Positions 1 through 64,000 of a stretch of DNA of 64,000 nt are shown here, in pieces. Numbering within the stretch: the first letter of the stretch is position 1; the number at the start of each line of letters is the position of its first letter. The position numbers and the translations under genes are program-made. Location of the stretch: assembly GCA_016234925.1 (NCBI GenBank), contig JACRNI010000024.1, forward strand, positions 6,555-70,554, in the 5' to 3' direction. This DNA comes from Deltaproteobacteria bacterium. Its GTDB lineage: Bacteria > Desulfobacterota > GWC2-55-46 > UBA9637 > GWC2-42-11. The notes beneath the pieces were generated by a model. That model saw only the letters and a program-made list of their open reading frames with translations, searched no databases and was not told the DNA's origin.

Positions 1-8
1 TTCTGGAC

Positions 9-1067
9 ATGGTTTTTATAGGGCTTTTTATAAGGCTTTCCGGAGGGTTTAACAGCAATGTGTTTTTAGCATTTTATCTCCTTGTAGCCCTGCATTCTTT
101 TTATTATGGACTATCCAAAGGACTTACGCTTGCGCTTGCATCATCTTTAACATATACGCTGATTGTATTTGACGAGTTGAATGCCATTTTGTGGACAGAT
201 ATGATTTTAAGGGCAGCAACAATGTTTGTTATTGCCGGGTTTCTGGGGTTTCTTTCGGAAAAGACAAGACATGATAAAAATGAGATGTTAAAGGCAAAAA
301 ATGAAATGAAGGGATTAGAGGCAAATCTTACAAAGGCATATAACAATCTACAGGATGTTAAAAAACAGGTAGAGCAGTCTGAAAAACTTGCTTCCATCGG
401 CAGGCTTGTTGCTGAACTAGCCCATGAGATTAACAACCCGCTTGATGGCATAAAGAATTGTTTGAATGTCCTAATGATAGAAACAGAGGATGCAGTTTTG
501 AGGGAAAGGTATTTTCAACTGATGCAGGAAGGTATTAGAGAGATTGAGCAGACTGTAATGGACCTTCTTGAATATGCGAAACAGCATGAGTTTAAACTTG
601 AGCCTGTTGATATAAACGAGGTTATTAAAAGGACAATACTTATGGGAGAGTATAAGTTCAATAAGCAGGGCATAAATGTCAGAACAAATTTGAATGGACA
701 GCCTTTGGATGTTATCGGCGATTCGCACCACTTGCAGCAGGTGTTTTTTAATATTATATTTAATGCGATTGACGCTATGCCAAACGGCGGTATGCTGACA
801 ATTGAAACAAGAAAGGAAAATGGTTTTGCGGCAATTGAAATAACAGACAGCGGCACAGGCATTTCTAAAAAGGATTTGAGCAAGATATTTATGCCTTTTT
901 ATACTACAAAGAAACTTGGGGAAGGAACAGGTCTCGGGCTGCCGATAAGCATGGGTATTGTAAAGAGGCATAATGGGCAGATGGATGTTTATAGTTATGT
1001 TAATATGGGGACTTGTTTCAGGATAACACTGCCGGATGTGCAGGCATTCGGGTCTTATAAACTGTAG
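9..1067 (+). CDS. sensor histidine kinase (membrane N-terminus, HisKA + HATPase_c)
   Basis: H-box 'ELAHEINNPLDGI'; N-box 'FNIIFNAIDAM'; G-boxes 'DSGTGI' and 'GTGLGLPI'. N-terminal TM helices. May be 5'-truncated at the window edge. Confidence 0.8.
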   Translation: MVFIGLFIRLSGGFNSNVFLAFYLLVALHSFYYGLSKGLTLALASSLTYTLIVFDELNAILWTDMILRAATMFVIAGFLGFLSEKTRHDKNEMLKAKNEMKGLEANLTKAYNNLQDVKKQVEQSEKLASIGRLVAELAHEINNPLDGIKNCLNVLMIETEDAVLRERYFQLMQEGIREIEQTVMDLLEYAKQHEFKLEPVDINEVIKRTILMGEYKFNKQGINVRTNLNGQPLDVIGDSHHLQQVFFNIIFNAIDAMPNGGMLTIETRKENGFAAIEITDSGTGISKKDLSKIFMPFYTTKKLGEGTGLGLPISMGIVKRHNGQMDVYSYVNMGTCFRITLPDVQAFGSYKL

Positions 1068-1267
1068 CCCAAAAAATGCAGTTGCATTTTTTGGCAAACG
1101 CAATCTTTGGCCAAATACGGCGTCAAATCTGGCTGTCCAAATACTCACATACTGAAAATAGTATGCTCCGTTTTGTCCAGCCATCTTTTCCTTGTCTTTG
1201 GCTCAAATCTTGCGTTTGACCCGAAAAATAAAAACCAAATGCATTTTTCGGGGTAAGGAATAAATAT

Positions 1268-2629
1268 ATGCGGATTCTTATTATAGAAGATGAAAAGATA
1301 AAAAGGATAACACTGACGGATGCCTTGTTAAAGACAGGCTATGAAGTGTCTGCATTTGATAATCCTTCTGAGGCGATAGATGCGTTTAAAGAAAGCGAAT
1401 TTGATGTCGTGGTCACTGATTTACGGCTGCCTCAGATGGGAGGGCTGGACCTTGTTGAAAAGATAAAGGCGATAAGGCCGGATACGCAGGTGATTGTAAT
1501 GACTGCATACGCAACTGTTGATACCGCTGTAAGGGCGATGAAACTTGGCGCATATGATTATATTACAAAACCTTTTTCATCAGAGGAATTGATATTGATA
1601 CTGGAGAGGCTGAAGGAATTTAAAAAGATTGTCAGCGAGAATATAAAACTTAAAAAACAGATTTCATCCCGTTATAGTTTTAACAACATTGTCGGCAAAG
1701 GCAAGGAGATGCAGGGTGTTTATGAACTTATAGAAACTATCGCCCCGAGGGACACAACAATACTCATCATAGGCGAGAGCGGAACAGGCAAGGAACTTAT
1801 TGCCCATGCCGTACATTATAATAGTTTAAGAAAGGAAAAGCCGCTTGTAAAATTGAGCTGCGCAGCGCTCACAGAAACCCTCCTTGAAAGCGAACTCTTT
1901 GGGCATGAAAAGGGCGCTTTTACAGGGGCAATAAAGGAAAGAAAGGGCAGGTTTGAACTTGCAAATGAAGGCACGATATTTCTGGATGATGTGGACGACA
2001 TACCGCTTTCAATGCAGCCAAAACTGCTGCGGGTGCTGCAGGAGAGGGAATTTGAAAGGGTCGGCGGCACAAAGACAATTAAGGTTGATGTAAGGGTTAT
2101 CTGCGCAACAAAGCAGGATTTAATGACAAAGGTTAAAGAAGGCAGATTCAGGGAAGACCTTTTTTACAGACTGAATGTCGTCCCGATTAAACTTCCTCCG
2201 CTCAGGGAAAGAAGAGAGGATATTCCTTTGCTTACAGAACATTTCTTAAGGAAATACTGCAAGCCGTCTGATAAAAAAATGTTTTCAGCAGAGGCAATGA
2301 AATTGCTGATGGATTATGACTGGCAGGGGAATGTGAGGGAACTTGAAAATATAATTGAAAGGGTTATAGCCACTTCAAAAAAACACGAAATAATGCCGCA
2401 GGATCTGCCTGATACTATTGTGCCTTCATCTCAACGGGTTTGCGACCAGCATCTTACGGATGTAATTGAAAAGGATGCTTCATTTGATGATATTGTTATA
2501 GGGCTTGAGAAGAGACTGCTTTCCATTGCGCTTGAAAAGTCGCATGGAAATAAAAGCGAGGCAGCAAGACTCCTCAAGATGAAAAGGGAGACATTCAGGG
2601 ATAAGATTGAAAAATACGGATTGAAATAA
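1268..2629 (+). CDS. sigma-54-dependent response regulator (NtrC family: REC + AAA+ + Fis HTH)
   Basis: REC domain with 'DLRLPQMGGLDL'; Walker A 'GESGTGKE'; GAFTGA-like 'GAFTGA'; C-terminal HTH. Confidence 0.85.
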   Translation: MRILIIEDEKIKRITLTDALLKTGYEVSAFDNPSEAIDAFKESEFDVVVTDLRLPQMGGLDLVEKIKAIRPDTQVIVMTAYATVDTAVRAMKLGAYDYITKPFSSEELILILERLKEFKKIVSENIKLKKQISSRYSFNNIVGKGKEMQGVYELIETIAPRDTTILIIGESGTGKELIAHAVHYNSLRKEKPLVKLSCAALTETLLESELFGHEKGAFTGAIKERKGRFELANEGTIFLDDVDDIPLSMQPKLLRVLQEREFERVGGTKTIKVDVRVICATKQDLMTKVKEGRFREDLFYRLNVVPIKLPPLRERREDIPLLTEHFLRKYCKPSDKKMFSAEAMKLLMDYDWQGNVRELENIIERVIATSKKHEIMPQDLPDTIVPSSQRVCDQHLTDVIEKDASFDDIVIGLEKRLLSIALEKSHGNKSEAARLLKMKRETFRDKIEKYGLK

Positions 2630-2802
2630 TACGAACGCAATAAATGTCCGACCCATGCTTTGCACGGGTGCCCCACTGCGTTGGGCTCCTCGGAAAATCC
2701 CCAACATACTAAAAAGTATGCCTGCGGTTTTCCATCGTCGTCCGCCTTGTCTAAAGCCATTTCTTGAGTTCGTTATGCTGTCATTTTTTTATTGCGTTTG
2801 TA

Positions 2803-3783
2803 TTAGTTATATACTGCTGAAATACTACGAATATATTTTACAAGCAGACCAATCTCATCCTCTTTTAAAAGACCTTCCCATGCAGGCATTCGTTCTGAAA
2901 TGCCTATCTCCTGTCCGCCTTTTAAAATAACATCTGTTAATTCTTTATCTGTTCTCTTGGACATATGCAGTGTGTCTGTAAGGTCTCTTGGCTTTAGTCC
3001 TGCCTGAAAGAATTGCGCTGTAAGACCGTCTCCCTTGCCGTCTGTTCCGTGACACATTGAACAGTTTTCGCGAAAGAGCAGTTTGGCTTTTGCAAATGGA
3101 TTGACATCTATCTTTTGTGTTTCTATTTTTATTTTTTCCTCGTTAGCGTGACATGCCATGCAAACCTGTTTTTTTGGTATAAACCTTAAAGTTGTCTCTT
3201 CAATCATATCAAAACCAATATGGCATCTAATACACGGGATGCCCATTTCATAGTGTGTATTGTGATTGCTTCTGAGGTTTGTATTCATCCACACCCATCT
3301 GGATTGAGGAGGTTTTTTATCCGAATAATTAAGATGGCATGTCTTGCATTTTGCAGGGATGCTGTTGTCTTTTATTCCAAAGTCAGAAGAATAGATATGG
3401 CAGACCCTGCAAGGATTTTTATCCAACGATGGAGCGTCAGCCTTATTATTGCTAAACCCATGTCCTGCAGGCATCAAGTAATCATCGGTTTTAGCGCTGG
3501 ATGATGCCTCTCTATGACAAAAGGCGCATTCAATCCCAAGATTTGTATGGGTTTTATGTGATATTTGGACAGGATAGTATTTATAAACCAGTTTTTTGCC
3601 AGCCACATTGTGGCATATACTGCAATCCTTGCGCGCCGGAATTATTATTTGTGATGATTTAGATTTTTCCGCGTCATACATAGGAGAGATAAGCATCTGG
3701 TCTTGTTTTACAGATATGCAGGCGGATAAAAGAAATAATAAAAGAAATAATAAAGGAATGAATTTAATCCGGTTGCTGCGCAT
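2803..3783 (-). CDS. multiheme c-type cytochrome lipoprotein (7 CxxCH)
   Basis: Seven CxxCH motifs: CSICH, CAFCH, CRVCH, CKTCH, CIRCH, CMACH, CSMCH. Lipoprotein signal 'LLFLLSAC'. Confidence 0.8.
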   Translation of the reverse strand: MRSNRIKFIPLLFLLLFLLSACISVKQDQMLISPMYDAEKSKSSQIIIPARKDCSICHNVAGKKLVYKYYPVQISHKTHTNLGIECAFCHREASSSAKTDDYLMPAGHGFSNNKADAPSLDKNPCRVCHIYSSDFGIKDNSIPAKCKTCHLNYSDKKPPQSRWVWMNTNLRSNHNTHYEMGIPCIRCHIGFDMIEETTLRFIPKKQVCMACHANEEKIKIETQKIDVNPFAKAKLLFRENCSMCHGTDGKGDGLTAQFFQAGLKPRDLTDTLHMSKRTDKELTDVILKGGQEIGISERMPAWEGLLKEDEIGLLVKYIRSISAVYN

Positions 3784-3830
3784 ATTTATGACGGGGGAGG
3801 TATTCGTTAGAATAGATTTTTTTGCCTGCC

Positions 3831-4014
3831 TCCGTAAAATAGCGATTTAAAACCTCGCTATTTTACAAACCTGCGATTTGCCCGCCATACTTCGTTATCG
3901 GCGCATTTTTGCTCCTCACCGTATTGGTGATATACGGCTCGTCGCAAAAATGGCCTCTGCCTCGTCTGGCAGCCAACTTGCAGGTTTCCCCAAAAATCAA
4001 AGTCTATTTTTGGG
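3831..4014 (+). repeat. ~185-nt structured repeat, family A, copy 1
   Basis: Near-identical to 6577..6783 and, in reverse complement, to 12672..12856 and 25698..25882. Bounded by hairpins 'gtaaaatagcga...tcgctattttac' and 'cccaaaaat...atttttggg'. Confidence 0.6.
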
Positions 4015-4080
4015 CTGCCTTATCACCCCTGATAGGACTGTTGAAAATCCTGTATTATTTGAGGTTGGTTGTAAAAAAAA

Positions 4081-4154
4081 TGGCTGGGGGACAAGGATTC
4101 GAACCTCGATAGACAGAGTCAGAGTCTGCCGTCCTGCCGTTAGACGATCCCCCA
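4081..4154 (-). tRNA. tRNA-Gln (anticodon CUG)
   Basis: Manual cloverleaf: acceptor stem TGGGGGA/TCCCCCA; D-arm GTCT/GGAC; anticodon loop CTCTGAC (CUG); T-arm CGAGG-TTCGAAT-CCTTG; encoded CCA. Confidence 0.8.
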
Positions 4155-4236
4155 GTGTATTTTGTAATGTAATGCAAAATAATTTGCCCAGTCAAGGAAA
4201 ATCTAACAGCCCAAAAGTAGATATTGATAAAAACAC

Positions 4237-4266
4237 TTGACCTTAAATTATTAAAAATAGTATAAT
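4237..4266 (+). promoter_or_regulatory. sigma-70-like promoter (TTGACC-18-TATAAT) for the TPR gene
   Basis: -35 TTGACC 4237..4242; -10 TATAAT 4261..4266; RBS GGAGGTG before the ATG at 4300. Confidence 0.4.
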
Positions 4267-4299
4267 TAAACAATAAAATATTATTCGAGGAGGTGTTTT

Positions 4300-4767
4300 A
4301 TGAAAACACTAATAAAAGGCATTTTGGTTTTTGCTATTGTTTCATTAGCATTTATTGGGTTTGCAAATGCAGATGAAAAAATAGCAGGTCTTTCAAATGA
4401 AGCGGCGGAAAAAAAGGCTATAGCGCATCAAACTAAAGGCAATGCCTATGATGATGATGGAAAACTTAATGATGCGATAATTGAATACAAGGAATCTTTA
4501 AAATACAGCCCTGATAATGTTGATACGCTTTTTAATCTCGGCACGGCTTATTTAAAGGCAAACAAACCTCAAGAGGCTGCATCAACCTTTGAAAAGGTAG
4601 TTAAGATTGACCCAAATGATTTTGAGGCATACAACCTGCTGGGTATTGCATACAGGGGCTGCGGAAAATATGATGACGCAAAGAAATCATGGGAAAAATC
4701 ACTTGCAATAAATCCCAATCAAGCAAAGGTAAAACAAATGATGAATGATAAGATGTCTCAAAAATAA
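4300..4767 (+). CDS. secreted TPR-repeat protein
   Basis: Signal peptide 'ILVFAIVSLAFIGFANA'. TPR-like repeats ('GNAYDDDGKLNDAIIEYKESLKYSPDN...'). Confidence 0.75.
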   Translation: MKTLIKGILVFAIVSLAFIGFANADEKIAGLSNEAAEKKAIAHQTKGNAYDDDGKLNDAIIEYKESLKYSPDNVDTLFNLGTAYLKANKPQEAASTFEKVVKIDPNDFEAYNLLGIAYRGCGKYDDAKKSWEKSLAINPNQAKVKQMMNDKMSQK

Positions 4768-4789
4768 TGTAGATATTGATTGTAAAAAT

Positions 4790-4834
4790 CCCCATAGCCT
4801 ATTTTTAGAAACAGACTATGGGGATATTTTTTTG
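4790..4834 (+). terminator. rho-independent terminator
   Basis: Hairpin ccccatag...ctatgggg followed by a T-run, after the stop at 4767. Confidence 0.5.
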
Positions 4835-4873
4835 CAACAAACAAATTCTTTATAAAAAAGGCAGGTAAAATCA

Positions 4874-6043
4874 ATGTTAGATAGTATAAAGCCAGAAAAG
4901 GTTAATTGGAGGCATTATTTCGGCGGATTGTCATTTATAATGATAATTATGCAATTATTAACAGGGTTGTTTCTAATATTTTTTTATGAACCAACCATTG
5001 CTGATGCCTATAAAACAGTTCAGATAATATCTAATGAGATTACTGCAGGCGGTTTAATTAGAAATCTCCACAGATGGATACCTGCGCTTTTATTTATTGC
5101 TGTGCTTGTTCATACGATAAGGTGTTTTTTAAGAAAAGATTTTTCAAACCAGCAGAAAAAGGTTTTATGGCTGACCGGTGTTCTGCTCCTCCTTCCGATA
5201 TTTCTCCTGATAGCCACAGGTCTGATAATGCCATGGGAATGGAAGGGCTATTGGTTTATGGAGATGGTCCCGAATTATTTTGGGACAATACCGATTATTG
5301 GTGATTCTCTGAAATCATTTTTCATGGAGACATATACAATACCGAGATACTATGTCCTGCATATACTTGTGTTTCCAATAATTACATTTGTGCTTGTTGA
5401 TTATCACATACTTGTAAAGTTGAGGAAGCGGGGAATTTTTCATTATCTCTTAAAGCATGCAATAGTTGTACTGCCATTTTTAATACTCTTGCTTTATCTT
5501 TCAACAACAATGCAAATTCCGTCTAACGACCCTATTGATGTGCCTCTGCCTTTGGAAGGGGCAAATATCATTGCGCCCGAGTGGTATTTTTTAATAATTT
5601 TATTGCCGTTTATGTATCTTAAAGATAGTCCATGGATACCTTTTATATCTATCTTTGCGCCGCTTATTGTGCTTTTTGCCACCGCATTCATGCCGTATTA
5701 TTTAAAGGGCAAAGAAAACAATGAGGAAGAATCTTATGAGGATAAACACCATCACAGGGCAACAGGCATAAAACTTTTATGGCATAAGACTATGAGAAAT
5801 ACCGCTGCGAAAAAGATTGCGAACGGTATTATTGTTACTATAATAACAGTTGTTATAGCAGGTCTTATCTATCTTGGAAATTATAATTCTCCAACATTCG
5901 GATGCAATTCATGCCACAATGTATCAAAAGGCGTGAGGATAGGCATCCCTCCTGATTTTTTCAAAGACCGTTCAAAACTTCCGCTTTTGAATGACAATGA
6001 GTGGATGATGAGGCACTGGTATTATCCAAACGAGGTCTGGTAA
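4874..6043 (+). CDS. cytochrome b-like polytopic membrane protein with C-terminal CxxCH (b/c fusion)
   Basis: Cytochrome b/b6-like His-containing helices ('NLHRWIPALLFIAVLVHTIRCF'), about 9 TM segments, and a C-terminal 'CNSCH' heme c site. Confidence 0.6.
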   Translation: MLDSIKPEKVNWRHYFGGLSFIMIIMQLLTGLFLIFFYEPTIADAYKTVQIISNEITAGGLIRNLHRWIPALLFIAVLVHTIRCFLRKDFSNQQKKVLWLTGVLLLLPIFLLIATGLIMPWEWKGYWFMEMVPNYFGTIPIIGDSLKSFFMETYTIPRYYVLHILVFPIITFVLVDYHILVKLRKRGIFHYLLKHAIVVLPFLILLLYLSTTMQIPSNDPIDVPLPLEGANIIAPEWYFLIILLPFMYLKDSPWIPFISIFAPLIVLFATAFMPYYLKGKENNEEESYEDKHHHRATGIKLLWHKTMRNTAAKKIANGIIVTIITVVIAGLIYLGNYNSPTFGCNSCHNVSKGVRIGIPPDFFKDRSKLPLLNDNEWMMRHWYYPNEVW

Positions 6044-6046
6044 TCT

Positions 6047-6421
6047 ATGAAAAGGAATAAGACCATCCTGTATGCAATTATAGTTATTGCAGTCTTTGCA
6101 GGGGTATATCTATTTTTTGCTGGAGATGATAAAAAGGCTGTGCAGAAGGCAGTAGATGCCTATATGGCTGCTGTAAAGAATAGAAATTTTGATGTCGTAT
6201 ATGCGATGAATGCTTCTTCCCAAAAGCGGACACTTTTTATTTTAACAGGCAGTGATGCGAATAAAGATGAACTCCTGAAACAATATTATAACGAGCAGAA
6301 GACAGCATTTGACTCTGTGCAGGCAGCGGTTAATCTCAAGGATTTGTGGGCTGAAAAGGCAGTCTTTGCGCCTGATATGAAATACAGGATATGCGAAAAG
6401 AGAATCTGCCCCTGCTATTGA
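6047..6421 (+). CDS. hypothetical membrane-anchored protein
   Basis: One N-terminal TM helix; no recognisable motifs; translationally coupled to the cytochrome b gene. Confidence 0.4.
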   Translation: MKRNKTILYAIIVIAVFAGVYLFFAGDDKKAVQKAVDAYMAAVKNRNFDVVYAMNASSQKRTLFILTGSDANKDELLKQYYNEQKTAFDSVQAAVNLKDLWAEKAVFAPDMKYRICEKRICPCY

Positions 6422-6576
6422 AGGCAAAAGTGTAAAAAAGGCAATTTATATTGTCAAGATGATACACAGCAAAAACATCGGAAAGACGATAAAGACAATG
6501 ACCGCAGAAATAGGTGACAGATGGTTGTTTAAAGGGATTGCAATAAAAGACGGAAGTATTATCTATTGGTAATGCT

Positions 6577-6783
6577 TCCGTAAAATAGCGATTAAAAACC
6601 TCGCTATTTTACAAACCTGCGATTTGCCCGACCCAAGCTTCGCTTGGGTGCCCCGACTTCGTTATCAGCCATTTTTGCTCCTCACCGTATTGGTGATATA
6701 CGGCTCGTCGCAAAAATGGCCTCTGCCTCGTCTGGCAGGCAACTTGCAGGTTTCCCCAAAAATCAAAGTCTATTTTTGGGATG
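6577..6783 (+). repeat. family A repeat, copy 2 (extra internal hairpin)
   Basis: Same sequence as 3831..4014 with an inserted hairpin 'acccaagcttcgcttgggtg'. Confidence 0.6.
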
Positions 6784-6886
6784 CTTTAATTTTGTTGACA
6801 GATAAATTAAAAAGTTCTAAATTACACAATTCAAAACACTCCCCTCAACGGAATCAGGGGGCAAAACATAAGGAGGATAAAAGATT

Positions 6887-8047
6887 ATGTCATTAAAAGA
6901 TTTTTTGTTTACATCAGAATCTGTTACAGAAGGGCATCCTGACAAGGTTGCAGACCAGATATCAGATTCGGTTTTGGATGCGATACTTGCGGTTGACCCA
7001 AAGAGCAGGGTTGCATGCGAGACCCTTGTTACAACAGGAGTGGCAATTATCGCTGGTGAAATCACAACCAGCGCAAAACTGGATTATCCCCAGATAGTCA
7101 GGAATGCAATAAAAGACATCGGCTACACAGACGCGGCAATGGGTTTTGATGCGCACACATGCGCTGTTATGGTAACACTAGACAGGCAGTCCCCTGACAT
7201 TGCAATGGGCGTTGACACAACAGAAGGCAAGGAGCAGGGCGCAGGCGACCAAGGTTTAATGTTTGGATATGCCTGCAATCACACGCCTGAACTTATGCCA
7301 ATGCCGATACTATACGCGCATAAACTTACAAAGAGACTTGCTGATGCAAGAAAGAACGGGACTTTAAAATTTTTAAGGCCTGACGGAAAATCTCAGGTTA
7401 CAATAAAGTATGTCAATAACAGACCTGTTAAGGTTGACACAATTGTTATTTCAACACAGCACAGCCCGGATGTTGATAATAAAACCTTGAGAGAGGCGGT
7501 TATGGACGAGGTTATAAAAAAGGTTATTCCAGCAGAGTTTATTGATAAAGATACAAAATATCATATAAACCCGACAGGCAGGTTTGTTGTCGGCGGACCT
7601 CAGGGAGACTGCGGTTTGACTGGAAGAAAAATCATTGTTGACACATACGGCGGGCATGGCAGCCACGGCGGCGGAGCATTTTCCGGCAAAGACCCTTCAA
7701 AGGTTGACAGGAGCGCATCCTATATGGGCAGATATATTGCAAAGAATGTTGTTGCAGCAGGGCTTGCAGATGAGTGCGAGGTTCAACTTGCATATGCAAT
7801 AGGTGTTGCAGAGCCGGTATCTGTAATGGTTGATACATTTGGCACGGAAAAGACTGACCCTGAAAAAATCGTAAAGGCTGTGAAAGAAAACTTCAAGATG
7901 AAGCCGGCAGATATTATAAAGACGCTTGATTTATTAAGACCGATATACAGAAAGACTGCTGCATATGGACACTTTGGCAGGAATGAGCCAGAATTTACAT
8001 GGGAAAAAACAGATAAGGCAGAAGCATTGAAAAACAGTGTTAAGTGA
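6887..8047 (+). CDS. metK: S-adenosylmethionine synthetase
   Basis: '[20 protein letters not shown]' and '[17 protein letters not shown]' signatures; 386 aa. Confidence 0.95.
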
Positions 8048-8107
8048 CAGTGTCAGTGTCGGTTTTTTACTGACACTAATCACTGACACCGACACTAAAA
8101 ACAGTGA

Positions 8108-9263
<1,156 letters not shown>

Positions 9264-9434
9264 AATATAAATCAAAAGTCAAATCTCAAAACTCAAAAGC
9301 AAGCAATGTCATTGCGAGGGACAAAGTCCCAAAGCAATCTCAGAATAAATATAGTTATTCCCCCCATCCCCTTTAGCAACAAGGGGGATGGGGGATTATA
9401 ATCTCTCCGCATAGAACATCTTATATTTTTTCCT

Positions 9435-9463
9435 TTGACAGTCATTTTTTAAGGGCTTATACT
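9435..9463 (+). promoter_or_regulatory. sigma-70-like promoter (TTGACA-17-TATACT)
   Basis: In the 374-bp intergenic region upstream of 9638. Confidence 0.35.
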
Positions 9464-9637
9464 CCCTATACAGAAAGATGAAATCTTATTGAAGAAGGCG
9501 AACCAATTCCCGTATCCCATGTCAAAGAAATGGTTTTTGGGTGATTCAGCCAGAGGTGTGATAAACGAAATACTTCGTCTATTATCCTAAAGTAGTTATC
9601 GGCAACCCGTTGACGACAGTGCTAACATCAAACGACA

Positions 9638-11926
9638 GTGATAAAAATGACAAACCAGACAGAAATTAAACAGAAAATTTGGACAACACTTGACAAACTA
9701 AGGGGCCATTTCCCAATTGGCGACAGCAAACTGTTAGAGTTAATCGCAGCGACAAAAGGAACGGAAAAACTTGACAGCATTTTAGGTGATGTAAAAACCA
9801 TTCAACTTTTGACAAGCAGGTATGACGGTTTTGTTCCACCCCTTTATATTTTCAATTTTATTAACGACCTTTCAAAATCTGTAAATCCTAAATCGCACCT
9901 TGACCCTTGGTTGACACCTTCATCACCTTGTATATTCTTTGACTTTGGGACAACAACAGCATATTGCCTAAACCAAACGGCATCAGAAATTATCAAGACA
10001 GTTTTCGCAAACGCCAAAACTGAAATTCATTTAGGTGATGGTTCAAAGCAACTTGACGGCGTAAAAACAAAATTTGATTTTATCACTTCGTTTCCACCTT
10101 TCGGTATGCGGAAAGAACCAATAGAGATAAACGGTTTCAAAACTTCAAACGACTTTGCTTCTACTCTACTAATTCAATCTTCAATGCTTTTGAACGACAA
10201 CGGGAAAGCAGTTTTCCTAATGTCACCTTCTTTTTTGATTGATAAAAAAAATAAAGAAGTAATAAACAAACTGGGTTTGTTTGTTGATGCAGTTTTTGCA
10301 ATTCCTAATGGAGCATTTTTACCGCAGTCAAACATTGCATCAAATCTTGTTGTCATTACCAAGCAACAAAAAGAAAAAACTTTCATCGCAGAAATATCCA
10401 GTGATGAAAAGGCAAACAAGGCAGTCCTTGACAACTACAAAAATCACAGAGCAGGGAAAGTAATTCAGTTAGGTGCTTTAGTTGACATAAAAGAATTCAA
10501 ATCCTTGCAAGCATTAGTATCAGAAAACGAAATGCAAGAATTAGTAAAACGAATTGGCTATTCGCCAATTCATCTTACTGAATTTGCATCTGCTATCAAT
10601 GCAATGAAACAAGACAACAAAGACGAGGTTGAGCATATTTCAAATTCAATTTATCTCCCGAAAGTTGGCAACAGTCCAGTTGTTACCAATCCATCGGAAA
10701 TGAAAATAAAACCGAAGAACTATTTTCAAATTCAACTTGACGAAACAAAAGCAAATTCAATTTATGTAGCCAACTATTTTAATAGCGCAATAGGTAAGAA
10801 ACTAAGAGAGGGTTTAGAAGTTGGCGCGGTAATTCTGCAAATATCAAAATCGCAACTTTCAAATTGTATTTTGCATTTGCCCGATATAAAAACACAATTA
10901 GAGTTGATTGAAATTGATAGCAAGATTGACCAATTCAGTTTCCGACTTGATGAACTGAAAAGGAATCTTTGGAAACAACCGAGGAGTTACAACTCAATTT
11001 CAAAAGAACTGAAGAGCATAAACCAAGAAGAAAAACTTGAGCATTGGATTGACACTTTACCATTTCCAATTTCTTCAATCTTGTGGCGTTACTACGCCAC
11101 AAAAGAAAATTATAAAAAGGTGGAACACCTTTTTCACTTCTTTGAGGCGTTGTCTGAATTTTTCTCAATGATAATGTTAAGTGCATTGGTTCAAGACAAA
11201 GAGTTTTACAAACAAGAGTGCCACAAATGGATAGACACAGACGAAAGATTTAAAGAGTGGTATTTCAGAGCAACATTCGGCAGTTGGAATATTTTGACAT
11301 CACGACTTTCAAAAGCCACAAGAGAATATCTTGCTGACAAGGACAAACAAGAACTTTGCAAATCAATTTACGGTAATCCAAGTGTAGCATTTTTAACTAT
11401 GCTAACATGCAAAGGGATTGTAAATATTCTTCTTTCTATTGCTGACCTTCGCAACAAGTGGAAAGGACACGGAGGAATTACGAGTGAGGAAGAAAATAAA
11501 CAACGAGTAACGACACTTGAACAACAGTTAAACGAGTTGAGAAAATTTATTGCTGACGGCTTTGAAGAAACAAGGATGCTTTCACCGACAACAAGCAGTT
11601 ACGAAGACGGAGTTTTTACATTCAATGCAAAGAAACTTGTTGGAGCAAGGACACCGTTCAATGAGATTTCTATTCAATCACTCATTCCGCTTGACAAGAA
11701 AAAACTTTACTTGGCGCATTCAAGTCAAAACAAACCTGTTGAGTTATTACCATTCATAAAGTTTGTAGAAGTTTCTGATGCAGTTTATTTCTATACAAGT
11801 ATTGAGAGTAAAAATGTTCGTTGGGTTTCATATCACTTTGACAAAAACCCAGAGATAAATCAACCAGCAGACAATGAATTATTCAAAGCGTTTGAATTCT
11901 TAAAAGGCAATGACAGTAAAATTTGA
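9638..11926 (+). CDS. large SAM-methyltransferase-like protein with C-terminal HEPN-like (Rx5H) motif; candidate defence protein
   Basis: N6-MTase-like motif order 'HLDPWLTPSS' ... 'CIFFDFGTTTAY' (degenerate motif I) ... 'FDFITSFPPFG' (motif IV variant) ... 'AVFLMSPSFL'. C-terminal 'SIADLRNKWKGHGG'. Confidence 0.5.
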   Translation: MIKMTNQTEIKQKIWTTLDKLRGHFPIGDSKLLELIAATKGTEKLDSILGDVKTIQLLTSRYDGFVPPLYIFNFINDLSKSVNPKSHLDPWLTPSSPCIFFDFGTTTAYCLNQTASEIIKTVFANAKTEIHLGDGSKQLDGVKTKFDFITSFPPFGMRKEPIEINGFKTSNDFASTLLIQSSMLLNDNGKAVFLMSPSFLIDKKNKEVINKLGLFVDAVFAIPNGAFLPQSNIASNLVVITKQQKEKTFIAEISSDEKANKAVLDNYKNHRAGKVIQLGALVDIKEFKSLQALVSENEMQELVKRIGYSPIHLTEFASAINAMKQDNKDEVEHISNSIYLPKVGNSPVVTNPSEMKIKPKNYFQIQLDETKANSIYVANYFNSAIGKKLREGLEVGAVILQISKSQLSNCILHLPDIKTQLELIEIDSKIDQFSFRLDELKRNLWKQPRSYNSISKELKSINQEEKLEHWIDTLPFPISSILWRYYATKENYKKVEHLFHFFEALSEFFSMIMLSALVQDKEFYKQECHKWIDTDERFKEWYFRATFGSWNILTSRLSKATREYLADKDKQELCKSIYGNPSVAFLTMLTCKGIVNILLSIADLRNKWKGHGGITSEEENKQRVTTLEQQLNELRKFIADGFEETRMLSPTTSSYEDGVFTFNAKKLVGARTPFNEISIQSLIPLDKKKLYLAHSSQNKPVELLPFIKFVEVSDAVYFYTSIESKNVRWVSYHFDKNPEINQPADNELFKAFEFLKGNDSKI

Positions 11927-12138
11927 AACGACAGTCCTTCGTGGTAAACAGTCGGGTGATGCCGATAACATCAGATTAAATGAAATTTTGAAAAGGGAAA
12001 AATGAGGGACAGCGGCCATTTAAAAAGGGATATGCCAGCAACGGACAGATAATATGGCGGAAAAGACTGGCATCAAACCCAATAGGGCTTCTTTTCCGCC
12101 AAGAACGTTAGCGGAAATGCCCGGATAGAAAGACAAGA

Positions 12139-12333
12139 ATGAAGATTCGTGATATTATAAAATTGATAGAACGCGATGGTTGGTATCAAGTTGATACGAG
12201 AGGAAGCCATCGTCAATATAAACACCCTATGAAGTCAGGCAGGGTAACAATTGCCGGTCATCTTGGCGATGATTTGTCGCCGGGAACTCTCAACAGTATT
12301 TTGAAGCAGGCTAAATTGAAGGAGGTAAAATAA
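12139..12333 (+). CDS. hicA: HicA-family toxin (YcfA-like mRNA interferase)
   Basis: 'TRGSHRQYKHPMKSGRVTIAGH...DLSPGTLNSILKQA'. Confidence 0.8.
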   Translation: MKIRDIIKLIERDGWYQVDTRGSHRQYKHPMKSGRVTIAGHLGDDLSPGTLNSILKQAKLKEVK

Positions 12334-12334
12334 A

Positions 12335-12547
12335 ATGTATCGTTTTCTTATTGTAATCGAAAAGGCAGATGGAAACTATTCTGCATATTCACCTGACTTG
12401 CCCGGATGTGCAGCAACAGGGGCTACACGCGAAGAAGCAGAGCAAAATATGCATGAAGCCATTGAACTGCACTTGCAAGGGCTGAAGGAAGATGGGCTGT
12501 CTATCCCTCAGTCTACTTCCTTTGCAGAGTATGTTGCCGTTAGATAA
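12335..12547 (+). CDS. hicB: HicB-family antitoxin
   Basis: 'YSAYSPDLPGCAATGATREEAEQNMHEAIELHL'; start overlaps the hicA stop. Confidence 0.75.
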   Translation: MYRFLIVIEKADGNYSAYSPDLPGCAATGATREEAEQNMHEAIELHLQGLKEDGLSIPQSTSFAEYVAVR

Positions 12548-12671
12548 AATTTCAGTGCGAGCACTTCCCGTTAACACAGCACAAACGAAAAGACCCCAAA
12601 CCTGATAACTTTGTCTGTGCTGAAACCGTTATCTTCTTATTACAAGAGTGAAAAAGGAACAAAGGCTTGTT

Positions 12672-12856
12672 CCCAAAAATAGACTTTGATTTTTGGGGAA
12701 ACCTGCAAGTTGGCTGCCAGACGAGGCAGCGGACTATTTTTACGACGAGCCGTATGTTCACCGATACGGTGAGGAGTAAAAATTGTCCGATAACGAAGTA
12801 TGGCAGCCAAATCGCAGGTTTGTAAAATAGCGAGGTTTTTAATCGCTATTTTACGG
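12672..12856 (-). repeat. family A repeat, copy 3 (inverted)
   Basis: Reverse complement of 3831..4014. Confidence 0.6.
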
Positions 12857-12869
12857 TTGTTCATAATGC

Positions 12870-12899
12870 TTGAATTCAGAGTGCAAATTGGTATATAAT
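12870..12899 (+). promoter_or_regulatory. possible sigma-70 promoter (TTGAAT-18-TATAAT) for the sigma factor gene
   Basis: Motif match only. Confidence 0.3.
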
Positions 12900-12933
12900 T
12901 TGAAGAAATTTTTAAATTGTGAGGTGAGCAGTA

Positions 12934-13779
12934 ATGTCTTTACCAGTATTATCCAATTCCTTACAGTCATATATTGTCCAAATAAACAGGTTTCCTCTGC
13001 TTTCGAAGGACGAGGAATTTGAACTTGCTGTCCGGTTAAAAAAATATAATGACCTTGATGCAGCGCATAAACTTATAACTGCAAATTTAAGGTTTGTTGT
13101 AAAGATTGCAATGGAATACAGGGACTACGGCTGCAGGCTTGCTGACCTTGTTCAGGAAGGCAACATAGGTTTAATGAAGGCTGTCCGAAAGTTTGACCCG
13201 GACAAGGGTTTAAGGCTCATAACATATGCAGTCTGGTGGATAAGGGCGGGCATTCAGGCATTTATTTTGAAGTCATGGAGTCTAGTTAGCCGCAATGCAA
13301 AAGAACTGAAAAGAAGACTGTTTTATAGATTTACTGAAAGCAGAGATAAAATCATAGAAATAGAAAACAACGGCAATAAAAAACTTGAAGCCAATCCCAG
13401 TGATATGGGAATTGATGAGGATATAAGCCGCGATTTTTCTCTGGATAAGCAGATAGGCACAGATGAGACAACTGAGACAACACACCTTGACATGCTTTCT
13501 GATGCTTCGCAAAATCAGGAATATGCGATTCTGGCTTTAGAAGAAAGCAGGATAAATAAATCTCATATTGAATACTCAATTCAGGTTTTAAATGAAAAGG
13601 AAAGATTTGTAATAGAAAACAGGATTACATCAGATAACCCTCTAACCCTTCAGGAAATCGGCGATAAACTCGGCATAACCCGTGAAAGAGTCCGCCAGAT
13701 AGAAGAAACCGCATTAAAGAAGTTGAGGAAAAGACTTTTGCAGAAGTCGCTGCCTGTGATGAATTGCCAATCCGTGTAA
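12934..13779 (+). CDS. rpoH: RNA polymerase sigma-70 family factor, RpoH (sigma-32)-like
   Basis: Region 2 'QEGNIGLMKAVRKFDPDKGLRLITYAVWWIRAGIQAFI'; RpoH-box-like 'LKRRLFYRF'; region 4 HTH. Confidence 0.65.
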   Translation: MSLPVLSNSLQSYIVQINRFPLLSKDEEFELAVRLKKYNDLDAAHKLITANLRFVVKIAMEYRDYGCRLADLVQEGNIGLMKAVRKFDPDKGLRLITYAVWWIRAGIQAFILKSWSLVSRNAKELKRRLFYRFTESRDKIIEIENNGNKKLEANPSDMGIDEDISRDFSLDKQIGTDETTETTHLDMLSDASQNQEYAILALEESRINKSHIEYSIQVLNEKERFVIENRITSDNPLTLQEIGDKLGITRERVRQIEETALKKLRKRLLQKSLPVMNCQSV

Positions 13780-13787
13780 ATCTACGT

Positions 13788-14897
13788 TTAAACCAATTTC
13801 CCTAAATCCGCATATTCCTTATTCTGCGCCTCTGCAACTGCCTTGCAGGTGATTTTGCCTTTGAAAACATTAACTCCCTTTGCGAGTGCAGGGTCTTTTT
13901 TGACTGCATCGATGCCAGAGTTTGCAAGTTTAATCACATAAGGCAGTGTTGCATTTGTAAGCGCAAATGTGGATGTCCTTGGCACAGAACCCGGCATGTT
14001 TGTAACGCCGTAGTGGATTACTCCGTCCTTTTCATAGACAGGGTTTGAATGGCTCGTTGGTTTTATTGTCTCAACGCACCCGCCTTGGTCTATTGATACA
14101 TCAACAATCACAGAGCCTTTTTTCATCTTTGATACCATTTGTTTTGTGACTAAATGGGGCGCTTTTGCGCCTGTTATCAAAACAGCGCCGATTACAAGGT
14201 CAGATTCAATAACCGCCTTTTCTATGTTAAAGGAATTAGATGCCATTGTTTTTATCCTGCCTCTGAATATATCATCAAGATAACGGAGTCTTTCAAGGCT
14301 TCGGTTTATGATTGTTACATCAGCGCCCATTCCCAAAGCAATCTTTGCCGCATTTGTGCCGACAACGCCTCCGCCGATGATTGCAACCTTGCCGATTTCT
14401 ACGCCCGGCACGCCGCCTAAAAGCACGCCTCTGCCAGCATGCGGCTTCATCAGATAATATGCGCCAACCTGAACAGATAATTTTCCTGCAACCTCGCTCA
14501 TTGGCGTAAGTATAGGCAGACTTCCATCAGGAAGTTCAACTGTCTCATATGCAATTGCAGTTGTACCGCTTTTTACAAGTGCATCAGTAAGTTCAGGAAG
14601 GGGCGCAAGATGTAAAAATGTGAAAAGGATTTTATCTTTTTTTAAGAATAGATATTCCTGCGGCAGAGGCTCTTTGACCTTGATGAGCATATCTGCCTTT
14701 TCAAAAACATCTTTAGCATTATCAATTATCTCAGCGCCTGCATTTTTGAACTCATCATCACTTATGCCGCTGCCGAGTCCAGCAGATTTTTCAATTATCG
14801 CCCTATGTCCTGATTCCTTTAATGCCTTTACACCAGCAGGTATTATGGCAACACGGTATTCATTGTCTTTGATTTCTTTTGGAATTCCGATTATCAT
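13788..14897 (-). CDS. ald: alanine dehydrogenase
   Basis: '[23 protein letters not shown]'; NAD motif '[24 protein letters not shown]'. Confidence 0.9.
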
Positions 14898-15023
14898 ATT
14901 TAACCCCCTTTCCAGCCTAATTTAAAACACTACCATTAAATTGTCAATCAATGGTAATGTAATTTTTAAGATTGACATCCATATAATTATTGTGTTAAAA
15001 ATACTTTTTAAAATATCAGTTAG

Positions 15024-15350
15024 TTGGAGGGTTTGGATATGTATGCAGTAATAAAGACAGGCGGCAAGCAGTATAGAGTGCAGGAGGGCGAGGTGCTTAA
15101 GGTGGAGAAACTCTGCGGCGATGCTGGAGCAGAGATAGAATTAAAGGATGTCTTAATGGTTGGAGCAGGAGATGATGTAAAGGTCGGCAATCCTGTTCTA
15201 AAAAATGCAAAGGTGTTGGCAGAGATAATGGGCAACGGCAAGGCAAAAAAGGTCATTGCATTTAAAAAGAAGAGGAGAAAGGGTTTTGATAAAAAAATCG
15301 GACACAGGCAGGAATTTACAAGTATAAAGATTAAAGAGATAAGGGCATAA
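15024..15350 (+). CDS. rplU: 50S ribosomal protein L21
   Basis: 'MYAVIKTGGKQYRVQEGEVL'. Confidence 0.95.
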   Translation: MEGLDMYAVIKTGGKQYRVQEGEVLKVEKLCGDAGAEIELKDVLMVGAGDDVKVGNPVLKNAKVLAEIMGNGKAKKVIAFKKKRRKGFDKKIGHRQEFTSIKIKEIRA

Positions 15351-15372
15351 TTTATAAATTTGGGAGGAAAGC

Positions 15373-15627
15373 ATGGCGCATAAAAAGGCAGGCGGCAGTT
15401 CTAGAAACGGCAGGGACAGCAATGGTCAGAGAAGGGGAGTAAAGGTATTTTCTGGACAGGTTGTTCCAGCAGGCAGCATCCTTGTTCGTCAGGTTGGCAC
15501 AAGGATTCATCCTGGGCAGAATGTTGGATTAGGCAAAGATTACACCATTTTTGCAAAGGTTTCAGGCATTGTCCAATATGAGGCAAAGGGCAGAGATAAA
15601 AAACAGGTTAGTGTTTATCCGCAATAA
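15373..15627 (+). CDS. rpmA: 50S ribosomal protein L27
   Basis: '[24 protein letters not shown]'. Confidence 0.95.
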
Positions 15628-15685
15628 TAATGTTAAATAAAGCAGACGGGTGGATTGAATACACCACAAAAAGCGAGATACAAAT

Positions 15686-15790
15686 ATTACACAGATTATA
15701 AGGGCAGATTACACAGATTAAGGCAACACGATTACTTTTTTAAATCTGTGTAATCGTTTTTTTTAAAAATCTGTGTAATCAATTTCTTTA
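15686..15790 (+). repeat. ~100-nt repeat, family G ('gattacac...atctgtgtaatc'), copy 1
   Basis: Related to 17906..18004 and 56247..56336. Confidence 0.55.
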
Positions 15791-15791
15791 A

Positions 15792-15820
15792 GCGAGGCGT
15801 GAAATCCTCGCTTTTTTTAT
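15792..15820 (+). terminator. rho-independent terminator after rplU-rpmA
   Basis: gcgagg...cctcgc hairpin followed by TTTTTTT. Confidence 0.5.
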
Positions 15821-15841
15821 TTTGTTGATTCGTAGGCGTAT

Positions 15842-16858
15842 ATGAAATTTATAGATGAAGCAAAAATTTATGTTCATGCCGGCAATGGCGGCAGAGGCTG
15901 TGTCAGTTTCAGGAGGGAGAAGTATGTGCCAAAAGGAGGCCCTGACGGCGGCGACGGCGGAAAAGGGGGAGATGTAACAATAATTGGGGACAGAAGACTC
16001 TCAAGTCTGCTGGATTTTAATTATAAGAGAAATCATATTGCGGAAAGGGGACAGCACGGCAAGGGCAGCAACTGGCACGGCAAGGACGGCAAGTCAATAA
16101 CAATCCATGTTCCTATTGGGACTTTAATAAAAGATGCTGATACAGGCGATGTCATAGAGGACATTACATCCGATGCTCAGGAGATATTGATTGCAAAGGG
16201 CGGAAGAGGGGGAAAAGGAAATGCCCATTTTGTTTCATCAACTTTTCAGGCGCCAAAGTTTGCGCAGCCCGGCGAAGAGGGCGGGGAAAGGCATTTAAAA
16301 CTAGAACTCAAACTCCTTGCAGATGTGGGGATTATCGGCTTTCCAAATGCAGGCAAATCAACGCTAATATCGCATATATCCAAGGCAAAACCAAAGATTG
16401 CAGATTATCCATTCACAACTTTAAAACCGAATCTTGGGGTTGTAAAGGTCGGCGATTATGCAAATTTTGTTATTGCAGATATACCGGGGCTTATTGAAGG
16501 CGCGCATGAAGGCAAAGGGCTTGGCATCAAATTTTTAAAGCATATTGAAAGGACAAGCATCTTCATACATCTGATAGACCTTTCCCCATTTTCAGAACGA
16601 GAGCCAAAAAAAGATTTTGAGATTATAAACAAAGAACTCATTGCATTTAATCCTGATTTGAAGAATAAAAAGCAGGTAATTGCCTTGAATAAGATTGATA
16701 TTCCAGAGGCAAGGGAGAGGCTTTCAAATATCTTGAAATTTTTTAAAACAAAGGGTATAAAAACATTCGCAATATCTGCTGTTACAGGCGAGTGTATTCT
16801 TGAACTTTTAAAATATGTGGCTAAAGTAGTGATAGAGAAAAAATGTCAAAAATCCTGA
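15842..16858 (+). CDS. obg: GTPase Obg/CgtA
   Basis: 'MKFIDEAKIYVHAGNGGRGCVSFRREKYVPKGGPDGGDGGKGG'; G1 'GFPNAGKST'. Confidence 0.95.
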   Translation: MKFIDEAKIYVHAGNGGRGCVSFRREKYVPKGGPDGGDGGKGGDVTIIGDRRLSSLLDFNYKRNHIAERGQHGKGSNWHGKDGKSITIHVPIGTLIKDADTGDVIEDITSDAQEILIAKGGRGGKGNAHFVSSTFQAPKFAQPGEEGGERHLKLELKLLADVGIIGFPNAGKSTLISHISKAKPKIADYPFTTLKPNLGVVKVGDYANFVIADIPGLIEGAHEGKGLGIKFLKHIERTSIFIHLIDLSPFSEREPKKDFEIINKELIAFNPDLKNKKQVIALNKIDIPEARERLSNILKFFKTKGIKTFAISAVTGECILELLKYVAKVVIEKKCQKS

Positions 16859-17550
16859 TAATCATTCCAGCGTTTAATGAAGAGGCGACCATAGGCAGTG
16901 TTATACCTTCTGTTAAAAAAGAAATGCCTGATGCTGATATAGTTGTTGTAAATGACGGTTCACATGACAAGACCTCTCAAATCGCCAAAACACTTGGCGC
17001 AGTCGTTATAGACCTTCCTTACAATCTTGGCATAGGCGCTGCAATGCAGGCAGGCTATAGGTTTGCTAAGTCAATGGGTTATGATATTGCTGTTCAGGTA
17101 GATGCAGATGGCCAGCATCCTGCTAACCAGATTAAAAATCTTATTAAACCGATTGAAGATAATAAGGCTGATGTTATTATTGGCTCAAGATTTCTTGGCA
17201 AGGGTGAATATAAACCGAGTTTAGCAAGATTGGTTGGAATGACTGTATTTGCAAAGGTGGTATCCTTTATAATAAAAAATAAGGTAACAGACACAACATC
17301 AGGCTTTAGGGCAGTTAATAAAAAGGTTGTTAATTTTTTCAGCAGCATCTATCCTGATGACTATCCCGAAGTTGAGGCTTTGGTATTGCTTTACAAGGCT
17401 GGATTCAGTATAATGGATACGGCTGTGATTATGGATGAAAGGCATGGCGGCAAATCATCCATAACGCCTATAAGAGGATTATATTACATGGTAAAGGTAT
17501 TGCTCGCTGTATTTGTTGATACTTTAAAAAGGATTGAAAGGGAAGCATGA
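16843..17550 (+). CDS. GT2 polyprenyl-phosphate sugar synthase (GtrB/DPM1-like)
   Basis: 'ILIIIPAFNEEATIGSVI...VVNDGSHDKT'; DxD-containing GT-A fold; 235 aa. Confidence 0.8.
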   Translation: MSKILIIIPAFNEEATIGSVIPSVKKEMPDADIVVVNDGSHDKTSQIAKTLGAVVIDLPYNLGIGAAMQAGYRFAKSMGYDIAVQVDADGQHPANQIKNLIKPIEDNKADVIIGSRFLGKGEYKPSLARLVGMTVFAKVVSFIIKNKVTDTTSGFRAVNKKVVNFFSSIYPDDYPEVEALVLLYKAGFSIMDTAVIMDERHGGKSSITPIRGLYYMVKVLLAVFVDTLKRIEREA

Positions 17551-17888
17551 CAATACAAATACTTGCAATAATAGTCAGCGTAGTGTTATTCTTGGTTATC
17601 ATAGACCTTATCCGCAGAGGCAGGCTTAAAGAAAGATATTCCATTGTCTGGCTTGCGGCATCTGCTGTTATATTTTTATTGTCAATTTGGAGAGGACTTT
17701 TGGAAGGCATATCATTATGGCTCGGTGTTTTTTATCCGCCTTCCTTTTTGTTTCTTATTGCCTTTTTCTTTTTATTGTTGATTGTTTTGCATTTTTCTGT
17801 TGTATTGTCCCGCATATACAATGAAAATAAAAGACTTGCTCAAGAGATCGGTTTATTAAGGACAGAGGTAAAAGAGTTAAAAAAATAA
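17547..17888 (+). CDS. small membrane protein, DUF2304-like partner of GtrB-type GT2
   Basis: Three TM helices, 'LIRRGRLKERYSIVWL'; start overlaps the GT2 stop. Confidence 0.55.
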   Translation: MTIQILAIIVSVVLFLVIIDLIRRGRLKERYSIVWLAASAVIFLLSIWRGLLEGISLWLGVFYPPSFLFLIAFFFLLLIVLHFSVVLSRIYNENKRLAQEIGLLRTEVKELKK

Positions 17889-17905
17889 TTTAATGAGATG
17901 ATAAT

Positions 17906-18004
17906 GATTACACCGATTATAAAGGCAGATTACACGGATTAAAACAAATAGTAGTCTTAAATCTGCGTAATCGTATTTTAGAAATCTGTGTAATCAATTT
18001 CTTT
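17906..18004 (+). repeat. family G repeat, copy 2
   Basis: Near-identical to 56247..56336. Confidence 0.55.
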
Positions 18005-18019
18005 CATAGGAGGCGTTAC

Positions 18020-19204
18020 ATGACAAAAAAACATCTAATTGCTGCAGTTATTATGATTGCAGCCGCATTTGCAGTTTATTCAAATACATTTTATGCCTCG
18101 TTTCACTTTGATGACATCCCTAACATAGTTGAAAATCCAAAGATAAAAAATGTTAATAACATTCCTGAAATGGTGACAGCAGGCTCAAGGGGAATAACAA
18201 TGGCAACATTTGCATTAAATTATTATTTTGGCGGTTTAAATGTAATCGGTTATCATATTGTAAACATTACAATACATGCCATAAACGGGATACTTGTGTA
18301 TTTCATCCTTTATATGACATTTAATCTGCCGTCACTCCGAGAGACCTTTGGTGATAAGTCATACAGACTTGCCTTGTATGCCTCGCTTTTATTTTTAGTC
18401 CACCCTATACAAACGCAGGCTGTAACATACATAGTTCAGAGATTGGAAATCCTTGCGTCGCTATTTTATCTCCTAGCATTGTTTCTATTTATAAAAGGTT
18501 CTATAGCAGAAGGCGTATTAAAAAAGACGATGTTTTTTAGCGCCGTTGTCTTATCATACATACTTGGTATATTCTCAAAGGAGATTGCAGTAACCCTTCC
18601 TGCTGTAATACTTCTCTATGATTATTATTTTATTGCTGATAAGGATTTAAAGGGGGTTTTAAAAAGGCTCCCTGTCTATGCAATATTGTTTGTTATAACA
18701 ATGGCATTTTCATTTAAGGTGCTTGCAAGCCTTGGCGGTTTTGGCGACTTGAGCGAGCAGTCTGCTGGTTTTGGCGTAAAGACAATATCTCCAAAAGAAT
18801 ATCTCTTTACGCAGTTCAATGTAATATGGACATATATAAGACTCCTGTTCCTGCCGATAAACCAGAACCTTGATTACGATTACCCGATTGCAAAAACGCT
18901 TTTTGAATTTCCAACTATTCTGTCATTTATTGGCATAATTGCCCTTATCGCGACTGCTATTGTATTTCACAGTTCAAAAATTAAGGTTTATGGCGCAAGG
19001 CTCATCTCATTTTTTATCCTCTGGTTTTTCATCATACTTTTGCCGACATCGTCTTTTATCCCGATACTTGATGTAATATTTGAACACAGGATTTATCTTG
19101 CCTCTGTTGGTTTTGCGGCAATATTTGCAGTTGTATTTGACAGGGTCTTTGAAATCATAGAGGCAAAATTGTCAAAATCAAAACCTGCAGAACAAAAGGG
19201 TTAA
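18020..19204 (+). CDS. GT-C family (TMTC/PMT-like) polytopic membrane glycosyltransferase domain protein
   Basis: Paralog of the N-termini of 21081 and 23029 ('FHFDDIPNIVENP', 'LVHPIQTQAVTYI', 'NQNLDYDYP'). Lacks the TPR tail. Confidence 0.6.
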   Translation: MTKKHLIAAVIMIAAAFAVYSNTFYASFHFDDIPNIVENPKIKNVNNIPEMVTAGSRGITMATFALNYYFGGLNVIGYHIVNITIHAINGILVYFILYMTFNLPSLRETFGDKSYRLALYASLLFLVHPIQTQAVTYIVQRLEILASLFYLLALFLFIKGSIAEGVLKKTMFFSAVVLSYILGIFSKEIAVTLPAVILLYDYYFIADKDLKGVLKRLPVYAILFVITMAFSFKVLASLGGFGDLSEQSAGFGVKTISPKEYLFTQFNVIWTYIRLLFLPINQNLDYDYPIAKTLFEFPTILSFIGIIALIATAIVFHSSKIKVYGARLISFFILWFFIILLPTSSFIPILDVIFEHRIYLASVGFAAIFAVVFDRVFEIIEAKLSKSKPAEQKG

Positions 19205-19217
19205 TGGGGCATGGGCA

Positions 19218-19859
19218 ATGGGTTATAGGTTTTCTTTATTACCTATTGCCTATTGCCTTTTTTTTATTCTCTTCTTTTTATCCATTCTGACATATTCAAG
19301 AAATCTTATCTGGACAGACCAGTTTACCCTTTGGTCAGATACTCAAAAAAAATCTCCGAACAAAGCAAGACCTTATAATGATATTGGGAATGTCTATCTG
19401 CTTCAGAATAAGTTCGGCGAGGCAATGGAGATGTATCAAAAGGCGATTTCATTAATGCCTGATTTTTATGAGGCGCATTATAATCTTGGCATAATATATT
19501 CAAGATACGGCATGTGGAGCGGCGCAATAAAAGAATTCAGGAATGCGCTTGACAGCGGCGGTGGCGGAGAATATAGAATCCATTATAGATTGGGCGATGC
19601 CTTTGCTGGAAAAGGGATGTTTGAAGACGCAATAAAGGAATATAGTAATGCACTGATGTTAAGACCTGACGATGCAGATGTTTACTATGGTCTTGCCCGT
19701 GTGTATTCATTAAAAATGGAAAAAGATATTGCTATAGATTATCTTGCAAAGGCAATAAAAAATGGGTTTCAAGATTATGAAATTATGTCAACAGATAAAG
19801 GATTAGATAATATAAGAAATGATAAAAGGTATAAGGCTATTGCTGCTGGAAAAAGGTGA
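19218..19859 (+). CDS. TPR-repeat protein with N-terminal TM helix (possible detached C-terminal half of 18020)
   Basis: 'SPNKARPYNDIGNVY' linker motif shared with the TMTC-like fusions. Different frame from 18020. Confidence 0.55.
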   Translation: MGYRFSLLPIAYCLFFILFFLSILTYSRNLIWTDQFTLWSDTQKKSPNKARPYNDIGNVYLLQNKFGEAMEMYQKAISLMPDFYEAHYNLGIIYSRYGMWSGAIKEFRNALDSGGGGEYRIHYRLGDAFAGKGMFEDAIKEYSNALMLRPDDADVYYGLARVYSLKMEKDIAIDYLAKAIKNGFQDYEIMSTDKGLDNIRNDKRYKAIAAGKR

Positions 19860-20084
19860 TGGTGTCTTTTAAAAGATTTAATCTATGGTCAGGGTGTTTT
19901 GTATTTCTTATAACATCCATTACTATCTTTCTTACTGTCAGGGCTTCGGATGAGGACAGGTGGAGCGACTGGGCTTTTGGTGATGCCTAGACCCTAGTGG
20001 GGAGAGGGGTATATAAATTTTTCTCTTGTATTTGTATTAATGACCTGTTAAATAAAGGGAAGATTTTAAATATTTTAGAAGGGG

Positions 20085-20914
20085 ATGTTAGCCATGTTGA
20101 AAAAAAGTTTTGTCAATATCCTGCTTTTTTCATTCCTGCTTGTGGGTCCTGCCTTTACAGAAGCCCAAACTTGTGCCATTGATTACAACAAGCCCACCAT
20201 AGCCGCAGGGTTCCACCACACCGCGGGGCTCAAGGAAGATGGAATGTGGTGGCAGTGGGATATAATTGCTGTGGCGAAATGGATGTTTCGGATTGGACCA
20301 ATATAAAGGCAATAGCATCTGGATGGTACCACACAGTCGGGCTCAAGGAAGATGGGACTGTGGTGGTAGGGGGTTATTTTACTGAAAAGGTCTCGGATTG
20401 GACCAATATAAAGGCAATAGCAGCTGGATGGACGCACATCGTTGGGCTCAAGGAGGATGGAACTGTGGTGGCAGTGGGATATAACCGGGATGGTCAACTG
20501 GATGTCTCAGGTTGGACAAATATCAAGGCAATTGCTGCTGGAGTGTACCACACCTTGGGGCTCAAGGAGGACGGAACTGTGGTGGCAGTGGGATATAATT
20601 ATTTTGGCCAACTGAATGTCTTGGACTGGACCAATATAAGACAACCGAGTTGCATAATAGAATATACCGCGCTTCCAGAATTTATAAGTACACTACCAGG
20701 CATATCCCCGCAAGTTCTTACCAGCCTTGTATCAAAGGCTAAAAGTGCCATAGCATCATTTGAAAACTGGAATACCGGGGCTGCGATAAATAAGTTAAAT
20801 GCCCTGCTTAATGAGATTACTGCTCAGTCCGGGAAGAAGATAGATGCTGATACAGCAGCTACGCTGACAAAATATGTTCAAAACCTTATAATCTATATTC
20901 AGAGTAATAAATAA
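20085..20914 (+). pseudogene. secreted RCC1-like beta-propeller repeat protein, frameshifted
   Basis: Signal peptide; repeats 'GLKEDGTVVAVGYN...WTNIKAIAAG'. A 1-nt deletion ('ggaatgtgg' versus 'ggaactgtgg' in later repeats) splits it into ORFs 20085..20306 and 20246..20914. Confidence 0.6.
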
Positions 20915-21080
20915 GGCAATCCCCTGCCCCCACCTTTGTCCTCCACCACAAAGGGGGAGGACAAAGGTGGGGAGTATTAAAGTAAGAGAAGGTGAGGTTG
21001 ATGGGGTTTTTCGGGGCAAACAAATCCTATTTTTATACATCCATTGCCTTTCTAAAAACTTTTTGCTATATTAAAAAAAG

Positions 21081-23036
21081 GTGGATGCTTTCAAAGATAC
21101 AAAACCTCTTTTTTATACAATCCTTATTATTATAATCCTTTCTATTTTAGGTTTCTTTGCCTATTCAAATATACTCCATGCCCCATTTGTATTTGATGAT
21201 GACCATTATATTGTAAACAATCCAGAAATAAGAGACCTCTCAAATTTCAAAGACACATACGGCACAAGGTATGTTGGTTTTTTAAGTTTTGCAATAAACT
21301 ATTATTTTAATGGGCTGAATACATTTGGTTACCACCTTGTAAATATTGTAATCCATATCTTAAATGCAATACTTGTATATGTTTTGGTGCAAATTACATT
21401 ACAAAGGGTTCAAGGGTTCAAGGGTTCGAGGGTTCAAGAAAATACTAGACCCCTAGACTCCTTGACCCCTAGAATCCTTCCTTTTGCTGTTTCTCTAATA
21501 TTCCTTGTCCATCCTATACAGACTCAGGCAGTTTCATACATAACGCAGAGGTTTGCATCTCTTGCAGCGTTTTTTTATCTTCTGGCAATTGTGTTGTATG
21601 TAAAGGCAAGGGTTCTAGGGTTCGGGGGTTCAAGGGTTCAAGAAAACACTAGACCCCCAGACCCCTTGACCCCTGGAACCCTTTATGTTTTTTCTATTCT
21701 TTCCGCCATCCTTGCCATGAAAACAAAGGAGATCAGTTTTACCCTGCCGATTATAATCATCCTCTATGAGTTTACATTTTTTAGCGCTAAAGACTCACGG
21801 ACATGGACACGGTTTTTATATCTCGCTCCATTTCTTTTAACACTTGCAATCATTCCTTTAAACCTTTTCTTTTATTCAGGCAAAGGTATTGCGCAACATT
21901 TGAGCGAGCAGCAGGTTGTGGATATAAATAGAAATTCACCTGCATATGACCATTTTATTACGCAGTTTAAGGTAACAGTTACATACATAAGGCTATTATT
22001 TTTACCTGTAAACCAAAATTATGATTATGACTATCCTATGTCCCATTCTGTATTTGAAGTTCAAGCCCTTTTATCATTTCTCTTTTTGCTCTCAATAGTT
22101 ATCGCTGCAATTTATCTATATATACGGTCATGGAAGAGAGATAATGGCTACGGTCTTTTAATTTCCTTTGGCATATTGTGGTTTTTCATAACCTTATCAG
22201 TAGAAGCCCGCATAAGAAATGATATAATCTTTGAACACAGGGTATATCTGCCGAGCGCAGGATTTACATTGTCTTTTATAACATCTATCTTTTACGGTTT
22301 TGAATACCTTGAAAGAAGATTAAAGAGGTCTTTGTTTGCATACCTTTTAATATTCATTTTAACCGCAAGCATTTTTCTTTTATTTGCTGCAATAAAGAGA
22401 AATATGGTTTGGAAAAGCGAAGAGGGTATTTATTTAGATACAGTAAACAAATCTCCAAATAAGGCAAGGCCGCATAATTATCTTGCTGGCTTTTATGAAA
22501 AAACAGGCCGTATTGATGAGGCAATAAAAGAGGTTAACATTGCATTGTCTCTGCCTTCCAGCCTTCACTACTTTCATCATTATAATCTCGGTATCGGGTA
22601 CCAGAAAAAGGGTCTTTTAAATGATGCTGTTGATGAATTTTTGTCAGCCATAAAACTTAAAGTTGATTATTTGGATGCATACCGCAGCCTTGGTATAATA
22701 TTTGTTGAATTGGGCAGATTTGAAGATGCTGAGAAAAATATTAAAAAGGCTTTAGAATTGCAGCCAACATCTAATGTGTTGCATAACACCCTCGGCAATA
22801 TCTATCTTATGCAGGGTAAATATAGAGAATCTATAGTTGAATATGAAAAGGCTTTTAGCCTTGATAAGAATAATGTTGAGGCAATATACAATATTGCAAT
22901 GGCATATGAGAATATTGGCAGTAAAGATAAGTCCATAGAATTCTATAAGAAATTTATTGAAATGTCTCATCCTGATTATGAGAATGAGAAAGAACGCGCT
23001 AAAACACGGATAAAGGAATTAACTAAAAATGATTGA
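21081..23036 (+). CDS. TMTC-like GT-C glycosyltransferase fused to TPR repeats (GTG start)
   Basis: N-terminal polytopic domain with 'FVFDDDHYIVNNP'; C-terminal TPRs; two in-frame repeat-derived segments 'GFKGSRVQENTRPLDSLTPRI' and 'GFGGSRVQENTRPPDPLTPG'. Confidence 0.65.
   Translation: MDAFKDTKPLFYTILIIIILSILGFFAYSNILHAPFVFDDDHYIVNNPEIRDLSNFKDTYGTRYVGFLSFAINYYFNGLNTFGYHLVNIVIHILNAILVYVLVQITLQRVQGFKGSRVQENTRPLDSLTPRILPFAVSLIFLVHPIQTQAVSYITQRFASLAAFFYLLAIVLYVKARVLGFGGSRVQENTRPPDPLTPGTLYVFSILSAILAMKTKEISFTLPIIIILYEFTFFSAKDSRTWTRFLYLAPFLLTLAIIPLNLFFYSGKGIAQHLSEQQVVDINRNSPAYDHFITQFKVTVTYIRLLFLPVNQNYDYDYPMSHSVFEVQALLSFLFLLSIVIAAIYLYIRSWKRDNGYGLLISFGILWFFITLSVEARIRNDIIFEHRVYLPSAGFTLSFITSIFYGFEYLERRLKRSLFAYLLIFILTASIFLLFAAIKRNMVWKSEEGIYLDTVNKSPNKARPHNYLAGFYEKTGRIDEAIKEVNIALSLPSSLHYFHHYNLGIGYQKKGLLNDAVDEFLSAIKLKVDYLDAYRSLGIIFVELGRFEDAEKNIKKALELQPTSNVLHNTLGNIYLMQGKYRESIVEYEKAFSLDKNNVEAIYNIAMAYENIGSKDKSIEFYKKFIEMSHPDYENEKERAKTRIKELTKND
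21406..21477 (+). repeat. family C element (tandem GGGTTCAAG units + 'actagaccc...cttgaccc'), inserted in-frame in a CDS
   Basis: Repeated at 21610..21681, 23348..23419, 23552..23623 and 35426..35484. Confidence 0.65.
21610..21681 (+). repeat. family C element, in-frame in CDS
   Basis: See 21406..21477. Confidence 0.65.
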
Positions 23037-25101
23037 AAAAGAGAAAACATCCATAAGAACCTTTATTATTATAGCAGTGATTTTTATTTTAGGGTTTCTT
23101 ATTTATTCAAACACCCTTTACAACCCATTTATATTCGATGACGAAATCTATATTGTTGATAATTATCAAATAAGAGACATTTTAAATTTTACTGATTTTT
23201 CTGGTACACGATATATTGGTTTGTTAAGTTTTGCTATAAATTATTATTTTGGCGGATTAAATACATTTGGCTACCATCTTGTAAATATTGTAATTCATAT
23301 AATAAATGCAATACTTGTCTATTTTTTGGTGCAAATTACATTACAAAGGGTTCAAGGGTTCGAGGGTTCGAGGGTTCAAGAAAATACTAGACCACTAGAC
23401 TCCTTGACCCCTAGAATCCTTCCTTTTGCTGTTTCTCTAATCTTCCTCGTTCATCCTATACAGACTCAGGCAGTTTCATACATAACCCAGAGATTTACAT
23501 CTCTTGCAACGCTTTTTTATATTCTGGCAATTGTGCTGTATGTAAAGGCAAGGGTTCTAGGGTTCGGGGGTTCAAGGGTTCAAGAAAACACTAGACCCCC
23601 AGACCCCTTGACCCATGGAACCCTTTATGTTTTTTCCATTCTTTCCACCATCCTCGCAATGAAGACAAAGGAGATAAGTTTTACACTGCCTTTTATAATT
23701 GTTCTTTATGAGTTTACATTTTTTAATAATTTGGACTCACGACCCACGATCCGCAATTCACAACTCAAAACACGGCTTTTGTATCTAACCCCATACCTTT
23801 TAACACTTATGATTATTCCATGGGAACTTTTTTTGGCAGGCGAAGGTTTTGAGCAATGGTTAAGACAGCAGCAATTGGCAGATATAAGCAATTTGTCAAA
23901 GCATGATTATCTTCTTACCCAGTTTGGTGTGATAGTTACATATATAAGATTGCTTTTTCTGCCAATCAATCAAAATTTTGATTACGATTACCACATAGCC
24001 CATTCTATATTTGAGGTTTCGACTCTTTTATCATTTCTCTTTTTAATTTCAATATTTTCTTTTGCAATTTATCTATATGTATGGTCACGAAAGACAGGTA
24101 ACAGTTACGGTCTTTTAGCCTCCTTTGGCATGCTTTGGTTTTTTATAACCTTATCAGTAGAATCTTCTATAATACCAATAAGGGATGTTATCTTTGAACA
24201 CAGGGTATATCTGCCAAGCATCGGGGCAATTATTGCATTCAATACAGGTTTATTTTATGGACTTGAAAATGTGAAAACAAGATTGTCTATAAAATCATCT
24301 GTAATAATTGCGTTATTTTTATCTATAATTTCTGCTTTTACCATTATATTTTCTATTGCAACTTACAAGAGAAACTTTATATGGGGAGATTTGATGACTA
24401 TGGCATTGGATATGTTAAAAAAATCTCCGAATAAGGCAGATGTGAGAAATGAAGTAGGTATGCACTATTTTAAAAAAGGTCTTCTAGATAAAGCAAAGAG
24501 CGAGATTCAAAAGGCAATTAGCCTTCAGCCCGATTTTTTTATGGCATATAATAACCTTGGTTTAATATATCTAAAAAAAGGACTATTAGAAGACGCGGAA
24601 AGGTTTTTTAAAAAGGCAATTGAGATAAAGCCTGATTATTCTGCGGCACATGAAAATCTTGGCACTGTACTTTTGGAAAATGGCCTGATTGATGAGGCGC
24701 TAAAAGAGTATGAGATTGCAATTATGATGAAGGAGTCTCCCAGATTATATAATAAAATAGGGGTGCTTTATTTAAAACTAGGTAATAGAGATACTGCTAT
24801 AAAGGCGTTCAAAGAGGCGATAAGACTTGAGCCGCAAGGTGTAACTCCATATGCCAACATGGGTTTTGCGTATTTTGATAAAGGTGATTATGACAAGGCA
24901 ATGGAGATGCATGGAAAGGCAATAAAAATAATGCCGAATTTTGCAAATGCGCATTATGGTTTGGCAGAAGTTTATGAGAAAAAAGGGGTGAGAGATAAGG
25001 CAGTAGAGCATTACAAGAAATATATAAAATATGCAGACCCCAAGGAACAGTTTGTTGAAAAGGCAAAGAAGAAGATTACCGAACTGGGGAAAACTGAGTG
25101 A
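23029..25101 (+). CDS. TMTC-like GT-C glycosyltransferase fused to TPR repeats (tandem paralog)
   Basis: Same architecture and the same two in-frame repeat insertions as 21081..23036. Confidence 0.65.
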   Translation: MIEKEKTSIRTFIIIAVIFILGFLIYSNTLYNPFIFDDEIYIVDNYQIRDILNFTDFSGTRYIGLLSFAINYYFGGLNTFGYHLVNIVIHIINAILVYFLVQITLQRVQGFEGSRVQENTRPLDSLTPRILPFAVSLIFLVHPIQTQAVSYITQRFTSLATLFYILAIVLYVKARVLGFGGSRVQENTRPPDPLTHGTLYVFSILSTILAMKTKEISFTLPFIIVLYEFTFFNNLDSRPTIRNSQLKTRLLYLTPYLLTLMIIPWELFLAGEGFEQWLRQQQLADISNLSKHDYLLTQFGVIVTYIRLLFLPINQNFDYDYHIAHSIFEVSTLLSFLFLISIFSFAIYLYVWSRKTGNSYGLLASFGMLWFFITLSVESSIIPIRDVIFEHRVYLPSIGAIIAFNTGLFYGLENVKTRLSIKSSVIIALFLSIISAFTIIFSIATYKRNFIWGDLMTMALDMLKKSPNKADVRNEVGMHYFKKGLLDKAKSEIQKAISLQPDFFMAYNNLGLIYLKKGLLEDAERFFKKAIEIKPDYSAAHENLGTVLLENGLIDEALKEYEIAIMMKESPRLYNKIGVLYLKLGNRDTAIKAFKEAIRLEPQGVTPYANMGFAYFDKGDYDKAMEMHGKAIKIMPNFANAHYGLAEVYEKKGVRDKAVEHYKKYIKYADPKEQFVEKAKKKITELGKTE
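23348..23419 (+). repeat. family C element, in-frame in CDS
   Basis: See 21406..21477. Confidence 0.65.
23552..23623 (+). repeat. family C element, in-frame in CDS
   Basis: See 21406..21477. Confidence 0.65.
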
Positions 25102-25697
25102 TAAACAAGTCTTCATTTGTAATATATTACTTAATCATTCTTTTATTATCTGTATCCGCTTTTTTGAGAAATTCTATCTGGCATAGTGAGATGGGTTTAT
25201 GGCAGGATGTTATATCAAAATCTCCCAATAACGCATTAGCATTAAATAATCTTTGTGTGTCCCTTTATAAAGAAACAAGATATGATGATGCCTTGAATAC
25301 TTGTTTAAAATCACTTAGACTTGAGCCAGAGGATTGGTCAGTGCATTTAAACCTCTGGCAGGTTTATAAGGCAAAGGGCATGTTGAATGAGGCTCAAGAA
25401 GAATCAAAATTGGGGTTAAAACTTCAAATCGGCAAGCCAGAGGCATACAGCACATTAGGTTATTATCTGATGGAAAAAGGATTGATTGATGAGGCAATCA
25501 GGATATTTAAAATAGCATTAGAGAAAAAGCCCGACCTCGCAGACAGCCATTATGGGCTTGCTGTTAATCTTGAAAAAAAAGGTGATAAACATTCTGCGCT
25601 GATGCGCTATAAAGAATATTTGAGATTTTTAAATCCGGAAGACCCCAGATTTAAAGAGGTTGAAAAAAGGGTTAAAGATATAGAAAAAGGCGAATGA
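25098..25697 (+). CDS. TPR-repeat protein with N-terminal TM anchor
   Basis: 'SPNNALALNNLCVSLY'; TPR repeats. Confidence 0.6.
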   Translation: MINKSSFVIYYLIILLLSVSAFLRNSIWHSEMGLWQDVISKSPNNALALNNLCVSLYKETRYDDALNTCLKSLRLEPEDWSVHLNLWQVYKAKGMLNEAQEESKLGLKLQIGKPEAYSTLGYYLMEKGLIDEAIRIFKIALEKKPDLADSHYGLAVNLEKKGDKHSALMRYKEYLRFLNPEDPRFKEVEKRVKDIEKGE

Positions 25698-25882
25698 CCC
25701 AAAAATAGACATTGATTTTTGGGGAAACCTGCAAGTTGGCTGCCAGACGAGGCAGCGGACAATTTTTGAGACGAGCCGTATGCTCACCGATACGGTGAGG
25801 AACAAAAATTGGTCGATAACGAAGTATGGCAGCCAAATCGCAGGTTTGTAAAATAGCGAGGTTTTTAATCGCTATTTTACAA
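25698..25882 (-). repeat. family A repeat, copy 4 (inverted)
   Basis: Reverse complement of 3831..4014. Confidence 0.6.
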
Positions 25883-25945
25883 AATGACATTTGTCTTGAC
25901 CGTTTCAAAACTGGTGTGATATTTTTAAAACTTTAAAAAGGTATT

Positions 25946-26542
25946 ATGGAATATAATCTTGCGCCGCTGCCAAACTATAGGCAGTGGTTTAAATTTGAAG
26001 AGGCAATTGATTTGTTTTCAAGGCTGTCTATGGCTATGCCTGAAAGACTGCTTTTATCATCAGACGGCTCGCTTACAAGACTTCTTGAATCCGTGTATCT
26101 TTCGCCGATTGAGGTAGAGGTAAAAAATCAAAAGACAGAGCAGATTGATGCTGCCGCTGCTGATTATCTTGGGGTCAGTTCAAATCAGGATGCCGTAATA
26201 AGGGATATATGGCTTACAAAGGGCAGGCAAAGACTTGTTTATGCTAATTCGGTTTTTCCGACCTCTGGATTGGATAAGGGTTTTTTAGAAAAACTTATAA
26301 GAGGATATGAACCACTGGGACACCTCTTGAGAAGTCATAATTTTTTGACACTCAGGGATAACTGGGAGATAGGGATTATACAATGTCCGGATGCGGCATT
26401 GGATTTATCCATTCCTATTGACACACCCCTTTGGGCAAGACGGTACAGGCTGTTGGCGAATCCTTTAACAACAGGGAATGGGATTACTGCGGCAATAATG
26501 GAAATATTTTCTCCAGATGTTTTGCATTACAAAAAATTATAA
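25946..26542 (+). CDS. ubiC: chorismate pyruvate-lyase (UbiC-like)
   Basis: 'LLLSSDGSLTRLLES'; C-terminal 'PLWARRYRLL' resembles E. coli UbiC 'GLWGRRSRL'. Precedes ubiA. Confidence 0.55.
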   Translation: MEYNLAPLPNYRQWFKFEEAIDLFSRLSMAMPERLLLSSDGSLTRLLESVYLSPIEVEVKNQKTEQIDAAAADYLGVSSNQDAVIRDIWLTKGRQRLVYANSVFPTSGLDKGFLEKLIRGYEPLGHLLRSHNFLTLRDNWEIGIIQCPDAALDLSIPIDTPLWARRYRLLANPLTTGNGITAAIMEIFSPDVLHYKKL

Positions 26543-27439
26543 ATGGAAATGAGAGCAATAAGGATGTCCCGAGCAACTTTATTTAATGACAAGATAATTG
26601 CAATAAGTGATTTAATAAGACTAAAAAAGCAGTACGGAACGCTTTTACTCCTTGCGCCGACAATGTGGTCTCTTTTCCTTGCATCAAACGGCGTACCATC
26701 CGTTAAACTTCTTGTCATATTTATATTCGGCACATTTCTTATGCGCAGCGCAGGCTGCGCAATAAATGACATTGCTGACAGAAAATTTGACAGATTTGTT
26801 GAGAGGACAAAATTGCGCCCACTCGCATCAGGCAGAATCGGTTTAAGAGGTGCCATCTTTGTTTTTTCCATGTTTTCACTGCTTGCATTTGTCCTTGTTT
26901 TATTCTTAAATCCTTTTACCATAATGCTTTCATTTGCCGCTATATTTCTTGCGTCTCTTTATCCATTTGTAAAAAGGGTAAGTTATCTGCCGCAGGTATT
27001 TTTAGGCATGGCATTCGGCTGGGGTTCTGTAATGGCATGGTCAGCGGTTAGGAATGAGATAGGCATTCCTGCGGTAACCATATTTTTTGCAAATATATTC
27101 TGGTCAACAGCATATGACACGATTTATGCGCTTATGGATAAGGATGATGATTTAAAGATTGGCGTTAAATCAACAGCGATTTTATTTGGCAAACAGGTTT
27201 ATAATATAACAGCATTGTTTTTTTTATCCGTGTTGATATTGCTTTTTTCACTTGGCTTTATGCTATCGCTTGGCATAGCATATTTTATGTCCATACTTAT
27301 TGCAGCCGTCATATTTTTTTATCAAATAATAATTATTAGAAGGCGCCCTGACAGAGAAACTGCATTCCGCGCCTTTGTTCTTAATGCGGTTGTCGGTCTT
27401 ATAATATTATTCGGGATATTTGCTGATATGCTCATATGA
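26543..27439 (+). CDS. ubiA: 4-hydroxybenzoate polyprenyltransferase (UbiA family)
   Basis: 'AGCAINDIADRKFDRFVERTKLRPLASG' Asp-rich motif; about 8 TM. Confidence 0.85.
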   Translation: MEMRAIRMSRATLFNDKIIAISDLIRLKKQYGTLLLLAPTMWSLFLASNGVPSVKLLVIFIFGTFLMRSAGCAINDIADRKFDRFVERTKLRPLASGRIGLRGAIFVFSMFSLLAFVLVLFLNPFTIMLSFAAIFLASLYPFVKRVSYLPQVFLGMAFGWGSVMAWSAVRNEIGIPAVTIFFANIFWSTAYDTIYALMDKDDDLKIGVKSTAILFGKQVYNITALFFLSVLILLFSLGFMLSLGIAYFMSILIAAVIFFYQIIIIRRRPDRETAFRAFVLNAVVGLIILFGIFADMLI

Positions 27440-28629
27440 CATTTTACAGGGCATTTTTACTGGGCATTTTATTAGGACTTTCATATCTTGCTTTTATGCG
27501 AAACAATATCTGGTTTGATACCTTTTCAATTTGGGACGATACATCCAAAAAGTCTCCAAAAAAGGCAAGGCCTCATAATAATCTCGGCGGCGCATATCAG
27601 ATGAAAGGGCTTAATAGGGAGTCTATAGAGGAATTTAAGATGACCATAAAACTTGAGCCGGGATATTCAGGCGCATACAGTAATCTTGGCGCTGCATATC
27701 TTAATATGGGGCTTTATGACGATTCTCAAAGGGAATTGATGAATGCAATAAATGTAAATCCTGCTGACGCCCGCGCATATACAAATCTCGGGGCATTATT
27801 TCATAGGAGAGGCAAATTGGTGGATGCTGTTGTTGCGTTAAGAAATGCTATAGTGATAAATCCTTATATTGCTGTTGCGCACAATAATCTTGGAAATGTG
27901 TATTTGGCATTAAATCTTTTTGAAGATGCAAAGAGGGAACTCTTTACTGCAATAAGCCTAGACCCAACCCTTGCTATGGCATATGCAAATCTTGGCTCTG
28001 TTTATATGAGGCAGGGCATGATTGACGGCGCAATGAATATGTTCAGGAAAGCAGCGGTATTAGCGCCAAATAATGCAGAGGCGCATGCAAATCTAGGCGG
28101 TATTTATGTTACAAAGGGCATGTTTGACGATGCTGAAAAAGAGTTAAAGAAAGCATTAGATATAAATCCAGATCTTTCAGATGCGCATTATAACATGGGG
28201 GTTGTATATACTAAAAGAGGTATGATAGATGCGGCAATTAGAGAATACAAAACAGCAATCTCTTTAGATCCTAATTTTATTGACAGCCGCATAAATCTTG
28301 GCGCAATATACTATGAAATAAATATGCTTGATGAGGCGGAAGAACAATTTAAGGAGGCAATCAAACTTAATAAGGATTCATTTGAGGCGCACATAAACCT
28401 TGCAAATGTATATGGTAAAAAAGGCGATATGAAAAATGCTGTTAGGGAATTGCAGATTTCCATAAAGTTAAATCCCAATTCATATGATGCGCATTACATA
28501 CTTGGTTTTGCATACGAAAAGACGGGTAATTTTAAAATGGCAAAAAATGAATATGAGACAGCGCTCAAGATAATGCCAGATGCAAGAGATGCGAAAGAGG
28601 CGCTTGCGAAACTTCTATCAAAACGGTAG
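27436..28629 (+). CDS. TPR-repeat protein with N-terminal TM anchor
   Basis: 'SPKKARPHNNLGGAY' followed by about 10 TPRs. Its stop lies inside a REP-like element. Confidence 0.7.
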   Translation: MTFYRAFLLGILLGLSYLAFMRNNIWFDTFSIWDDTSKKSPKKARPHNNLGGAYQMKGLNRESIEEFKMTIKLEPGYSGAYSNLGAAYLNMGLYDDSQRELMNAINVNPADARAYTNLGALFHRRGKLVDAVVALRNAIVINPYIAVAHNNLGNVYLALNLFEDAKRELFTAISLDPTLAMAYANLGSVYMRQGMIDGAMNMFRKAAVLAPNNAEAHANLGGIYVTKGMFDDAEKELKKALDINPDLSDAHYNMGVVYTKRGMIDAAIREYKTAISLDPNFIDSRINLGAIYYEINMLDEAEEQFKEAIKLNKDSFEAHINLANVYGKKGDMKNAVRELQISIKLNPNSYDAHYILGFAYEKTGNFKMAKNEYETALKIMPDARDAKEALAKLLSKR

Positions 28630-28675
28630 CCGCACCCTTTAAGGGTGCGTTACGCAGGCTAAAGCCTGCGGCTAC
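28625..28675. repeat. REP/BIME-like element, family B (ggtagccgc-hairpin-hairpin-gcggctac)
   Basis: Six copies: 28625, 31705, 41041, 42499, 44785, 55773. GTAG...CTAC termini; internal hairpins with TTTA loops. Confidence 0.7.
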
Positions 28676-28692
28676 AAAAAGAAAGGTTTAAA

Positions 28693-30162
28693 ATGATATT
28701 TCACGATTTAAGAGAATTTTTAAGTTTTCTTGAAAAAAAGGGCTTGCTCAAAAGAGTCAAGGCAGAGGTCTCTGCAAATCTTGAGATTGCTGAAGTCATG
28801 GACAGGCTTGTTAAGAAAAACGGGACTGCTGTTATATTTGAAAATGTCCAAGGCTATGATATTCCGGTTGTCGCAAATCTTTTCGGCACAGTTGAGAGGG
28901 TTGCAATGGGGCTGGGCATTACACTGGGCATTACAGAGGATGAACTTGCTGAAATAGGAAAATTCCTTGTCCATCTGCAAAGACCTGAACCGCCGGAAGG
29001 CATATGGGAGGCAATAAAATCAATCCCGTTTTTTGCAAAAATGCTTACGCTCGGCCCAAAGACAATTAGAAATGCGCCGTGTCAGGATGTGGTATTGGAA
29101 GGGGACAAGGTTGATTTGTCAAAATTTCCAATAATAAAATGCTGGCCAGATGATGCAGCGCCTTTAATAACATGGCCTCTAGTTATAACCCAATCGCCTC
29201 AAGGCGGTCCAATAAATGTCGGTGTTTATAGGATGCAGTATATTGATAAGAACCGCGCAATAATGAGATGGCTAAAACACAGGGGCGGAGCGCATCATCA
29301 GATGTTGTGGAAGGAAAAGGCTCAGCCAATGCCTGTTGCGGTTGCAATAGGGTGCGAGCCGGCAACAATCATTGCAGGTGTAACTCCTGTGCCGGAAAAT
29401 ATAAGCGAGTTTCATTTTGCAGGGATACTGCGGAAAAAGGCGATTGAACTTGTTGACTGCAAGACCATACCTCTAAAAGTTCCTGCAAGCGCCGAGATTG
29501 TTCTGGAAGGCATGATTTATCATGATGATTTGGCAGATGAGGGGCCATTTGGCGACCATACAGGTTATTACAATGCAAAGGAAAAATTTCCTGTGTTTCA
29601 TATAAAGTGCATAACGCACAGAAAAGACCCATTGTATCTTACAACAATAACAGGAAGACCTCCAAAAGAGGATGCAGTTATCGGCATTGCATTGAACAAG
29701 ATGTTTCTGCCGAGTCTGCAAATGCAATTCCCTGAGATTAAAGACTTCAACCTTCCGATGGAGGCGGTCTCATACAGGATTGCGGTTGTGTCCATAAAAA
29801 AGCAGTATCCCGGTCATGCAAAAAGGATTATGCTCGGCATATGGGGCATGTTAAAACAGTTTATGTATGTAAAGTATATAATAGTTGTTGATGATGATAT
29901 TGATGTCCATAACTGGAATGATGTAATATGGGCAATCTCAACAAGGGTTGACCCTGAAAGGGATACATGGACTATCAAGGATACGCCGATTGATTATCTT
30001 GATTTTTCCTCGCCTGTTGCTGAACTTGGTTCAAAGATGGGCATAGACGCAACAATGAAAAACCCCCCTGAGGTTTCACGGGAGTGGGGAGAGGTAGTGA
30101 AGATGGATAAGGAAATTATAGATTTGGTTGATAGGAAATGGAAGGAGTATGGGTTAGAATAA
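28693..30162 (+). CDS. ubiD: UbiD-family (de)carboxylase
   Basis: '[22 protein letters not shown]...[13 protein letters not shown]'; 489 aa. Confidence 0.85.
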
Positions 30163-30215
30163 TACAAAGCCCTCTCCCCTTGCGGGAGAGGGCTAGGGTG
30201 AGGAGTAATAAAACT

Positions 30216-31481
30216 ATGCCGATGACAATAACTGAAAAAATTTTAGCAGAGCATGCAGGTTTGAAAGAGGTCGTGCCGGGGCAACTTATAAATGCAAAGG
30301 TTGACATTGCGCTTGGGAATGACATTACTGCGCCGATTGCAATAAAGGAGTTCAGGGAAAGCGGCGCAAAAAAGGTTTATGACAAAGAAAAAGTTGTTCT
30401 TGTGCCTGACCACTTTACGCCCAACAAGGACATAAAGTCAGCAGAGCAGTGCAAGATTTTAAGGGAGTTTGCAAAGGAGCAGGAACTTACAAATTATTTT
30501 GAGGGCGGGGATGTTGGCGTTGAACATGCGCTTCTTCCAGAAAAGGGCATAGTTTTGCCGGGCGACCTTGTTATCGGCGCTGACAGCCATACGTGCACAT
30601 ACGGCGCGCTTGGCGCTTTTGCAACAGGCGTTGGCTCAACAGATTTGGCAGCGTGCATGGTTACAGGCGAGGCATGGTTTAAGGTGCCTGAGTCAATAAA
30701 ATTTATATATAAAGGAAAACTTAATAAATGGGTTGATGGCAAGGATTTGATACTCTACGCAATCGGCAAAATCGGCGTTGACGGCGCGCTTTACAAGGCA
30801 ATGGAGTTTTGCGGAGATACAATAGAAAATCTGTCAATGGACAGCCGTCTTTCAATGTGCAATATGGCGATTGAGGCAGGCGGGAAAAACGGCATAATAG
30901 CGCCTGATAAGATTACAGAGGATTATGTGAAAGAAAGGGCAAAACGCAAATATAAGTTTTATTCCAGCGACAAGGATGCAAAATATTCTCAAATCTTTGA
31001 ATACGATACAGCAAAGATAGCACCGCAGGTTGCATTTCCAAATCTCCCTGAGAATACAAGGAATATAACAGATGTTGGAGATGTTCCCATTGACCAAGTT
31101 GTAATCGGCTCATGCACAAACGGAAGGATGGAGGATTTGAGGATTGCTGCAATGATATTAAAAGGCAAAAAGGTTGCAAAGTATGTGAGGCTTATTGTTA
31201 TTCCAGCAACCCCTTTAATCTATAAGCAGGCTGTGGATGAAGGGCTTTTTGACATATTCCTTGATGCAGGCGCGATAATAAGCCCGCCAACATGCGGGCC
31301 GTGCCTTGGCGGACATATGGGGGTTTTAGCAGAAGGGGAAAGGGCAATTGCAACAACAAACAGAAACTTCATTGGCAGGATGGGACATCCGAAAAGCGAG
31401 GTATATCTATCAAACCCTGCTGTTGCAGCAGCATCGGCAGTCAAGGGCAGGATTGCGCATCCGGATGAGGTGATGAAATGA
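30216..31481 (+). CDS. leuC: 3-isopropylmalate dehydratase large subunit (short/archaeal type)
   Basis: '[15 protein letters not shown]'; aconitase Cys ligands 'GSCTNGR' and 'PPTCGPCLG'. The ORF-track start at 30138 runs through an upstream palindrome. Confidence 0.9.
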
Positions 31482-31702
31482 AAATAACTGCTGACATGAT
31501 TGTTGAGGATGCCTTAACAAAATATCCTGAGACCTTGGATATATTTGTAAAACAGGGGCATTGCTTTGGGCTTCTTGCAAACCCTGTTGCAAGGAAGTCC
31601 CTTGCAAAACTTGTTACAATAGGGACTGCATGCAAACTGCATTTTATAGATATGGAAAAATTGTTAAAGGAATTGAATGAGGCGGTTGAGCCACAAAAAT
31701 AA
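31478..31702 (+). CDS. DUF1858-like small protein
   Basis: '[30 protein letters not shown]'; coupled between leuC and leuD. Confidence 0.45.
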
Positions 31703-31704
31703 TT

Positions 31705-31758
31705 GGTAGCCGCAGGCTTTAGCCTGCGGTATTTACGCAACCTAAAGGTTGCGGCTAC
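31705..31758. repeat. REP/BIME-like element, family B
   Basis: 'ggtagccgcaggctttagcctgcg...cgcaacctaaaggttgcggctac'. Confidence 0.7.
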
Positions 31759-31777
31759 ATTTCAAAATGGAGGTTCA

Positions 31778-32272
31778 ATGAGATTTAAAGGAAAGGCATG
31801 GAAGTTCGGAAAAGATATTGATACTGACCAGATTATTCCTGCAAGGTATTTGAATACATCTGACCCAAAGGAACTGGCAAAGCACTGTATGGAAGACGCA
31901 GACCCTGAATTTGTTAAAAAGATGCAGGCAGGGGATATTATTGTTGCTGACAAGAATTTTGGCTGCGGCTCATCAAGGGAACATGCGCCCATATCAATAA
32001 AGGCAGCAGGCATTTCTTGCGTGATTGCAAAGAGTTTTGCAAGGATATTTTACAGAAATTCATTTAATATGGGACTGCCTATTCTGGAATGTCCAGAGGC
32101 AGTGGATAGTATAAACGAAAGTGATGAGATAGAGGTTGATATTGATACTGGCAAGATTGTGAATCTAACAAAGAATAAAACTTTTAACAGCCAGCCAATC
32201 CCGCCGTTTATGCAGGAACTTATAAATACAGGTGGTTTGATGGAGTGGGTGAAGAAGAAAGTTAAAGCATGA
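31778..32272 (+). CDS. leuD: 3-isopropylmalate dehydratase small subunit
   Basis: '[25 protein letters not shown]'. The ORF-track start at 31703 is an artefact of read-through into the REP element. Confidence 0.9.
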
Positions 32273-32368
32273 AACGGAGAATCGGTGAAACGGAGAACCG
32301 GAGAAATATTTTTCTCCCATTCACCGTTTCCCCCATCTCCGTTTCTTTATTACAAAACAGGGGGATAT

Positions 32369-32587
32369 ATGAGAAAAGAAGGCGGCAGCAGAAGCAAGGT
32401 TGTAACAAGCGACAAACTGCAGATTGAAAATAAAACAATCTATGTGGATTTAAAGGAAAATGACGGAGGCAGGTTTCTGCAGATTGCGGAACTTTCAAAT
32501 GACAGGAGAAGCACAGTTGTAATACCGTGCAGCGGTTTGCCTGTTTTTCTTGAGTCTATTCAAAAAATAAAAAATAACATGGAATAG
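32369..32587 (+). CDS. small Pur-alpha-like (DUF3276-like) nucleic-acid-binding protein
   Basis: 'KLQIENKTIYVDLKENDGGRFLQIAE'. Confidence 0.35.
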   Translation: MRKEGGSRSKVVTSDKLQIENKTIYVDLKENDGGRFLQIAELSNDRRSTVVIPCSGLPVFLESIQKIKNNME

Positions 32588-32599
32588 GGGAAAATTTTA

Positions 32600-33679
32600 A
32601 TGAGCAAATATAAGATTGCTGTTTTATCAGGCGACGGCATAGGTCCTGAAATAGTTGGCGAGGCTGTAAAGGTTTTAAGGGCAATCGGCAAAAAGTATAA
32701 AATCTGTTTTGAAACCAAAGATACCCTTGTCGGCGGCGCATCCATTGATAAATACGGCATACCGCTTACAGATGAAACTTTAAAACTTGCAAAGGAAAGC
32801 GATGCAGTTTTGTTAGGCGCTGTGGGCGGTCCAAAGTGGGAAGGGCTTGATTACTCCATAAGACCAGAAAGGGCTTTGCTTGCCTTGAGAAAAGAACTCG
32901 GACTCTTTGCAAATTTAAGACCTGCAAAAATCTATCCTGTTCTTGCAGATGCATCAACACTCAAAAAAGAGGTTATTGAAGGTGTTGACATTATGGTTAT
33001 AAGGGAACTTACAGGCGGATTATATTTCGGTACGCCAAAGGGCGTTGAAAAACTCCCTGACGGCACAGAGCGCGGGGTTAATACAATGGTCTATACAACT
33101 TCAGAGATTGAAAGGATTGCAAGGGTTGCGTTTGATGTTGCAAGAAAGAGGAGAAAAAAGGTTACATCAGTTGACAAGGCGAATGTGCTTGAAACAACAG
33201 AACTATGGAGAAGGGTTGTTATAAATGTCCACAAAGATTATCAGGATATTGAACTTAATCATATGTATGTTGACAACTGCGCCATGCAGTTGGTTAGAAA
33301 CCCAAAACAGTTTGATGTAATAGTTACTGAAAATATGTTTGGCGATATTTTGTCTGATGAGGCAGCAATGCTTACAGGTTCAATCGGCATGCTCCCATCT
33401 GCAAGCCTTGGCGGCAAAGTTGGCATGTATGAGCCGATTCATGGAAGCGCGCCTGATATTGCAGGAAAGGACATCGCAAATCCCATTGCGACAATTTTGT
33501 CAGTTGCAATGATGCTCAAATTTTCATTTAACCTTGGAAAAGAGGCTGATGATATTGAAAAGGCAGTTGAGAATGTTTTGAATAAAGGCTTTCGTACACA
33601 GGACATAAAACAGGAAGGTATGAAAGTAGTGGGCTGCAGAGAGATGGGGAATGTTATTGTTGAGGAGATAGAAAGATGA
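32600..33679 (+). CDS. leuB: 3-isopropylmalate dehydrogenase
   Basis: '[15 protein letters not shown]'; '[27 protein letters not shown]'. Confidence 0.95.
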
Positions 33680-34509
33680 AAAAGAAAAAATACAATGTCG
33701 CTGTTGCAGGCGCTACAGGCATGGTTGGACAGGAGTTTTTGAAAATCCTTGAACAGAGGGATTTTCCTATTGATAAGATAAAACTTTTGGCATCAGAAAG
33801 GTCTGCCGGGCAATATCTTGAATTCAGGGGCAAAGAGGAAAAGGTTCATCTCCTTTCAAAAGAAACATTTGAAGGAATAGACATCGGGCTTTTTTCACCG
33901 GGCGCATCTGTTTCAAAGGTCTATGCGCCTATTGCAGCAAAGGCAGGGTGTGTTGTTATAGACAATACAAGCCAGTTCAGGATGGAGCCTGATATTCCGC
34001 TTGTTGTGCCAGAGGTGAACCCAAAGGCAATTGCGCAGTATAAAAAGAGAAATATCATTGCAAACCCGAACTGTTCAACAATCCAGATGGTTGTCGCATT
34101 AAAGCCGATACATGATGCGGCAAAAATCAAGGAACTCAAGATGGTGAATGAGACAAAGAAAATCATGGATGATTCTATAAAGGTTACGGCAACGACCGTT
34201 CGTGTGCCTGTTTTTAACAGTCATTCTGAAAGCGTCAACATAGAAACAGAGAAAAAAATCACAGCAAAAGAAGTTAGAAAAATCCTTTCAAATGCGCCCG
34301 GCGTAAAGGTTTTGGATGACCCTGAAAATAAGGTCTATCCAATGCCAATAGAAGCATCCGAAAATGATGAGGTTTTTGTCGGGAGGATAAGAGAGGACGA
34401 TACCATACCGAATGGCATAAATATGTGGATTGTGTCTGACAATATAAGAAAAGGCGCTGCGCTTAATGCCGTGCAGATTGCAGAGGTTTTGATAAAAGAA
34501 TATTTATAA
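33676..34509 (+). CDS. asd: aspartate-semialdehyde dehydrogenase, unusually short (apparent in-frame ~69-aa internal deletion)
   Basis: '[12 protein letters not shown]', '[10 protein letters not shown]', '[13 protein letters not shown]' are present. The 'STYQAVSGAG...' segment between 'IHDAAKIKE' and '[11 protein letters not shown]' is absent. 277 aa versus about 340. Confidence 0.8.
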
Positions 34510-34575
34510 CTACAGGCTATAGGCAATGGGCAAGAGGCAATATGAAAAACCAATGAACCCATAGCCTATCGCCTA

Positions 34576-35421
34576 TTGCCTGTTTTTATGCGTAATATTA
34601 AAATCATCATTGAATACGAAGGCACGAATTATGCTGGATGGCAGGAGCAAAAGGAATCACCTACTATTCAGGGAACAATACAGGACAAAATAAAAATCAT
34701 AACACGCGAAGATGTCCAATTAACCGCAGCAGGCAGGACAGATGCAGCCGTTCATGCGCTTGGACAAACCGCAAATTTTTATTCAAATACCAATATAGAA
34801 TCATTTGCTTTGCAGAGGGGCTTAAACAGCCTTCTGCCGTCAGACATTGTTATAAAAAAAGTTGAGGATGCAAGTCTTGAATTTGATGCAAGGAAAGATG
34901 CAAAGAGTAAAACCTATAAATATCTCATCCTGAACAGAGCCTATCCATCAGCCGTCCATAGAAATTTTTCATGGTTTGTCCCCTATAAACTTGACATAGA
35001 TTTAATGAAAAGAGGCGCAGAGTTTCTTATAGGTGAAAAGGATTTTTCATCATTCAGGGCATCTGCCTGCGAGGCATCTCACGCAATAAGGGAGATAATT
35101 TCAATCACTATTGAAACGTTTACTAACCCCCTCACCTTAATCCTCTCCCCAGAGGGGAGAGCGGGTACCCATCCGAAGGATGGGTGGGGTGAGGGGGGAT
35201 TTTCGGAACAGAGAGAAAAAGATGACTTTATTGCTATTGAAGTTAAAGGTACGGCATTTCTGATGCACATGATTAGGATAATAGTCGGCACACTGACTTT
35301 ACTGGGCAGGGGCAAGATTTCAATTGATGATTTTAAAAATATTATTGAGGCAAAAGACAGGACAAAGGCAGGGATGACAGCGCCTCCGCATGGTTTGTTT
35401 TTAAAAGAGGTAGAGTATTAA
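34576..35421 (+). CDS. truA: tRNA pseudouridine(38-40) synthase
   Basis: 'IEYEGTNYAGWQEQ', 'AAGRTDAAVHALGQ'. Contains the in-frame repeat segment 'PLTLILSPEGRAGTHPKDGWGEGG'. Confidence 0.85.
   Translation: MPVFMRNIKIIIEYEGTNYAGWQEQKESPTIQGTIQDKIKIITREDVQLTAAGRTDAAVHALGQTANFYSNTNIESFALQRGLNSLLPSDIVIKKVEDASLEFDARKDAKSKTYKYLILNRAYPSAVHRNFSWFVPYKLDIDLMKRGAEFLIGEKDFSSFRASACEASHAIREIISITIETFTNPLTLILSPEGRAGTHPKDGWGEGGFSEQREKDDFIAIEVKGTAFLMHMIRIIVGTLTLLGRGKISIDDFKNIIEAKDRTKAGMTAPPHGLFLKEVEY
35127..35202. repeat. G-rich palindromic element, family D ('cccctcaccttaatcctctcccca..ggggagag..gggtgagggggg'), in-frame in truA
   Basis: Also at 50273..50322; partial at 30167..30202. Confidence 0.6.
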
Positions 35422-35425
35422 AAAA

Positions 35426-35484
35426 GGGTTCAAGGGTTCAAGGATTCAAGGGGTCTAGTGAAAAAACACTTCAACCCTCCACCC
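35426..35484. repeat. family C-related element (intergenic)
   Basis: 'gggttcaagggttcaaggattcaaggggtctagtg...'. Confidence 0.55.
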
Positions 35485-35492
35485 CTATTTTT

Positions 35493-36161
35493 ATGCAAAT
35501 ATCTGTAATCATCCCTACGCTAAATGAAGAAAATCAGATTGCAAAGACGTTGGGATCAGTTGGCAGAGGGGTTGAGGTTATTGTAGTTGACGGCGGCAGT
35601 GTTGACAATACAGCATCAATTGCTGAAAAATTTGGCGCAAGGGTAATCAAGTCAGAAAAGGGCAGGGGAGTTCAGCAGGATATTGGCGCCGCTAATGCAA
35701 AAGGCGATGTTTTGTTATTTTTACATGCTGACACAATCCTGCCTTCTGGCTGGCGTGATTTTATTGCTGTAGCGTTGAGCGGCAGCAATGTCATTGGCGG
35801 CGCATTTCTTCTGGGCATAGATTCTTCAAAACCATTGCTAAAGTTTATAATAAAGGCTGCAAATATCCGCGCAAAATATCTTGGGCTTATCTACGGCGAC
35901 CAAGCGATATTTGCAAGGCGGGAAGGTTTTTTTAGAGCAGGCGGTTTTAAAGGGCTTCCAATAATGGAGGATGTGGATTTCATAAGGAGATTAAAAAAGC
36001 AGGGCAAGGTCAAACTTATAATGGAAAAGGTTTTGACATCAGAGAGAAGGTGGGATAAAAAGGGTGTATTGCAAAACACGCTTGATAATTGGTTTCTTTT
36101 ATTGATGTATTATTTGGGATATTCCCCTGAGAGGATTTATAGGCTGTATTATAAAAGATAG
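35493..36161 (+). CDS. GT2 glycosyltransferase
   Basis: 'ISVIIPTLNEENQIAKTLGSV...VIVVDGGSVDNT'. Confidence 0.7.
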   Translation: MQISVIIPTLNEENQIAKTLGSVGRGVEVIVVDGGSVDNTASIAEKFGARVIKSEKGRGVQQDIGAANAKGDVLLFLHADTILPSGWRDFIAVALSGSNVIGGAFLLGIDSSKPLLKFIIKAANIRAKYLGLIYGDQAIFARREGFFRAGGFKGLPIMEDVDFIRRLKKQGKVKLIMEKVLTSERRWDKKGVLQNTLDNWFLLLMYYLGYSPERIYRLYYKR

Positions 36162-36164
36162 GCA

Positions 36165-37193
36165 ATGGTGAAAATTAAAGCATATATGCAGAGGCATAAA
36201 AGGTCTTTTCTTGGCATCGCCCTTATTTTTATAAGTTTCATATCAGGATGGATGCTTAAAGATTTTTTAAGTTCCAGAGATATTGTAGTTTCAGCGGAAA
36301 AGAGAGAGGGTCAATATGGATTTATCAATCCGCTTCTTGAATGTGAAGGCTCTGAAAACCTTATAAGCAGAGAACTTGCGGGATTCAAAGATAAGGTTGA
36401 ATTTCTGATTAAAAAATATAAGGCAGAAAAAAAGATTGATGATATTGCAGTATATTTCAGGGACTTGAATAATGGGCCATGGTTTGGAATAAAAGAAAAA
36501 GAGCCTTTTTTGCCGGGGAGTTTGCTGAAGATTCCGATTATGATGGGCTATCTGGAAGAGGCGGAAACAAACCCATCCATAATGAAACAGCAGATAAAAT
36601 ATGAGCGGAAATTATTTCCGTCAGACCAGTATGTAAAGGTTGCGGAAGAAATGCAGGAGGGAAGGTCTTATACAATTGAAGAACTAATCTACCGGATGGT
36701 TGTCAATTCTGACAATAGCGCCGCATACCTTTTAAGAAAGTTTGATTCAGAGAATGTCTATTATAAAATATATAAAGACCTCCAGATTCCGGTTGCATAT
36801 GAGAATGCCAATGAACTGCCGTATAGTATAAGCGTCCGCAAATACGCCTCGTTTTTCAGGATATTGTTTAATGCGTCTTATTTGGGTAAAGAGATGTCAA
36901 ACAAGGCGCTTGAGTTATTAAGCAATGCGAAATTTCGTGAAGGGCTTGTCAAGGGCATACCGTCTGATATGCCAGCAGCGCATAAATTTGGCGAGCGAAA
37001 TATCTCTGATACCCAAAAGCAGTTTCATGACTGCGGCATAGTCTATTATCCAAAATCTCCATATCTTTTATGTGTGATGACTAGAGGAAGCGATTTTGAC
37101 AATCTTGTTTCAGCAATTCAAGACATTTCAAGGCTGATATACGAAGAGGTTGACAGCCAGAGGAGCAGTTATGCTGTTTCCCAGCAAAAATAA
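36165..37193 (+). CDS. class A beta-lactamase-like serine hydrolase, membrane-anchored
   Basis: SxxK 'GSLLKIP', SDN 'NSDNSAA', KTG-like 'HKFGERN'; N-terminal TM. Confidence 0.5.
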   Translation: MVKIKAYMQRHKRSFLGIALIFISFISGWMLKDFLSSRDIVVSAEKREGQYGFINPLLECEGSENLISRELAGFKDKVEFLIKKYKAEKKIDDIAVYFRDLNNGPWFGIKEKEPFLPGSLLKIPIMMGYLEEAETNPSIMKQQIKYERKLFPSDQYVKVAEEMQEGRSYTIEELIYRMVVNSDNSAAYLLRKFDSENVYYKIYKDLQIPVAYENANELPYSISVRKYASFFRILFNASYLGKEMSNKALELLSNAKFREGLVKGIPSDMPAAHKFGERNISDTQKQFHDCGIVYYPKSPYLLCVMTRGSDFDNLVSAIQDISRLIYEEVDSQRSSYAVSQQK

Positions 37194-37194
37194 T

Positions 37195-38607
37195 ATGCGA
37201 AAAACAAAAATCATAGCGACCATCGGCCCTGCGACAGCGTGTCCTCTGCTTATCCAGAATATTTTATCTGCCGGTGCAGATGTTGTCAGGCTTAATCTTT
37301 CACACGGAGACCACAAATGGCATAGCGCAAGGGTGAAAGATATTAGAAGGGTTGCAAAGGCAATAAACAAGGCGGCTGCTATTATGCTTGACCTTCAAGG
37401 GCCTCGGATAAGGACAGGCCGTTTGAAAAACGCTAGTCCTGTAAATCTCAAAAGAGGGCAGGTTCTTATAATCACCACAAAGGATGTCTTGGGTGATGAA
37501 AATGTAATCTCAACCCCCTATGCCAGTCTGCCGAGAGATGTAAAAAAGGGGAATCGGATTTTGCTTGATAATGGTTTGATAGAACTAAAGGTCATTAAAA
37601 CATCAAAGACAAATGTTTATTGCAGGGTTGTCAACAACGGTATGCTTGGCGAGAACAAGGGCATGAATCTGCCGGGTGTGAATATCAGCGCGCCGACTCT
37701 GACAGAAAAGGATAAAATGGATTTAAGAGCAGCATTAGGCTGGGGCATTGATTATGCTGCAATGTCATTTGTGAGCGGGGCTGATGATATAAACGGGATG
37801 AGGGATTTTATGAAAAAGAGAGGTTATAATATCCCGATAATAGCGAAAGTTGAAAGGCAGGAGGCGATTGATAACATTGATGAAATCCTTGATGCTGCTG
37901 ACGGTGTTATGGTTGCAAGGGGTGATTTGGGTGTTGAGATGACGCCGCAGAAAGTCCCGCTTCTTCAAAAGATGATAATAAAAAAGGCGGATGAAAAGGG
38001 CAAGATTGTAATAACTGCGACGCAGATGCTTGAGTCAATGGTTGAATCGCCAACGCCGACAAGGGCAGAGGCATCGGATGTTGCAAATGCGGTATTGGAC
38101 GGCACAGACGCTGTTATGCTTTCAGAGGAAACCGCAAAAGGCAAATTCCCTGTTAATGCTGTTAAGATGATGGATGTTATAGCAAGAGAGGTTGAGGAGG
38201 AGATGTCTTACACAGCATGGTCGCCTTACCACAAAAAGATAATTCCTTCATGGGCGGTTGCCCATTCTGCGTGCAATGCGGCAGATGAAACAGACGCAAA
38301 GGCGCTTGTGATATTTACGATTTCAGGCAGGACTGCCTTGATGGTTTCAAAGTTCAAACCTGTTATGCCGATAATAGTCTTGACGCCTGACAAGGATGTC
38401 TATAATCGTTTGGCGCTTATAAGGGGCGCTATGCCTTTACTTATACCATTTGGCAATTCAACAGACAAGATGCTTGCAATAGGCGAAAAGACCATACTTG
38501 AAAGCGGGCTTCTTAAAAAAGGCGACACTGTAGTTGTTGTTGCAGGCACAACAAGCATGCGCGGGGCTACAAATATGATGAAGGTTTATAAAATAGGCGA
38601 GAAGTGA
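37195..38607 (+). CDS. pyk: pyruvate kinase
   Basis: 'MRKTKIIATIGPA', 'MVARGDLGVE'. The likely start is the internal ATG at 37195 rather than 37150. Confidence 0.9.
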   Translation: MRKTKIIATIGPATACPLLIQNILSAGADVVRLNLSHGDHKWHSARVKDIRRVAKAINKAAAIMLDLQGPRIRTGRLKNASPVNLKRGQVLIITTKDVLGDENVISTPYASLPRDVKKGNRILLDNGLIELKVIKTSKTNVYCRVVNNGMLGENKGMNLPGVNISAPTLTEKDKMDLRAALGWGIDYAAMSFVSGADDINGMRDFMKKRGYNIPIIAKVERQEAIDNIDEILDAADGVMVARGDLGVEMTPQKVPLLQKMIIKKADEKGKIVITATQMLESMVESPTPTRAEASDVANAVLDGTDAVMLSEETAKGKFPVNAVKMMDVIAREVEEEMSYTAWSPYHKKIIPSWAVAHSACNAADETDAKALVIFTISGRTALMVSKFKPVMPIIVLTPDKDVYNRLALIRGAMPLLIPFGNSTDKMLAIGEKTILESGLLKKGDTVVVVAGTTSMRGATNMMKVYKIGEK

Positions 38608-38617
38608 GGTGTGAGAA

Positions 38618-38709
38618 GTAGGGGTTTGATTTATCAAACCCGAATATCGGGTCGGATAAATCGGGATGGGTAAGGAAAAAGGTTATTTATCCGTCCCATC
38701 GCCCCCTAC
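38618..38709. repeat. REP/BIME-like element, family F (gtagggg-hairpins-cccctac)
   Basis: Second copy at 52756..52810, with hairpins 'ggtttgatttatcaaacc' and 'ggtcggataaatccgacc' in swapped order. Confidence 0.6.
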
Positions 38710-38784
38710 ATTTTTTCGGGTTGCCTTGCTCCGCCTTGCATCTGGGCAATTTTTGAGCGTCAACTTTGCATATAGGGAGACCTC

Positions 38785-39561
38785 TTGGCAGAAATAATTA
38801 CATTTGTGACTGTCTTTGCCTTTGGCGCCTCTATCGGCAGTTTTTTAAATGTCTGCATCTATAGAATACCTGAAGGTAAATCTATAATATCCCCTCCATC
38901 GTCTTGTCCAAACTGCAGCAACCCAATCCGATTCTATGACAATATTCCAATAATAAGTTACCTAATACTTTTTGGCAGATGCAGGAATTGCAAGGCGTCT
39001 ATCAGCATCCAATATCCTATTGTTGAGGCATTGACAGGTTTCTTTGCTGTCCTTATTTTATATTATTTTGGATTTACCATTGATGGTTTAATATATTTTT
39101 TATTTATTGCCAGCCTTATTGTAATCACATTCATTGATTTAAAACTTCAAATCATACCTGATATTATAAGTCTGCCGGGAATAATCGTAGGATTTATATG
39201 CTCATCTTTTTTGCTTCCAACAGGTTTTATAAATTCTCTTTTGGGCATATTTCTTGGCGGCGGCAGTCTTTTTCTTGTTGCATACGGCTATAAAAAAGTT
39301 GCAGGCATAGAAGGCATGGGAGGCGGGGATATAAAACTCATTGCAATGGTCGGCGCATTTTTGGGCTGGAAGGCTGTTATAATGACGATATTTGCAGGCT
39401 CGTTTGTTGGCGCAATAATAGGCACGATTGCAATGCTGATTCAAGGGAAAGATACAAAATATGCAATACCATTCGGGCCGTTTCTGGCATTAGGCGCTGC
39501 GCTTTATCTATTCATTGGACAGGATTTTATCAACTGGTATGTAAGGGTAATGTGGAGATGA
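38785..39561 (+). CDS. pilD: prepilin peptidase (A24 family)
   Basis: 'CPNCSNPIRFYDNIPIISYLILFGRCRNC'; catalytic Asp-containing TM core. Confidence 0.9.
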   Translation: MAEIITFVTVFAFGASIGSFLNVCIYRIPEGKSIISPPSSCPNCSNPIRFYDNIPIISYLILFGRCRNCKASISIQYPIVEALTGFFAVLILYYFGFTIDGLIYFLFIASLIVITFIDLKLQIIPDIISLPGIIVGFICSSFLLPTGFINSLLGIFLGGGSLFLVAYGYKKVAGIEGMGGGDIKLIAMVGAFLGWKAVIMTIFAGSFVGAIIGTIAMLIQGKDTKYAIPFGPFLALGAALYLFIGQDFINWYVRVMWR

Positions 39562-41057
39562 CAAAACTTGGTCTTCGTCCAAAGATTATTATAAATATTG
39601 CAATTATCACTGTTGCGGCAATCATGCTAATCGGCATCATAAGCATAAAAATCATTGAAAGGGATGCCTTTGCGAGAAAGATAAAAAATGGCGAGGAGAT
39701 TATAAAATCTATCAGGTTTTTCTATCAAGAGACCGACGGCGTAAATATCAGCAGATTTATTTCTGCAAGGACTGATATTGAAGGTTTAATAATATTAAAT
39801 GAGGATAAAAGGGCAATATTTAATTATGGCAATATAAAGCATGACAGCATTGATAATGTTTTTTACAACACAGAGATTATAAAGAATATTATCAGCAAAG
39901 ACAGAATAATATTTTTAAGCGGCGTTAAGATAGGCGGAAAAACGGCTTCCATAAGGCTTTCATTATCCCTTGCCGATGTCAACATTGACATTGCAAGCAC
40001 GCGAAGATTTATCATTTTTTATGCCTTTCTGGACAGCATACTAATTATAATCTTTGGCGCATTTTTAATTCACAAATCAGTTATAAGACCAATAAAGGCG
40101 CTTGATATAACTGCCAAAGATATAGCAGACGGCAATCTTGATAAAAGGGCGGCGGTTGCTGCTGGGGATGAGATAGGCAGCCTTGCATTGTCATTCAATG
40201 CAATGACAGACAAACTTAAATCAAATATAAATATGCTTGAACGTATGAATAGGGAACTTGTCGCAGCGCAGGATGATTTGCTCCGTTCTGAAAAACTTGC
40301 AACAGTCGGAAGACTCTCTGCGGGTATTGCACATGAAATCGGCAATCCTTTGGGAGCGATATTGGGTTATATAAACATACTTCAAAAAGGTATTGCAGAT
40401 AAGACAGAAGAAAAAGAAATTTTAAATAGGCTTGATAAAGAGACATCCCGAATAAATGTTATAATTAAAGAGTTTCTTGCTCTTTCAAGACCATCTGAAA
40501 GACAGGGAATAATTGGCAGAGGACAATCTGCTGCAAATGTAAATAAAGTTATAGATGAATCTATCAAATCTATCAGGGCAGTTGCATTTAAGGATAATTT
40601 TAAAATTGAATTGAATTTAGAGAATGGGCTGCCTTTTGCCAAGATTGAAGCGGATAAACTTGAACAGGTTCTTATAAATATATTATTAAATGCAAAGGAT
40701 GCGATGCATAATGGCGGCTTAATCAAGATAGAGACAGGGCTTGCAAATATTGCTGCAAAAGAGCCGGTTCACAGAAGGCAGAGCGACATCTCTGACATGG
40801 ATGTTTTATCTCTCAGAAAAGGGAAGGAAATGATTGGCATTAAAATATCTGACACAGGCTGCGGCATAAAAAAAGAGGATATTGGCAAAATATTTGACCC
40901 GTTTTGGACAACAAAAGATGTCGGCAAAGGCACAGGGTTGGGGCTTACTGTTTCACTTGGCATTGTTCAGACATACGGCGGTGATATAAAGGTGAAAAGC
41001 GAGGCAGATAAAGGAACAACATTTGAAATCCTTCTGCCATGTAGCCGCAACCTTTAG
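39552..41057 (+). CDS. sensor histidine kinase with HAMP domain (PilS-like by context)
   Basis: HAMP 'IRPIKALDITAKDIADGNL'; H-box 'GIAHEIGNPLGAI'; 'GTGLGLTVS'. Confidence 0.7.
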   Translation: MEMTKLGLRPKIIINIAIITVAAIMLIGIISIKIIERDAFARKIKNGEEIIKSIRFFYQETDGVNISRFISARTDIEGLIILNEDKRAIFNYGNIKHDSIDNVFYNTEIIKNIISKDRIIFLSGVKIGGKTASIRLSLSLADVNIDIASTRRFIIFYAFLDSILIIIFGAFLIHKSVIRPIKALDITAKDIADGNLDKRAAVAAGDEIGSLALSFNAMTDKLKSNINMLERMNRELVAAQDDLLRSEKLATVGRLSAGIAHEIGNPLGAILGYINILQKGIADKTEEKEILNRLDKETSRINVIIKEFLALSRPSERQGIIGRGQSAANVNKVIDESIKSIRAVAFKDNFKIELNLENGLPFAKIEADKLEQVLINILLNAKDAMHNGGLIKIETGLANIAAKEPVHRRQSDISDMDVLSLRKGKEMIGIKISDTGCGIKKEDIGKIFDPFWTTKDVGKGTGLGLTVSLGIVQTYGGDIKVKSEADKGTTFEILLPCSRNL

Positions 41058-41097
41058 GTTACGTTGTGAATATCGCAGGCTAAAGCCTGCGGCTACC
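41041..41097. repeat. REP/BIME-like element, family B
   Basis: Supplies the stop codon of the kinase gene. Confidence 0.7.
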
Positions 41098-41107
41098 CGT
41101 AAATCTT

Positions 41108-42466
41108 ATGAGAATCTTAATCATTGACGATGAAGAATCCATGCGGCACATGCTCTCTTTGATATTGAAAAAAGAGGGCTATGATGTTGTCTGTGCTGAT
41201 AATGCCAAGCAAGCCCTTAATGTATTGGCTAAACAAGAGTTTGGTTTCATCCTCTGTGATATAAAAATGCCAGAGATGGATGGTCTTGAGTTCTTAAAGT
41301 CTTTACTAGCCCCTTGCCCCTTACCCCTATCCCCTGTAGTTATTATGATGTCCGCCTACGGCACAATTGACACTGCAATTGAGTGCATGAAACTCGGCGC
41401 ATACGACTATATCTCAAAGCCGTTTAAGTCTGATGAGATTATTCTTACATTAAAAAAGGCGGAAGAGCGGGAAAGATTGAGAAGGGAAAATTTAAGGCTT
41501 AAACACAGCATTGCAAGAGAATATAATTTTGAAAATATTATTACAAAAAGCAAAGAGATGCTGGATGTCTTTAATCTTATAAAAAAGGTTTGCGATTATG
41601 ATACAACAGTTTTGATTACAGGGGAGAGCGGCACAGGAAAGGAACTTGTTGCAAGGGCGATACATTACAGCGGCGCAAGAAAGGATAAACCATTTATTGC
41701 TGTAAACTGCGGCGCAATACCTCATGCCCTTATTGAGAGCGAACTATTCGGACATATTAAAGGCGCTTTCACAGATGCAATAAAAACAAAGGCAGGGCTT
41801 TTTGAAGAGGCTGACAAAGGGACGCTCTTTCTTGATGAAATCGGCGAATTGCCGGCTGATATGCAGGTAAAGTTGCTGCGGGTCTTGCAGGAAGGCGAGG
41901 TAAGAAAAGTTGGGGACACTAAATCAATAAAAATAGATGTCAGGGTCATTTCAGCGACAACAAAAAATCTTTTAGAAGAAATAAAAAAAGGCAGTTTTAG
42001 AGAAGACCTTTTTTACCGTTTGAATGTTGTAGAAATCCATCTGCCGTCTTTGAGGGAAAGGCAGGACGATATACCTATTCTTGCAGATTATTTCCTGAAA
42101 AGGCACTGTATGAAATTTAGTAAGAATATAAGCATGATAGATAAAGATGCTATGGATTTACTTTTAAGTTATAAATGGCAGGGAAATGTGCGTGAACTGG
42201 AAAATGTAATAGAGAGGGCAGTGATATTGGAAGATACAGATGTGATAACTCCAAATAGTCTGCCGTTTCTGAAACAGACACCAGACACTAGACACCAGAC
42301 ACTAGACAAGGCAATGCTTTCCATAAAAAAGGCAGAGGAGTCAATTGAAAAAGAACTCATAAAAAAGGCGCTTGATATGACGAGTGGCAACAAGACCCAT
42401 GCGGCAAAACTCCTTGAAATAAGCCATCGGGCGCTTTTGTATAAAATCAAGGAGTATGGGTTATAA
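41108..42466 (+). CDS. pilR: sigma-54-dependent response regulator (PilR-like by context)
   Basis: REC domain; 'GESGTGKE'; 'GAFTDA'; Fis HTH. Short in-frame 'APCPLPLS' segment in the REC domain. Confidence 0.75.
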   Translation: MRILIIDDEESMRHMLSLILKKEGYDVVCADNAKQALNVLAKQEFGFILCDIKMPEMDGLEFLKSLLAPCPLPLSPVVIMMSAYGTIDTAIECMKLGAYDYISKPFKSDEIILTLKKAEERERLRRENLRLKHSIAREYNFENIITKSKEMLDVFNLIKKVCDYDTTVLITGESGTGKELVARAIHYSGARKDKPFIAVNCGAIPHALIESELFGHIKGAFTDAIKTKAGLFEEADKGTLFLDEIGELPADMQVKLLRVLQEGEVRKVGDTKSIKIDVRVISATTKNLLEEIKKGSFREDLFYRLNVVEIHLPSLRERQDDIPILADYFLKRHCMKFSKNISMIDKDAMDLLLSYKWQGNVRELENVIERAVILEDTDVITPNSLPFLKQTPDTRHQTLDKAMLSIKKAEESIEKELIKKALDMTSGNKTHAAKLLEISHRALLYKIKEYGL

Positions 42467-42498
42467 AGACAGGGGGCAAGGGTCAAGGGGTCAAAAAG

Positions 42499-42556
42499 TG
42501 GTAGCCGCAGGCTTTATGCCTGCGAAATATCGCACCCATAAAGGGTGCGGCTACCT
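42499..42556. repeat. REP/BIME-like element, family B
   Basis: Preceded by GGGTCAAGG 9-mers at 42466..42498. Confidence 0.7.
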
Positions 42557-42673
42557 ATGGATATCAAAAAACTATTGTCGTTCAGTATAACTATTTTGAA
42601 TAACTATTTTTAATTGACAAAAAATAATAGTCATACTATAGTATAACCATTATCATACTGGAGGTAATAGGCA

Positions 42674-42928
42674 ATGAAGGCAGTTAAATTTGCAGTAAGT
42701 ATGCATGAGGAAGATTATAAAGACCTTGAAGCAATAAGGAAGGAAGAAAAATTATCAAGGAGCGGTGTTATTGCAGAGGCTATAAGGCTTTTAAAGGAAT
42801 TCAGGGAAAAAGAGAAACTTGTAAGGCAGTATGAGGAAGGATATAAAAAAATGCCGGAAGAATTGGCGAATATAAAGGCATGGGAAAGGGTTTCTGCGGA
42901 GGTCTTTTCTAAAGGGGAGTGGCAATGA
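42674..42928 (+). CDS. putative antitoxin (MazE/PemI-like) of the downstream MazF
   Basis: 84 aa; overlaps the toxin start. Confidence 0.45.
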   Translation: MKAVKFAVSMHEEDYKDLEAIRKEEKLSRSGVIAEAIRLLKEFREKEKLVRQYEEGYKKMPEELANIKAWERVSAEVFSKGEWQ

Positions 42929-43239
42929 GAAAAGGCGAAGTCTGGTGGGCAGAAATGCCTTCTCCTATTGGAAAGCGGCCTGTGGTGCTGCTTTCAAGAG
43001 ACGAGGCATATGCTGTTAGAAACGCAGTAACGATTGCAGAGGTAACTGCTACTATCCGCAATATACCTGTTGAAGTTCCACTTGGACGGGAAGACGGCTT
43101 GCCAAAAAAATGTGTGGTAAATCTTGACACAATTGCTACTGTGCGTAAAGAGGTTTTAAAAGAAAGGATATGTCTTCTATCAAGTGAAAAGATAGACGAG
43201 ATAAATTCTGCTGTCAAATTTGCATTGGATATTACATAA
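42919..43239 (+). CDS. mazF: MazF/PemK-family endoribonuclease toxin
   Basis: 'RKGEVWWAEMPSPIGKRPVVLLSRDEAY'. Confidence 0.8.
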   Translation: MAMRKGEVWWAEMPSPIGKRPVVLLSRDEAYAVRNAVTIAEVTATIRNIPVEVPLGREDGLPKKCVVNLDTIATVRKEVLKERICLLSSEKIDEINSAVKFALDIT

Positions 43240-43350
43240 TTGCGATAACTATGAAAAAATTTCATAACAAAAATTGGCAATATATCGATTGGTCTGAATT
43301 TGGAATCTTAAAAGCACAGCAATTTTAATATGTTACAAAAATAATAGGTT

Positions 43351-43366
43351 TGGCATTATAATTGCT
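43351..43366 (+). promoter_or_regulatory. sigma-54 promoter (-24 TGGCAT / -12 TTGCT) upstream of the minor-pilin operon
   Basis: TGGCAT-tataa-TTGCT, matching the TGGCAC-N5-TTGCW spacing; downstream of the PilR-like activator. Confidence 0.5.
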
Positions 43367-43379
43367 GTATTAACAGACT

Positions 43380-43484
43380 GTAGTTGCCCAATCCTGCCCC
43401 TGCAGGCTGTAAGCAGGGGTCATTGGGCTGTAGTCGCCGACTTTCAGGTCGGCGGACAAAGCGGACATAAATGTCCGCAACTAC
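43380..43484. repeat. REP/BIME-like element, family I (gtagttgcc-hairpins-gcaactac), in the pilin-operon leader
   Basis: Second copy at 51524..51577. Confidence 0.55.
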
Positions 43485-43536
43485 ATTTTTTAAAAAAACG
43501 CAGATAAATCCGCTAAACTACATTAAAGGATTAGTT

Positions 43537-44097
43537 ATGAACAATCAAAAAGGCATGACACTAATTGAACTCATTATAGTTGTGGTTATTATGGGTGTTA
43601 TGTTTATTATGGCAATACCGACATTTACTTCCACATCACACAGCAAACTTAAATCCGCTGTCAGGGATGTGGCAACAGAATTACAGATGGCAAGGATGAA
43701 GGCAATATATAGGAATGTAGAATTCAGGGTGTTGTTTAGTCCTGGTTCGCCATTTGGCTATAAACTTGAAAAAGGTAATAAGGCATCTGGTTCTGATACA
43801 TGGACAAATGACCATGCTGCAGTTGCAGGTTATAATACAAGTTCTGCATGCAGCAGCAGCAGTCTTAATGCAAATGGTTATTTCTGTATTGAAGGGGTTA
43901 CCATAACAGTTACTGGTTCACTCTCCAGTGGTGCGCAGTTTAATACAAACGGCACATCGTCTTCAGGCAGCATAAGATTCAAAAACCTAAATGATTCAAA
44001 TGACAAATCATACATAAGTTTAAGTGATACTACAGGAAGAGTAAATATAGTAGACTGTACAAAGGTGACGGGTGATACTATATGCGGTGCGTTTTAA
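43537..44097 (+). CDS. type IV minor pilin, FimT/GspH-like
   Basis: Prepilin motif 'QKG|MTLIELIIV' with E at +5; GspH-like 'LKSAVRDVATELQMARMKAI'. Confidence 0.7.
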   Translation: MNNQKGMTLIELIIVVVIMGVMFIMAIPTFTSTSHSKLKSAVRDVATELQMARMKAIYRNVEFRVLFSPGSPFGYKLEKGNKASGSDTWTNDHAAVAGYNTSSACSSSSLNANGYFCIEGVTITVTGSLSSGAQFNTNGTSSSGSIRFKNLNDSNDKSYISLSDTTGRVNIVDCTKVTGDTICGAF

Positions 44098-44108
44098 AAT
44101 AATTATGA

Positions 44109-44765
44109 ATGGATGATGCTATGAAAGACATTTCAAACAATAAAGGCTTTACCCCGTTACACCCAGAAAATCTCACCAAAGTGCTACGGGGTAAATGGCA
44201 TGTAGGACAGGGTGTAACGGGGTTTACCTTCGTAGAGGTTCTTATAGCAATTGCAATCCTTGCCATTGCAGTTATAGGTCTTGCAAGCATGTCTGGCAAT
44301 GCGTATAGAGGCGTTGATTCTGCCAAGAAACTTTCAGCAGCATCAAACCTTGCCGAGTCAAAACTAGAGGCATTGAGGGCAATGGCATATGCAAAACTTG
44401 AGATAACAGGCTTATCAAGTGAATCTGACAGCGGCGGCATTACAAGGACATGCACTCCTCCATACGCCTGCTCTGGCAATACTGCATTATCAAGCATATC
44501 CAGCGCAAACGGCAGCATTACAAGGGCATGCCCTGCATCAGGAACAGGATGCACTACAGTTTATACATGTATACCAACTACAGCAGAACCTCCTATAAAC
44601 AGTGTTACTTACACATGGTTTTGGAAGACTATGATAGTTAATGCTGATGGAAATGGCGAATGTTCATCATCAGGCGATGGATTAAAAATAGTGGATATGT
44701 ATGTTCAATGGACAGACACATTTGGAACAAGGACAGCGCAACTGCAAACATTGAGGGCGAAGTAG
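44109..44765 (+). CDS. type IV minor pilin, PilV-like
   Basis: 'G|FTFVEVLIAIAILAIAVIGL'. Confidence 0.65.
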   Translation: MDDAMKDISNNKGFTPLHPENLTKVLRGKWHVGQGVTGFTFVEVLIAIAILAIAVIGLASMSGNAYRGVDSAKKLSAASNLAESKLEALRAMAYAKLEITGLSSESDSGGITRTCTPPYACSGNTALSSISSANGSITRACPASGTGCTTVYTCIPTTAEPPINSVTYTWFWKTMIVNADGNGECSSSGDGLKIVDMYVQWTDTFGTRTAQLQTLRAK

Positions 44766-44784
44766 ATTGGGCAAATAAAAGTAG

Positions 44785-44838
44785 GTAGCCGCAACCTTTA
44801 GGTTGCGTAAAATACCGCAGGCTAAAGCCTGCGGCTAC
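44785..44838. repeat. REP/BIME-like element, family B
   Basis: Between the PilV-like gene and the giant pilin gene. Confidence 0.7.
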
Positions 44839-44855
44839 AATAGAGGGCAGATACA

Positions 44856-47800
44856 ATGACTATAATAACAACCAAAAAAGGCTTTACAATCGTTGAACTC
44901 ATGATTGCCCTTGCTCTTACAGGTATTATTCTTGCAGCGGTCTATGGCGTTTATATTGCATTTTACAAGACATCAGGCTCGCAGGATTTAATGATAGAGG
45001 CGCAGCAGAATGCAAAGGCAGGCATTGCTGTTATTGAAAGGGATTTGATAAATGCAGGACTTAATGCAGGCACGGCAGATGTTTTTCCGTATAAAACAGC
45101 AACATGGGTAACAACATCCTATTCAATGGTATTTAGATACAGAGACCCGCGAGAAACACTTGATACAACAAAGGCAAAAAAGGAAGTTTGGTATGGTCTG
45201 GTAGATAAAAATGGCGATCAGGTTGTTACAGCTACAGGTGCAGGAACATGCAGCGCCAGCGATGAGCCTTGTCATCTTGTCCGAAAGATTTGTTATGATA
45301 CAGATAATAATGGGGTTTTTGATAATAGTTGCACAGGCAATGAAAAAGTTGTTGCTTATGTTGATAATCTTACATTCACCTATTATGATGGTAATGGCGG
45401 ACTAATAGCCGATACTAGTATTGATGGAAATACTGCTGCTGAACAGGACAACCGAAACCTCATAAGGCTCGTCAAAGTTTCTTTAACCACAAAGACAAGC
45501 GCTAAACTGCCGACAAAGGATGACTATTCAACAGTTACTTTAACAACTCAGGTAAATTTAAGAAACATGGGCGTAACAGGAACGGCTTCAGATACAACAG
45601 CTCCTGACGAGCCGACAAGTGTAGCAGTCAGAGACCCGCAAATCTGCGGCAAGTTGAGTGTCAACTGGACAAAGTCAAATGCAACAGATGTCGCAGGCTA
45701 TAAGATATATTACGGCACAGCAGCAGGCGCATATACAGGCGTAGTCTCTGTTTCGCTTTCAAGCCTTACAGAGTCAAGCGGCACATATACATATACAATC
45801 CAGCCGACAAATCAAGACGGCACTAATGCGCTTCAATATTCAAAATCCGACGGCACAAGCACCACTATGTACTATATAGCAATGAAGGCTTATGATAATT
45901 CTGGTAATTTAAGCGCAAGTTATTCAAATGAGGTGTCAGGCAATCCAACACCAAGCAGCTCAACTCATGGCAGCGGCAGTAATGACACAACCATAAACCC
46001 TGTCAAACCAGCAGCGCCAACTGCATTTACAGGGGCAAATGGACCTGCTAATTATCAGGTAAGTCTTTCATGGACAGGCTCAGGCGCAACTGATTTAGCA
46101 GGCTATAGAATTTATAGAGACACAGCAGCATTTACAACATATCCAATAGATGCATCAAAACAGATTGCATGTGAAACAGGGTGCGCAAATGTAGTTGGCA
46201 AGAGCGCCACCACCTTTACTGATACATCAGCAGGGCTTATAGGCTGTCAGGTCTATTATTATGCAATTGCCGCTGTGAACTGCGATGGAACGCTTGTAAC
46301 AAATGATGCTGGCGATGATGATACAAAGAGATATATCTCAACTAATTATGCAGTAACATACGGCGATGGCGCTGAAAGCGGGGCAGATTCACCTGACGGC
46401 TCTGACACTGCGCCGCCTGACACTGTTGCGCCATCTGCGCCATCAGGTTTTGGTGTCAGGGCAGGCTGGAAAAGGGTTGCAGTATCCCTTACACAGCCGC
46501 CTGATACTGATTTAGACCAAACCTGCGTTTATGCCAATCAGGGCGCCGCTTATCCAACACTAGATACAGGTGCGTCAAAAGAAAGCGGATGTTATCAGGT
46601 TGCTGCCGGCGCCCGTGCCTATGGACCGCCTTCAGATATTTCAACAGACGGTATATTTACAGTTTCTGAACTTGCCGCAAGCACATCAAAGTCTTACTGG
46701 CACAATTCTATGCTAATCTCTACTGACACGCCTTCTCTCCTTGAGACAGGAACATACTCATATGGGGCTGTTGCATTTGACAAATGCGGCAATGCCTCTA
46801 ATGTTGCCCAAGCACAAGACAGCACCACACTCTGCGGCGAAGACCCTATAGGAAAACCCCCTGCTCCAACCGGGCCTCTTGCAAGCGCATGTTCTTCACC
46901 TGTTACCATTACATGGACAGCAGTTCCAAGTATTGCGGGCGGCACAAATTCTGACCTTGCAGGCTATAGGATATTCAGAAGCGCAAATTCTTCGGACTGG
47001 AGCGGGGCGGCTTTACTCAATCCTCCTCCTGATGCACCTTTCTGGGGGACAAGTTATAATGATACGGGCATTGCTGACGGCGGAGAATATTATTACAGGA
47101 TAACATCAACAGACTGTCCTTATGAAAAGGGCGATGATACTGGCGGCATAACCCCAACAATAGCCCAGATGACGAATCATATGTCAACTGGCTTTCTTAA
47201 TTCTGCGCAAGTGGGCCCTGTTTATACAGGCAAGATTGACAGGGATGAAAAGACAAGCGCAGTTCAGGACAGCCATCTTGAGGTATTGACAGGCAAGGAT
47301 GCTAAAATAGGCAGTTCAGAGCCTACTGCATACGATTATTATCACAACACAGTTACCTTGTATTTTGAAAACACAAGTTCAGGCACAGTTATAAGCGGAA
47401 AATCACTTGTAATAACAGGCATAGACCAGATGAGTTGGAATAATCCAAGCGCATGCCTTAAAAAGATTACAATAGGAGGCTCTCCGTCAACAGCAGGGAC
47501 ATCTCAAGAAGTTGTATGGGATAATGCTCTAGTCTGCACAAACCCAACAGGCGTAATTGATGGACTTATAGATAAAGAGATAATGGCTTCTGACAGGCAT
47601 GTGCCAATCACATTTGAATGGACAAAAACAGACGGCACAATTGATAATACCTCTGATATGCGTAATTCCAATGTTCGTGTGAAATTAAAGGTTGAGAATA
47701 ATTCAACAACAGGCACTGACTCATGCAGCGCCTATCTCACATATTCAGGTGGAGATGCGCTAATTTATGTGCCAAGTGGTCCAACTATATATACCCCTTC

Positions 47801-49316
47801 GCAGGATAAACCAAGTTCTTTAACAACACCTTATGAGGCAACAAGCGGTAATAATCCATCAAACAATCCATCAGTTATAAGTGTTGCAGGCGGGAATAAT
47901 GTAAATGTTACTATAACAACAGCAGACGGAACATACGATGGCGTTACTGTGGCCGTTGACAGTGTTGCAGTTGCATCCCCAGCAAATGAATCCGCAAATG
48001 TTGTTTTATATTACATAACCACTGACCAGAGTGTAACACAGGCGCCTCAATACACTGGCGCAAATTATACTGCAATAAATATGTTTAAGACTGCTGCAAA
48101 TACATATAGTCTATTAAGCGGCGCTGCAAGTTGCGCAACAACACCAACTGCAACACATGCAAGCGACAGACGAATCCCTGCGCAGGCAAGCGCAAAGAGG
48201 GTTTGGTATTTTATCGTTGTTAAAGATACAGAAGGCAATTTTGACAGGGCGCCGGAGGTGGTTGATACCAGCGCATATTACACAGCATATACATATGACC
48301 AAGGGGCATTTGCTGTTTGCGATGTAACACCTGCTGCGCCGACAAGCCTTACCGCTAGTCTAGTAACAGATGATGTTACGCTTTCATGGACAGCATCGAC
48401 CACATACAGCGATGGCGGGTGTAAGAGCGCAAGCGATTCCTTCAACTATAGGATATATAGAGGAGGCGCACAGATTGGGGCAGATCAGGCAGGCGCTGCT
48501 ATATGTAACGCAGAAAATATTTGCACTTATGCAGATAACAACCTTGCAAACGGCATATATTCCTACTATGTAAAGGCAAAGAATTCCTGTGCAACAGAGG
48601 AAAGATTGAGCAGCGCATCTAATACTGCTGTGAAGTGCGTTGGCAGCGCCGGACAGGTGTTGTCTGTAGATAAAACCTCAATGCTTGCAAACGATAGTTT
48701 TACCGTAACAGTTAATGATTGCAGTCTGGCAGGGGGTGCAACGCCAGATACTGTAAATAATGTTACAACAAGTTCAAGCAGCAGAGATACTGATATATTC
48801 TCAATTGTAGATAATGGAAATCTAGGGGAATTTACGCAGACAATAACCACCACCACCACACTCCCTGCATCAGATAGTCTGACAGAACTTTATACCAATA
48901 CCTCTGATACCATAACTGTTACATTGGCAGGGGCCACAGGTTCACCCAAGACAATAACTGTTTCAGCTGACCCGTGCAACAATACGCCGAGCGCGCCTGT
49001 ATTAAATTCATCAGTCGTCGTCTCAGGTCAGAACATGACAATTTCGTGGACAGGTGTAACCACTAATACCGATAGCACAGCCATTACTGACCTTGCAGGA
49101 TACAAGATATATGAAAAGTGCGTGAACGGCAGCCAGAACTGCACCGGCGGGACTGACTGGTTTGTAAGGGCAACCGCAGGTTCAACAGCAACATCATATA
49201 CACTCAGCGCGGATTACGGCAACTTACAGCAGAGGACATACTACTTCAAGATTACGGCATATGACAGTTGTTCAACACCTAAAGAAAGCGGATACTCTAA
49301 TACAGTTAATGAATGA
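44856..49316 (+). CDS. giant (1486 aa) PilW-like type IV minor pilin with Fn3-like, Thr/Ser-rich adhesin extension
   Basis: 'KKG|FTIVELMIALALTGIIL'; repeated Fn3-like 'LSWT...DLAGYRIYR' signatures at least five times; no internal stops. Confidence 0.7.
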   Translation: MTIITTKKGFTIVELMIALALTGIILAAVYGVYIAFYKTSGSQDLMIEAQQNAKAGIAVIERDLINAGLNAGTADVFPYKTATWVTTSYSMVFRYRDPRETLDTTKAKKEVWYGLVDKNGDQVVTATGAGTCSASDEPCHLVRKICYDTDNNGVFDNSCTGNEKVVAYVDNLTFTYYDGNGGLIADTSIDGNTAAEQDNRNLIRLVKVSLTTKTSAKLPTKDDYSTVTLTTQVNLRNMGVTGTASDTTAPDEPTSVAVRDPQICGKLSVNWTKSNATDVAGYKIYYGTAAGAYTGVVSVSLSSLTESSGTYTYTIQPTNQDGTNALQYSKSDGTSTTMYYIAMKAYDNSGNLSASYSNEVSGNPTPSSSTHGSGSNDTTINPVKPAAPTAFTGANGPANYQVSLSWTGSGATDLAGYRIYRDTAAFTTYPIDASKQIACETGCANVVGKSATTFTDTSAGLIGCQVYYYAIAAVNCDGTLVTNDAGDDDTKRYISTNYAVTYGDGAESGADSPDGSDTAPPDTVAPSAPSGFGVRAGWKRVAVSLTQPPDTDLDQTCVYANQGAAYPTLDTGASKESGCYQVAAGARAYGPPSDISTDGIFTVSELAASTSKSYWHNSMLISTDTPSLLETGTYSYGAVAFDKCGNASNVAQAQDSTTLCGEDPIGKPPAPTGPLASACSSPVTITWTAVPSIAGGTNSDLAGYRIFRSANSSDWSGAALLNPPPDAPFWGTSYNDTGIADGGEYYYRITSTDCPYEKGDDTGGITPTIAQMTNHMSTGFLNSAQVGPVYTGKIDRDEKTSAVQDSHLEVLTGKDAKIGSSEPTAYDYYHNTVTLYFENTSSGTVISGKSLVITGIDQMSWNNPSACLKKITIGGSPSTAGTSQEVVWDNALVCTNPTGVIDGLIDKEIMASDRHVPITFEWTKTDGTIDNTSDMRNSNVRVKLKVENNSTTGTDSCSAYLTYSGGDALIYVPSGPTIYTPSQDKPSSLTTPYEATSGNNPSNNPSVISVAGGNNVNVTITTADGTYDGVTVAVDSVAVASPANESANVVLYYITTDQSVTQAPQYTGANYTAINMFKTAANTYSLLSGAASCATTPTATHASDRRIPAQASAKRVWYFIVVKDTEGNFDRAPEVVDTSAYYTAYTYDQGAFAVCDVTPAAPTSLTASLVTDDVTLSWTASTTYSDGGCKSASDSFNYRIYRGGAQIGADQAGAAICNAENICTYADNNLANGIYSYYVKAKNSCATEERLSSASNTAVKCVGSAGQVLSVDKTSMLANDSFTVTVNDCSLAGGATPDTVNNVTTSSSSRDTDIFSIVDNGNLGEFTQTITTTTTLPASDSLTELYTNTSDTITVTLAGATGSPKTITVSADPCNNTPSAPVLNSSVVVSGQNMTISWTGVTTNTDSTAITDLAGYKIYEKCVNGSQNCTGGTDWFVRATAGSTATSYTLSADYGNLQQRTYYFKITAYDSCSTPKESGYSNTVNE

Positions 49317-49415
49317 AAATTTGCAGTAAGTAGGGTGGGCTTTGCCCACCAAAAAAGGAAAACATATATATCGGTGGGCAATGCCAACCTTACCACTGAT
49401 GATGGATGAAACAGC

Positions 49416-49916
49416 ATGAAAAAACTTAAACTTTATCTTGATACCTCTGTGCTAAACTTTTTATTTGCTGATGATGCGCCTGAATTTAAGAAGGTTACTA
49501 GAGAGTTTTTTGAGATGGTCAATGCCGGGAAAAACTTTGAGGTTTATATTTCAGATATTGTAATAAATGAAATAACCAAAACGAGCAATACAAGGAAAAA
49601 AAGCCGGCTCTTATCCATTATTGATAATTATCATATTGTAAGGCTGTCTAATGATAAGGATTTTGAAGTAAGTAAACTTGCGGAAATCTATTTAAGCAAA
49701 GGTATCATACCAAAGGTAAAGATAGAAGACGCGCTGCATATTGCCTATGCTGTAGTTTTTGAAATGGATGTGCTTTTAAGTTGGAATTTTAAACATCTTG
49801 CAAATATAAAAAAGGAGAGGGAAGTGCTGTTGACAAACATGGAGAATGGTTATAATTATCCGATAAGAATTGTAACACCGATGGAGGTTGATTATGAAGA
49901 CAACGAAAATTTCTAA
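49416..49916 (+). CDS. PIN-domain protein (VapC-like)
   Basis: 'LYLDTSVLNF', acidic residues, 'LSWNFKHL'. Confidence 0.7.
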   Translation: MKKLKLYLDTSVLNFLFADDAPEFKKVTREFFEMVNAGKNFEVYISDIVINEITKTSNTRKKSRLLSIIDNYHIVRLSNDKDFEVSKLAEIYLSKGIIPKVKIEDALHIAYAVVFEMDVLLSWNFKHLANIKKEREVLLTNMENGYNYPIRIVTPMEVDYEDNENF

Positions 49917-50094
49917 TGCGCTGGAAGAAGTATGGGAATGGAAAAAAAAATGCTATGAAGAGTCAAAGGATATGACAATTCTAAATTATCTAAAGAAGAT
50001 TCATAAGAATGCAGATGCTGTTTTATCGGAAATGGATTTTTTGAAGGGAAAAAGGTTGAGCAAAAAGACGTCCCGTAAATCTGTAAGTTGTTAA
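49888..50094 (+). CDS. hypothetical small protein overlapping the PIN gene 3' end
   Basis: ORF only. Confidence 0.3.
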   Translation: MIMKTTKISNALEEVWEWKKKCYEESKDMTILNYLKKIHKNADAVLSEMDFLKGKRLSKKTSRKSVSC

Positions 50095-50222
50095 CAAGCA
50101 GGGCGGGGTATCCCTGCAAAATGCAGGAGTGCATTTATGACACCTGAAACATCAAAAAATAGGTATATGCCGTTGAATAAAGAGGGGATTATGCAAGGGA
50201 TTACAAATATTTTGGAGCAAAT

Positions 50223-51518
50223 ATGAATAATAAAATTAAAAACCAAAACGGCATTGAATTAAAGCCTTCATCGCCCCTCACCTTAATCCTCTCCCCAAAG
50301 GGGAGAGGGCGGGGTGAGGGGGGCTTTGCCCTTGTTGTAACCCTTCTTCTGATGGTCTCAATATCTCTGATAGGGCTTCTTGCGCTTATGAACGCATCAA
50401 CAGAGACCCTTATTGCAAGGAATGAGAAAGAGCAGAAAATTGCATTCCAACTTGCAGAGGCAGGGCTTAACGAGACGTATGCAAGGCTGCATGTTACAGG
50501 AGGTAATTATATAGGGGAGCCGTCAGGTACTACAACAAGGACTGGCGATGCTGTAGTGGGTAGTGGCATCGCGGCAGGCAGTAGTAGTACAAGCGGAGGT
50601 TTAAATACAGCAAGTGCATCAACAGGTCAATATAGTGTTGTAATAACATATTTGGCAGAGAATTCAACTGATGCATTTTGTAACGGCGGCACATGGGATG
50701 TCCCTACTGATACTGTATATACTGTAGACACCGCCGCCCAATGCACTGGCGCGACAGCAGTTTTGTTTGGTCATGACTTTGGCTTTCCTTATAATATGAG
50801 CCCAAGACCGCCCTTAACAGGCAGAAATCCTGTTTATAAGATTACATCCACTGGGACATATGGCAATACAAACGTTTCATTATATTCGTATATCCCGTCA
50901 ATCGGCCTTAATATTGACCCGGAGGCTGCTGTGTATTCTACTGGTGGTTTGGATGTTAATGGCAACGATACAATCACTGGTGGGGCAAAGTATTGCACCA
51001 CCTATGATGCATCAGGTACTAATACTATATCTCCTGCCGCTACTCCGATTACATCTAATTGTCTTGTTATGGATACATTTATTGGTTATTCTAAATCTGA
51101 ATTATGGAGTATGGCTGATGTGAAGGTAGTTGGCGACGGCGGCGCTGGACTGAAAACTACAGTAACAGACCCTGCGAATGCGGATAAGATTATATTTGTT
51201 GATAATGATGCTGCTGCTGGACCAAGCAGTAACACGACTGCTTCAAATGCGAATATAAATACCAATCAATCCGGAAGCGGTATTTTGATTGTTACCGGCG
51301 ACTTAGCTGTTGGCGGAGGTTTTACATGGACAGGCTTGATATATGTATTCGGCACATTGACTACGAGTGGAAATGTTACGGTAACCGGCGCTGTGGTAGC
51401 AGGAGGCACAGAGGTCACACTGAATGGCACTGTAACTGTAACCTATGACCAGGATGTCCTTAATAATCTGGGGAAAAAGAACAGCACCTCCAGCCTTATC
51501 AGGTGGAGCAGGCAGTAG
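50223..51518 (+). CDS. PilX-like type IV pilus minor pilin with repeat-derived N-terminal leader
   Basis: PilX_N-like 'GFALVVTLLLMVSISLIGLLALMNASTETLIARNE'. The leader 'PLTLILSPKGRGRGEGG' is encoded by the family D repeat. Confidence 0.6.
   Translation: MNNKIKNQNGIELKPSSPLTLILSPKGRGRGEGGFALVVTLLLMVSISLIGLLALMNASTETLIARNEKEQKIAFQLAEAGLNETYARLHVTGGNYIGEPSGTTTRTGDAVVGSGIAAGSSSTSGGLNTASASTGQYSVVITYLAENSTDAFCNGGTWDVPTDTVYTVDTAAQCTGATAVLFGHDFGFPYNMSPRPPLTGRNPVYKITSTGTYGNTNVSLYSYIPSIGLNIDPEAAVYSTGGLDVNGNDTITGGAKYCTTYDASGTNTISPAATPITSNCLVMDTFIGYSKSELWSMADVKVVGDGGAGLKTTVTDPANADKIIFVDNDAAAGPSSNTTASNANINTNQSGSGILIVTGDLAVGGGFTWTGLIYVFGTLTTSGNVTVTGAVVAGGTEVTLNGTVTVTYDQDVLNNLGKKNSTSSLIRWSRQ
50273..50322. 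repeat. family D G-rich palindromic element, inside the CDS 5' end
   Basis: Same as 35127..35202. Confidence 0.6.
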
Positions 51519-51523
51519 GAAGG

Positions 51524-51577
51524 GTAGTTGCCGAGCTTGCTCGGCAGATAAATCAGCCAACCAAGGTTGGCAACTAC
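51524..51577. repeat. REP/BIME-like element, family I
   Basis: 'gtagttgccgagcttgctcggcag...ccaaccaaggttggcaactac'. Confidence 0.55.
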
Positions 51578-51658
51578 AGCCATGTTTCTACGTTTTCTGT
51601 TGTGTGTCTGCCCAATTTATTGGGCGTATTTAAAGACGCCGATAAATCCGCTAGGCTA

Positions 51659-52735
51659 CTACTGCCTTACATTCATAAACATCAATATCCCTATTATCCC
51701 GAACATAAAATTTGCCGACCATGCCGCGAAAAACGGCGGGATTGCTCCGATGTATCCAAGTGACGCTGTTACGGCAAATACAATCCAGTAACTAAAGCCT
51801 ATTATAACGCTCAAAGCGATGCCCATTGCAATGCCGCTGTGCCTGCCTGTTTTTAACGCAAATGGTATGCCGAGTATCACCATTATGATGTTTATAACAG
51901 GAAACGCTATCTTTCCATGAAGGTCAACAATATATCTTGTGGCGTCATAGCCTTCCAAAGACAGTTTTGCGATGTAATCTTTAAGTTCAGTGAAACTCAT
52001 TTCATCTGCAATCTTTTCTGTGATTTGAAGTTCTTCAGGGTTTTCATCTATTGGCGCTGTTCCATTTTTAACAGCAGATATTTTTATAGAACCGTTCCGA
52101 AACTGCCGTTTTGTCCCGTTTGTTATCTGCCATTTTCCATCTAACCATTTTGCCTCTTCCGCATCTATCCTTGACAGCACATTAAAATCCTTGTCAATCT
52201 CATAGATTGTTAAGCCGTGTATTATGCCTTTTTTAGAATCAAGGTGGCTGATGCTGTATATGTTGTCATCGCCCCTGTACCACATTTTATTTTGCTTGAA
52301 AGATGCCGCTTGTTTTTTTCCGTCTATTCTGATTTTTTTAATAGATTCAACTTGTTTTTTTGCAGGGGGGACAATATATTCGTCTATAACAAATGACATT
52401 GCGCTTATAACCAGAGATGCGAGCATGATTGGGAATGTGATTTTTAGGACGCTTATGCCGCCTGCCTTCATCGCAGTAATCTCAACATTGCGGGAAAGTA
52501 TGCCGAGGGACAATAAGGTCGCAAGAAGGACTGCAACAGGGGTTGTCTGATACATGATAAACGGTATCTTGTACAGGAAAAATTTAAACCCTTCGGACAT
52601 GGATGCGTTATTTTCCATGAGGTCGTCTATCTTTTCAAAGAAATCTATCAAGAGATATAACGATACTATTGTTATAATGCAGAGAAAGAATATAAAGAGG
52701 AATTCCTTTAGTATATGTTTGTTTATGATTTTCAT
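51659..52735 (-). CDS. lptG: LPS export ABC permease, LptG-like (YjgP/YjgQ family)
   Basis: 'MKIINKHILKEFLFIFF'; 6 TM with a periplasmic beta-jellyroll insert. Confidence 0.75.
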   Translation of the reverse strand: MKIINKHILKEFLFIFFLCIITIVSLYLLIDFFEKIDDLMENNASMSEGFKFFLYKIPFIMYQTTPVAVLLATLLSLGILSRNVEITAMKAGGISVLKITFPIMLASLVISAMSFVIDEYIVPPAKKQVESIKKIRIDGKKQAASFKQNKMWYRGDDNIYSISHLDSKKGIIHGLTIYEIDKDFNVLSRIDAEEAKWLDGKWQITNGTKRQFRNGSIKISAVKNGTAPIDENPEELQITEKIADEMSFTELKDYIAKLSLEGYDATRYIVDLHGKIAFPVINIIMVILGIPFALKTGRHSGIAMGIALSVIIGFSYWIVFAVTASLGYIGAIPPFFAAWSANFMFGIIGILMFMNVRQ

Positions 52736-52755
52736 CTGAAAAACCCCGTCAAAAA

Positions 52756-52810
52756 TGTAGGGGTCGGATTTATCCGACCTGATATGCGGGTTTGATAAAT
52801 CAAACCCCTA
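52756..52810. repeat. REP/BIME-like element, family F
   Basis: See 38618..38709. Confidence 0.6.
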
Positions 52811-52816
52811 CAATCT

Positions 52817-53998
52817 TCACTTTGAAAATATCCTTTTGAACAGACCAATAATGCTGTTAAAAAATCCTCCAAGCCAGACAAATAATTTTACAGGCGATTC
52901 TTTGCCTGCCTTATAAAAGATGTACAATCCGCAGACACCCATTATGATGTTTGAACCCCATACAGCGAATATCGGATTTATTTTTCCGTTTTCGCCAAAA
53001 GACTCAAATGCTGTTGACAGGACATAGTAGAGCAGCATGACAACGAGGGCTATTATAAAACCCCTGTATCTGCTTGTCCGGACATGCTGGATGGCAAGCG
53101 GGACGCCTAGAAGTCCGAATACAAATACTGCCGCAGGCAGGGCAGCTCTTTTGTGCATATCTATAATATAAGGAGACGGATTTTTTCCTGCCTTTTTTAC
53201 TTCGTTTATCTTTTTTGCAAGTTCCATTACTGTAAGTTCTCTGTTTGACCTGTTTTTATCAGGATTTTTAATGTCAGCCTGTTTCAATCTTAAATTTATG
53301 TCATATGTAGAAAATGTCATATGCGTGTATTTATCAGATTGTTTTCCTGTTTTATGGAGCGTGCCGTTTTGCAGTCTAAGTGTTACTGTCATTGATTCAG
53401 GGTCTACTATAAAGACACCCTTGTTGGCGGTTATAACATCAGATATTTCATCCTGTTTTTCTTCTGACACCATTACGCCGTTTAAGGTGTCTTCGCCTGC
53501 GGCAATATGGTCAGCATACAGGACAATGCCGTCAAATGTGTCATTAAATGTCTTTTCCTTTATACCAGTAGATATTTTTGTTCTCGCCACATCATACAGG
53601 AGTTTTTTTGCAGAAAGGTTAGCCCATGGAAATGCAAAGAGCGTAAGATAGAGGGATAATAAAAATGCGATTGACGCCATCACAATCACAGGCCGTGTCA
53701 ACCTGTATAGATTTATGCCTGCTGTCTTTATTGCAGTGATTTCGCTGTCGCCTGAGAGCCTGTTGAATGCAATCAAGACAGATAAAAGAAACGACAGGGG
53801 TATTACATAGATTAGAAACGAGGGCATTAAAAAGAATAAGAATTTTAGGACTATGAATATGCCTACGCCGTGGTTTACAACAAGTTCAACTAATTTGAGG
53901 AGTTTGCTTAAAAGCAATGTTACTGACAATACACCGCTGCTTATAATAAAAGGGACAGCAAGTTCTTTGAATATGTATGAATCTAAAATGCGTCTCAT
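52817..53998 (-). CDS. lptF: LPS export ABC permease, LptF-like (YjgP/YjgQ family)
   Basis: 'MRRILDSYIFKELAVPF'. Confidence 0.75.
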   Translation of the reverse strand: MRRILDSYIFKELAVPFIISSGVLSVTLLLSKLLKLVELVVNHGVGIFIVLKFLFFLMPSFLIYVIPLSFLLSVLIAFNRLSGDSEITAIKTAGINLYRLTRPVIVMASIAFLLSLYLTLFAFPWANLSAKKLLYDVARTKISTGIKEKTFNDTFDGIVLYADHIAAGEDTLNGVMVSEEKQDEISDVITANKGVFIVDPESMTVTLRLQNGTLHKTGKQSDKYTHMTFSTYDINLRLKQADIKNPDKNRSNRELTVMELAKKINEVKKAGKNPSPYIIDMHKRAALPAAVFVFGLLGVPLAIQHVRTSRYRGFIIALVVMLLYYVLSTAFESFGENGKINPIFAVWGSNIIMGVCGLYIFYKAGKESPVKLFVWLGGFFNSIIGLFKRIFSK

Positions 53999-54129
53999 AG
54001 TTTAATGCTACAATAAAGACAGGCAATAGGCAATAGGCTATAGGCTATAGGCAATTGGGATATACCTTGACCGCTTGATATGTTTTTAGTAAGATTGGAA
54101 AAAATCTAAGGTAAAGAGGAAAAAACAAA

Positions 54130-55714
54130 ATGGTGCAATTTCATGAATTTTTAAAAGAGCCGAAAATCGCTTATTTTTCTATGGAGGTCGGCATGTTGAA
54201 TGACATGCCCACATACAGCGGTGGTCTCGGTGTTCTGGCAGGCGATACAATAAGGTCTGCTGCAGATTTAAAACTTCCGTTTATTGCGGTAACGCTTTTA
54301 AGCAGAAAGGGATTTTTCAATCAGGACATAGATGAAAATGGAAAACAGACAGAGTCGCCTGTTTCATGGGAGCCGTCCAGATTTATGACCCTGCTGTCTG
54401 AAAAGGTTAAGGTGCAAATAGAGGGCAGGGATGTCTATGTGCAGGCATGGCTTTATGTTGTGGAGAGTCTGACAGGCGGCAAGGTTCCTGTGTTTTTTCT
54501 TGATACAGACCTGCCTGAAAATACGCCAAATGACAGGGACATAACTGCGTATCTTTACGGCGGGGATAATAGATATAGATTAAAGCAGGAGATTATCCTC
54601 GGCATCGGCGGCGTAAGGATATTGAATGCCCTTGGTTTTCAAATAAAAAAATATCATATGAATGAAGGACACGCATCATTCTTGACGCTTGAACTTCTAA
54701 TGGAGCATAAGAAGGATATTGAAACAGTATGGGATGAAAGATTTATATGGGACACGGAAAAGGTGAAGGATTTATGCGTTTTTACAACCCATACGCCTAT
54801 AGAGGCAGGGCATGATAAGTTTCCTTACGATATGGTCAAAGATGTGATGGGTGAGGCAATCCCATTTTCTGTGTTAAAGGAACTTGCGGGCAGGGATAAT
54901 CTGAACATGACGCTACTTGCATTGAATTTGACTAAATATGTGAACGGCGTCGCTAAAAAACACGGCGAGGTTTCAAAAAACCTTTTTCCCGGATATGAAA
55001 TCCATGCGATTACAAACGGCGTTCATTCATATACATGGACATGCGAGAGCCTTGCAAGGGTCTTTGATAAATATGATGAACCCTGATGTTTTAACAATTG
55101 GTTTTGCAAGGAGGGCGACTGCGTACAAAAGGGCTGACCTTTTATTCTCTGATGTGAATAGGCTTAAAAAAATCGCAAAAAAAGGGAAACTTCAGATTAT
55201 ATACGCCGGCAAGTCTCATCCGAATGACCAATCCGGCAAAAAACTCATAGAGGCTATACACGGCTATGTTAAAGAATTCAAAGGGGTTATAGATATTGTG
55301 TATCTAAAAAATTACAATATGGATATTGCGCTTAAACTTGTTTCAGGCGTTGATATTTGGCTGAATACTCCGCTGCGTCCAAGAGAGGCGTCAGGCACAA
55401 GCGGGATGAAGGCAGCGCACAACGGCGTTTTGAATTTCAGCGTCCTAGACGGATGGTGGATAGAGGGGCATATAGAAGGTTTCACAGGCTGGTCAATAGG
55501 ACCAGCGCCGTCTGAGGTTACCTTGACTGAAAACATGGATACAAAAGATGCGGACGACCTTTATTCAAAATTGGAAGAGGTTATTATGCCGATGTTTTAT
55601 AAGAACAAGGAAGCGTGGGCGAGGATGATGAAAAACGCTATCAGCAAAAATGCGTATTACTTTAACAGCCATAGGATGATGAGAAGGTATGTTACAGAGG
55701 CGTATATAAGATAA
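54130..55714 (+). pseudogene. glgP: alpha-glucan (glycogen) phosphorylase GT35, frameshifted with probable internal deletion
   Basis: N-terminal ORF 'MPTYSGGLGVLAGD'; C-terminal ORF in another frame with 'EASGTSGMKAAHNG' (PLP lysine). Junction at ~55080. Confidence 0.75.
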
Positions 55715-55772
55715 ATACAGGCAATAGGCGATAGGCTATAGGTGATATATGTCTAGGGGGTTCAAGGGATAT

Positions 55773-55827
55773 GGTAGCCGCAACCTTTACGGTTGCGTTT
55801 TTTCGCAGGCATAAAGCCTGCGGCTAC
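55773..55827. repeat. REP/BIME-like element, family B
   Basis: Preceded by 'gggggttcaaggg'. Confidence 0.7.
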
Positions 55828-55853
55828 CTAGAACCCTACTAATTTATAAGGTA

Positions 55854-56240
55854 GTGTTTATGACATGCTGCGGCAAAAAAATACTTGTTGTAGAAGATAA
55901 TGAACAGAACATGGAACTATTTTGCGATATCCTTGAAGCCAAAGGCTATAAGGTTTTTAAGGCAGTGGATGGCGAGGCAGGTGTTGAACTTGCAAAGAAA
56001 GAAAAACCTGATTTAATAATAATGGATATGCAGCTTCCTCAAATGGATGGATTTGCCGCAGTGAAACTTATAAGGGAAGACCCTATTGTAAAGGGTGTCT
56101 GCATAATTGCCGTTACAGCGCATGCAATGAAGGGCGACGAGGAAAATTTCAAAAAGGCGGGGTGCAGCGCTTACATTCCAAAACCAATAGTAATAAAAGA
56201 TTTTTTAACAAAGGTTGCTAACTGCATGGCAAAAGGATGA
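55854..56240 (+). CDS. single-domain response regulator receiver (CheY/DivK-like)
   Basis: 'ILVVEDNEQN...IIMDMQLPQMDG...KPIVIKDF'. Confidence 0.8.
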   Translation: MFMTCCGKKILVVEDNEQNMELFCDILEAKGYKVFKAVDGEAGVELAKKEKPDLIIMDMQLPQMDGFAAVKLIREDPIVKGVCIIAVTAHAMKGDEENFKKAGCSAYIPKPIVIKDFLTKVANCMAKG

Positions 56241-56246
56241 CGATAT

Positions 56247-56336
56247 GATTACACCGATTATAAAGGCAGATTACACAGATTAAAGCAAAATAGTAGTTTT
56301 AATCTGCGTAATCGTTTTTCAAAATCTGTGTAATTA
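56247..56336 (+). repeat. family G repeat, copy 3
   Basis: See 17906..18004. Confidence 0.55.
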
Positions 56337-56493
56337 TTGACTCCTGTAATATTATAATGTCCTATTCTCGCTTTGTTTGTCATTCCGCACTTGATGCGGA
56401 ATCCAGTCTTTTGCATAAGTATCTGGATTCCCGTTTTCACGGGAATGACGGACATGGGACATTTCTTATACAGTTTTCAATAGTTAAAAAAGG

Positions 56494-59179
56494 ATGATAA
56501 CCATTCATACAAAAAATATTTTTCCAGTTCAAGACAAACCGCTATTTGATGACATAGAGTATCTAAAAAATATCCTTTATCAAGCGCTTGCTGAACAAGC
56601 AGGCAGCCGTTTTCTAAAAATCATAGATAATCTAACCGCTGCCAGCTTAAAACACCCAATCAAAACCCAACTCCCAAATATGATAAGGCAGATTGATATG
56701 ACCATATCCAATCAGGTTATACAGGCATATGCAATAAATTTTCAATTGACAAATCTTGCTGAGGAAAATTTTGGCATGCAGGATAGGCGGCGGCTAATTA
56801 AGAATGGAATGTCTGTGTCCGGCTCTATTGAAGACTGTATAAGCACATTTAAGAAAAACGGCATTTCACCCCGTGCAATAGAAAAGATGCTTGCAAGACT
56901 CTCCATAGTGCCTGTGATTACGGCGCATCCGACAGAGGTAAAGAGGCGGACAGTCCTTGAAAAGCACAGAAATATATATCTCACAATATTCAAGAAAGAA
57001 AACCCAATCTGGACGACAAGGGAAAGGGATTTGTTAAGGGACAATATATTGGGCGATGTTTTAAAACTCTGGCACACAGGCGACATAAGGCTTGAAAAGC
57101 CCAATATAGAGGAAGAGGTTGAAAACGGCCTTTTCTATTTTAATAAAACATTTTTTGAGGTTCTGCCGAAACTGTATGATGAACTAAAATTTCAATTAAG
57201 TAAATATTATCCTGACTATGATTTTAAAATCCCGCAAATCTTGTCATTTGGAAGCTGGGTCGGCGGGGACAGGGATGGAAATCCATTTGTAACAAGTAAA
57301 AAAACAAGATGGACATTTAAGAGGCATAAGGAACTTATTCTGTCAAAATATATTGAAACTGTTTCAAGTTTGATCTCAAGGCTCAGCATCTCAAGACATC
57401 TTGTTTCTGTAAGTAAAGAAATACTTACATCAATCAAAGAAGATGCAATAAACATGGGTATTGATGGGCAGACGCTCATCAGCAGAAATCCGCACGAGCC
57501 GTACAGGCAGAAACTTTCTCTTATAAAAAGGAAACTGGAAAATACATTAAAAACAGGGTCAAGGGTCAATCGTCAAGGGTCAAGGGTAGAAGAAACTGTA
57601 ACTCAAGGCTTTAGCCTTGAAGGCATCAAACCTGAAGGTTTGAGTTACAGATGTTGTAAAGACAGGGTATCTTGCCTTGCCGGAGCATGAAAAAATCAAA
57701 ATATTGTCAAAAGAACTTTTGAGCATAAGGCCCCTTGTGCCTGTTTACAGCCATATTACAGAAGAGACCAGAGAGGTTTTGAACACGTTTAAAAGCATCA
57801 AAGAGGCTCAGGAAGAGATTTCATGGGATGCTGTCGGCTCATATATAATCAGCATGACACACCATGCAAGCGATGTTTTGACGCTGCTGCTCCTTGCAAA
57901 AGAGGTTGGTCTTTGCGGCATAGACGGCGACGGCAGGGTATTTAACAGGATTGATATAGCGCCTTTATTTGAAACAATCGGTGATTTGCAGAGACTGCCG
58001 AAGATATTGAATGACCTGTTTAATAATGAGACATACAAAAGGTATCTTGCAGAAAGGGATGATGTTCAAGAGATTATGCTGGGTTATTCGGACTCATGCA
58101 AAGACGGCGGCATACTTACATCCAACTGGGAATTATACAAGGCGCAGAAAAAAATCACCGCGATTGGGATGGACTGCGGCGTAAACATCAGACTGTTTCA
58201 CGGTAGAGGCGGGACAGTGGGCAGGGGAGGGGGACCAACACATAAGGCAATCCTTGCGCAGCCAAAAGGCACTGTTAACGGCTATATAAAAATGACAGAG
58301 CAGGGCGAGGTCATATCTTCAAAATATGCTAATCTTGGGACAGCGGCATATAACCTGAATCTGCTTGCTGCCGGAGTTATGGAGGCAGCAATAGAAACAG
58401 GGGCAAGGGGCAAGGGGCAGAGGTCAAGAAAAGAAAAGATTTATGAGGATGCGTTTGAGAAAATATCTGAAATATCCTACAGACTATACAGGGAATTGAT
58501 TGAGGATAAAGATTTCCTCACATACTTTGAGCAGGCAACGCCGATTGATGAACTTGAACATCTAAAAATCGGTTCAAGGCCAAGTTATAGGTCAGCCCCT
58601 GATAGATTCAATCAGGGGTTGCCTGACATTAAAAAAGTTGAGGATTTAAGGGCGATTCCTTGGGTTTTTTCATGGAACTTGTCAAGGCATATTATACCGG
58701 GCTGGTATCCGTTTGGCTCTGCAATAAAAAACTGGGTCAAGGGTCAAGGGTCAAGGGACAAGGGGAAAAAACTTTTAAAAGAGATGTATAGAGACTGGTT
58801 ATTCTTCTCTAACCTCGTTGACAATATCCAGATGGTCATTGCAAAGGCAGATATGGATATTGCTAAACTCTACGCCTCTCTTGTAAAGGATAAAAGTGTA
58901 AGAGATGGGATTTATAAAAAAATCAAAAAAGAGTTTGATTTAACCGTTAAAATGATTTTAATGATTACAGGGCAGAAAAATATATTGGATAATGACAAAT
59001 TCTTGCAGCGGTCAATAAATTTAAGAAGGCCAAATATTGACCCTGTTGATTATATGCAGGTGGATTTAATAAGAAAGATAAGGGATAAAAATATAAAGGG
59101 AGAGAAAAGGCAGAGGGTCATAAAAACACTTATGGCAAGCATAAACTGCATATCAGCAGGACTAAGAAATACTGGATGA
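56494..59179 (+). pseudogene. ppc: phosphoenolpyruvate carboxylase, frameshifted at ~57640 next to a GGGTCAAGG repeat insertion
   Basis: 'VITAHPTEVKRRTV' in ORF1; 'GYSDSCKDGG' and 'FHGRGGTVGRGGGP' in ORF2 (TTG-start frame). Repeat-encoded 'GSRVNRQGSRV' and 'GQGSRDKG' segments. Confidence 0.8.
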
Positions 59180-59189
59180 GGAATACGGG

Positions 59190-60917
59190 ATGAGAAAAGA
59201 CAGGGTCAATAGTCAATGGTCAAGGGTAAGTAGAAACATGGCTTTAGCCATGTTAATTAACAGGTCTAAAGACCTGTTTCTACATCTTACATCTCACATC
59301 TTACATCTTACGCTGCTTATTACTGTTTTAACATCCTGCACCAATCCCTCTATCTCCAGCAATTTACCAGATGTCAAAGACAAAACCCCTGCCCACGGCG
59401 ACACAATCATTGAAGGGCTTGGCGCTGAGCCGACTGTCTTGATACCTGTTCTTGCGCAGGACACTGCATCCCATGATGTTGCAGGGCTTGTATTCAATGG
59501 TCTTGTAAAATATGACAAGGACTTGAGTCTAATCGGAGATTTGGCAGAATCATGGGAGATTTCAAAAGACGGGCTTATAATAACATTCCATTTGAGAAAA
59601 GGAGTTAAGTGGACAGACGGCATTGAATTTACAGCAGAGGATGTTTATTTCGGATACAAGACGATTATAGACGAGAAGACGCCGACTGCGTACAAAGAGG
59701 ATTTTTTACAGGTTAAAAATGCAGAGGTCATTGACAAATATACTTTTAGAGTAACTTATGAAAAACCATTTGCGCCAGCCTTGTCAACATGGGGGAGTCT
59801 GCCAATCCTTCCCAAGCATTTGCTGGAAGGCAAGGATATAACAAAGAGTGATTTGGGAAGAAAACCCCTCGGCATGGGGCCATTCATATTCAAGGAATGG
59901 GTTGCAGGACAGAAGGTTGTTTTAGATTCAAACCATGATTATTTTGAAGGCAGACCATATATTGACAGATACATCTACCGCATAATCCCTGACCCTGCAA
60001 CAATGTTTCTTGAATTAAAAACAGGCGCAATTGACTGGATGGGGCTTACACCGCTTCAATTCACAAGGCAGACAGACACACCATATTTTAAAAATAATTA
60101 CAAAAAATACAGATACCCTGTATTTGTTTATACATACATGGGATTTAATCTGAAAGACCCTAGATTTAAAGATAAAAAAATCAGACAGGCGATTGCACAT
60201 GCAATTGACAAAGAGGAGATTGTTAATGGCGTCTTGTTCGGTCTCGGCAGTCCTGCAACAGGGCCATATGTCCCTAACACATGGGTCTATAATCCGAATG
60301 TTAAAAAATATGTATATAATTTAGAAAAGGCAAAGCAACTATTAAAAGATGCTGGCTGGGCAGATACCAATGGAGACGGCATACTTGACAAAAACGGCAG
60401 ACCATTTGAACTTACAATCTCAACAAGCGTTGGAAACACAACAAGAATCAAGGTTGCAACAATAATCCAGTGGAGGCTCCAGAAAATCGGCATCAAGGTA
60501 ACCATTCGCACTTATGAATGGTCAACATTTATAAATGAAAGAATCAACAAGAAAAGATTTGAGGCAGTGATTTTAGGCTGGAGCATAGGTCTTGACCCTG
60601 ACCAGTATGACATATGGCACTCAAGCAAGACAAAGGAAAAGGAATTTAATTTTATAGATTACAAAAATCCCGAGATAGATGAGTTGCTTGAAAAAGGCAG
60701 ACGCACATTTGATATAGAAGAAAGAAAAAAGGCATATTTCAGGATTCAAGAGATTTTGGCAGACGATGTGCCTTACATATTTTTATATGTGCCTGATGCG
60801 CTTGTGATTATAAACTCAAGGTTTCAGGGCATTGAACCCGCTCCCATCGGCATAAGTTACAACCTACATAAATGGTATGTGCCAAAGGAGATGCAGAAAT
60901 ACAGGATGGCGCCGTGA
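59190..60917 (+). CDS. ABC transporter substrate-binding protein, family 5 (Opp/Dpp-like) lipoprotein
   Basis: Lipobox 'LTSC'; SBP_bac_5-like body. The annotated 5' end runs through repeat elements, so the true start is uncertain. Confidence 0.75.
   Translation: MRKDRVNSQWSRVSRNMALAMLINRSKDLFLHLTSHILHLTLLITVLTSCTNPSISSNLPDVKDKTPAHGDTIIEGLGAEPTVLIPVLAQDTASHDVAGLVFNGLVKYDKDLSLIGDLAESWEISKDGLIITFHLRKGVKWTDGIEFTAEDVYFGYKTIIDEKTPTAYKEDFLQVKNAEVIDKYTFRVTYEKPFAPALSTWGSLPILPKHLLEGKDITKSDLGRKPLGMGPFIFKEWVAGQKVVLDSNHDYFEGRPYIDRYIYRIIPDPATMFLELKTGAIDWMGLTPLQFTRQTDTPYFKNNYKKYRYPVFVYTYMGFNLKDPRFKDKKIRQAIAHAIDKEEIVNGVLFGLGSPATGPYVPNTWVYNPNVKKYVYNLEKAKQLLKDAGWADTNGDGILDKNGRPFELTISTSVGNTTRIKVATIIQWRLQKIGIKVTIRTYEWSTFINERINKKRFEAVILGWSIGLDPDQYDIWHSSKTKEKEFNFIDYKNPEIDELLEKGRRTFDIEERKKAYFRIQEILADDVPYIFLYVPDALVIINSRFQGIEPAPIGISYNLHKWYVPKEMQKYRMAP
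59230..59283. repeat. REP/BIME-like element, family E (gtagaaac-hairpin-hairpin-gtttctac)
   Basis: Inverted copy at 63015..63063; hairpins 'aacatggctttagccatgtt' and 'aacaggtctaaagacctgtt'. Confidence 0.65.
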
Positions 60918-61254
60918 CATGACAACTGTTTCGTTTCTTAAAACATCGTTTTGCGAAACAGTATTGACAAAATGAGCCACAATTATTTGTTTATGAGAAA
61001 AATTCAATGCTTTGTTGCCTGTGCTTTCGGGAAAAAGGATGTTGATGAGGTTTATAATAAGGCGATAAAACAAGTGCTTAAAGAATTTAAAATAAGAGTT
61101 GATAAGATAAATCATTAAATTGTGGTGTGGGATAAACAGAAGATTACATTCCTGTCTGTGTGCATGCACCCACAGTCAGAGAGCGGATTATTGCGCAGTG
61201 TTGCAAGGAATAATGATATAATTTGGCAGCCAATAGCAAAAGAGGAGATATTTT

Positions 61255-61572
61255 ATGGACATTGAGATTTATTTAAAAGAGGCTATAAAAAGAATTATAA
61301 GCGAGTTTAATCCATATAAAATAATTCTCTTTGGCTCTTACGCTTATGGGACGCCGACCAAGGACAGCGATATTGACCTGATGGTTGTAATGGATACTGA
61401 TATGAAACCCTATGAAAGATCGCTTCCCATCAGAAAAACCCTGAAATATCTTGGGATGCCAAAGGATGTTATTGTAAGGACCCCGCAGGAGTTTGAGAGA
61501 TTTAAGGATATTGTTGGAACTATAATTTATACCGCTGCTCATAAAGGAAAGGTGATCTATGAAAAGCGATAA
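61255..61572 (+). CDS. nucleotidyltransferase (MNT-type antitoxin)
   Basis: 'LFGSYAYGTPTKDSDIDLMVV'. Confidence 0.75.
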   Translation: MDIEIYLKEAIKRIISEFNPYKIILFGSYAYGTPTKDSDIDLMVVMDTDMKPYERSLPIRKTLKYLGMPKDVIVRTPQEFERFKDIVGTIIYTAAHKGKVIYEKR

Positions 61573-61963
61573 GATAAATGCAGTAAACGCATGGCTCAAA
61601 AAAGCTGAAAACGATATCAGAACCGCTGAATATATTATGACTATGGATGATCCGCCTTATGATACCGTTTGTTTTCATGCTCAGCAATGCGCCGAAAAGT
61701 ATATTAAAGGCTTTTTTACATTTCATGAGATAGATTTTCCTAAAACGCATTCCATTGAAGACCTTGTTTTATTATGTAAGGATATTGCGCCATCCCTTGA
61801 ATCAGAGATTGGAGATGTTGAGGTTTTATCAATTTATGCGGTTGAGACAAGATACCCTTCTGAAATGTACTATGAAATCCCTAAAGAAAAGGCAAGCGAA
61901 GCCATAGAATTTGCAAAAAAGGTTAAATCTGTTATTTTAAAGTATCTTGAAGATAAAATCTAA
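61559..61963 (+). CDS. HEPN-domain protein (toxin partner of MNT)
   Basis: HEPN-like helices '[14 protein letters not shown]'; overlaps the MNT gene. Confidence 0.7.
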
Positions 61964-61965
61964 CC

Positions 61966-62940
61966 ATGCTTACCTATCTATTTAAAAAACTCCTTGAAAT
62001 GCTCCCAACCCTTATAGGGATTACTTTGCTCTCGTTTTTTATAATCCATCTTGCGCCCGGAAAGCCCACAGATATTATGGCTGATTTGAATCCAAAGATT
62101 ACGCCTGAGGCAAGGGAAAGGCTTGAGAAATATTACGGACTTGATAAACCTGTAATTGTCCAGTACGGCATATGGCTCAAAAGGATTGTCAAACTTGATT
62201 TTGGAGAGTCATTCTCTGCTGATAAAAGGCCTGTGTGGGATAAAATCAAAGAGAGGCTGCCGATAACAATACTCATAAATTCACTTTCACTGGTTTTGAT
62301 ACTTTTGATTGCAATCCCAATAGGCGTCTCATCTGCAACGCATCAGTATTCTTTATATGACAGGTTCACAACAGTTTTTGTATTTCTGGGTTTTGCAATC
62401 CCAACATTCTGGCTTGCGCTTTTGCTCATGATTTTATTCGGCGTAAATCTTGGCTGGCTTCCTATTTCAGGCATAAAGTCTTTGGATTACGAGGGTCTTT
62501 CATTTATCAGCAAAATCTGGGATAGAGTCAGCCATTTGATACTCCCGATTTTTCTTGAGGCATTCGGCGGTCTTGCAGGACTTTCCAGATATATGCGTTC
62601 AAACATGCTTGAGGTGGTAAGGCAGGATTACATAACAACAGCAAGGGCAAAGGGTCTGCCAGAATCAAAGGTCATTTACAAACATGCCTTGCGGAATGCG
62701 CTGCTGCCAATCATCACAATACTTGGTCTTTCTGTTCCGGGACTTATTGGCGGAAGCGTTATATTTGAGACAATATTTTCAATCCCAGGCATGGGACAGT
62801 TATTTTATACAGGCGTTATAACAAGGGATTATCCTTTGATAATGGGGATTCTGACAATAGGCGCAATATTGACTTTAGCAGGTAATTTATTGGCAGATAT
62901 TGGGTATGCGATAGCAGACCCCCGCATAAGAACAAGGTAA
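61966..62940 (+). CDS. ABC transporter permease (OppB/DppB-like)
   Basis: '[24 protein letters not shown]'; 6 TM. Confidence 0.85.
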
Positions 62941-63014
62941 GGACAAGATAGTTGACGCTGAAAAACGCCCATCTGCTGTGTTGTCGCTGCGGCTTCTTCG
63001 CTCAACATACAAGC

Positions 63015-63063
63015 GTAGAAACAGGTCTTTAGACCTGTTATTTAACTAAAGCCATGTTTCTAC
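63015..63063. repeat. REP/BIME-like element, family E (inverted copy)
   Basis: Followed by a 40-nt motif, 'ccttgcatctg.gc.atttttgagc.tcaactt', also found at 38727..38775. Confidence 0.65.
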
Positions 63064-63103
63064 AGCCTTGCATCTGTGCGATTTTTGAGCATCAACTTTA
63101 CTT

Positions 63104-63970
63104 TTGAATTTTATAATGGAAATGAAAACTCAAAACTTAAGGAGTCTTTTCTGGCACAGGTTTAAGAAGAATAAACTTGCTGTATCAGGCGGGATTATTG
63201 TCTTCAGCCTCTTTATCATTGCCGTATTTGCGCCGTTTATTGCGCCGCATGACCCTAATGCAATTAATGTCCAGCATATTTTAGAGCCGCCAAATCTAAA
63301 CCATCCATTTGGAACAGATGATTTGGGAAGGGATGTTTTCAGCCGCGTCATATACGGCTCGCGAATATCGCTGACTGTGGGATTTGTTGCAGTAGGGATT
63401 GCAACTATAATCGGGATTTTTCTAGGCGCGGTGTCAGGCTATTACAGCGGCTTGATGGACAGCGTCATAATGCGGTTTGTGGACATAATGCTTTCAGTGC
63501 CGACATTCTTTTTAATCCTTGCTGTGATTGCATTTCTTGAGCCGAGCATACTAAATATAATGATTGTTATCGGACTTACATCATGGATGGGTGTTGCAAG
63601 GCTTGTAAGGGCGGAATTTTTAAGTTTAAGGGAAAGGGAATTTGTCCTTGCTGCAAGGGGGCTTGGCGCAAGCGATATGAGAATCATATTCAGACACATT
63701 TTGCCGAATGCAATGTCGCCTGTTTTAGTCTCAAGCGTGTTGGGCATTGCAGGCGCTGTTCTTGTTGAATCAGCATTAAGTTTCTTAGGCATCGGGGTCC
63801 AGCCTCCAACACCAAGTTGGGGGAATATTTTGACAATAGGCAAGGACAACATTGAAATTGCGTGGTGGTTGTCGGTTTTTCCGGGTCTTGCAATACTTGT
63901 AACAGTTCTTGGCTATAATCTTTTAGGCGAAGGCATAAGGGATGCGATAGACCCGAGATTAAAAATATAG
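63104..63970 (+). CDS. ABC transporter permease (OppC/DppC-like)
   Basis: 'FGTDDLGRDVFSRVIYGSRISL'; 6 TM. Confidence 0.85.
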   Translation: MNFIMEMKTQNLRSLFWHRFKKNKLAVSGGIIVFSLFIIAVFAPFIAPHDPNAINVQHILEPPNLNHPFGTDDLGRDVFSRVIYGSRISLTVGFVAVGIATIIGIFLGAVSGYYSGLMDSVIMRFVDIMLSVPTFFLILAVIAFLEPSILNIMIVIGLTSWMGVARLVRAEFLSLREREFVLAARGLGASDMRIIFRHILPNAMSPVLVSSVLGIAGAVLVESALSFLGIGVQPPTPSWGNILTIGKDNIEIAWWLSVFPGLAILVTVLGYNLLGEGIRDAIDPRLKI

Positions 63971-64000
63971 TCAAATTCTTATATGCAGACCTTTTTCCTT

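Follow-up and report, generated by a model that had tools for sequence, protein, structure and literature searches.

Short double hairpins that begin with GTAG and end with CTAC recur in a 64 000-nt stretch of DNA (hereafter the window) from an uncultivated 'Deltaproteobacteria' lineage, which raises the question of what they are and how they came to be there. An earlier note on this DNA had sorted them into four families (B, E, F and I), likened them to REP/BIME repeats and predicted a RAYT transposase. The elements are real. Each unit consists of an unpaired 5' GTAG, 0–2 nt and a perfect 7–8 bp stem with a TTTA-type loop, and two inverted units with their GTAGs outermost form a doublet around a spacer of 3–16 nt. 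All six family B copies matched the strict pattern GTAGCCGC-N4-TTTA-N18-30-TAAA-N4-GCGGCTAC, which was matched in none of 100 shuffles. The window contains 25 GTAG-headed perfect hairpins; of 122 hairpin sides, 22 were headed by GTAG, where 0.65 would be expected, and none by CTAC. Six doublets had outer ends that form an inverted repeat of 3 bp or more, compared with 0–1 in 20 shuffles. The predicted folds of the window elements are very stable (z-scores of −5 to −8), and most copies reach minimum energy as a single long hairpin; the two arms are usually non-identical, so that a Y-shaped fold is nearly isoenergetic. This is the published architecture of GTAG-tagged REPs arranged as head-to-head dimers (BIME/REPIN), and the window families are further members of that known kind of repeat.

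Inventory of the repeats in the window

At least five GTAG REP families co-reside in the window, with a local density of about 14 elements in 36 kb (Table 1). All six B copies listed earlier are present, with coordinates displaced by 0–2 nt. The other three families had each been described as a pair of copies, and in each only one copy is an intact doublet: the second E copy has lost half of a stem, and a further E fragment lies elsewhere; the second F copy has its right arm lengthened by about 40 bases; and the second I copy is a three-hairpin composite that has only the outer GTAGTTGC...GCAACTAC in common with the doublet. A GTAAC...GTTAC doublet and two single units were missing from the earlier list. 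The description of the four families as unrelated needs qualifying: the head, the stem length and a mostly TTTA loop are common to all.

Table 1. Repeat elements and associated features in the window
Feature	Position	Strand	Description
Family B doublet	28626..28675	.	Cores ACCC + AGGC; GTAG gives TAG stop of TPR gene 27436-28629; ubiD 17 nt downstream
Family B doublet	31706..31758	.	AGGC + AACC; between DUF1858-like ORF and leuD; inside false TTG-extended ORF 31703-32272
Family B doublet	41041..41096	.	AACC (one stem mismatch) + AGGC; first-loop TAG ends histidine-kinase ORF 39552-41057; sigma-54 response regulator gene downstream
Family B doublet	42501..42554	.	AGGC + ACCC, TTTAT loops; 3' of response regulator gene; preceded by GGGTCAA-type heptamer array
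Family B doublet	44785..44838	.	AACC + AGGC; pseudopilin-like gene on one side, 1486-aa ORF on the other
Family B doublet	55774..55827	.	AACC + AGGC, 5-nt loops; response-regulator gene downstream
Family E doublet, intact	59230..59283	.	GTAGAAAC-ATGGC / AGGTC, TTTA loops; overlaps start of ORF 59190-60917; preceded by heptamer array
Family E doublet, damaged	63015..63063	.	Right unit without 5' half of stem
Family E orphan right-half fragment AGCCATGTTTCTAC	51578..51591	.	Abuts family I doublet
Family F element	38618..38709	.	GTAGGGGTTTGA-TTTA...; after pyruvate kinase; ~40 nt interrupt right arm
Family F doublet, intact	52757..52811	.	GTAGGGGTCGGA / GTAGGGGTTTGA, TTTA loops; between two minus-strand lptF/lptG-like genes
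Family I doublet	51524..51577	.	GTAGTTGCCGAGC-TTG... / GTAGTTGCCAACC-TTG...; overlaps 3' end of PilX-like ORF 50223-51518
Three-hairpin composite within GTAGTTGC...GCAACTAC	43380..43484	.	Inner doublet 43430-43484; leader between sigma-54 promoter and GspH-like gene
GTAAC...GTTAC doublet	57597..57650	.	AGGC/AACC upper stems as in family B; at break of ppc reading frame
Single unit GTAGGGTGGGC-TTT-GCCCACC	49330..49350	+	After 1486-aa ORF; near-identical to Haemophilus REP consensus
Single GTAGC + 11-bp hairpin	1064..1094	+	After ORF 9-1067; class membership uncertain
Sigma-54 promoter consensus TGGCATTATAATTGCT	43351..43366	+	Context, outside the repeat

As had been claimed, resident copies provide genes with stop codons and give rise to falsely extended ORFs. 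The TAG of GTAG ends one ORF, and the TAG within the loop 'TTTAG' ends another. The ORF that extends leuD at its N-terminus starts at a TTG and runs through the element, while the true start is the ATG at 31760 behind GGAGG. The placement of an element in a sigma-54 pilin leader was likewise correct, with a perfect promoter consensus directly before the composite element and the GspH-like pseudopilin gene.

Stem covariation and unit pairing in family B

We collected 118 non-redundant B doublets (236 units), in which the 4-nt core left free by the pattern was perfectly complementary in 214 of the 236 units and fell into 15 core types. The compensatory-change check that the earlier note had proposed gave strong covariation: 94% of cells were paired, and double-sided changes numbered 54 compared with 13 in shuffles, a value reached in none of 500 shuffles. 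The doublet is the dominant form of the family. Heterodimers made up 96 of the 118 doublets and almost always joined AGGC to AACC (39 doublets) or ACCC (24 doublets), while the pairings AACC+AACC, ACCC+ACCC and AACC+ACCC were never found among the 118. Two REP types thus alternate in inverted orientation in family B, as in the E. coli BIME. The spacer of BIME-1 is the place where IHF binds; no conserved inter-REP motif of this sort was found in B, whose spacer is variable, and spacer GC follows host GC (rho = 0.70) while the arms are conserved. Compensatory changes at the stem base also tie B to the GTAAC variant and to the GTAGTGCG variant of relatives. B and these variants agree in the TTTA loop and the AGGC/AACC upper stem and differ at the stem base (CCGC, TGCG, CTCA).

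Ends, genomic location and turnover

The elements have sharp ends, with YK before GTAG and MR after CTAC, and conservation ceases two bases beyond GTAG/CTAC. No excess of flanking direct repeats indicated a target-site duplication (for lengths of 2–5 nt, 3, 2, 0 and 0 observed against 7.3, 1.8, 0.5 and 0.1 expected). Outside long ORFs lay 101 of 114 B copies, in all gene arrangements, including 18 between convergent and 13 between divergent genes. Window copies are at gene ends, except for the one at the ppc break, and the six B copies all lie between co-directional genes, 0–40 nt past the stop codon. Heterodimer orientation relative to transcription was unbiased (17:22, p = 0.52). As for an intrinsic terminator, no T-run follows any B, E, F or I doublet, and Rfam covariance models gave no match at the elements, either at the gathering threshold or at E ≤ 5.

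Tandem clusters that take flanking DNA along were found at three loci (L003, L060 and L019), and nested copies also occur. At the DUF1858–leuD junction, where the window has a full B doublet, two relatives are empty, GWC2_42_11 has half a B element and a third relative has GTAAC-type units, so that the repeats at this junction turn over among close relatives. In one relative 21 kb contained no unit, and in another there was one doublet only.

Distribution across genomes and search for a partner enzyme

More than 110 stretches with family B were found, in about 69 assemblies whose labels span at least 13 phyla; MAG bins are open to contamination. The arms of B are nearly invariant across hosts of 33–73% GC, and among the 110 loci listed there are single genomes with at least 5–10 B loci each. 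Families E and F were absent from the other DNA sampled, where family I and the GTAAC variant appeared only in close relatives.

No Y1 HUH gene was found in 909 kb comprising the window, 110 B loci from other genomes and five loci of close relatives. At one RAYT per genome only about 0.2 such genes would be expected there, so this absence neither supports nor refutes the predicted transposase. We also surveyed 80 metagenome loci (616 kb) of a widespread RAYT clade, which carried 247 GTAGGGGC-type units and not one B unit; that clade is therefore not the partner of B.

REPIN–RAYT pairs have been described as inherited only vertically, and a near-identical B in at least 13 labelled phyla fits such inheritance poorly, which counts against a REPIN-like reading. 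We tentatively raise the possibility, which we hold to be less probable than its opposite, that B (GTAGCCGC-AGGC/AACC/ACCC-TTTA...), with its near-invariant AGGC+X heterodimers, is a single REPIN lineage spread horizontally through these phyla, with a partner enzyme other than the common 'YDYSQ' RAYT clade. Candidates for that partner are a Y1 nuclease of a subclass not yet described and an enzyme that acts in trans.

Comparison with known REP systems

The resemblance to REP/BIME elements seen in the earlier note was borne out: inverted pairs of GTAG-headed hairpins fit the GTAG-tagged REP superfamily and its head-to-head (HH) dimers as defined by Di Nocera et al. (2013; PMC3733652), and covariation, the lack of target-site duplication and extragenic location agree with this. 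As in that superfamily, the units are short (20–40 bp) stem-loops with an unpaired terminal GTAG, mainly extragenic and with complementary stem changes. The superfamily likewise has GTAG at one end of a 6–13 bp stem-loop, dimers with outermost GTAGs, several families per genome, sub-families distinguished by paired substitutions in the stem, tandem clusters with flanking DNA, intergenic and occasionally intragenic copies, and degenerate heads (GTRG or GTMG; here GTAA). The published loops are mostly 2–3 nt, whereas TTTA or TTTAN dominate here. The present hosts are uncultivated lineages outside the 2013 coverage, and a look for the exact B sequence in the text and supplements of PMC3733652 found no match.

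E. coli REP/BIMEs share with family B the inverted pairing of two REP types (Y with Z; here AGGC with AACC or ACCC), the GTAG foot and the location after stop codons inside operons. Unlike the units here, which have perfect 7–8 bp stems in the group-3 style (PMC8266576), the E. coli REP is a bulged, imperfect palindrome, and the BIME has a conserved spacer motif. In Pseudomonas fluorescens REPINs (Bertels and Rainey), two inverted REPs can also form one long hairpin; our elements are similarly inverted doublets free of target-site duplication, as in REPINs/REPtrons, and spread apparently occurs by whole doublets, as it does there, but the arms here usually differ and B is shared across phyla.

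Closely similar sequences occur among the REPs on either side of tnpA-REP genes of subclasses 2.4 (GTAG[G/C]CGCGCGA-TTTA-TCGCGCGC; GTAGGGACAGAC-TTTAT-GTCTGTCC; GTAGGGGTTTAAC...) and 2.7 (GTAGTGCGAGCATCTTGCTCGC) in Table S1 of Quentin et al. (2018; PMC6006769). These have GTAG, perfect 7–9 bp stems and loops of 3–5 nt that include TTTA and TTTAT. The Aequorivita REP GTAGCCGCGCGATTTATCGCGCGC has GTAGCCGC and the loop in common with family B, the Cyanothece REP GTAGGGGTTTAAC... is like family F, and GTAGTGCGAGCATCTTGCTCGC is like family I and a variant in the relative L205 (all PMC6006769). No exact match to B, E, F or I is among them, and unlike in those REPs we infer the tie to a tnpA-REP gene by analogy. 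The Haemophilus REP GTAGGGTGGGCTTtAGCCCACC is like the single window unit at 49330. The REP-Sm (SMAG) of S. maltophilia is a 23-nt unit built of GTAG and a perfect 8-bp palindrome around a short loop, although that loop is 3 nt long and of another sequence. Experiments with its TnpA-REP found the loop and upper stem decisive and the bottom 3 bp tolerant (Corneloup et al. 2021; PMC8266576), and the decisive positions are those conserved among B and its variants. The cleavage dinucleotide of that system, CT, adjoins only 27 of the 236 unit heads in B, and TG and TT are found there more often.

Explanations for the origin of the elements

We consider it likely that the elements are GTAG-tagged repetitive extragenic palindromes, in head-to-head dimers (REPIN/BIME-like), and presumably mobilised by a TnpA-REP/RAYT-type nuclease. 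By analogy with the E. coli, S. maltophilia and Marinomonas systems, the unit hairpin would fold where DNA is single-stranded, such as on the lagging-strand template; an HUH-Y1 nuclease of this family would bind the loop and upper stem and, with GTAG as guide, would cut at a nearby dinucleotide; and rejoining of the strands would copy the doublet to new intergenic sites without target duplication. A different account would make the doublets primarily structured RNA (mRNA 3'-end protectors, attenuators or processing sites) that is kept by selection in operons and spread from its function, not as mobile DNA. It would suit the co-directional placement of all six window B copies just past stop codons, the composite element in the sigma-54 leader, the very stable predicted folds and the conserved arms with spacers drifting with host GC. 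We nevertheless judge it rather unlikely, given that orientation is unbiased, copies also lie at convergent and divergent gene pairs, there is no U-tract and no Rfam match even below threshold, the same site is empty or occupied by other families in close relatives, and the tandem clusters and nested copies are what one expects of mobile repeats.

Short, multicopy, intergenic elements whose outer 8 nt form an inverted repeat might also be MITEs derived from a DDE-type insertion sequence with terminal inverted repeats GTAGCCGC...GCGGCTAC. Such an origin is very improbable: target-site duplications are lacking, the conserved head is the GTAG tetranucleotide common to families with otherwise different termini, each half is itself a covarying hairpin, and no transposase recurs near B copies, the only recurring protein clusters being ABC ATPases and response regulators. 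E. coli REP/BIMEs have been reported to bind gyrase, IHF and DNA polymerase I, and the elements could accordingly be binding or landing sites of another system (a nucleoid protein, gyrase, or a REP-targeting IS or intron), with B conserved through a conserved host factor. The near-invariance of the B arms at such different host GC and the failure to find a cognate RAYT in the 909 kb sampled are in keeping with this. On the other hand, we know of no host factor common to all these phyla that needs such a sequence, related genomes have no such element at all in the DNA sampled (L119) and the B spacer is not conserved; we therefore hold this explanation to be improbable.

Implications

The immediate consequence is for annotation: the repeats produce false stops and false N-terminal extensions and may also have split ppc, so gene calls in this lineage improve once the repeats are recognised. 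As stable RNA hairpins within operons they may also alter mRNA 3' ends or stability. Family B is one REP doublet that is almost unchanged across very distant phyla, with only its spacer adapting to the host, and so offers a marker for whether REP–RAYT systems move horizontally and for which REP parts the enzyme reads (loop and upper stem, not the stem base). If B is indeed a horizontally spread lineage, no REP family described so far would have a wider distribution, and strictly vertical REPIN–RAYT inheritance would have a counter-example.

Double hairpins of the window

Between 28.6 and 63.1 kb, the window has 14 or more elements that follow a common plan. A family-B unit consists of GTAG, CCGC, a 4-nt core, a TTTA loop, the complementary core and GCG(N), and two inverted units with their GTAGs outward and a short spacer between them form a doublet. 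All six copies of family B claimed in the earlier note fit one strict pattern, GTAGCCGC-N4-TTTA-N18-30-TAAA-N4-GCGGCTAC, which had no match in 100 dinucleotide-preserving shuffles. Families E (GTAGAAAC...), F (GTAGGGGT...) and I (GTAGTTGCC...) share this plan with different stems, as had been proposed, but one copy of each is truncated, interrupted or composite (see table). As the earlier note had also remarked, the elements supply two stop codons, create a false extension of leuD and occur in a sigma-54 leader. Rfam gave no match at the elements at the gathering threshold or at E <= 5.

The window was surveyed blindly for perfect hairpins with a stem of at least 7 bp and a loop of 3–6 nt. GTAG formed the 5' foot of 22 of the 122 hairpin sides versus 0.65 expected, while the reverse tetramer CTAC headed none of the 122. 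The GTAG double-hairpin observation is therefore real and far above chance.

Positions of additional and atypical elements and of neighboring features (window coordinates unless a locus is named)
Feature	Position	Remark
GTAAC...GTTAC doublet	57597-57650	additional member
Single unit	49330-49350	additional member
Single unit	1064-1094	possible additional member
Orphan half of family E	51578-51591	additional member
Family E	63015	right unit truncated
Family F	38618	right arm interrupted
So-called family I copy	43380	three-hairpin composite
Heptamer arrays	42463-42495, 57546-57591, 58390-58435, 58724-58769, 59193-59228	GGGTCAA / GGGGCAA
8-mer AAGGGTTC arrays	21396-21487, 21600-21691, 23338-23429, 23542-23633, 35415-35466	3–4 copies each
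PEP carboxylase gene (ppc)	56494-59179	break at 57553-57676
Conserved non-coding region	1069-1251	82.6% identical to L081 7458-7664
~40-nt motif	38722-38766, 63066-63105	
Long palindrome	32271-32345	leuD to next ORF
Double hairpin, no GTAG head	56379-56449	
Palindrome within RAYT gene	L120 1818-1845, L121 4275-4302, L122 4302-4329, L123 538-565	proteins P0121-P0240
Gene pair and 863-aa ORF with family B	L019 2500-5100	

Structure and pairing of family-B units

We collected 118 non-redundant family-B doublets (236 units) from the window and other genomes with a search pattern that placed no constraint on the four core bases or their partners. The cores were perfectly complementary in 214 of the 236 units and fell into 15 complementary types. 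Among 53 distinct units, 94% of cells were paired versus 23–47% in slid controls, and double-sided changes in the stems numbered 54 versus 13 in shuffles, none of 500 of which reached the observed value. The family-B hairpin is thus under constraint. For the single-stranded doublet, two folds of similar energy were predicted, a long REPIN-like hairpin and a two-hairpin Y shape, with z-scores of -5 to -8.

Conservation ends two bases beyond the element (Y-K before GTAG and M-R after CTAC), the dinucleotides most often preceding the heads being TG, TT, CT and CG, and no target-site duplication was found at the family-B copies. Outside long ORFs lay 101 of 114 copies, and the gene settings were co-directional in 44 cases, convergent in 18 and divergent in 13.

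Heterodimers made up 96 of the 118 doublets, recalling the Y/Z unit pairing of Escherichia coli BIMEs. The AGGC core was joined to AACC 39 times, to ACCC 24 times and to itself 18 times, and the combinations AACC+AACC, ACCC+ACCC and AACC+ACCC were all absent from the 118 doublets. Tandem family-B clusters in which flanking DNA is repeated along with the units were found at two loci from other genomes (L003 and L060), and units are repeated within a coding region at a third (L019); both tandem clusters with flanking DNA and intragenic copies have been described for GTAG REPs (PMC3733652). The 95-nt periodic array of L003 was considered as a CRISPR and rejected, its 'spacers' being repeats of flanking DNA. 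The tandem units of L019 lie in an 863-aa ORF for a putative exopolysaccharide chain-length protein and encode SRNLQVAPGES repeats; doublets at the same locus flank a small gene pair that, judged by ORF translations, may be a DUF433/DUF5615 toxin-antitoxin-like system. In a Brevinematales MAG (L002, L030, L034, L059, L100 and L105), the family-B doublet is nested in an identical palindromic repeat of ~115 nt, GTTGTCGCTAAATT...AATTTAGCGACAAC, at which the contigs of this MAG break.

Turnover among relatives and breadth of family B

The nearest named relative by LeuC was Deltaproteobacteria bacterium GWC2_42_11 (91% identity). The DUF1858-leuD junction varies between close relatives: the window has a full family-B doublet, GWC2_42_11 (L116) an intact left unit and a decayed right unit, a third relative (L204) GTAAC-type units, and L205 and L206 (LeuC 87% identity) zero intergenic DNA. 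L205 also carries a doublet of the form GTAGTGCG-AGGC-TTTA.../...AACC.... Across family B and the GTAGTGCG and GTAAC variants, the loop and upper stem (AGGC/AACC with TTTA) are constant while the stem base varies with compensation (CCGC, TGCG or CTCA). These constant parts are those needed by the TnpA-REP of Stenotrophomonas maltophilia, which depends critically on the loop and upper stem and accepts changes in the lowest three base pairs (PMC8266576). In 1.48 Mb of other DNA, families E and F were not found, family I occurred in GWC2_42_11 only and the GTAAC type in L204 only.

In a collection of species-representative genomes, more than 110 stretches matching the strict family-B pattern were listed, from about 69 assemblies. 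Their labels covered Planctomycetota (Brocadiales, Gemmataceae), Verrucomicrobiota, Nitrospirota, Nitrospinota, Omnitrophota, Aerophobetes, Brevinematales, Anaerolineae, Gamma- and Betaproteobacteria, Syntrophaceae/Deltaproteobacteria, CPR (Uhrbacteria, Magasanikbacteria), Ignavibacteria/Chlorobiaceae, Zixibacteria and WOR-3. Among the listed matches, the same cores (AGGC, AACC, ACCC and GGGC) recurred in all hosts. The host loci ranged from 33 to 73% GC, and spacer GC correlated with host GC (Spearman 0.70, p = 2e-17) whereas the arms stayed constant, which points to resident elements with arms kept uniform rather than bin contamination. Carriage by phages was rejected as an explanation because family B was present in just 3 viral contigs among 2.9 million; the plasmid collection gave no match, and a literature text search for the family-B sequence returned unrelated primers only.

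Search for the predicted RAYT enzyme

RAYT (TnpA-REP) genes were sought in the window and 110 family-B loci with a regular expression for the motif, a phmmer search from E. coli RayT, an approximate probe sequence and a 16-sequence profile. No Y1 HUH gene was found in the window, these loci or five loci from relatives, an absence in 909 kb that says little since about 0.2 would be expected at one gene per genome. None of the weak matches was a RAYT: the one at L052 is a glycosyltransferase, that at L038 an unrelated ORF and that at L050 a PIN-like protein. E. coli RayT itself had no match to Pfam Y1_Tnp, so Pfam alone is an insensitive RAYT detector. The only proteins recurring beside family B were ABC ATPases and response regulators.

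The approximate probe sequence retrieved a very widespread RAYT clade with a RRSIRLKGYDYSQ N-terminus and 50–80% identity across phyla. At 84 loci (4 + 80) the clade is associated with palindromes of the form GTAGGGGC...GCCCCTAC, and 247 of 290 GTAG hairpins in its 80 metagenome loci were of this type. We rejected it as the partner of family B because no family-B unit occurred in the 84 loci. One of its palindromes lies within the RAYT gene and encodes a linker that reads GRGT..RAPT, more fully GRGT(LQ/AR)RAPT, or else VGARxxVPL; in many cases a C-terminal tail is encoded too. At L120 and L122, the RAYT gene is located between hsdS and hsdR in a type I restriction-modification operon. A chimeric query joining RAYT to a family-B-derived linker peptide gave 45 candidates, none with family B.

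Other repeats in the window

Each of the five arrays of 3–5 heptamers follows an A-rich 'AAAAACAG' lead; three lie directly 5' of doublets headed by GTAG or GTAAC and two in frame within the second half of ppc. The PEP carboxylase sequence of ppc is divided between two ORFs that lie in different frames and match Pfam PEPcase positions 3-354 and 440-919. A GGGTCAA array and the GTAAC double hairpin coincide with the break, which may reflect a pseudogene, a misassembly or a split that is tolerated. The first four AAGGGTTC arrays are followed by an inverted GACCCCTA-like 8-mer array, giving long imperfect palindromes, in a duplicated gene region at 21–25 kb.

The conserved non-coding region begins at a GTAGC-headed 11-bp hairpin, has no Rfam match and resembles a locus of a groundwater Deltaproteobacteria MAG. 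A motif of ~40 nt, CCTTGCATCTG(G/T)GC(A/G)ATTTTTGAGC(G/A)TCAACTTT, directly follows the family-F element at 38618 and the family-E element at 63015, upstream of the next gene, and may be a promoter or operator. The long palindrome had sub-threshold Rfam matches to microRNA precursors on both strands, and the double hairpin without GTAG heads, which is bounded by an inverted-repeat pair GTCATTCCGC...GGGAATGAC, may belong to another class of repeat.

Relation to published REPs

REPs that flank tnpA-REP genes have been tabulated, and some of these units closely resemble families of the window, including subclass 2.4 REPs of Aequorivita (GTAG[G/C]CGCGCGA-TTTA-TCGCGCGC), Aggregatibacter (GTAGGGACAGAC-TTTAT-GTCTGTCC) and Cyanothece (GTAGGGGTTTAAC...) and, in subclass 2.7, GTAGTGCGAGCATCTTGCTCGC (PMC6006769 supplement). 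The window unit at 49330 is almost identical to the REP of Haemophilus, GTAGGGTGGGCTTtAGCCCACC (PMC2817692). The elements are GTAG-tagged REPs arranged as head-to-head dimers, a known kind.

From this anatomy and the characterised systems, the most likely mechanism is that the units would form hairpins in single-stranded DNA and that a TnpA-REP/RAYT enzyme would then cut and rejoin the DNA. A purely RNA-level element is less well supported: the order of unlike units in family-B heterodimers showed no bias with respect to transcription (17:22), which makes it less likely that the element exists primarily for a strand-specific role in RNA. A DDE-type MITE and a site for a host factor are also less well supported than mobilisation by TnpA-REP. 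The tnpA-REP genes are patchy across taxa, consistent with horizontal transfer and subsequent loss (PMC2817692). The most interesting remainder is family B, with its pan-phylum reach and its heterodimer rule.

Follow-up and report, generated by a model that had tools for sequence, protein, structure and literature searches.

Modular pilins are defined by an N-terminal pilin module that is joined through a short linker to one or more C-terminal domains that are not pilus-specific (Raynaud et al. 2021, PMC8179133). Among the pilin-Fn3 architectures in the 2021 InterPro survey, 12 proteins had one Fn3 domain, one had two and two had three (PMC8179133). The modular pilins PilB and PilC of Streptococcus sanguinis carry a vWA module and a lectin module, respectively (PMC8179133; Shahin et al. 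2023, PMC9934059). Canonical J-type minor pilins of type II secretion systems and type IVa pili (GspJ, XcpW, EpsJ, PilW) are about 190-280 aa long and have no C-terminal extension. The gene of the large tip adhesin PilY1 normally adjoins pilW and pilX. PilY1 itself is a non-pilin protein with a C-terminal beta-propeller that docks on the K subunit via its last beta-strand (PMC13533445). Other pilus classes and subunit types include proteins of about 500-600 aa that combine a pilin domain with extra beta-rich domains, namely CofB/TcpB (type IVb), ComZ (Thermus) and TadG/CpaL (Tad), whose tip location and part in both initiation and the binding of ligands are outlined in PMC8179133 and PMC13533445.

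Within the analysed window, a stretch of 64,000 nucleotides, we describe a gene for a minor pilin of 1486 aa that represents a new, very large example of this known modular design and does not amount to a system of a new type (Table 1). The encoded protein is identical to MBI5892450.1, which belongs to a Deltaproteobacteria MAG. Its reading frame contains no internal stops, in agreement with the single intact ORF proposed in the initial annotation, and a Shine-Dalgarno-like GAGGG lies 9 nt upstream of the ATG. As read from the sequence, the N-terminus consists of MTIITTKKG followed by FTIVELMIALALTGIIL; Gly occupies position -1, Phe position +1 and Glu position +5 (KKG/FTIVE). This corresponds to the class III signal of type IV prepilins (PF07963, TIGR02532, IPR012902), i.e., a short basic leader ending in Gly, a hydrophobic stretch of ~20 residues and Glu at +5. 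Both N-methylation models match aa 7-30 above their cut-offs (28.0 bits versus 21.2 for Pfam N_methyl, PF07963; 24.7 versus 16.3 for TIGR02532), and the motif occurs in 25 of the 27 family members, so the signal proposed earlier is upheld. The prepilin peptidase PilD encoded nearby is the expected processing enzyme, and the leader is probably removed by it.

Table 1. Features of the minor pilin locus and domain layout of the giant pilin (window positions; aa, residues of the encoded protein).
Feature	Position	Strand	Evidence or remark
Prepilin peptidase PilD (A24)	38785..39561	+	Pfam A24_N_bact 1.6e-34, Peptidase_A24 7e-20; syntenic in related loci
PilS/PilR-like pair: HAMP-HisKA histidine kinase and sigma54-dependent response regulator	39552..42466	+	Pfam
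H-type minor pilin (GspH/FimT-like)	43471..44097	+	Glu5 present; Pfam N_methyl, GspH; TIGR01708 7.7e-11, below cut-off
I-type minor pilin (PilV/GspI-like)	44109..44765	+	Glu5 present; N_methyl; TIGR02523 PilV 1.5e-10 and gspI 4.3e-6, both below cut-off
Modular minor pilin gene, complete	44856..49316	+	1486 aa, ATG start; identical to NCBI MBI5892450.1
Leader peptide MTIITTKKG, aa 1-9	44856..44882	+	Class III signal; predicted PilD cut after Gly9
Mature GspJ/PilW-type pilin module, aa 10-242	44883..45581	+	Helix 12-69 plus beta-sheet head; Glu5 present
D1, Fn3, aa 246-365	45591..45950	+	Motif at aa 278; modelled beta-sandwich; hhalign to D9 97.5%; Foldseek to tandem FnIII arrays E 1.5e-16
D2, Fn3, aa 384-505	46005..46370	+	Motif at aa 413; hhalign to D4 98.2%; model
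D3, divergent Fn3-like beta-sandwich, aa 522-665	46419..46850	+	Model; hhalign to D1 weak, 85.8%
D4, Fn3, aa 666-762	46851..47141	+	Motif at aa 700; hhalign to D2, D7 and D9 >97%
Linker, aa 763-830	47142..47345	+	Conserved, low-confidence; motif IDRDEK...H(R/L)EVLTG from family consensus
D5 (aa 831-955) and D6 (aa 960-1152), family-specific beta-sandwiches	47346..48311	+	All-beta in model
D7, Fn3, aa 1155-1264	48318..48647	+	hhalign to other Fn3 modules; motif variant at aa 1196
D8, Ig-like beta-sandwich, aa 1265-1375	48648..48980	+	Model B; T/S-rich (35%)
D9, C-terminal Fn3, aa 1376-1486	48981..49313	+	Motif at aa 1412; hhalign; model B
PIN-domain gene between giant gene and pilX	49416..49916	+	Pfam PIN 2e-6
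K-type minor pilin (PilX_N domain), 431 aa	50223..51518	+	No Glu5 (G/FALVV); Pfam PilX_N 1.3e-9

The giant gene is the third in a conserved H-I-J-K set and its product has Glu5, whereas the K-type subunit encoded next lacks this residue; by this synteny the product is assigned as the J-type subunit. In the predicted structure, the globular head has the GspJ-type fold. None of the 27 family members, nor the window protein itself, matches Pfam PilW or T2SSJ. The gspJ model (TIGR01711) matches 13 of the 27 and PRK10557 23, with best E-values (4.9e-5 and 1.2e-8) far weaker than the cut-offs imply; the score of the window protein with PRK10557 is 22.5 bits, where the cut-off is 120. Since the giant pilin reaches no cut-off of the curated PilW/GspJ sequence models (Pfam PilW/T2SSJ, TIGR01711), the label PilW-like, under which it was initially annotated, holds by fold and synteny but not by these models. 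The annotated gene order (FimT/GspH-like, PilV-like, giant, PIN, PilX-like) agrees with the Pfam and TIGR assignments.

Homologues that are full-length number about 28, with 30-71% identity, and all members of the family come from uncultured organisms. We compared 34 related loci over +/-10 kb, found in MAGs of uncultured Deltaproteobacteria/Thermodesulfobacteriota, Nitrospirota and Zymogenaceae. Most of those with enough flanking sequence share the order pilD, histidine kinase, sigma54 response regulator, gspH/fimT-like, pilV, giant gene, pilX, pilMNOPQ, and the H-I-giant-K order is common to more than 20 loci. Among the related loci, the kinase/regulator pair is kept upstream of the minor pilin genes and the PilX_N gene is always the next pilus gene after the giant one; the PIN gene is absent from all of them and lies outside the conserved operon. 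Some close relatives carry in the equivalent operon slot a stand-alone pilin of 237-241 aa (48-51% identity, 96-99% coverage), which stops 10 residues past a conserved LRNMG(V). The pilin module is thus an autonomous unit, and the Fn3 stalk is an accessory graft that was probably lost secondarily in these relatives.

Beyond the pilin module (aa 1-242), a T/S/P linker (239-249) leads into the Fn3/Ig-like array of residues 246-1486, and the protein is therefore a modular pilin in the sense of PMC8179133. Its structure was modelled in two halves with moderate confidence (pLDDT 79.5 and 74.2); just 37 of 790 residues in one half and 93 of 732 in the other fall below 50, including residues 25-71 of model B in the linker at aa 763-830. 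Profile-profile comparison by hhalign between sub-alignments of the family showed that D1, D2, D4, D7 and D9 are mutually homologous, with probabilities from 73.5% (D1/D7) to 99.6% (D7/D9) and nine out of ten pairs at 90% or higher. The motif D[LV]AGY[RK]I[YF] recurs at aa 278, 413, 700 and 1412 and, in the variant form FNYRIYR, at 1196. The five or more Fn3-type signatures that had been read from the sequence are thereby confirmed as five clear modules. D3, which begins with a conserved 'RAGWKRVALSLTQP' and shows high conservation in the family, is weakly related to them, whereas D5/D6 and D8 have no sequence similarity to the Fn3 modules in the same comparisons. A phmmer search with aa 761-1150 against 1.84 billion representatives retrieved 58 proteins, and in the near-full-length ones (about 1150-1940 aa) the D5-D6 region occupies an equal relative position.

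The window protein itself reaches no Pfam Fn3 threshold; fn3 is matched in 9 and Ig_RIMBP2 in 14 of the 27 family members, and the family profile matches the Fn3 domain of chitinase A1 (1k85, E=8e-5). The modules are assigned to Fn3 through these family members, the profile match to 1k85 and the predicted structure, the family combining a profile match with a seven-strand beta-sandwich as in PF00041. Because the modules fall below Pfam thresholds, InterPro-based censuses undercount modular pilins. All non-pilin matches of both half-models in the fold search were Fn3/Ig-like sandwiches, so that the domain search and segment modelling suggested by the initial annotation yield a pilin head followed by sandwiches of these types. 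The composition (T 13.5%, A 10.5%, S 10.4%, G 8.3%) agrees with the T/S-rich character noted earlier, but the stretches described as low-complexity are mostly modelled as folded beta-sandwiches with short T/S/P linkers between them. Identity within the family is higher for the membrane-proximal domains D1-D4 (47-52%) than for the distal domains (30-44%), a pattern that would also agree with a conserved role in structure or interaction as opposed to adhesion alone. Many conserved cysteines suggest disulfide stabilisation of the stalk.

Like PilB and PilC of S. sanguinis, the giant pilin has a class III signal, a small pilin module, a short linker and a non-pilin C-terminal graft; all are minor pilins for which a tip complex with an I-type partner is formed or predicted and the grafted module is the effector. 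Unlike them, it comes from a diderm whose type IVa system comprises PilMNOPQ and the complete H-I-J-K set, and it is specifically the J-type subunit that carries the graft, which spans about 1240 aa and nine domains instead of one or two. The giant pilin, known here from sequence and models, also lacks a recognised binding domain such as vWA or lectin. CofB/TcpB, ComZ and TadG/CpaL are much smaller and show no detectable sequence similarity to it. CofB is a trimer. ComZ and CpaL have their extra domains as insertions, with the C-terminus returning into the pilin sheet, whereas here they form a C-terminal graft. The tip adhesins PilY1/PilC and MshQ (MSHA pili) are of similar mass, and by analogy the giant pilin probably shares the place of PilY1 at the pilus tip and its general role in adhesion.

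We propose, with a probability of about 0.6, that the protein is a modular J-type minor pilin that displays an Fn3 stalk at the tip of a type IVa pilus as an adhesin and/or spacer. PilD would take off the 9-residue leader, and the N-terminal 230-odd residues would form a complete GspJ/PilW-type pilin. Together with the GspH/FimT-like, PilV/GspI-like and PilX/GspK-like (without Glu5) subunits it would build the canonical four-subunit complex, which would prime the pilus and remain at its tip. The about 1240 residues that follow would fold into approximately nine beta-sandwiches in a row (five Fn3, one degenerate Fn3, a central family-specific pair and one Ig-like), projecting as a stalk of ~30 nm, as estimated from typical Fn3 dimensions, that may attach to surfaces, polymers or other cells. 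The tip location is suggested by the J-type assignment. Neither a ligand-binding site nor a recognised lectin/adhesin domain turned up in the protein, and the adhesin role is therefore put forward by analogy.

Several other explanations were weighed. The initial annotation noted that a separate pilY1 is missing, and this is borne out: the pilus cluster of the window has none, nor do more than 25 related loci, in which pilX and then pilM come directly after the giant gene. This absence, the PilY1-like size of ~150 kDa and the need of tip complexes for a terminal beta-strand, supplied by PilY1 or in cis (Ellison et al., PMC13533445), would suit a functional PilW-PilY1 fusion in which the extension replaces the priming and adhesin/mechanosensor roles of PilY1, covalently on J instead of docked on K. 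Such a fusion, also favoured in the initial annotation, is nevertheless unlikely. The comparison with the C-terminal propeller of PilY1 was negative, as neither half-model contains a beta-propeller or a vWA domain, and the PilY1/PilC family (PF05567/IPR008707) has no Pfam match in the window protein or the 27 members. Operons with the short orthologue also have no detectable pilY1, so that its absence from the operon is independent of the extension and priming in this clade would need neither; a pilY1 may lie elsewhere in the genome. In addition, it is K rather than J that the PilY1 strand completes (PMC13533445), and the local PilX-like proteins, which are large (400-450 aa), may close their sheet by themselves, in cis. 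Identity with a PilY1/PilC tip adhesin itself was rejected, given that only Fn3/Ig folds lie beyond the head, no propeller is present and the protein is itself a pilin.

It is quite improbable that the protein stays out of an extracellular pilus, either fixed in the inner membrane by its pilin helix or as part of a short endopilus in the periplasm. The Fn3 string would then work in the periplasm or envelope; its conceivable roles include those of a ruler, a plug or a scaffold for the PilMNOPQ machine, and that of a cargo which is pushed through the secretin. Strong conservation of D1-D4 would be expected for contact with conserved machine components, ~150 kDa is a problem for secretin passage, and loss of the extension from a retained operon in one lineage marks it as accessory. 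However, in every type IV filament studied the J-type minor pilins belong to the tip (PMC9934059, PMC7541494), and PilY1 and MshQ, which have a comparable mass, reach the outside together with the tip (PMC13533445). Moreover, an extended nine-domain stalk of ~30 nm is estimated to be about as long as the usual periplasmic width or longer, and extracellular proteins typically have Fn3 arrays and many conserved cysteines of this kind. An enzyme or glycan-processing array, another suggestion of the initial annotation, is very improbable. A few members carry extra modules (GH85_C in one, an RGI_lyase beta-sheet domain in three, an InhA-like MAM in one) that also occur in glycoside hydrolases, and several fold matches are accessory domains of carbohydrate-active enzymes; these modules, however, are non-catalytic sandwiches, and Pfam, NCBIfam, PDB profile and fold searches found no catalytic domain in the window protein. 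Catalysis is thus nearly refuted, while glycan binding is possible. For the proposed O-glycosylation link, the window gave no support: Pfam (E<=1e-4) detects TPR repeats alone in the TMTC-like genes (21081-25101), which are located 20 kb upstream, beyond genes for ubiquinone-type biosynthesis, aconitase and pyruvate kinase. Finally, a misassembly of two genes, which the initial annotation had raised as grounds for rejecting its reading, has a practically negligible chance. The source is a MAG and two gene pairs downstream look frameshift-split (54130-55714; 56494-59179), but dozens of independent contigs, which come from various samples and phyla, carry collinear full-length homologues of 1374-1936 aa, and this rules it out.

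Returning to the Fn3-stalked tip pilin, a speculative extension, which we hold only tentatively, is that this uncultured diderm clade has a PilY1-free type IVa pilus with the J pilin as tip effector. The nine-domain, titin-like string might then act as a covalent, extensible, force-bearing tether (adhesin plus shock absorber or mechanosensor) during retraction, with D5-D6 and IDRDEK...HxEVLTG as a new ligand-binding unit.

Modular pilins have been put forward as the way in which simple type IV filaments acquire new functions, and the characterised ones are small and come from a monoderm pathogen. The giant pilin family takes the design to an extreme scale, about 150 kDa with nine grafted domains, on the canonical J subunit of a type IVa machine in diderms. 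The bacteria concerned are widespread in groundwater and sediment, and their operon lacks pilY1. Sister lineages with the equivalent operon and no stalk provide a natural control. If the location at the tip is confirmed, a covalent pilin carrier and the non-covalent PilY1 would be interchangeable ways to arm a type IVa pilus, and the family would make it tractable to ask how the secretin lets very large tip cargo through and how such cargo withstands the force of retraction.

Every feature that the initial annotation described in the giant gene, which encodes the 1486-aa minor pilin, was recovered on reading the sequence. The ORF is intact, with 1486 codons, an ATG start, zero internal stops and a GAGGG ribosome-binding motif 9 nt upstream. 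Its product begins MTIITTKKG/FTIVELMIALALTGIIL (the slash marks the prepilin cleavage site), with Gly at -1, Phe at +1 and Glu at +5, and is matched above the curated cut-offs by both Pfam N_methyl (28.0 versus 21.2 bits) and TIGR02532 (24.7 versus 16.3 bits). The D[LV]AGY[RK]I[YF] signature is found four times (residues 278, 413, 700 and 1412), and residue 1196 has the variant FNYRIYR. An identical protein from a Deltaproteobacteria MAG is present at NCBI (MBI5892450.1), where it is annotated merely as a prepilin-type N-terminal cleavage/methylation domain protein. Word-indexed searching of 5.8 billion proteins identified about 28 collinear full-length homologues of 1374–1936 aa (30–71% identity), which align end to end, with numerous positions invariantly occupied by Cys, Trp, Gly or Asp. 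Among GTDB species, sampled at one genome each, 34 related loci were found, most of them in uncultured groundwater 'Deltaproteobacteria'/Thermodesulfobacteriota, two in Nitrospirota and one in Candidatus Zymogenaceae. These full-length collinear homologues and related loci rule out the misassembly of two genes as the origin of the ORF; the giant gene is real and represents a conserved gene family. Literature searches found no paper on this family or on any giant J-type minor pilin.

Apart from the N-terminal methylation motif, Pfam and NCBIfam give only pilin matches below threshold for the giant protein, and no named domain is assigned to the extension (aa 246-1486), hereafter also the stalk. 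The protein was modelled with AlphaFold2 from the family alignment as two overlapping halves, giving pLDDT 79.5 for aa 1-790 (below 50 at 37 of 790 residues) and 74.2 for aa 755-1486 (below 50 at 93 of 732). In these models, residues 12-69 form a long pilin helix, a beta-sheet head extends up to residue ~235, and the remainder is all beta, divided into nine beta-sandwich domains, D1-D9 (see the table). The T/S/G/N-rich stretches initially regarded as low-complexity are present but are mostly modelled as folded domains. Profile–profile comparison of family sub-alignments demonstrated that D1, D2, D4, D7 and D9 are mutually homologous (probability 73.5–99.6%, at least 90% for nine of the ten pairs) and that D3 is weakly related to this group, and detected no sequence relation of D5, D6 and D8 to the Fn3 modules. 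Since the Pfam Fn3 threshold is not reached anywhere in the window protein, the Fn3 assignment needs other evidence; the fn3 model matches nine of 27 family members and Ig_RIMBP2 matches 14 of 27, and the family profile matches the Fn3 domain of Bacillus chitinase A1 (1k85) with an E-value of 8e-5.

Coordinates of the giant protein domains, of features in the window and of the stand-alone pilins in sister MAGs
Feature	Location	Strand	Remark
Giant gene	window 44856-49316	+	
D1	giant aa 246-365		
D2	giant aa 384-505		
D3	giant aa 522-665		
D4	giant aa 666-762		
Linker	giant aa 763-830; window 47142-47345		conserved, poorly modelled; family motif IDRDEK(C)...H(R/L)EVLTG(V)D
D5	giant aa 831-955		
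D6	giant aa 960-1152		
D7	giant aa 1155-1264		
D8	giant aa 1265-1375		
D9	giant aa 1376-1486		
PIN-domain gene	window 49416-49916		between giant gene and pilX
PilX-like K-type pilin	window 50223-51518		431 aa
MazF/PemK-type toxin gene	window 42919-43239		upstream of minor pilin genes
Two LptF/LptG-like permease genes	window 51659-53998	-	read from sequence
Palindrome CCGCAGGCTAAAGCCTGCGG	window 28652-28671, 31710-31729, 41073-41092, 44815-44834		four copies
'TMTC-like' genes	window 21081-25101		two proteins of ~650-690 aa, C-terminal TPR arrays
199-aa TPR protein	window, within 21081-25697		after 'TMTC-like' genes
Putative split alpha-glucan phosphorylase-like gene	window 54130-55086 and 54995-55714		by eye
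Putative split PEP carboxylase gene	window 56494-57690 and 57677-59179		by eye
Short form	L038 10001-10726		sister MAG
Short form	L039 528-1253		sister MAG
Short form	L040 2639-3352		sister MAG

Only 58 proteins matched the region aa 761-1150 in a phmmer search of 1.84 billion cluster representatives; those of near-full length (~1150-1940 aa) hold it at the same relative position, and the rest are shorter fragments. Judged by sequence, the central region is specific to its family. Most family members possess two Cys in the linker between D4 and D5, none of which is found in the window protein. This linker has pLDDT below 50 in the model and may bind a metal or ligand, or else be an element that depends on a partner. 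Family members are on average 47–52% identical to the window protein in D1-D4 and 30–44% in D5-D9, and some of them have extra accessory sandwiches of the carbohydrate-enzyme type. Both observations fit a speculative division of the stalk into a conserved proximal shaft and a more variable distal end with a putative binding function.

Sequence models do not establish the class of the pilin module. Pfam PilW and T2SSJ have zero matches in the window protein or any of 27 family members. NCBIfam leans to the J-type, with matches to PRK10557 (from its length, presumably the PpdB model) in 23 of the 27 members, to ComGF in 14 and to gspJ in 13, all of them far below the cut-offs. When the family pilin-module profile was compared by hhalign with single E. 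coli GspG/H/I/J/K and PpdA/B/C/YgdB sequences, only the N-terminal helix was matched, and the head alone matched nothing; phmmer searches of PDB sequences with the pilin module and the PilX-like protein gave N-terminal helix matches or none. The class is instead provided by gene order and by the completeness of the four-pilin set. The giant gene is preceded by genes for a GspH/FimT-like pilin (Pfam GspH) and then a PilV/GspI-like pilin, and the next pilus gene after it encodes a PilX_N protein whose mature N-terminus (G/FALVV) is devoid of Glu5, the hallmark of the K-type cap subunit. These four are the only prepilins in the window, and on this basis the pilin module of the giant protein is J-type, of the GspJ/PilW class. 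The PilX-like protein, which has 400-450 aa in relatives, has a C-terminal half rich in G/T/V repeats (…GSGILIVTGDLAVGGGFTWTGLIYVFGTLTTSGNVTVTGAVVAGG…), whose sequence suggests a beta-solenoid similar to the one in Thermus ComZ; beyond PilX_N, the protein matches nothing in Pfam or among PDB sequences.

Among the related loci with enough flanking sequence, most share the gene order pilD, HAMP histidine kinase, sigma54 response regulator, gspH-like, pilV-like and giant gene, followed by pilX-like, pilM, pilN, pilO, pilP and secretin. The one secretin whose domains were read, from locus L038 of a sister MAG, has AMIN domains, as type IVa PilQ typically does. A PilX_N gene also directly follows the giant gene in the distant loci of Nitrospirota and Zymogenaceae. 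No pilY1-sized or PilY1-like gene was found in any related cluster within flanks of +/-10 kb. One Nitrospirota locus (L026 14354-22451) has the giant gene followed by two PilX_N genes, and between these are genes for a DUF4034 protein and a 297-aa Kelch beta-propeller protein, a propeller beside pilus tip genes that is not of the PilY1 type. In the window, opposite-strand LptF/LptG-like genes, not pilMNOPQ, lie downstream of pilX, and therefore the pilus cluster is rearranged or split in this genome. Both the MazF gene and the PIN gene are absent from every related locus; a small ORF upstream of the former (region 42674-43239) may be its antitoxin.

The 20-bp REP-like palindrome occurs in four copies in the window, versus 0 expected by chance. 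Three copies are located between ORFs, and the fourth, at 31710, overlaps ORF 31703-32272 at its predicted TTG start. The kinase and regulator genes have one copy between them, and another lies directly upstream of the giant gene, inside a larger hairpin (44785-44838; RNA MFE -35.6 kcal/mol, z -4.5). A regulatory hairpin specific to the giant gene was rejected, because the palindrome is one of four dispersed REP-like copies and the hairpin has no T-run. Elsewhere in the window, two adjacent gene pairs (54130-55714 and 56494-59179) look like single genes split by frameshifts and may represent MAG sequencing errors or pseudogenes; in the PEP carboxylase pair, the VITAHPTE and GYSDSCKDGG signatures are in separate overlapping ORFs. 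ORFs 9638-11926 (762 aa) and 18020-19204 (394 aa) have zero Pfam matches at E<=0.01.

Using aa 1-245 as a query, we identified three stand-alone pilins of 237-241 aa (48–51% identity, 96–99% query coverage), termed short forms. They take the operon position that the giant gene holds elsewhere, in the order pilD, gspH-like, pilV-like, 241-aa pilin, pilX-like (~400 aa), small HTH gene and pilMNOPQ. The alignment of short form P0036 covers giant residues 6-242, and this short form terminates 10 residues past the invariant LRNMG, exactly where the T/S/P linker and D1 start in the giant protein. The operon proteins encoded alongside this short form are the closest relatives of their window counterparts (PilD 72%, PilV 51%, PilX 43%). 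In a neighbour-joining tree built from the pilin module, all three short forms cluster with the window protein and family members P0002 and P0003 with 100% bootstraps and are monophyletic in 90% of bootstraps, and every deeper branch is a giant. The most straightforward reading is an ancestral stalk in the family and a single loss in the short-form lineage; it is tentative because the tree is built from ~240 positions by distance methods with a midpoint root. Whether or not this reading holds, the pilin module is autonomous and does the basic J-subunit job without need of the stalk, and the short forms are natural 'stalk-deleted' controls.

The H-I-J-K minor pilins form a complex that primes pilus assembly and stays at the filament tip, with K as the cap (PMC9934059; cryo-ET, PMC7541494). 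For docking, PilC/PilY1 contributes its final beta-strand to the K subunit; in GspK-type subunits the corresponding strand is provided in cis (PMC13533445). In the giant protein, PilD would cleave off the 9-residue leader, the J-type module would enter the priming complex with the three neighbour pilins, and pilus extension would carry the nine-domain stalk out on the tip, where it could act as an adhesin and/or a spacer. At the usual 3.5-4 nm per Fn3 domain, the stalk length is estimated at ~30 nm. A fused pilin-adhesin at the pilus tip, as originally proposed, is retained as a reasonable and the best explanation. Fold evidence speaks against its more specific versions, a PilW fused to a PilY1-like adhesin and an enzyme array, and both were rejected. 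The giant protein contains no beta-propeller, vWA, lectin or catalytic fold anywhere; it has no PilY1 features, and pilY1 is missing from the short-form operons as well. A stalk that takes over the whole role of PilY1, serving as a force-bearing and extensible tether at the tip and carrying a new binding unit, is an unlikely further possibility.

The suggested O-glycosylation link to the 'TMTC-like' genes found no support either. Pfam at E<=1e-4 detects only TPR repeats in their products and nothing in the N-terminal halves, and they lie 20 kb from the giant gene, with chorismate lyase, UbiA, UbiD, aconitase, pyruvate kinase and other genes between them and the pilus cluster. At the short-form locus L038, a 677-aa TPR protein adjoins a 148-aa ComP_DUS-type pilin; no homologue of this TPR protein was detected in the window, and it thus lends no support to the glycosylation idea.

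Pilins with grafted modules have been described previously, including the tip-located PilB and PilC of S. sanguinis with vWA and lectin modules (PMC8179133, PMC9934059), and a 2021 InterPro survey of pilin-Fn3 architectures listed 12 proteins with one Fn3, one with two and two with three (PMC8179133). The giant protein follows the same modular-pilin logic as S. sanguinis PilB and PilC; conserved and very large, it exemplifies a design principle already known, and no new mechanism is required. The family is new in degree, namely in the size of the giant protein (~150 kDa, nine grafted domains), in its carrier, a canonical J subunit of a diderm type IVa machine encoded in an operon without pilY1, and in the existence of natural stalk-less sister forms.
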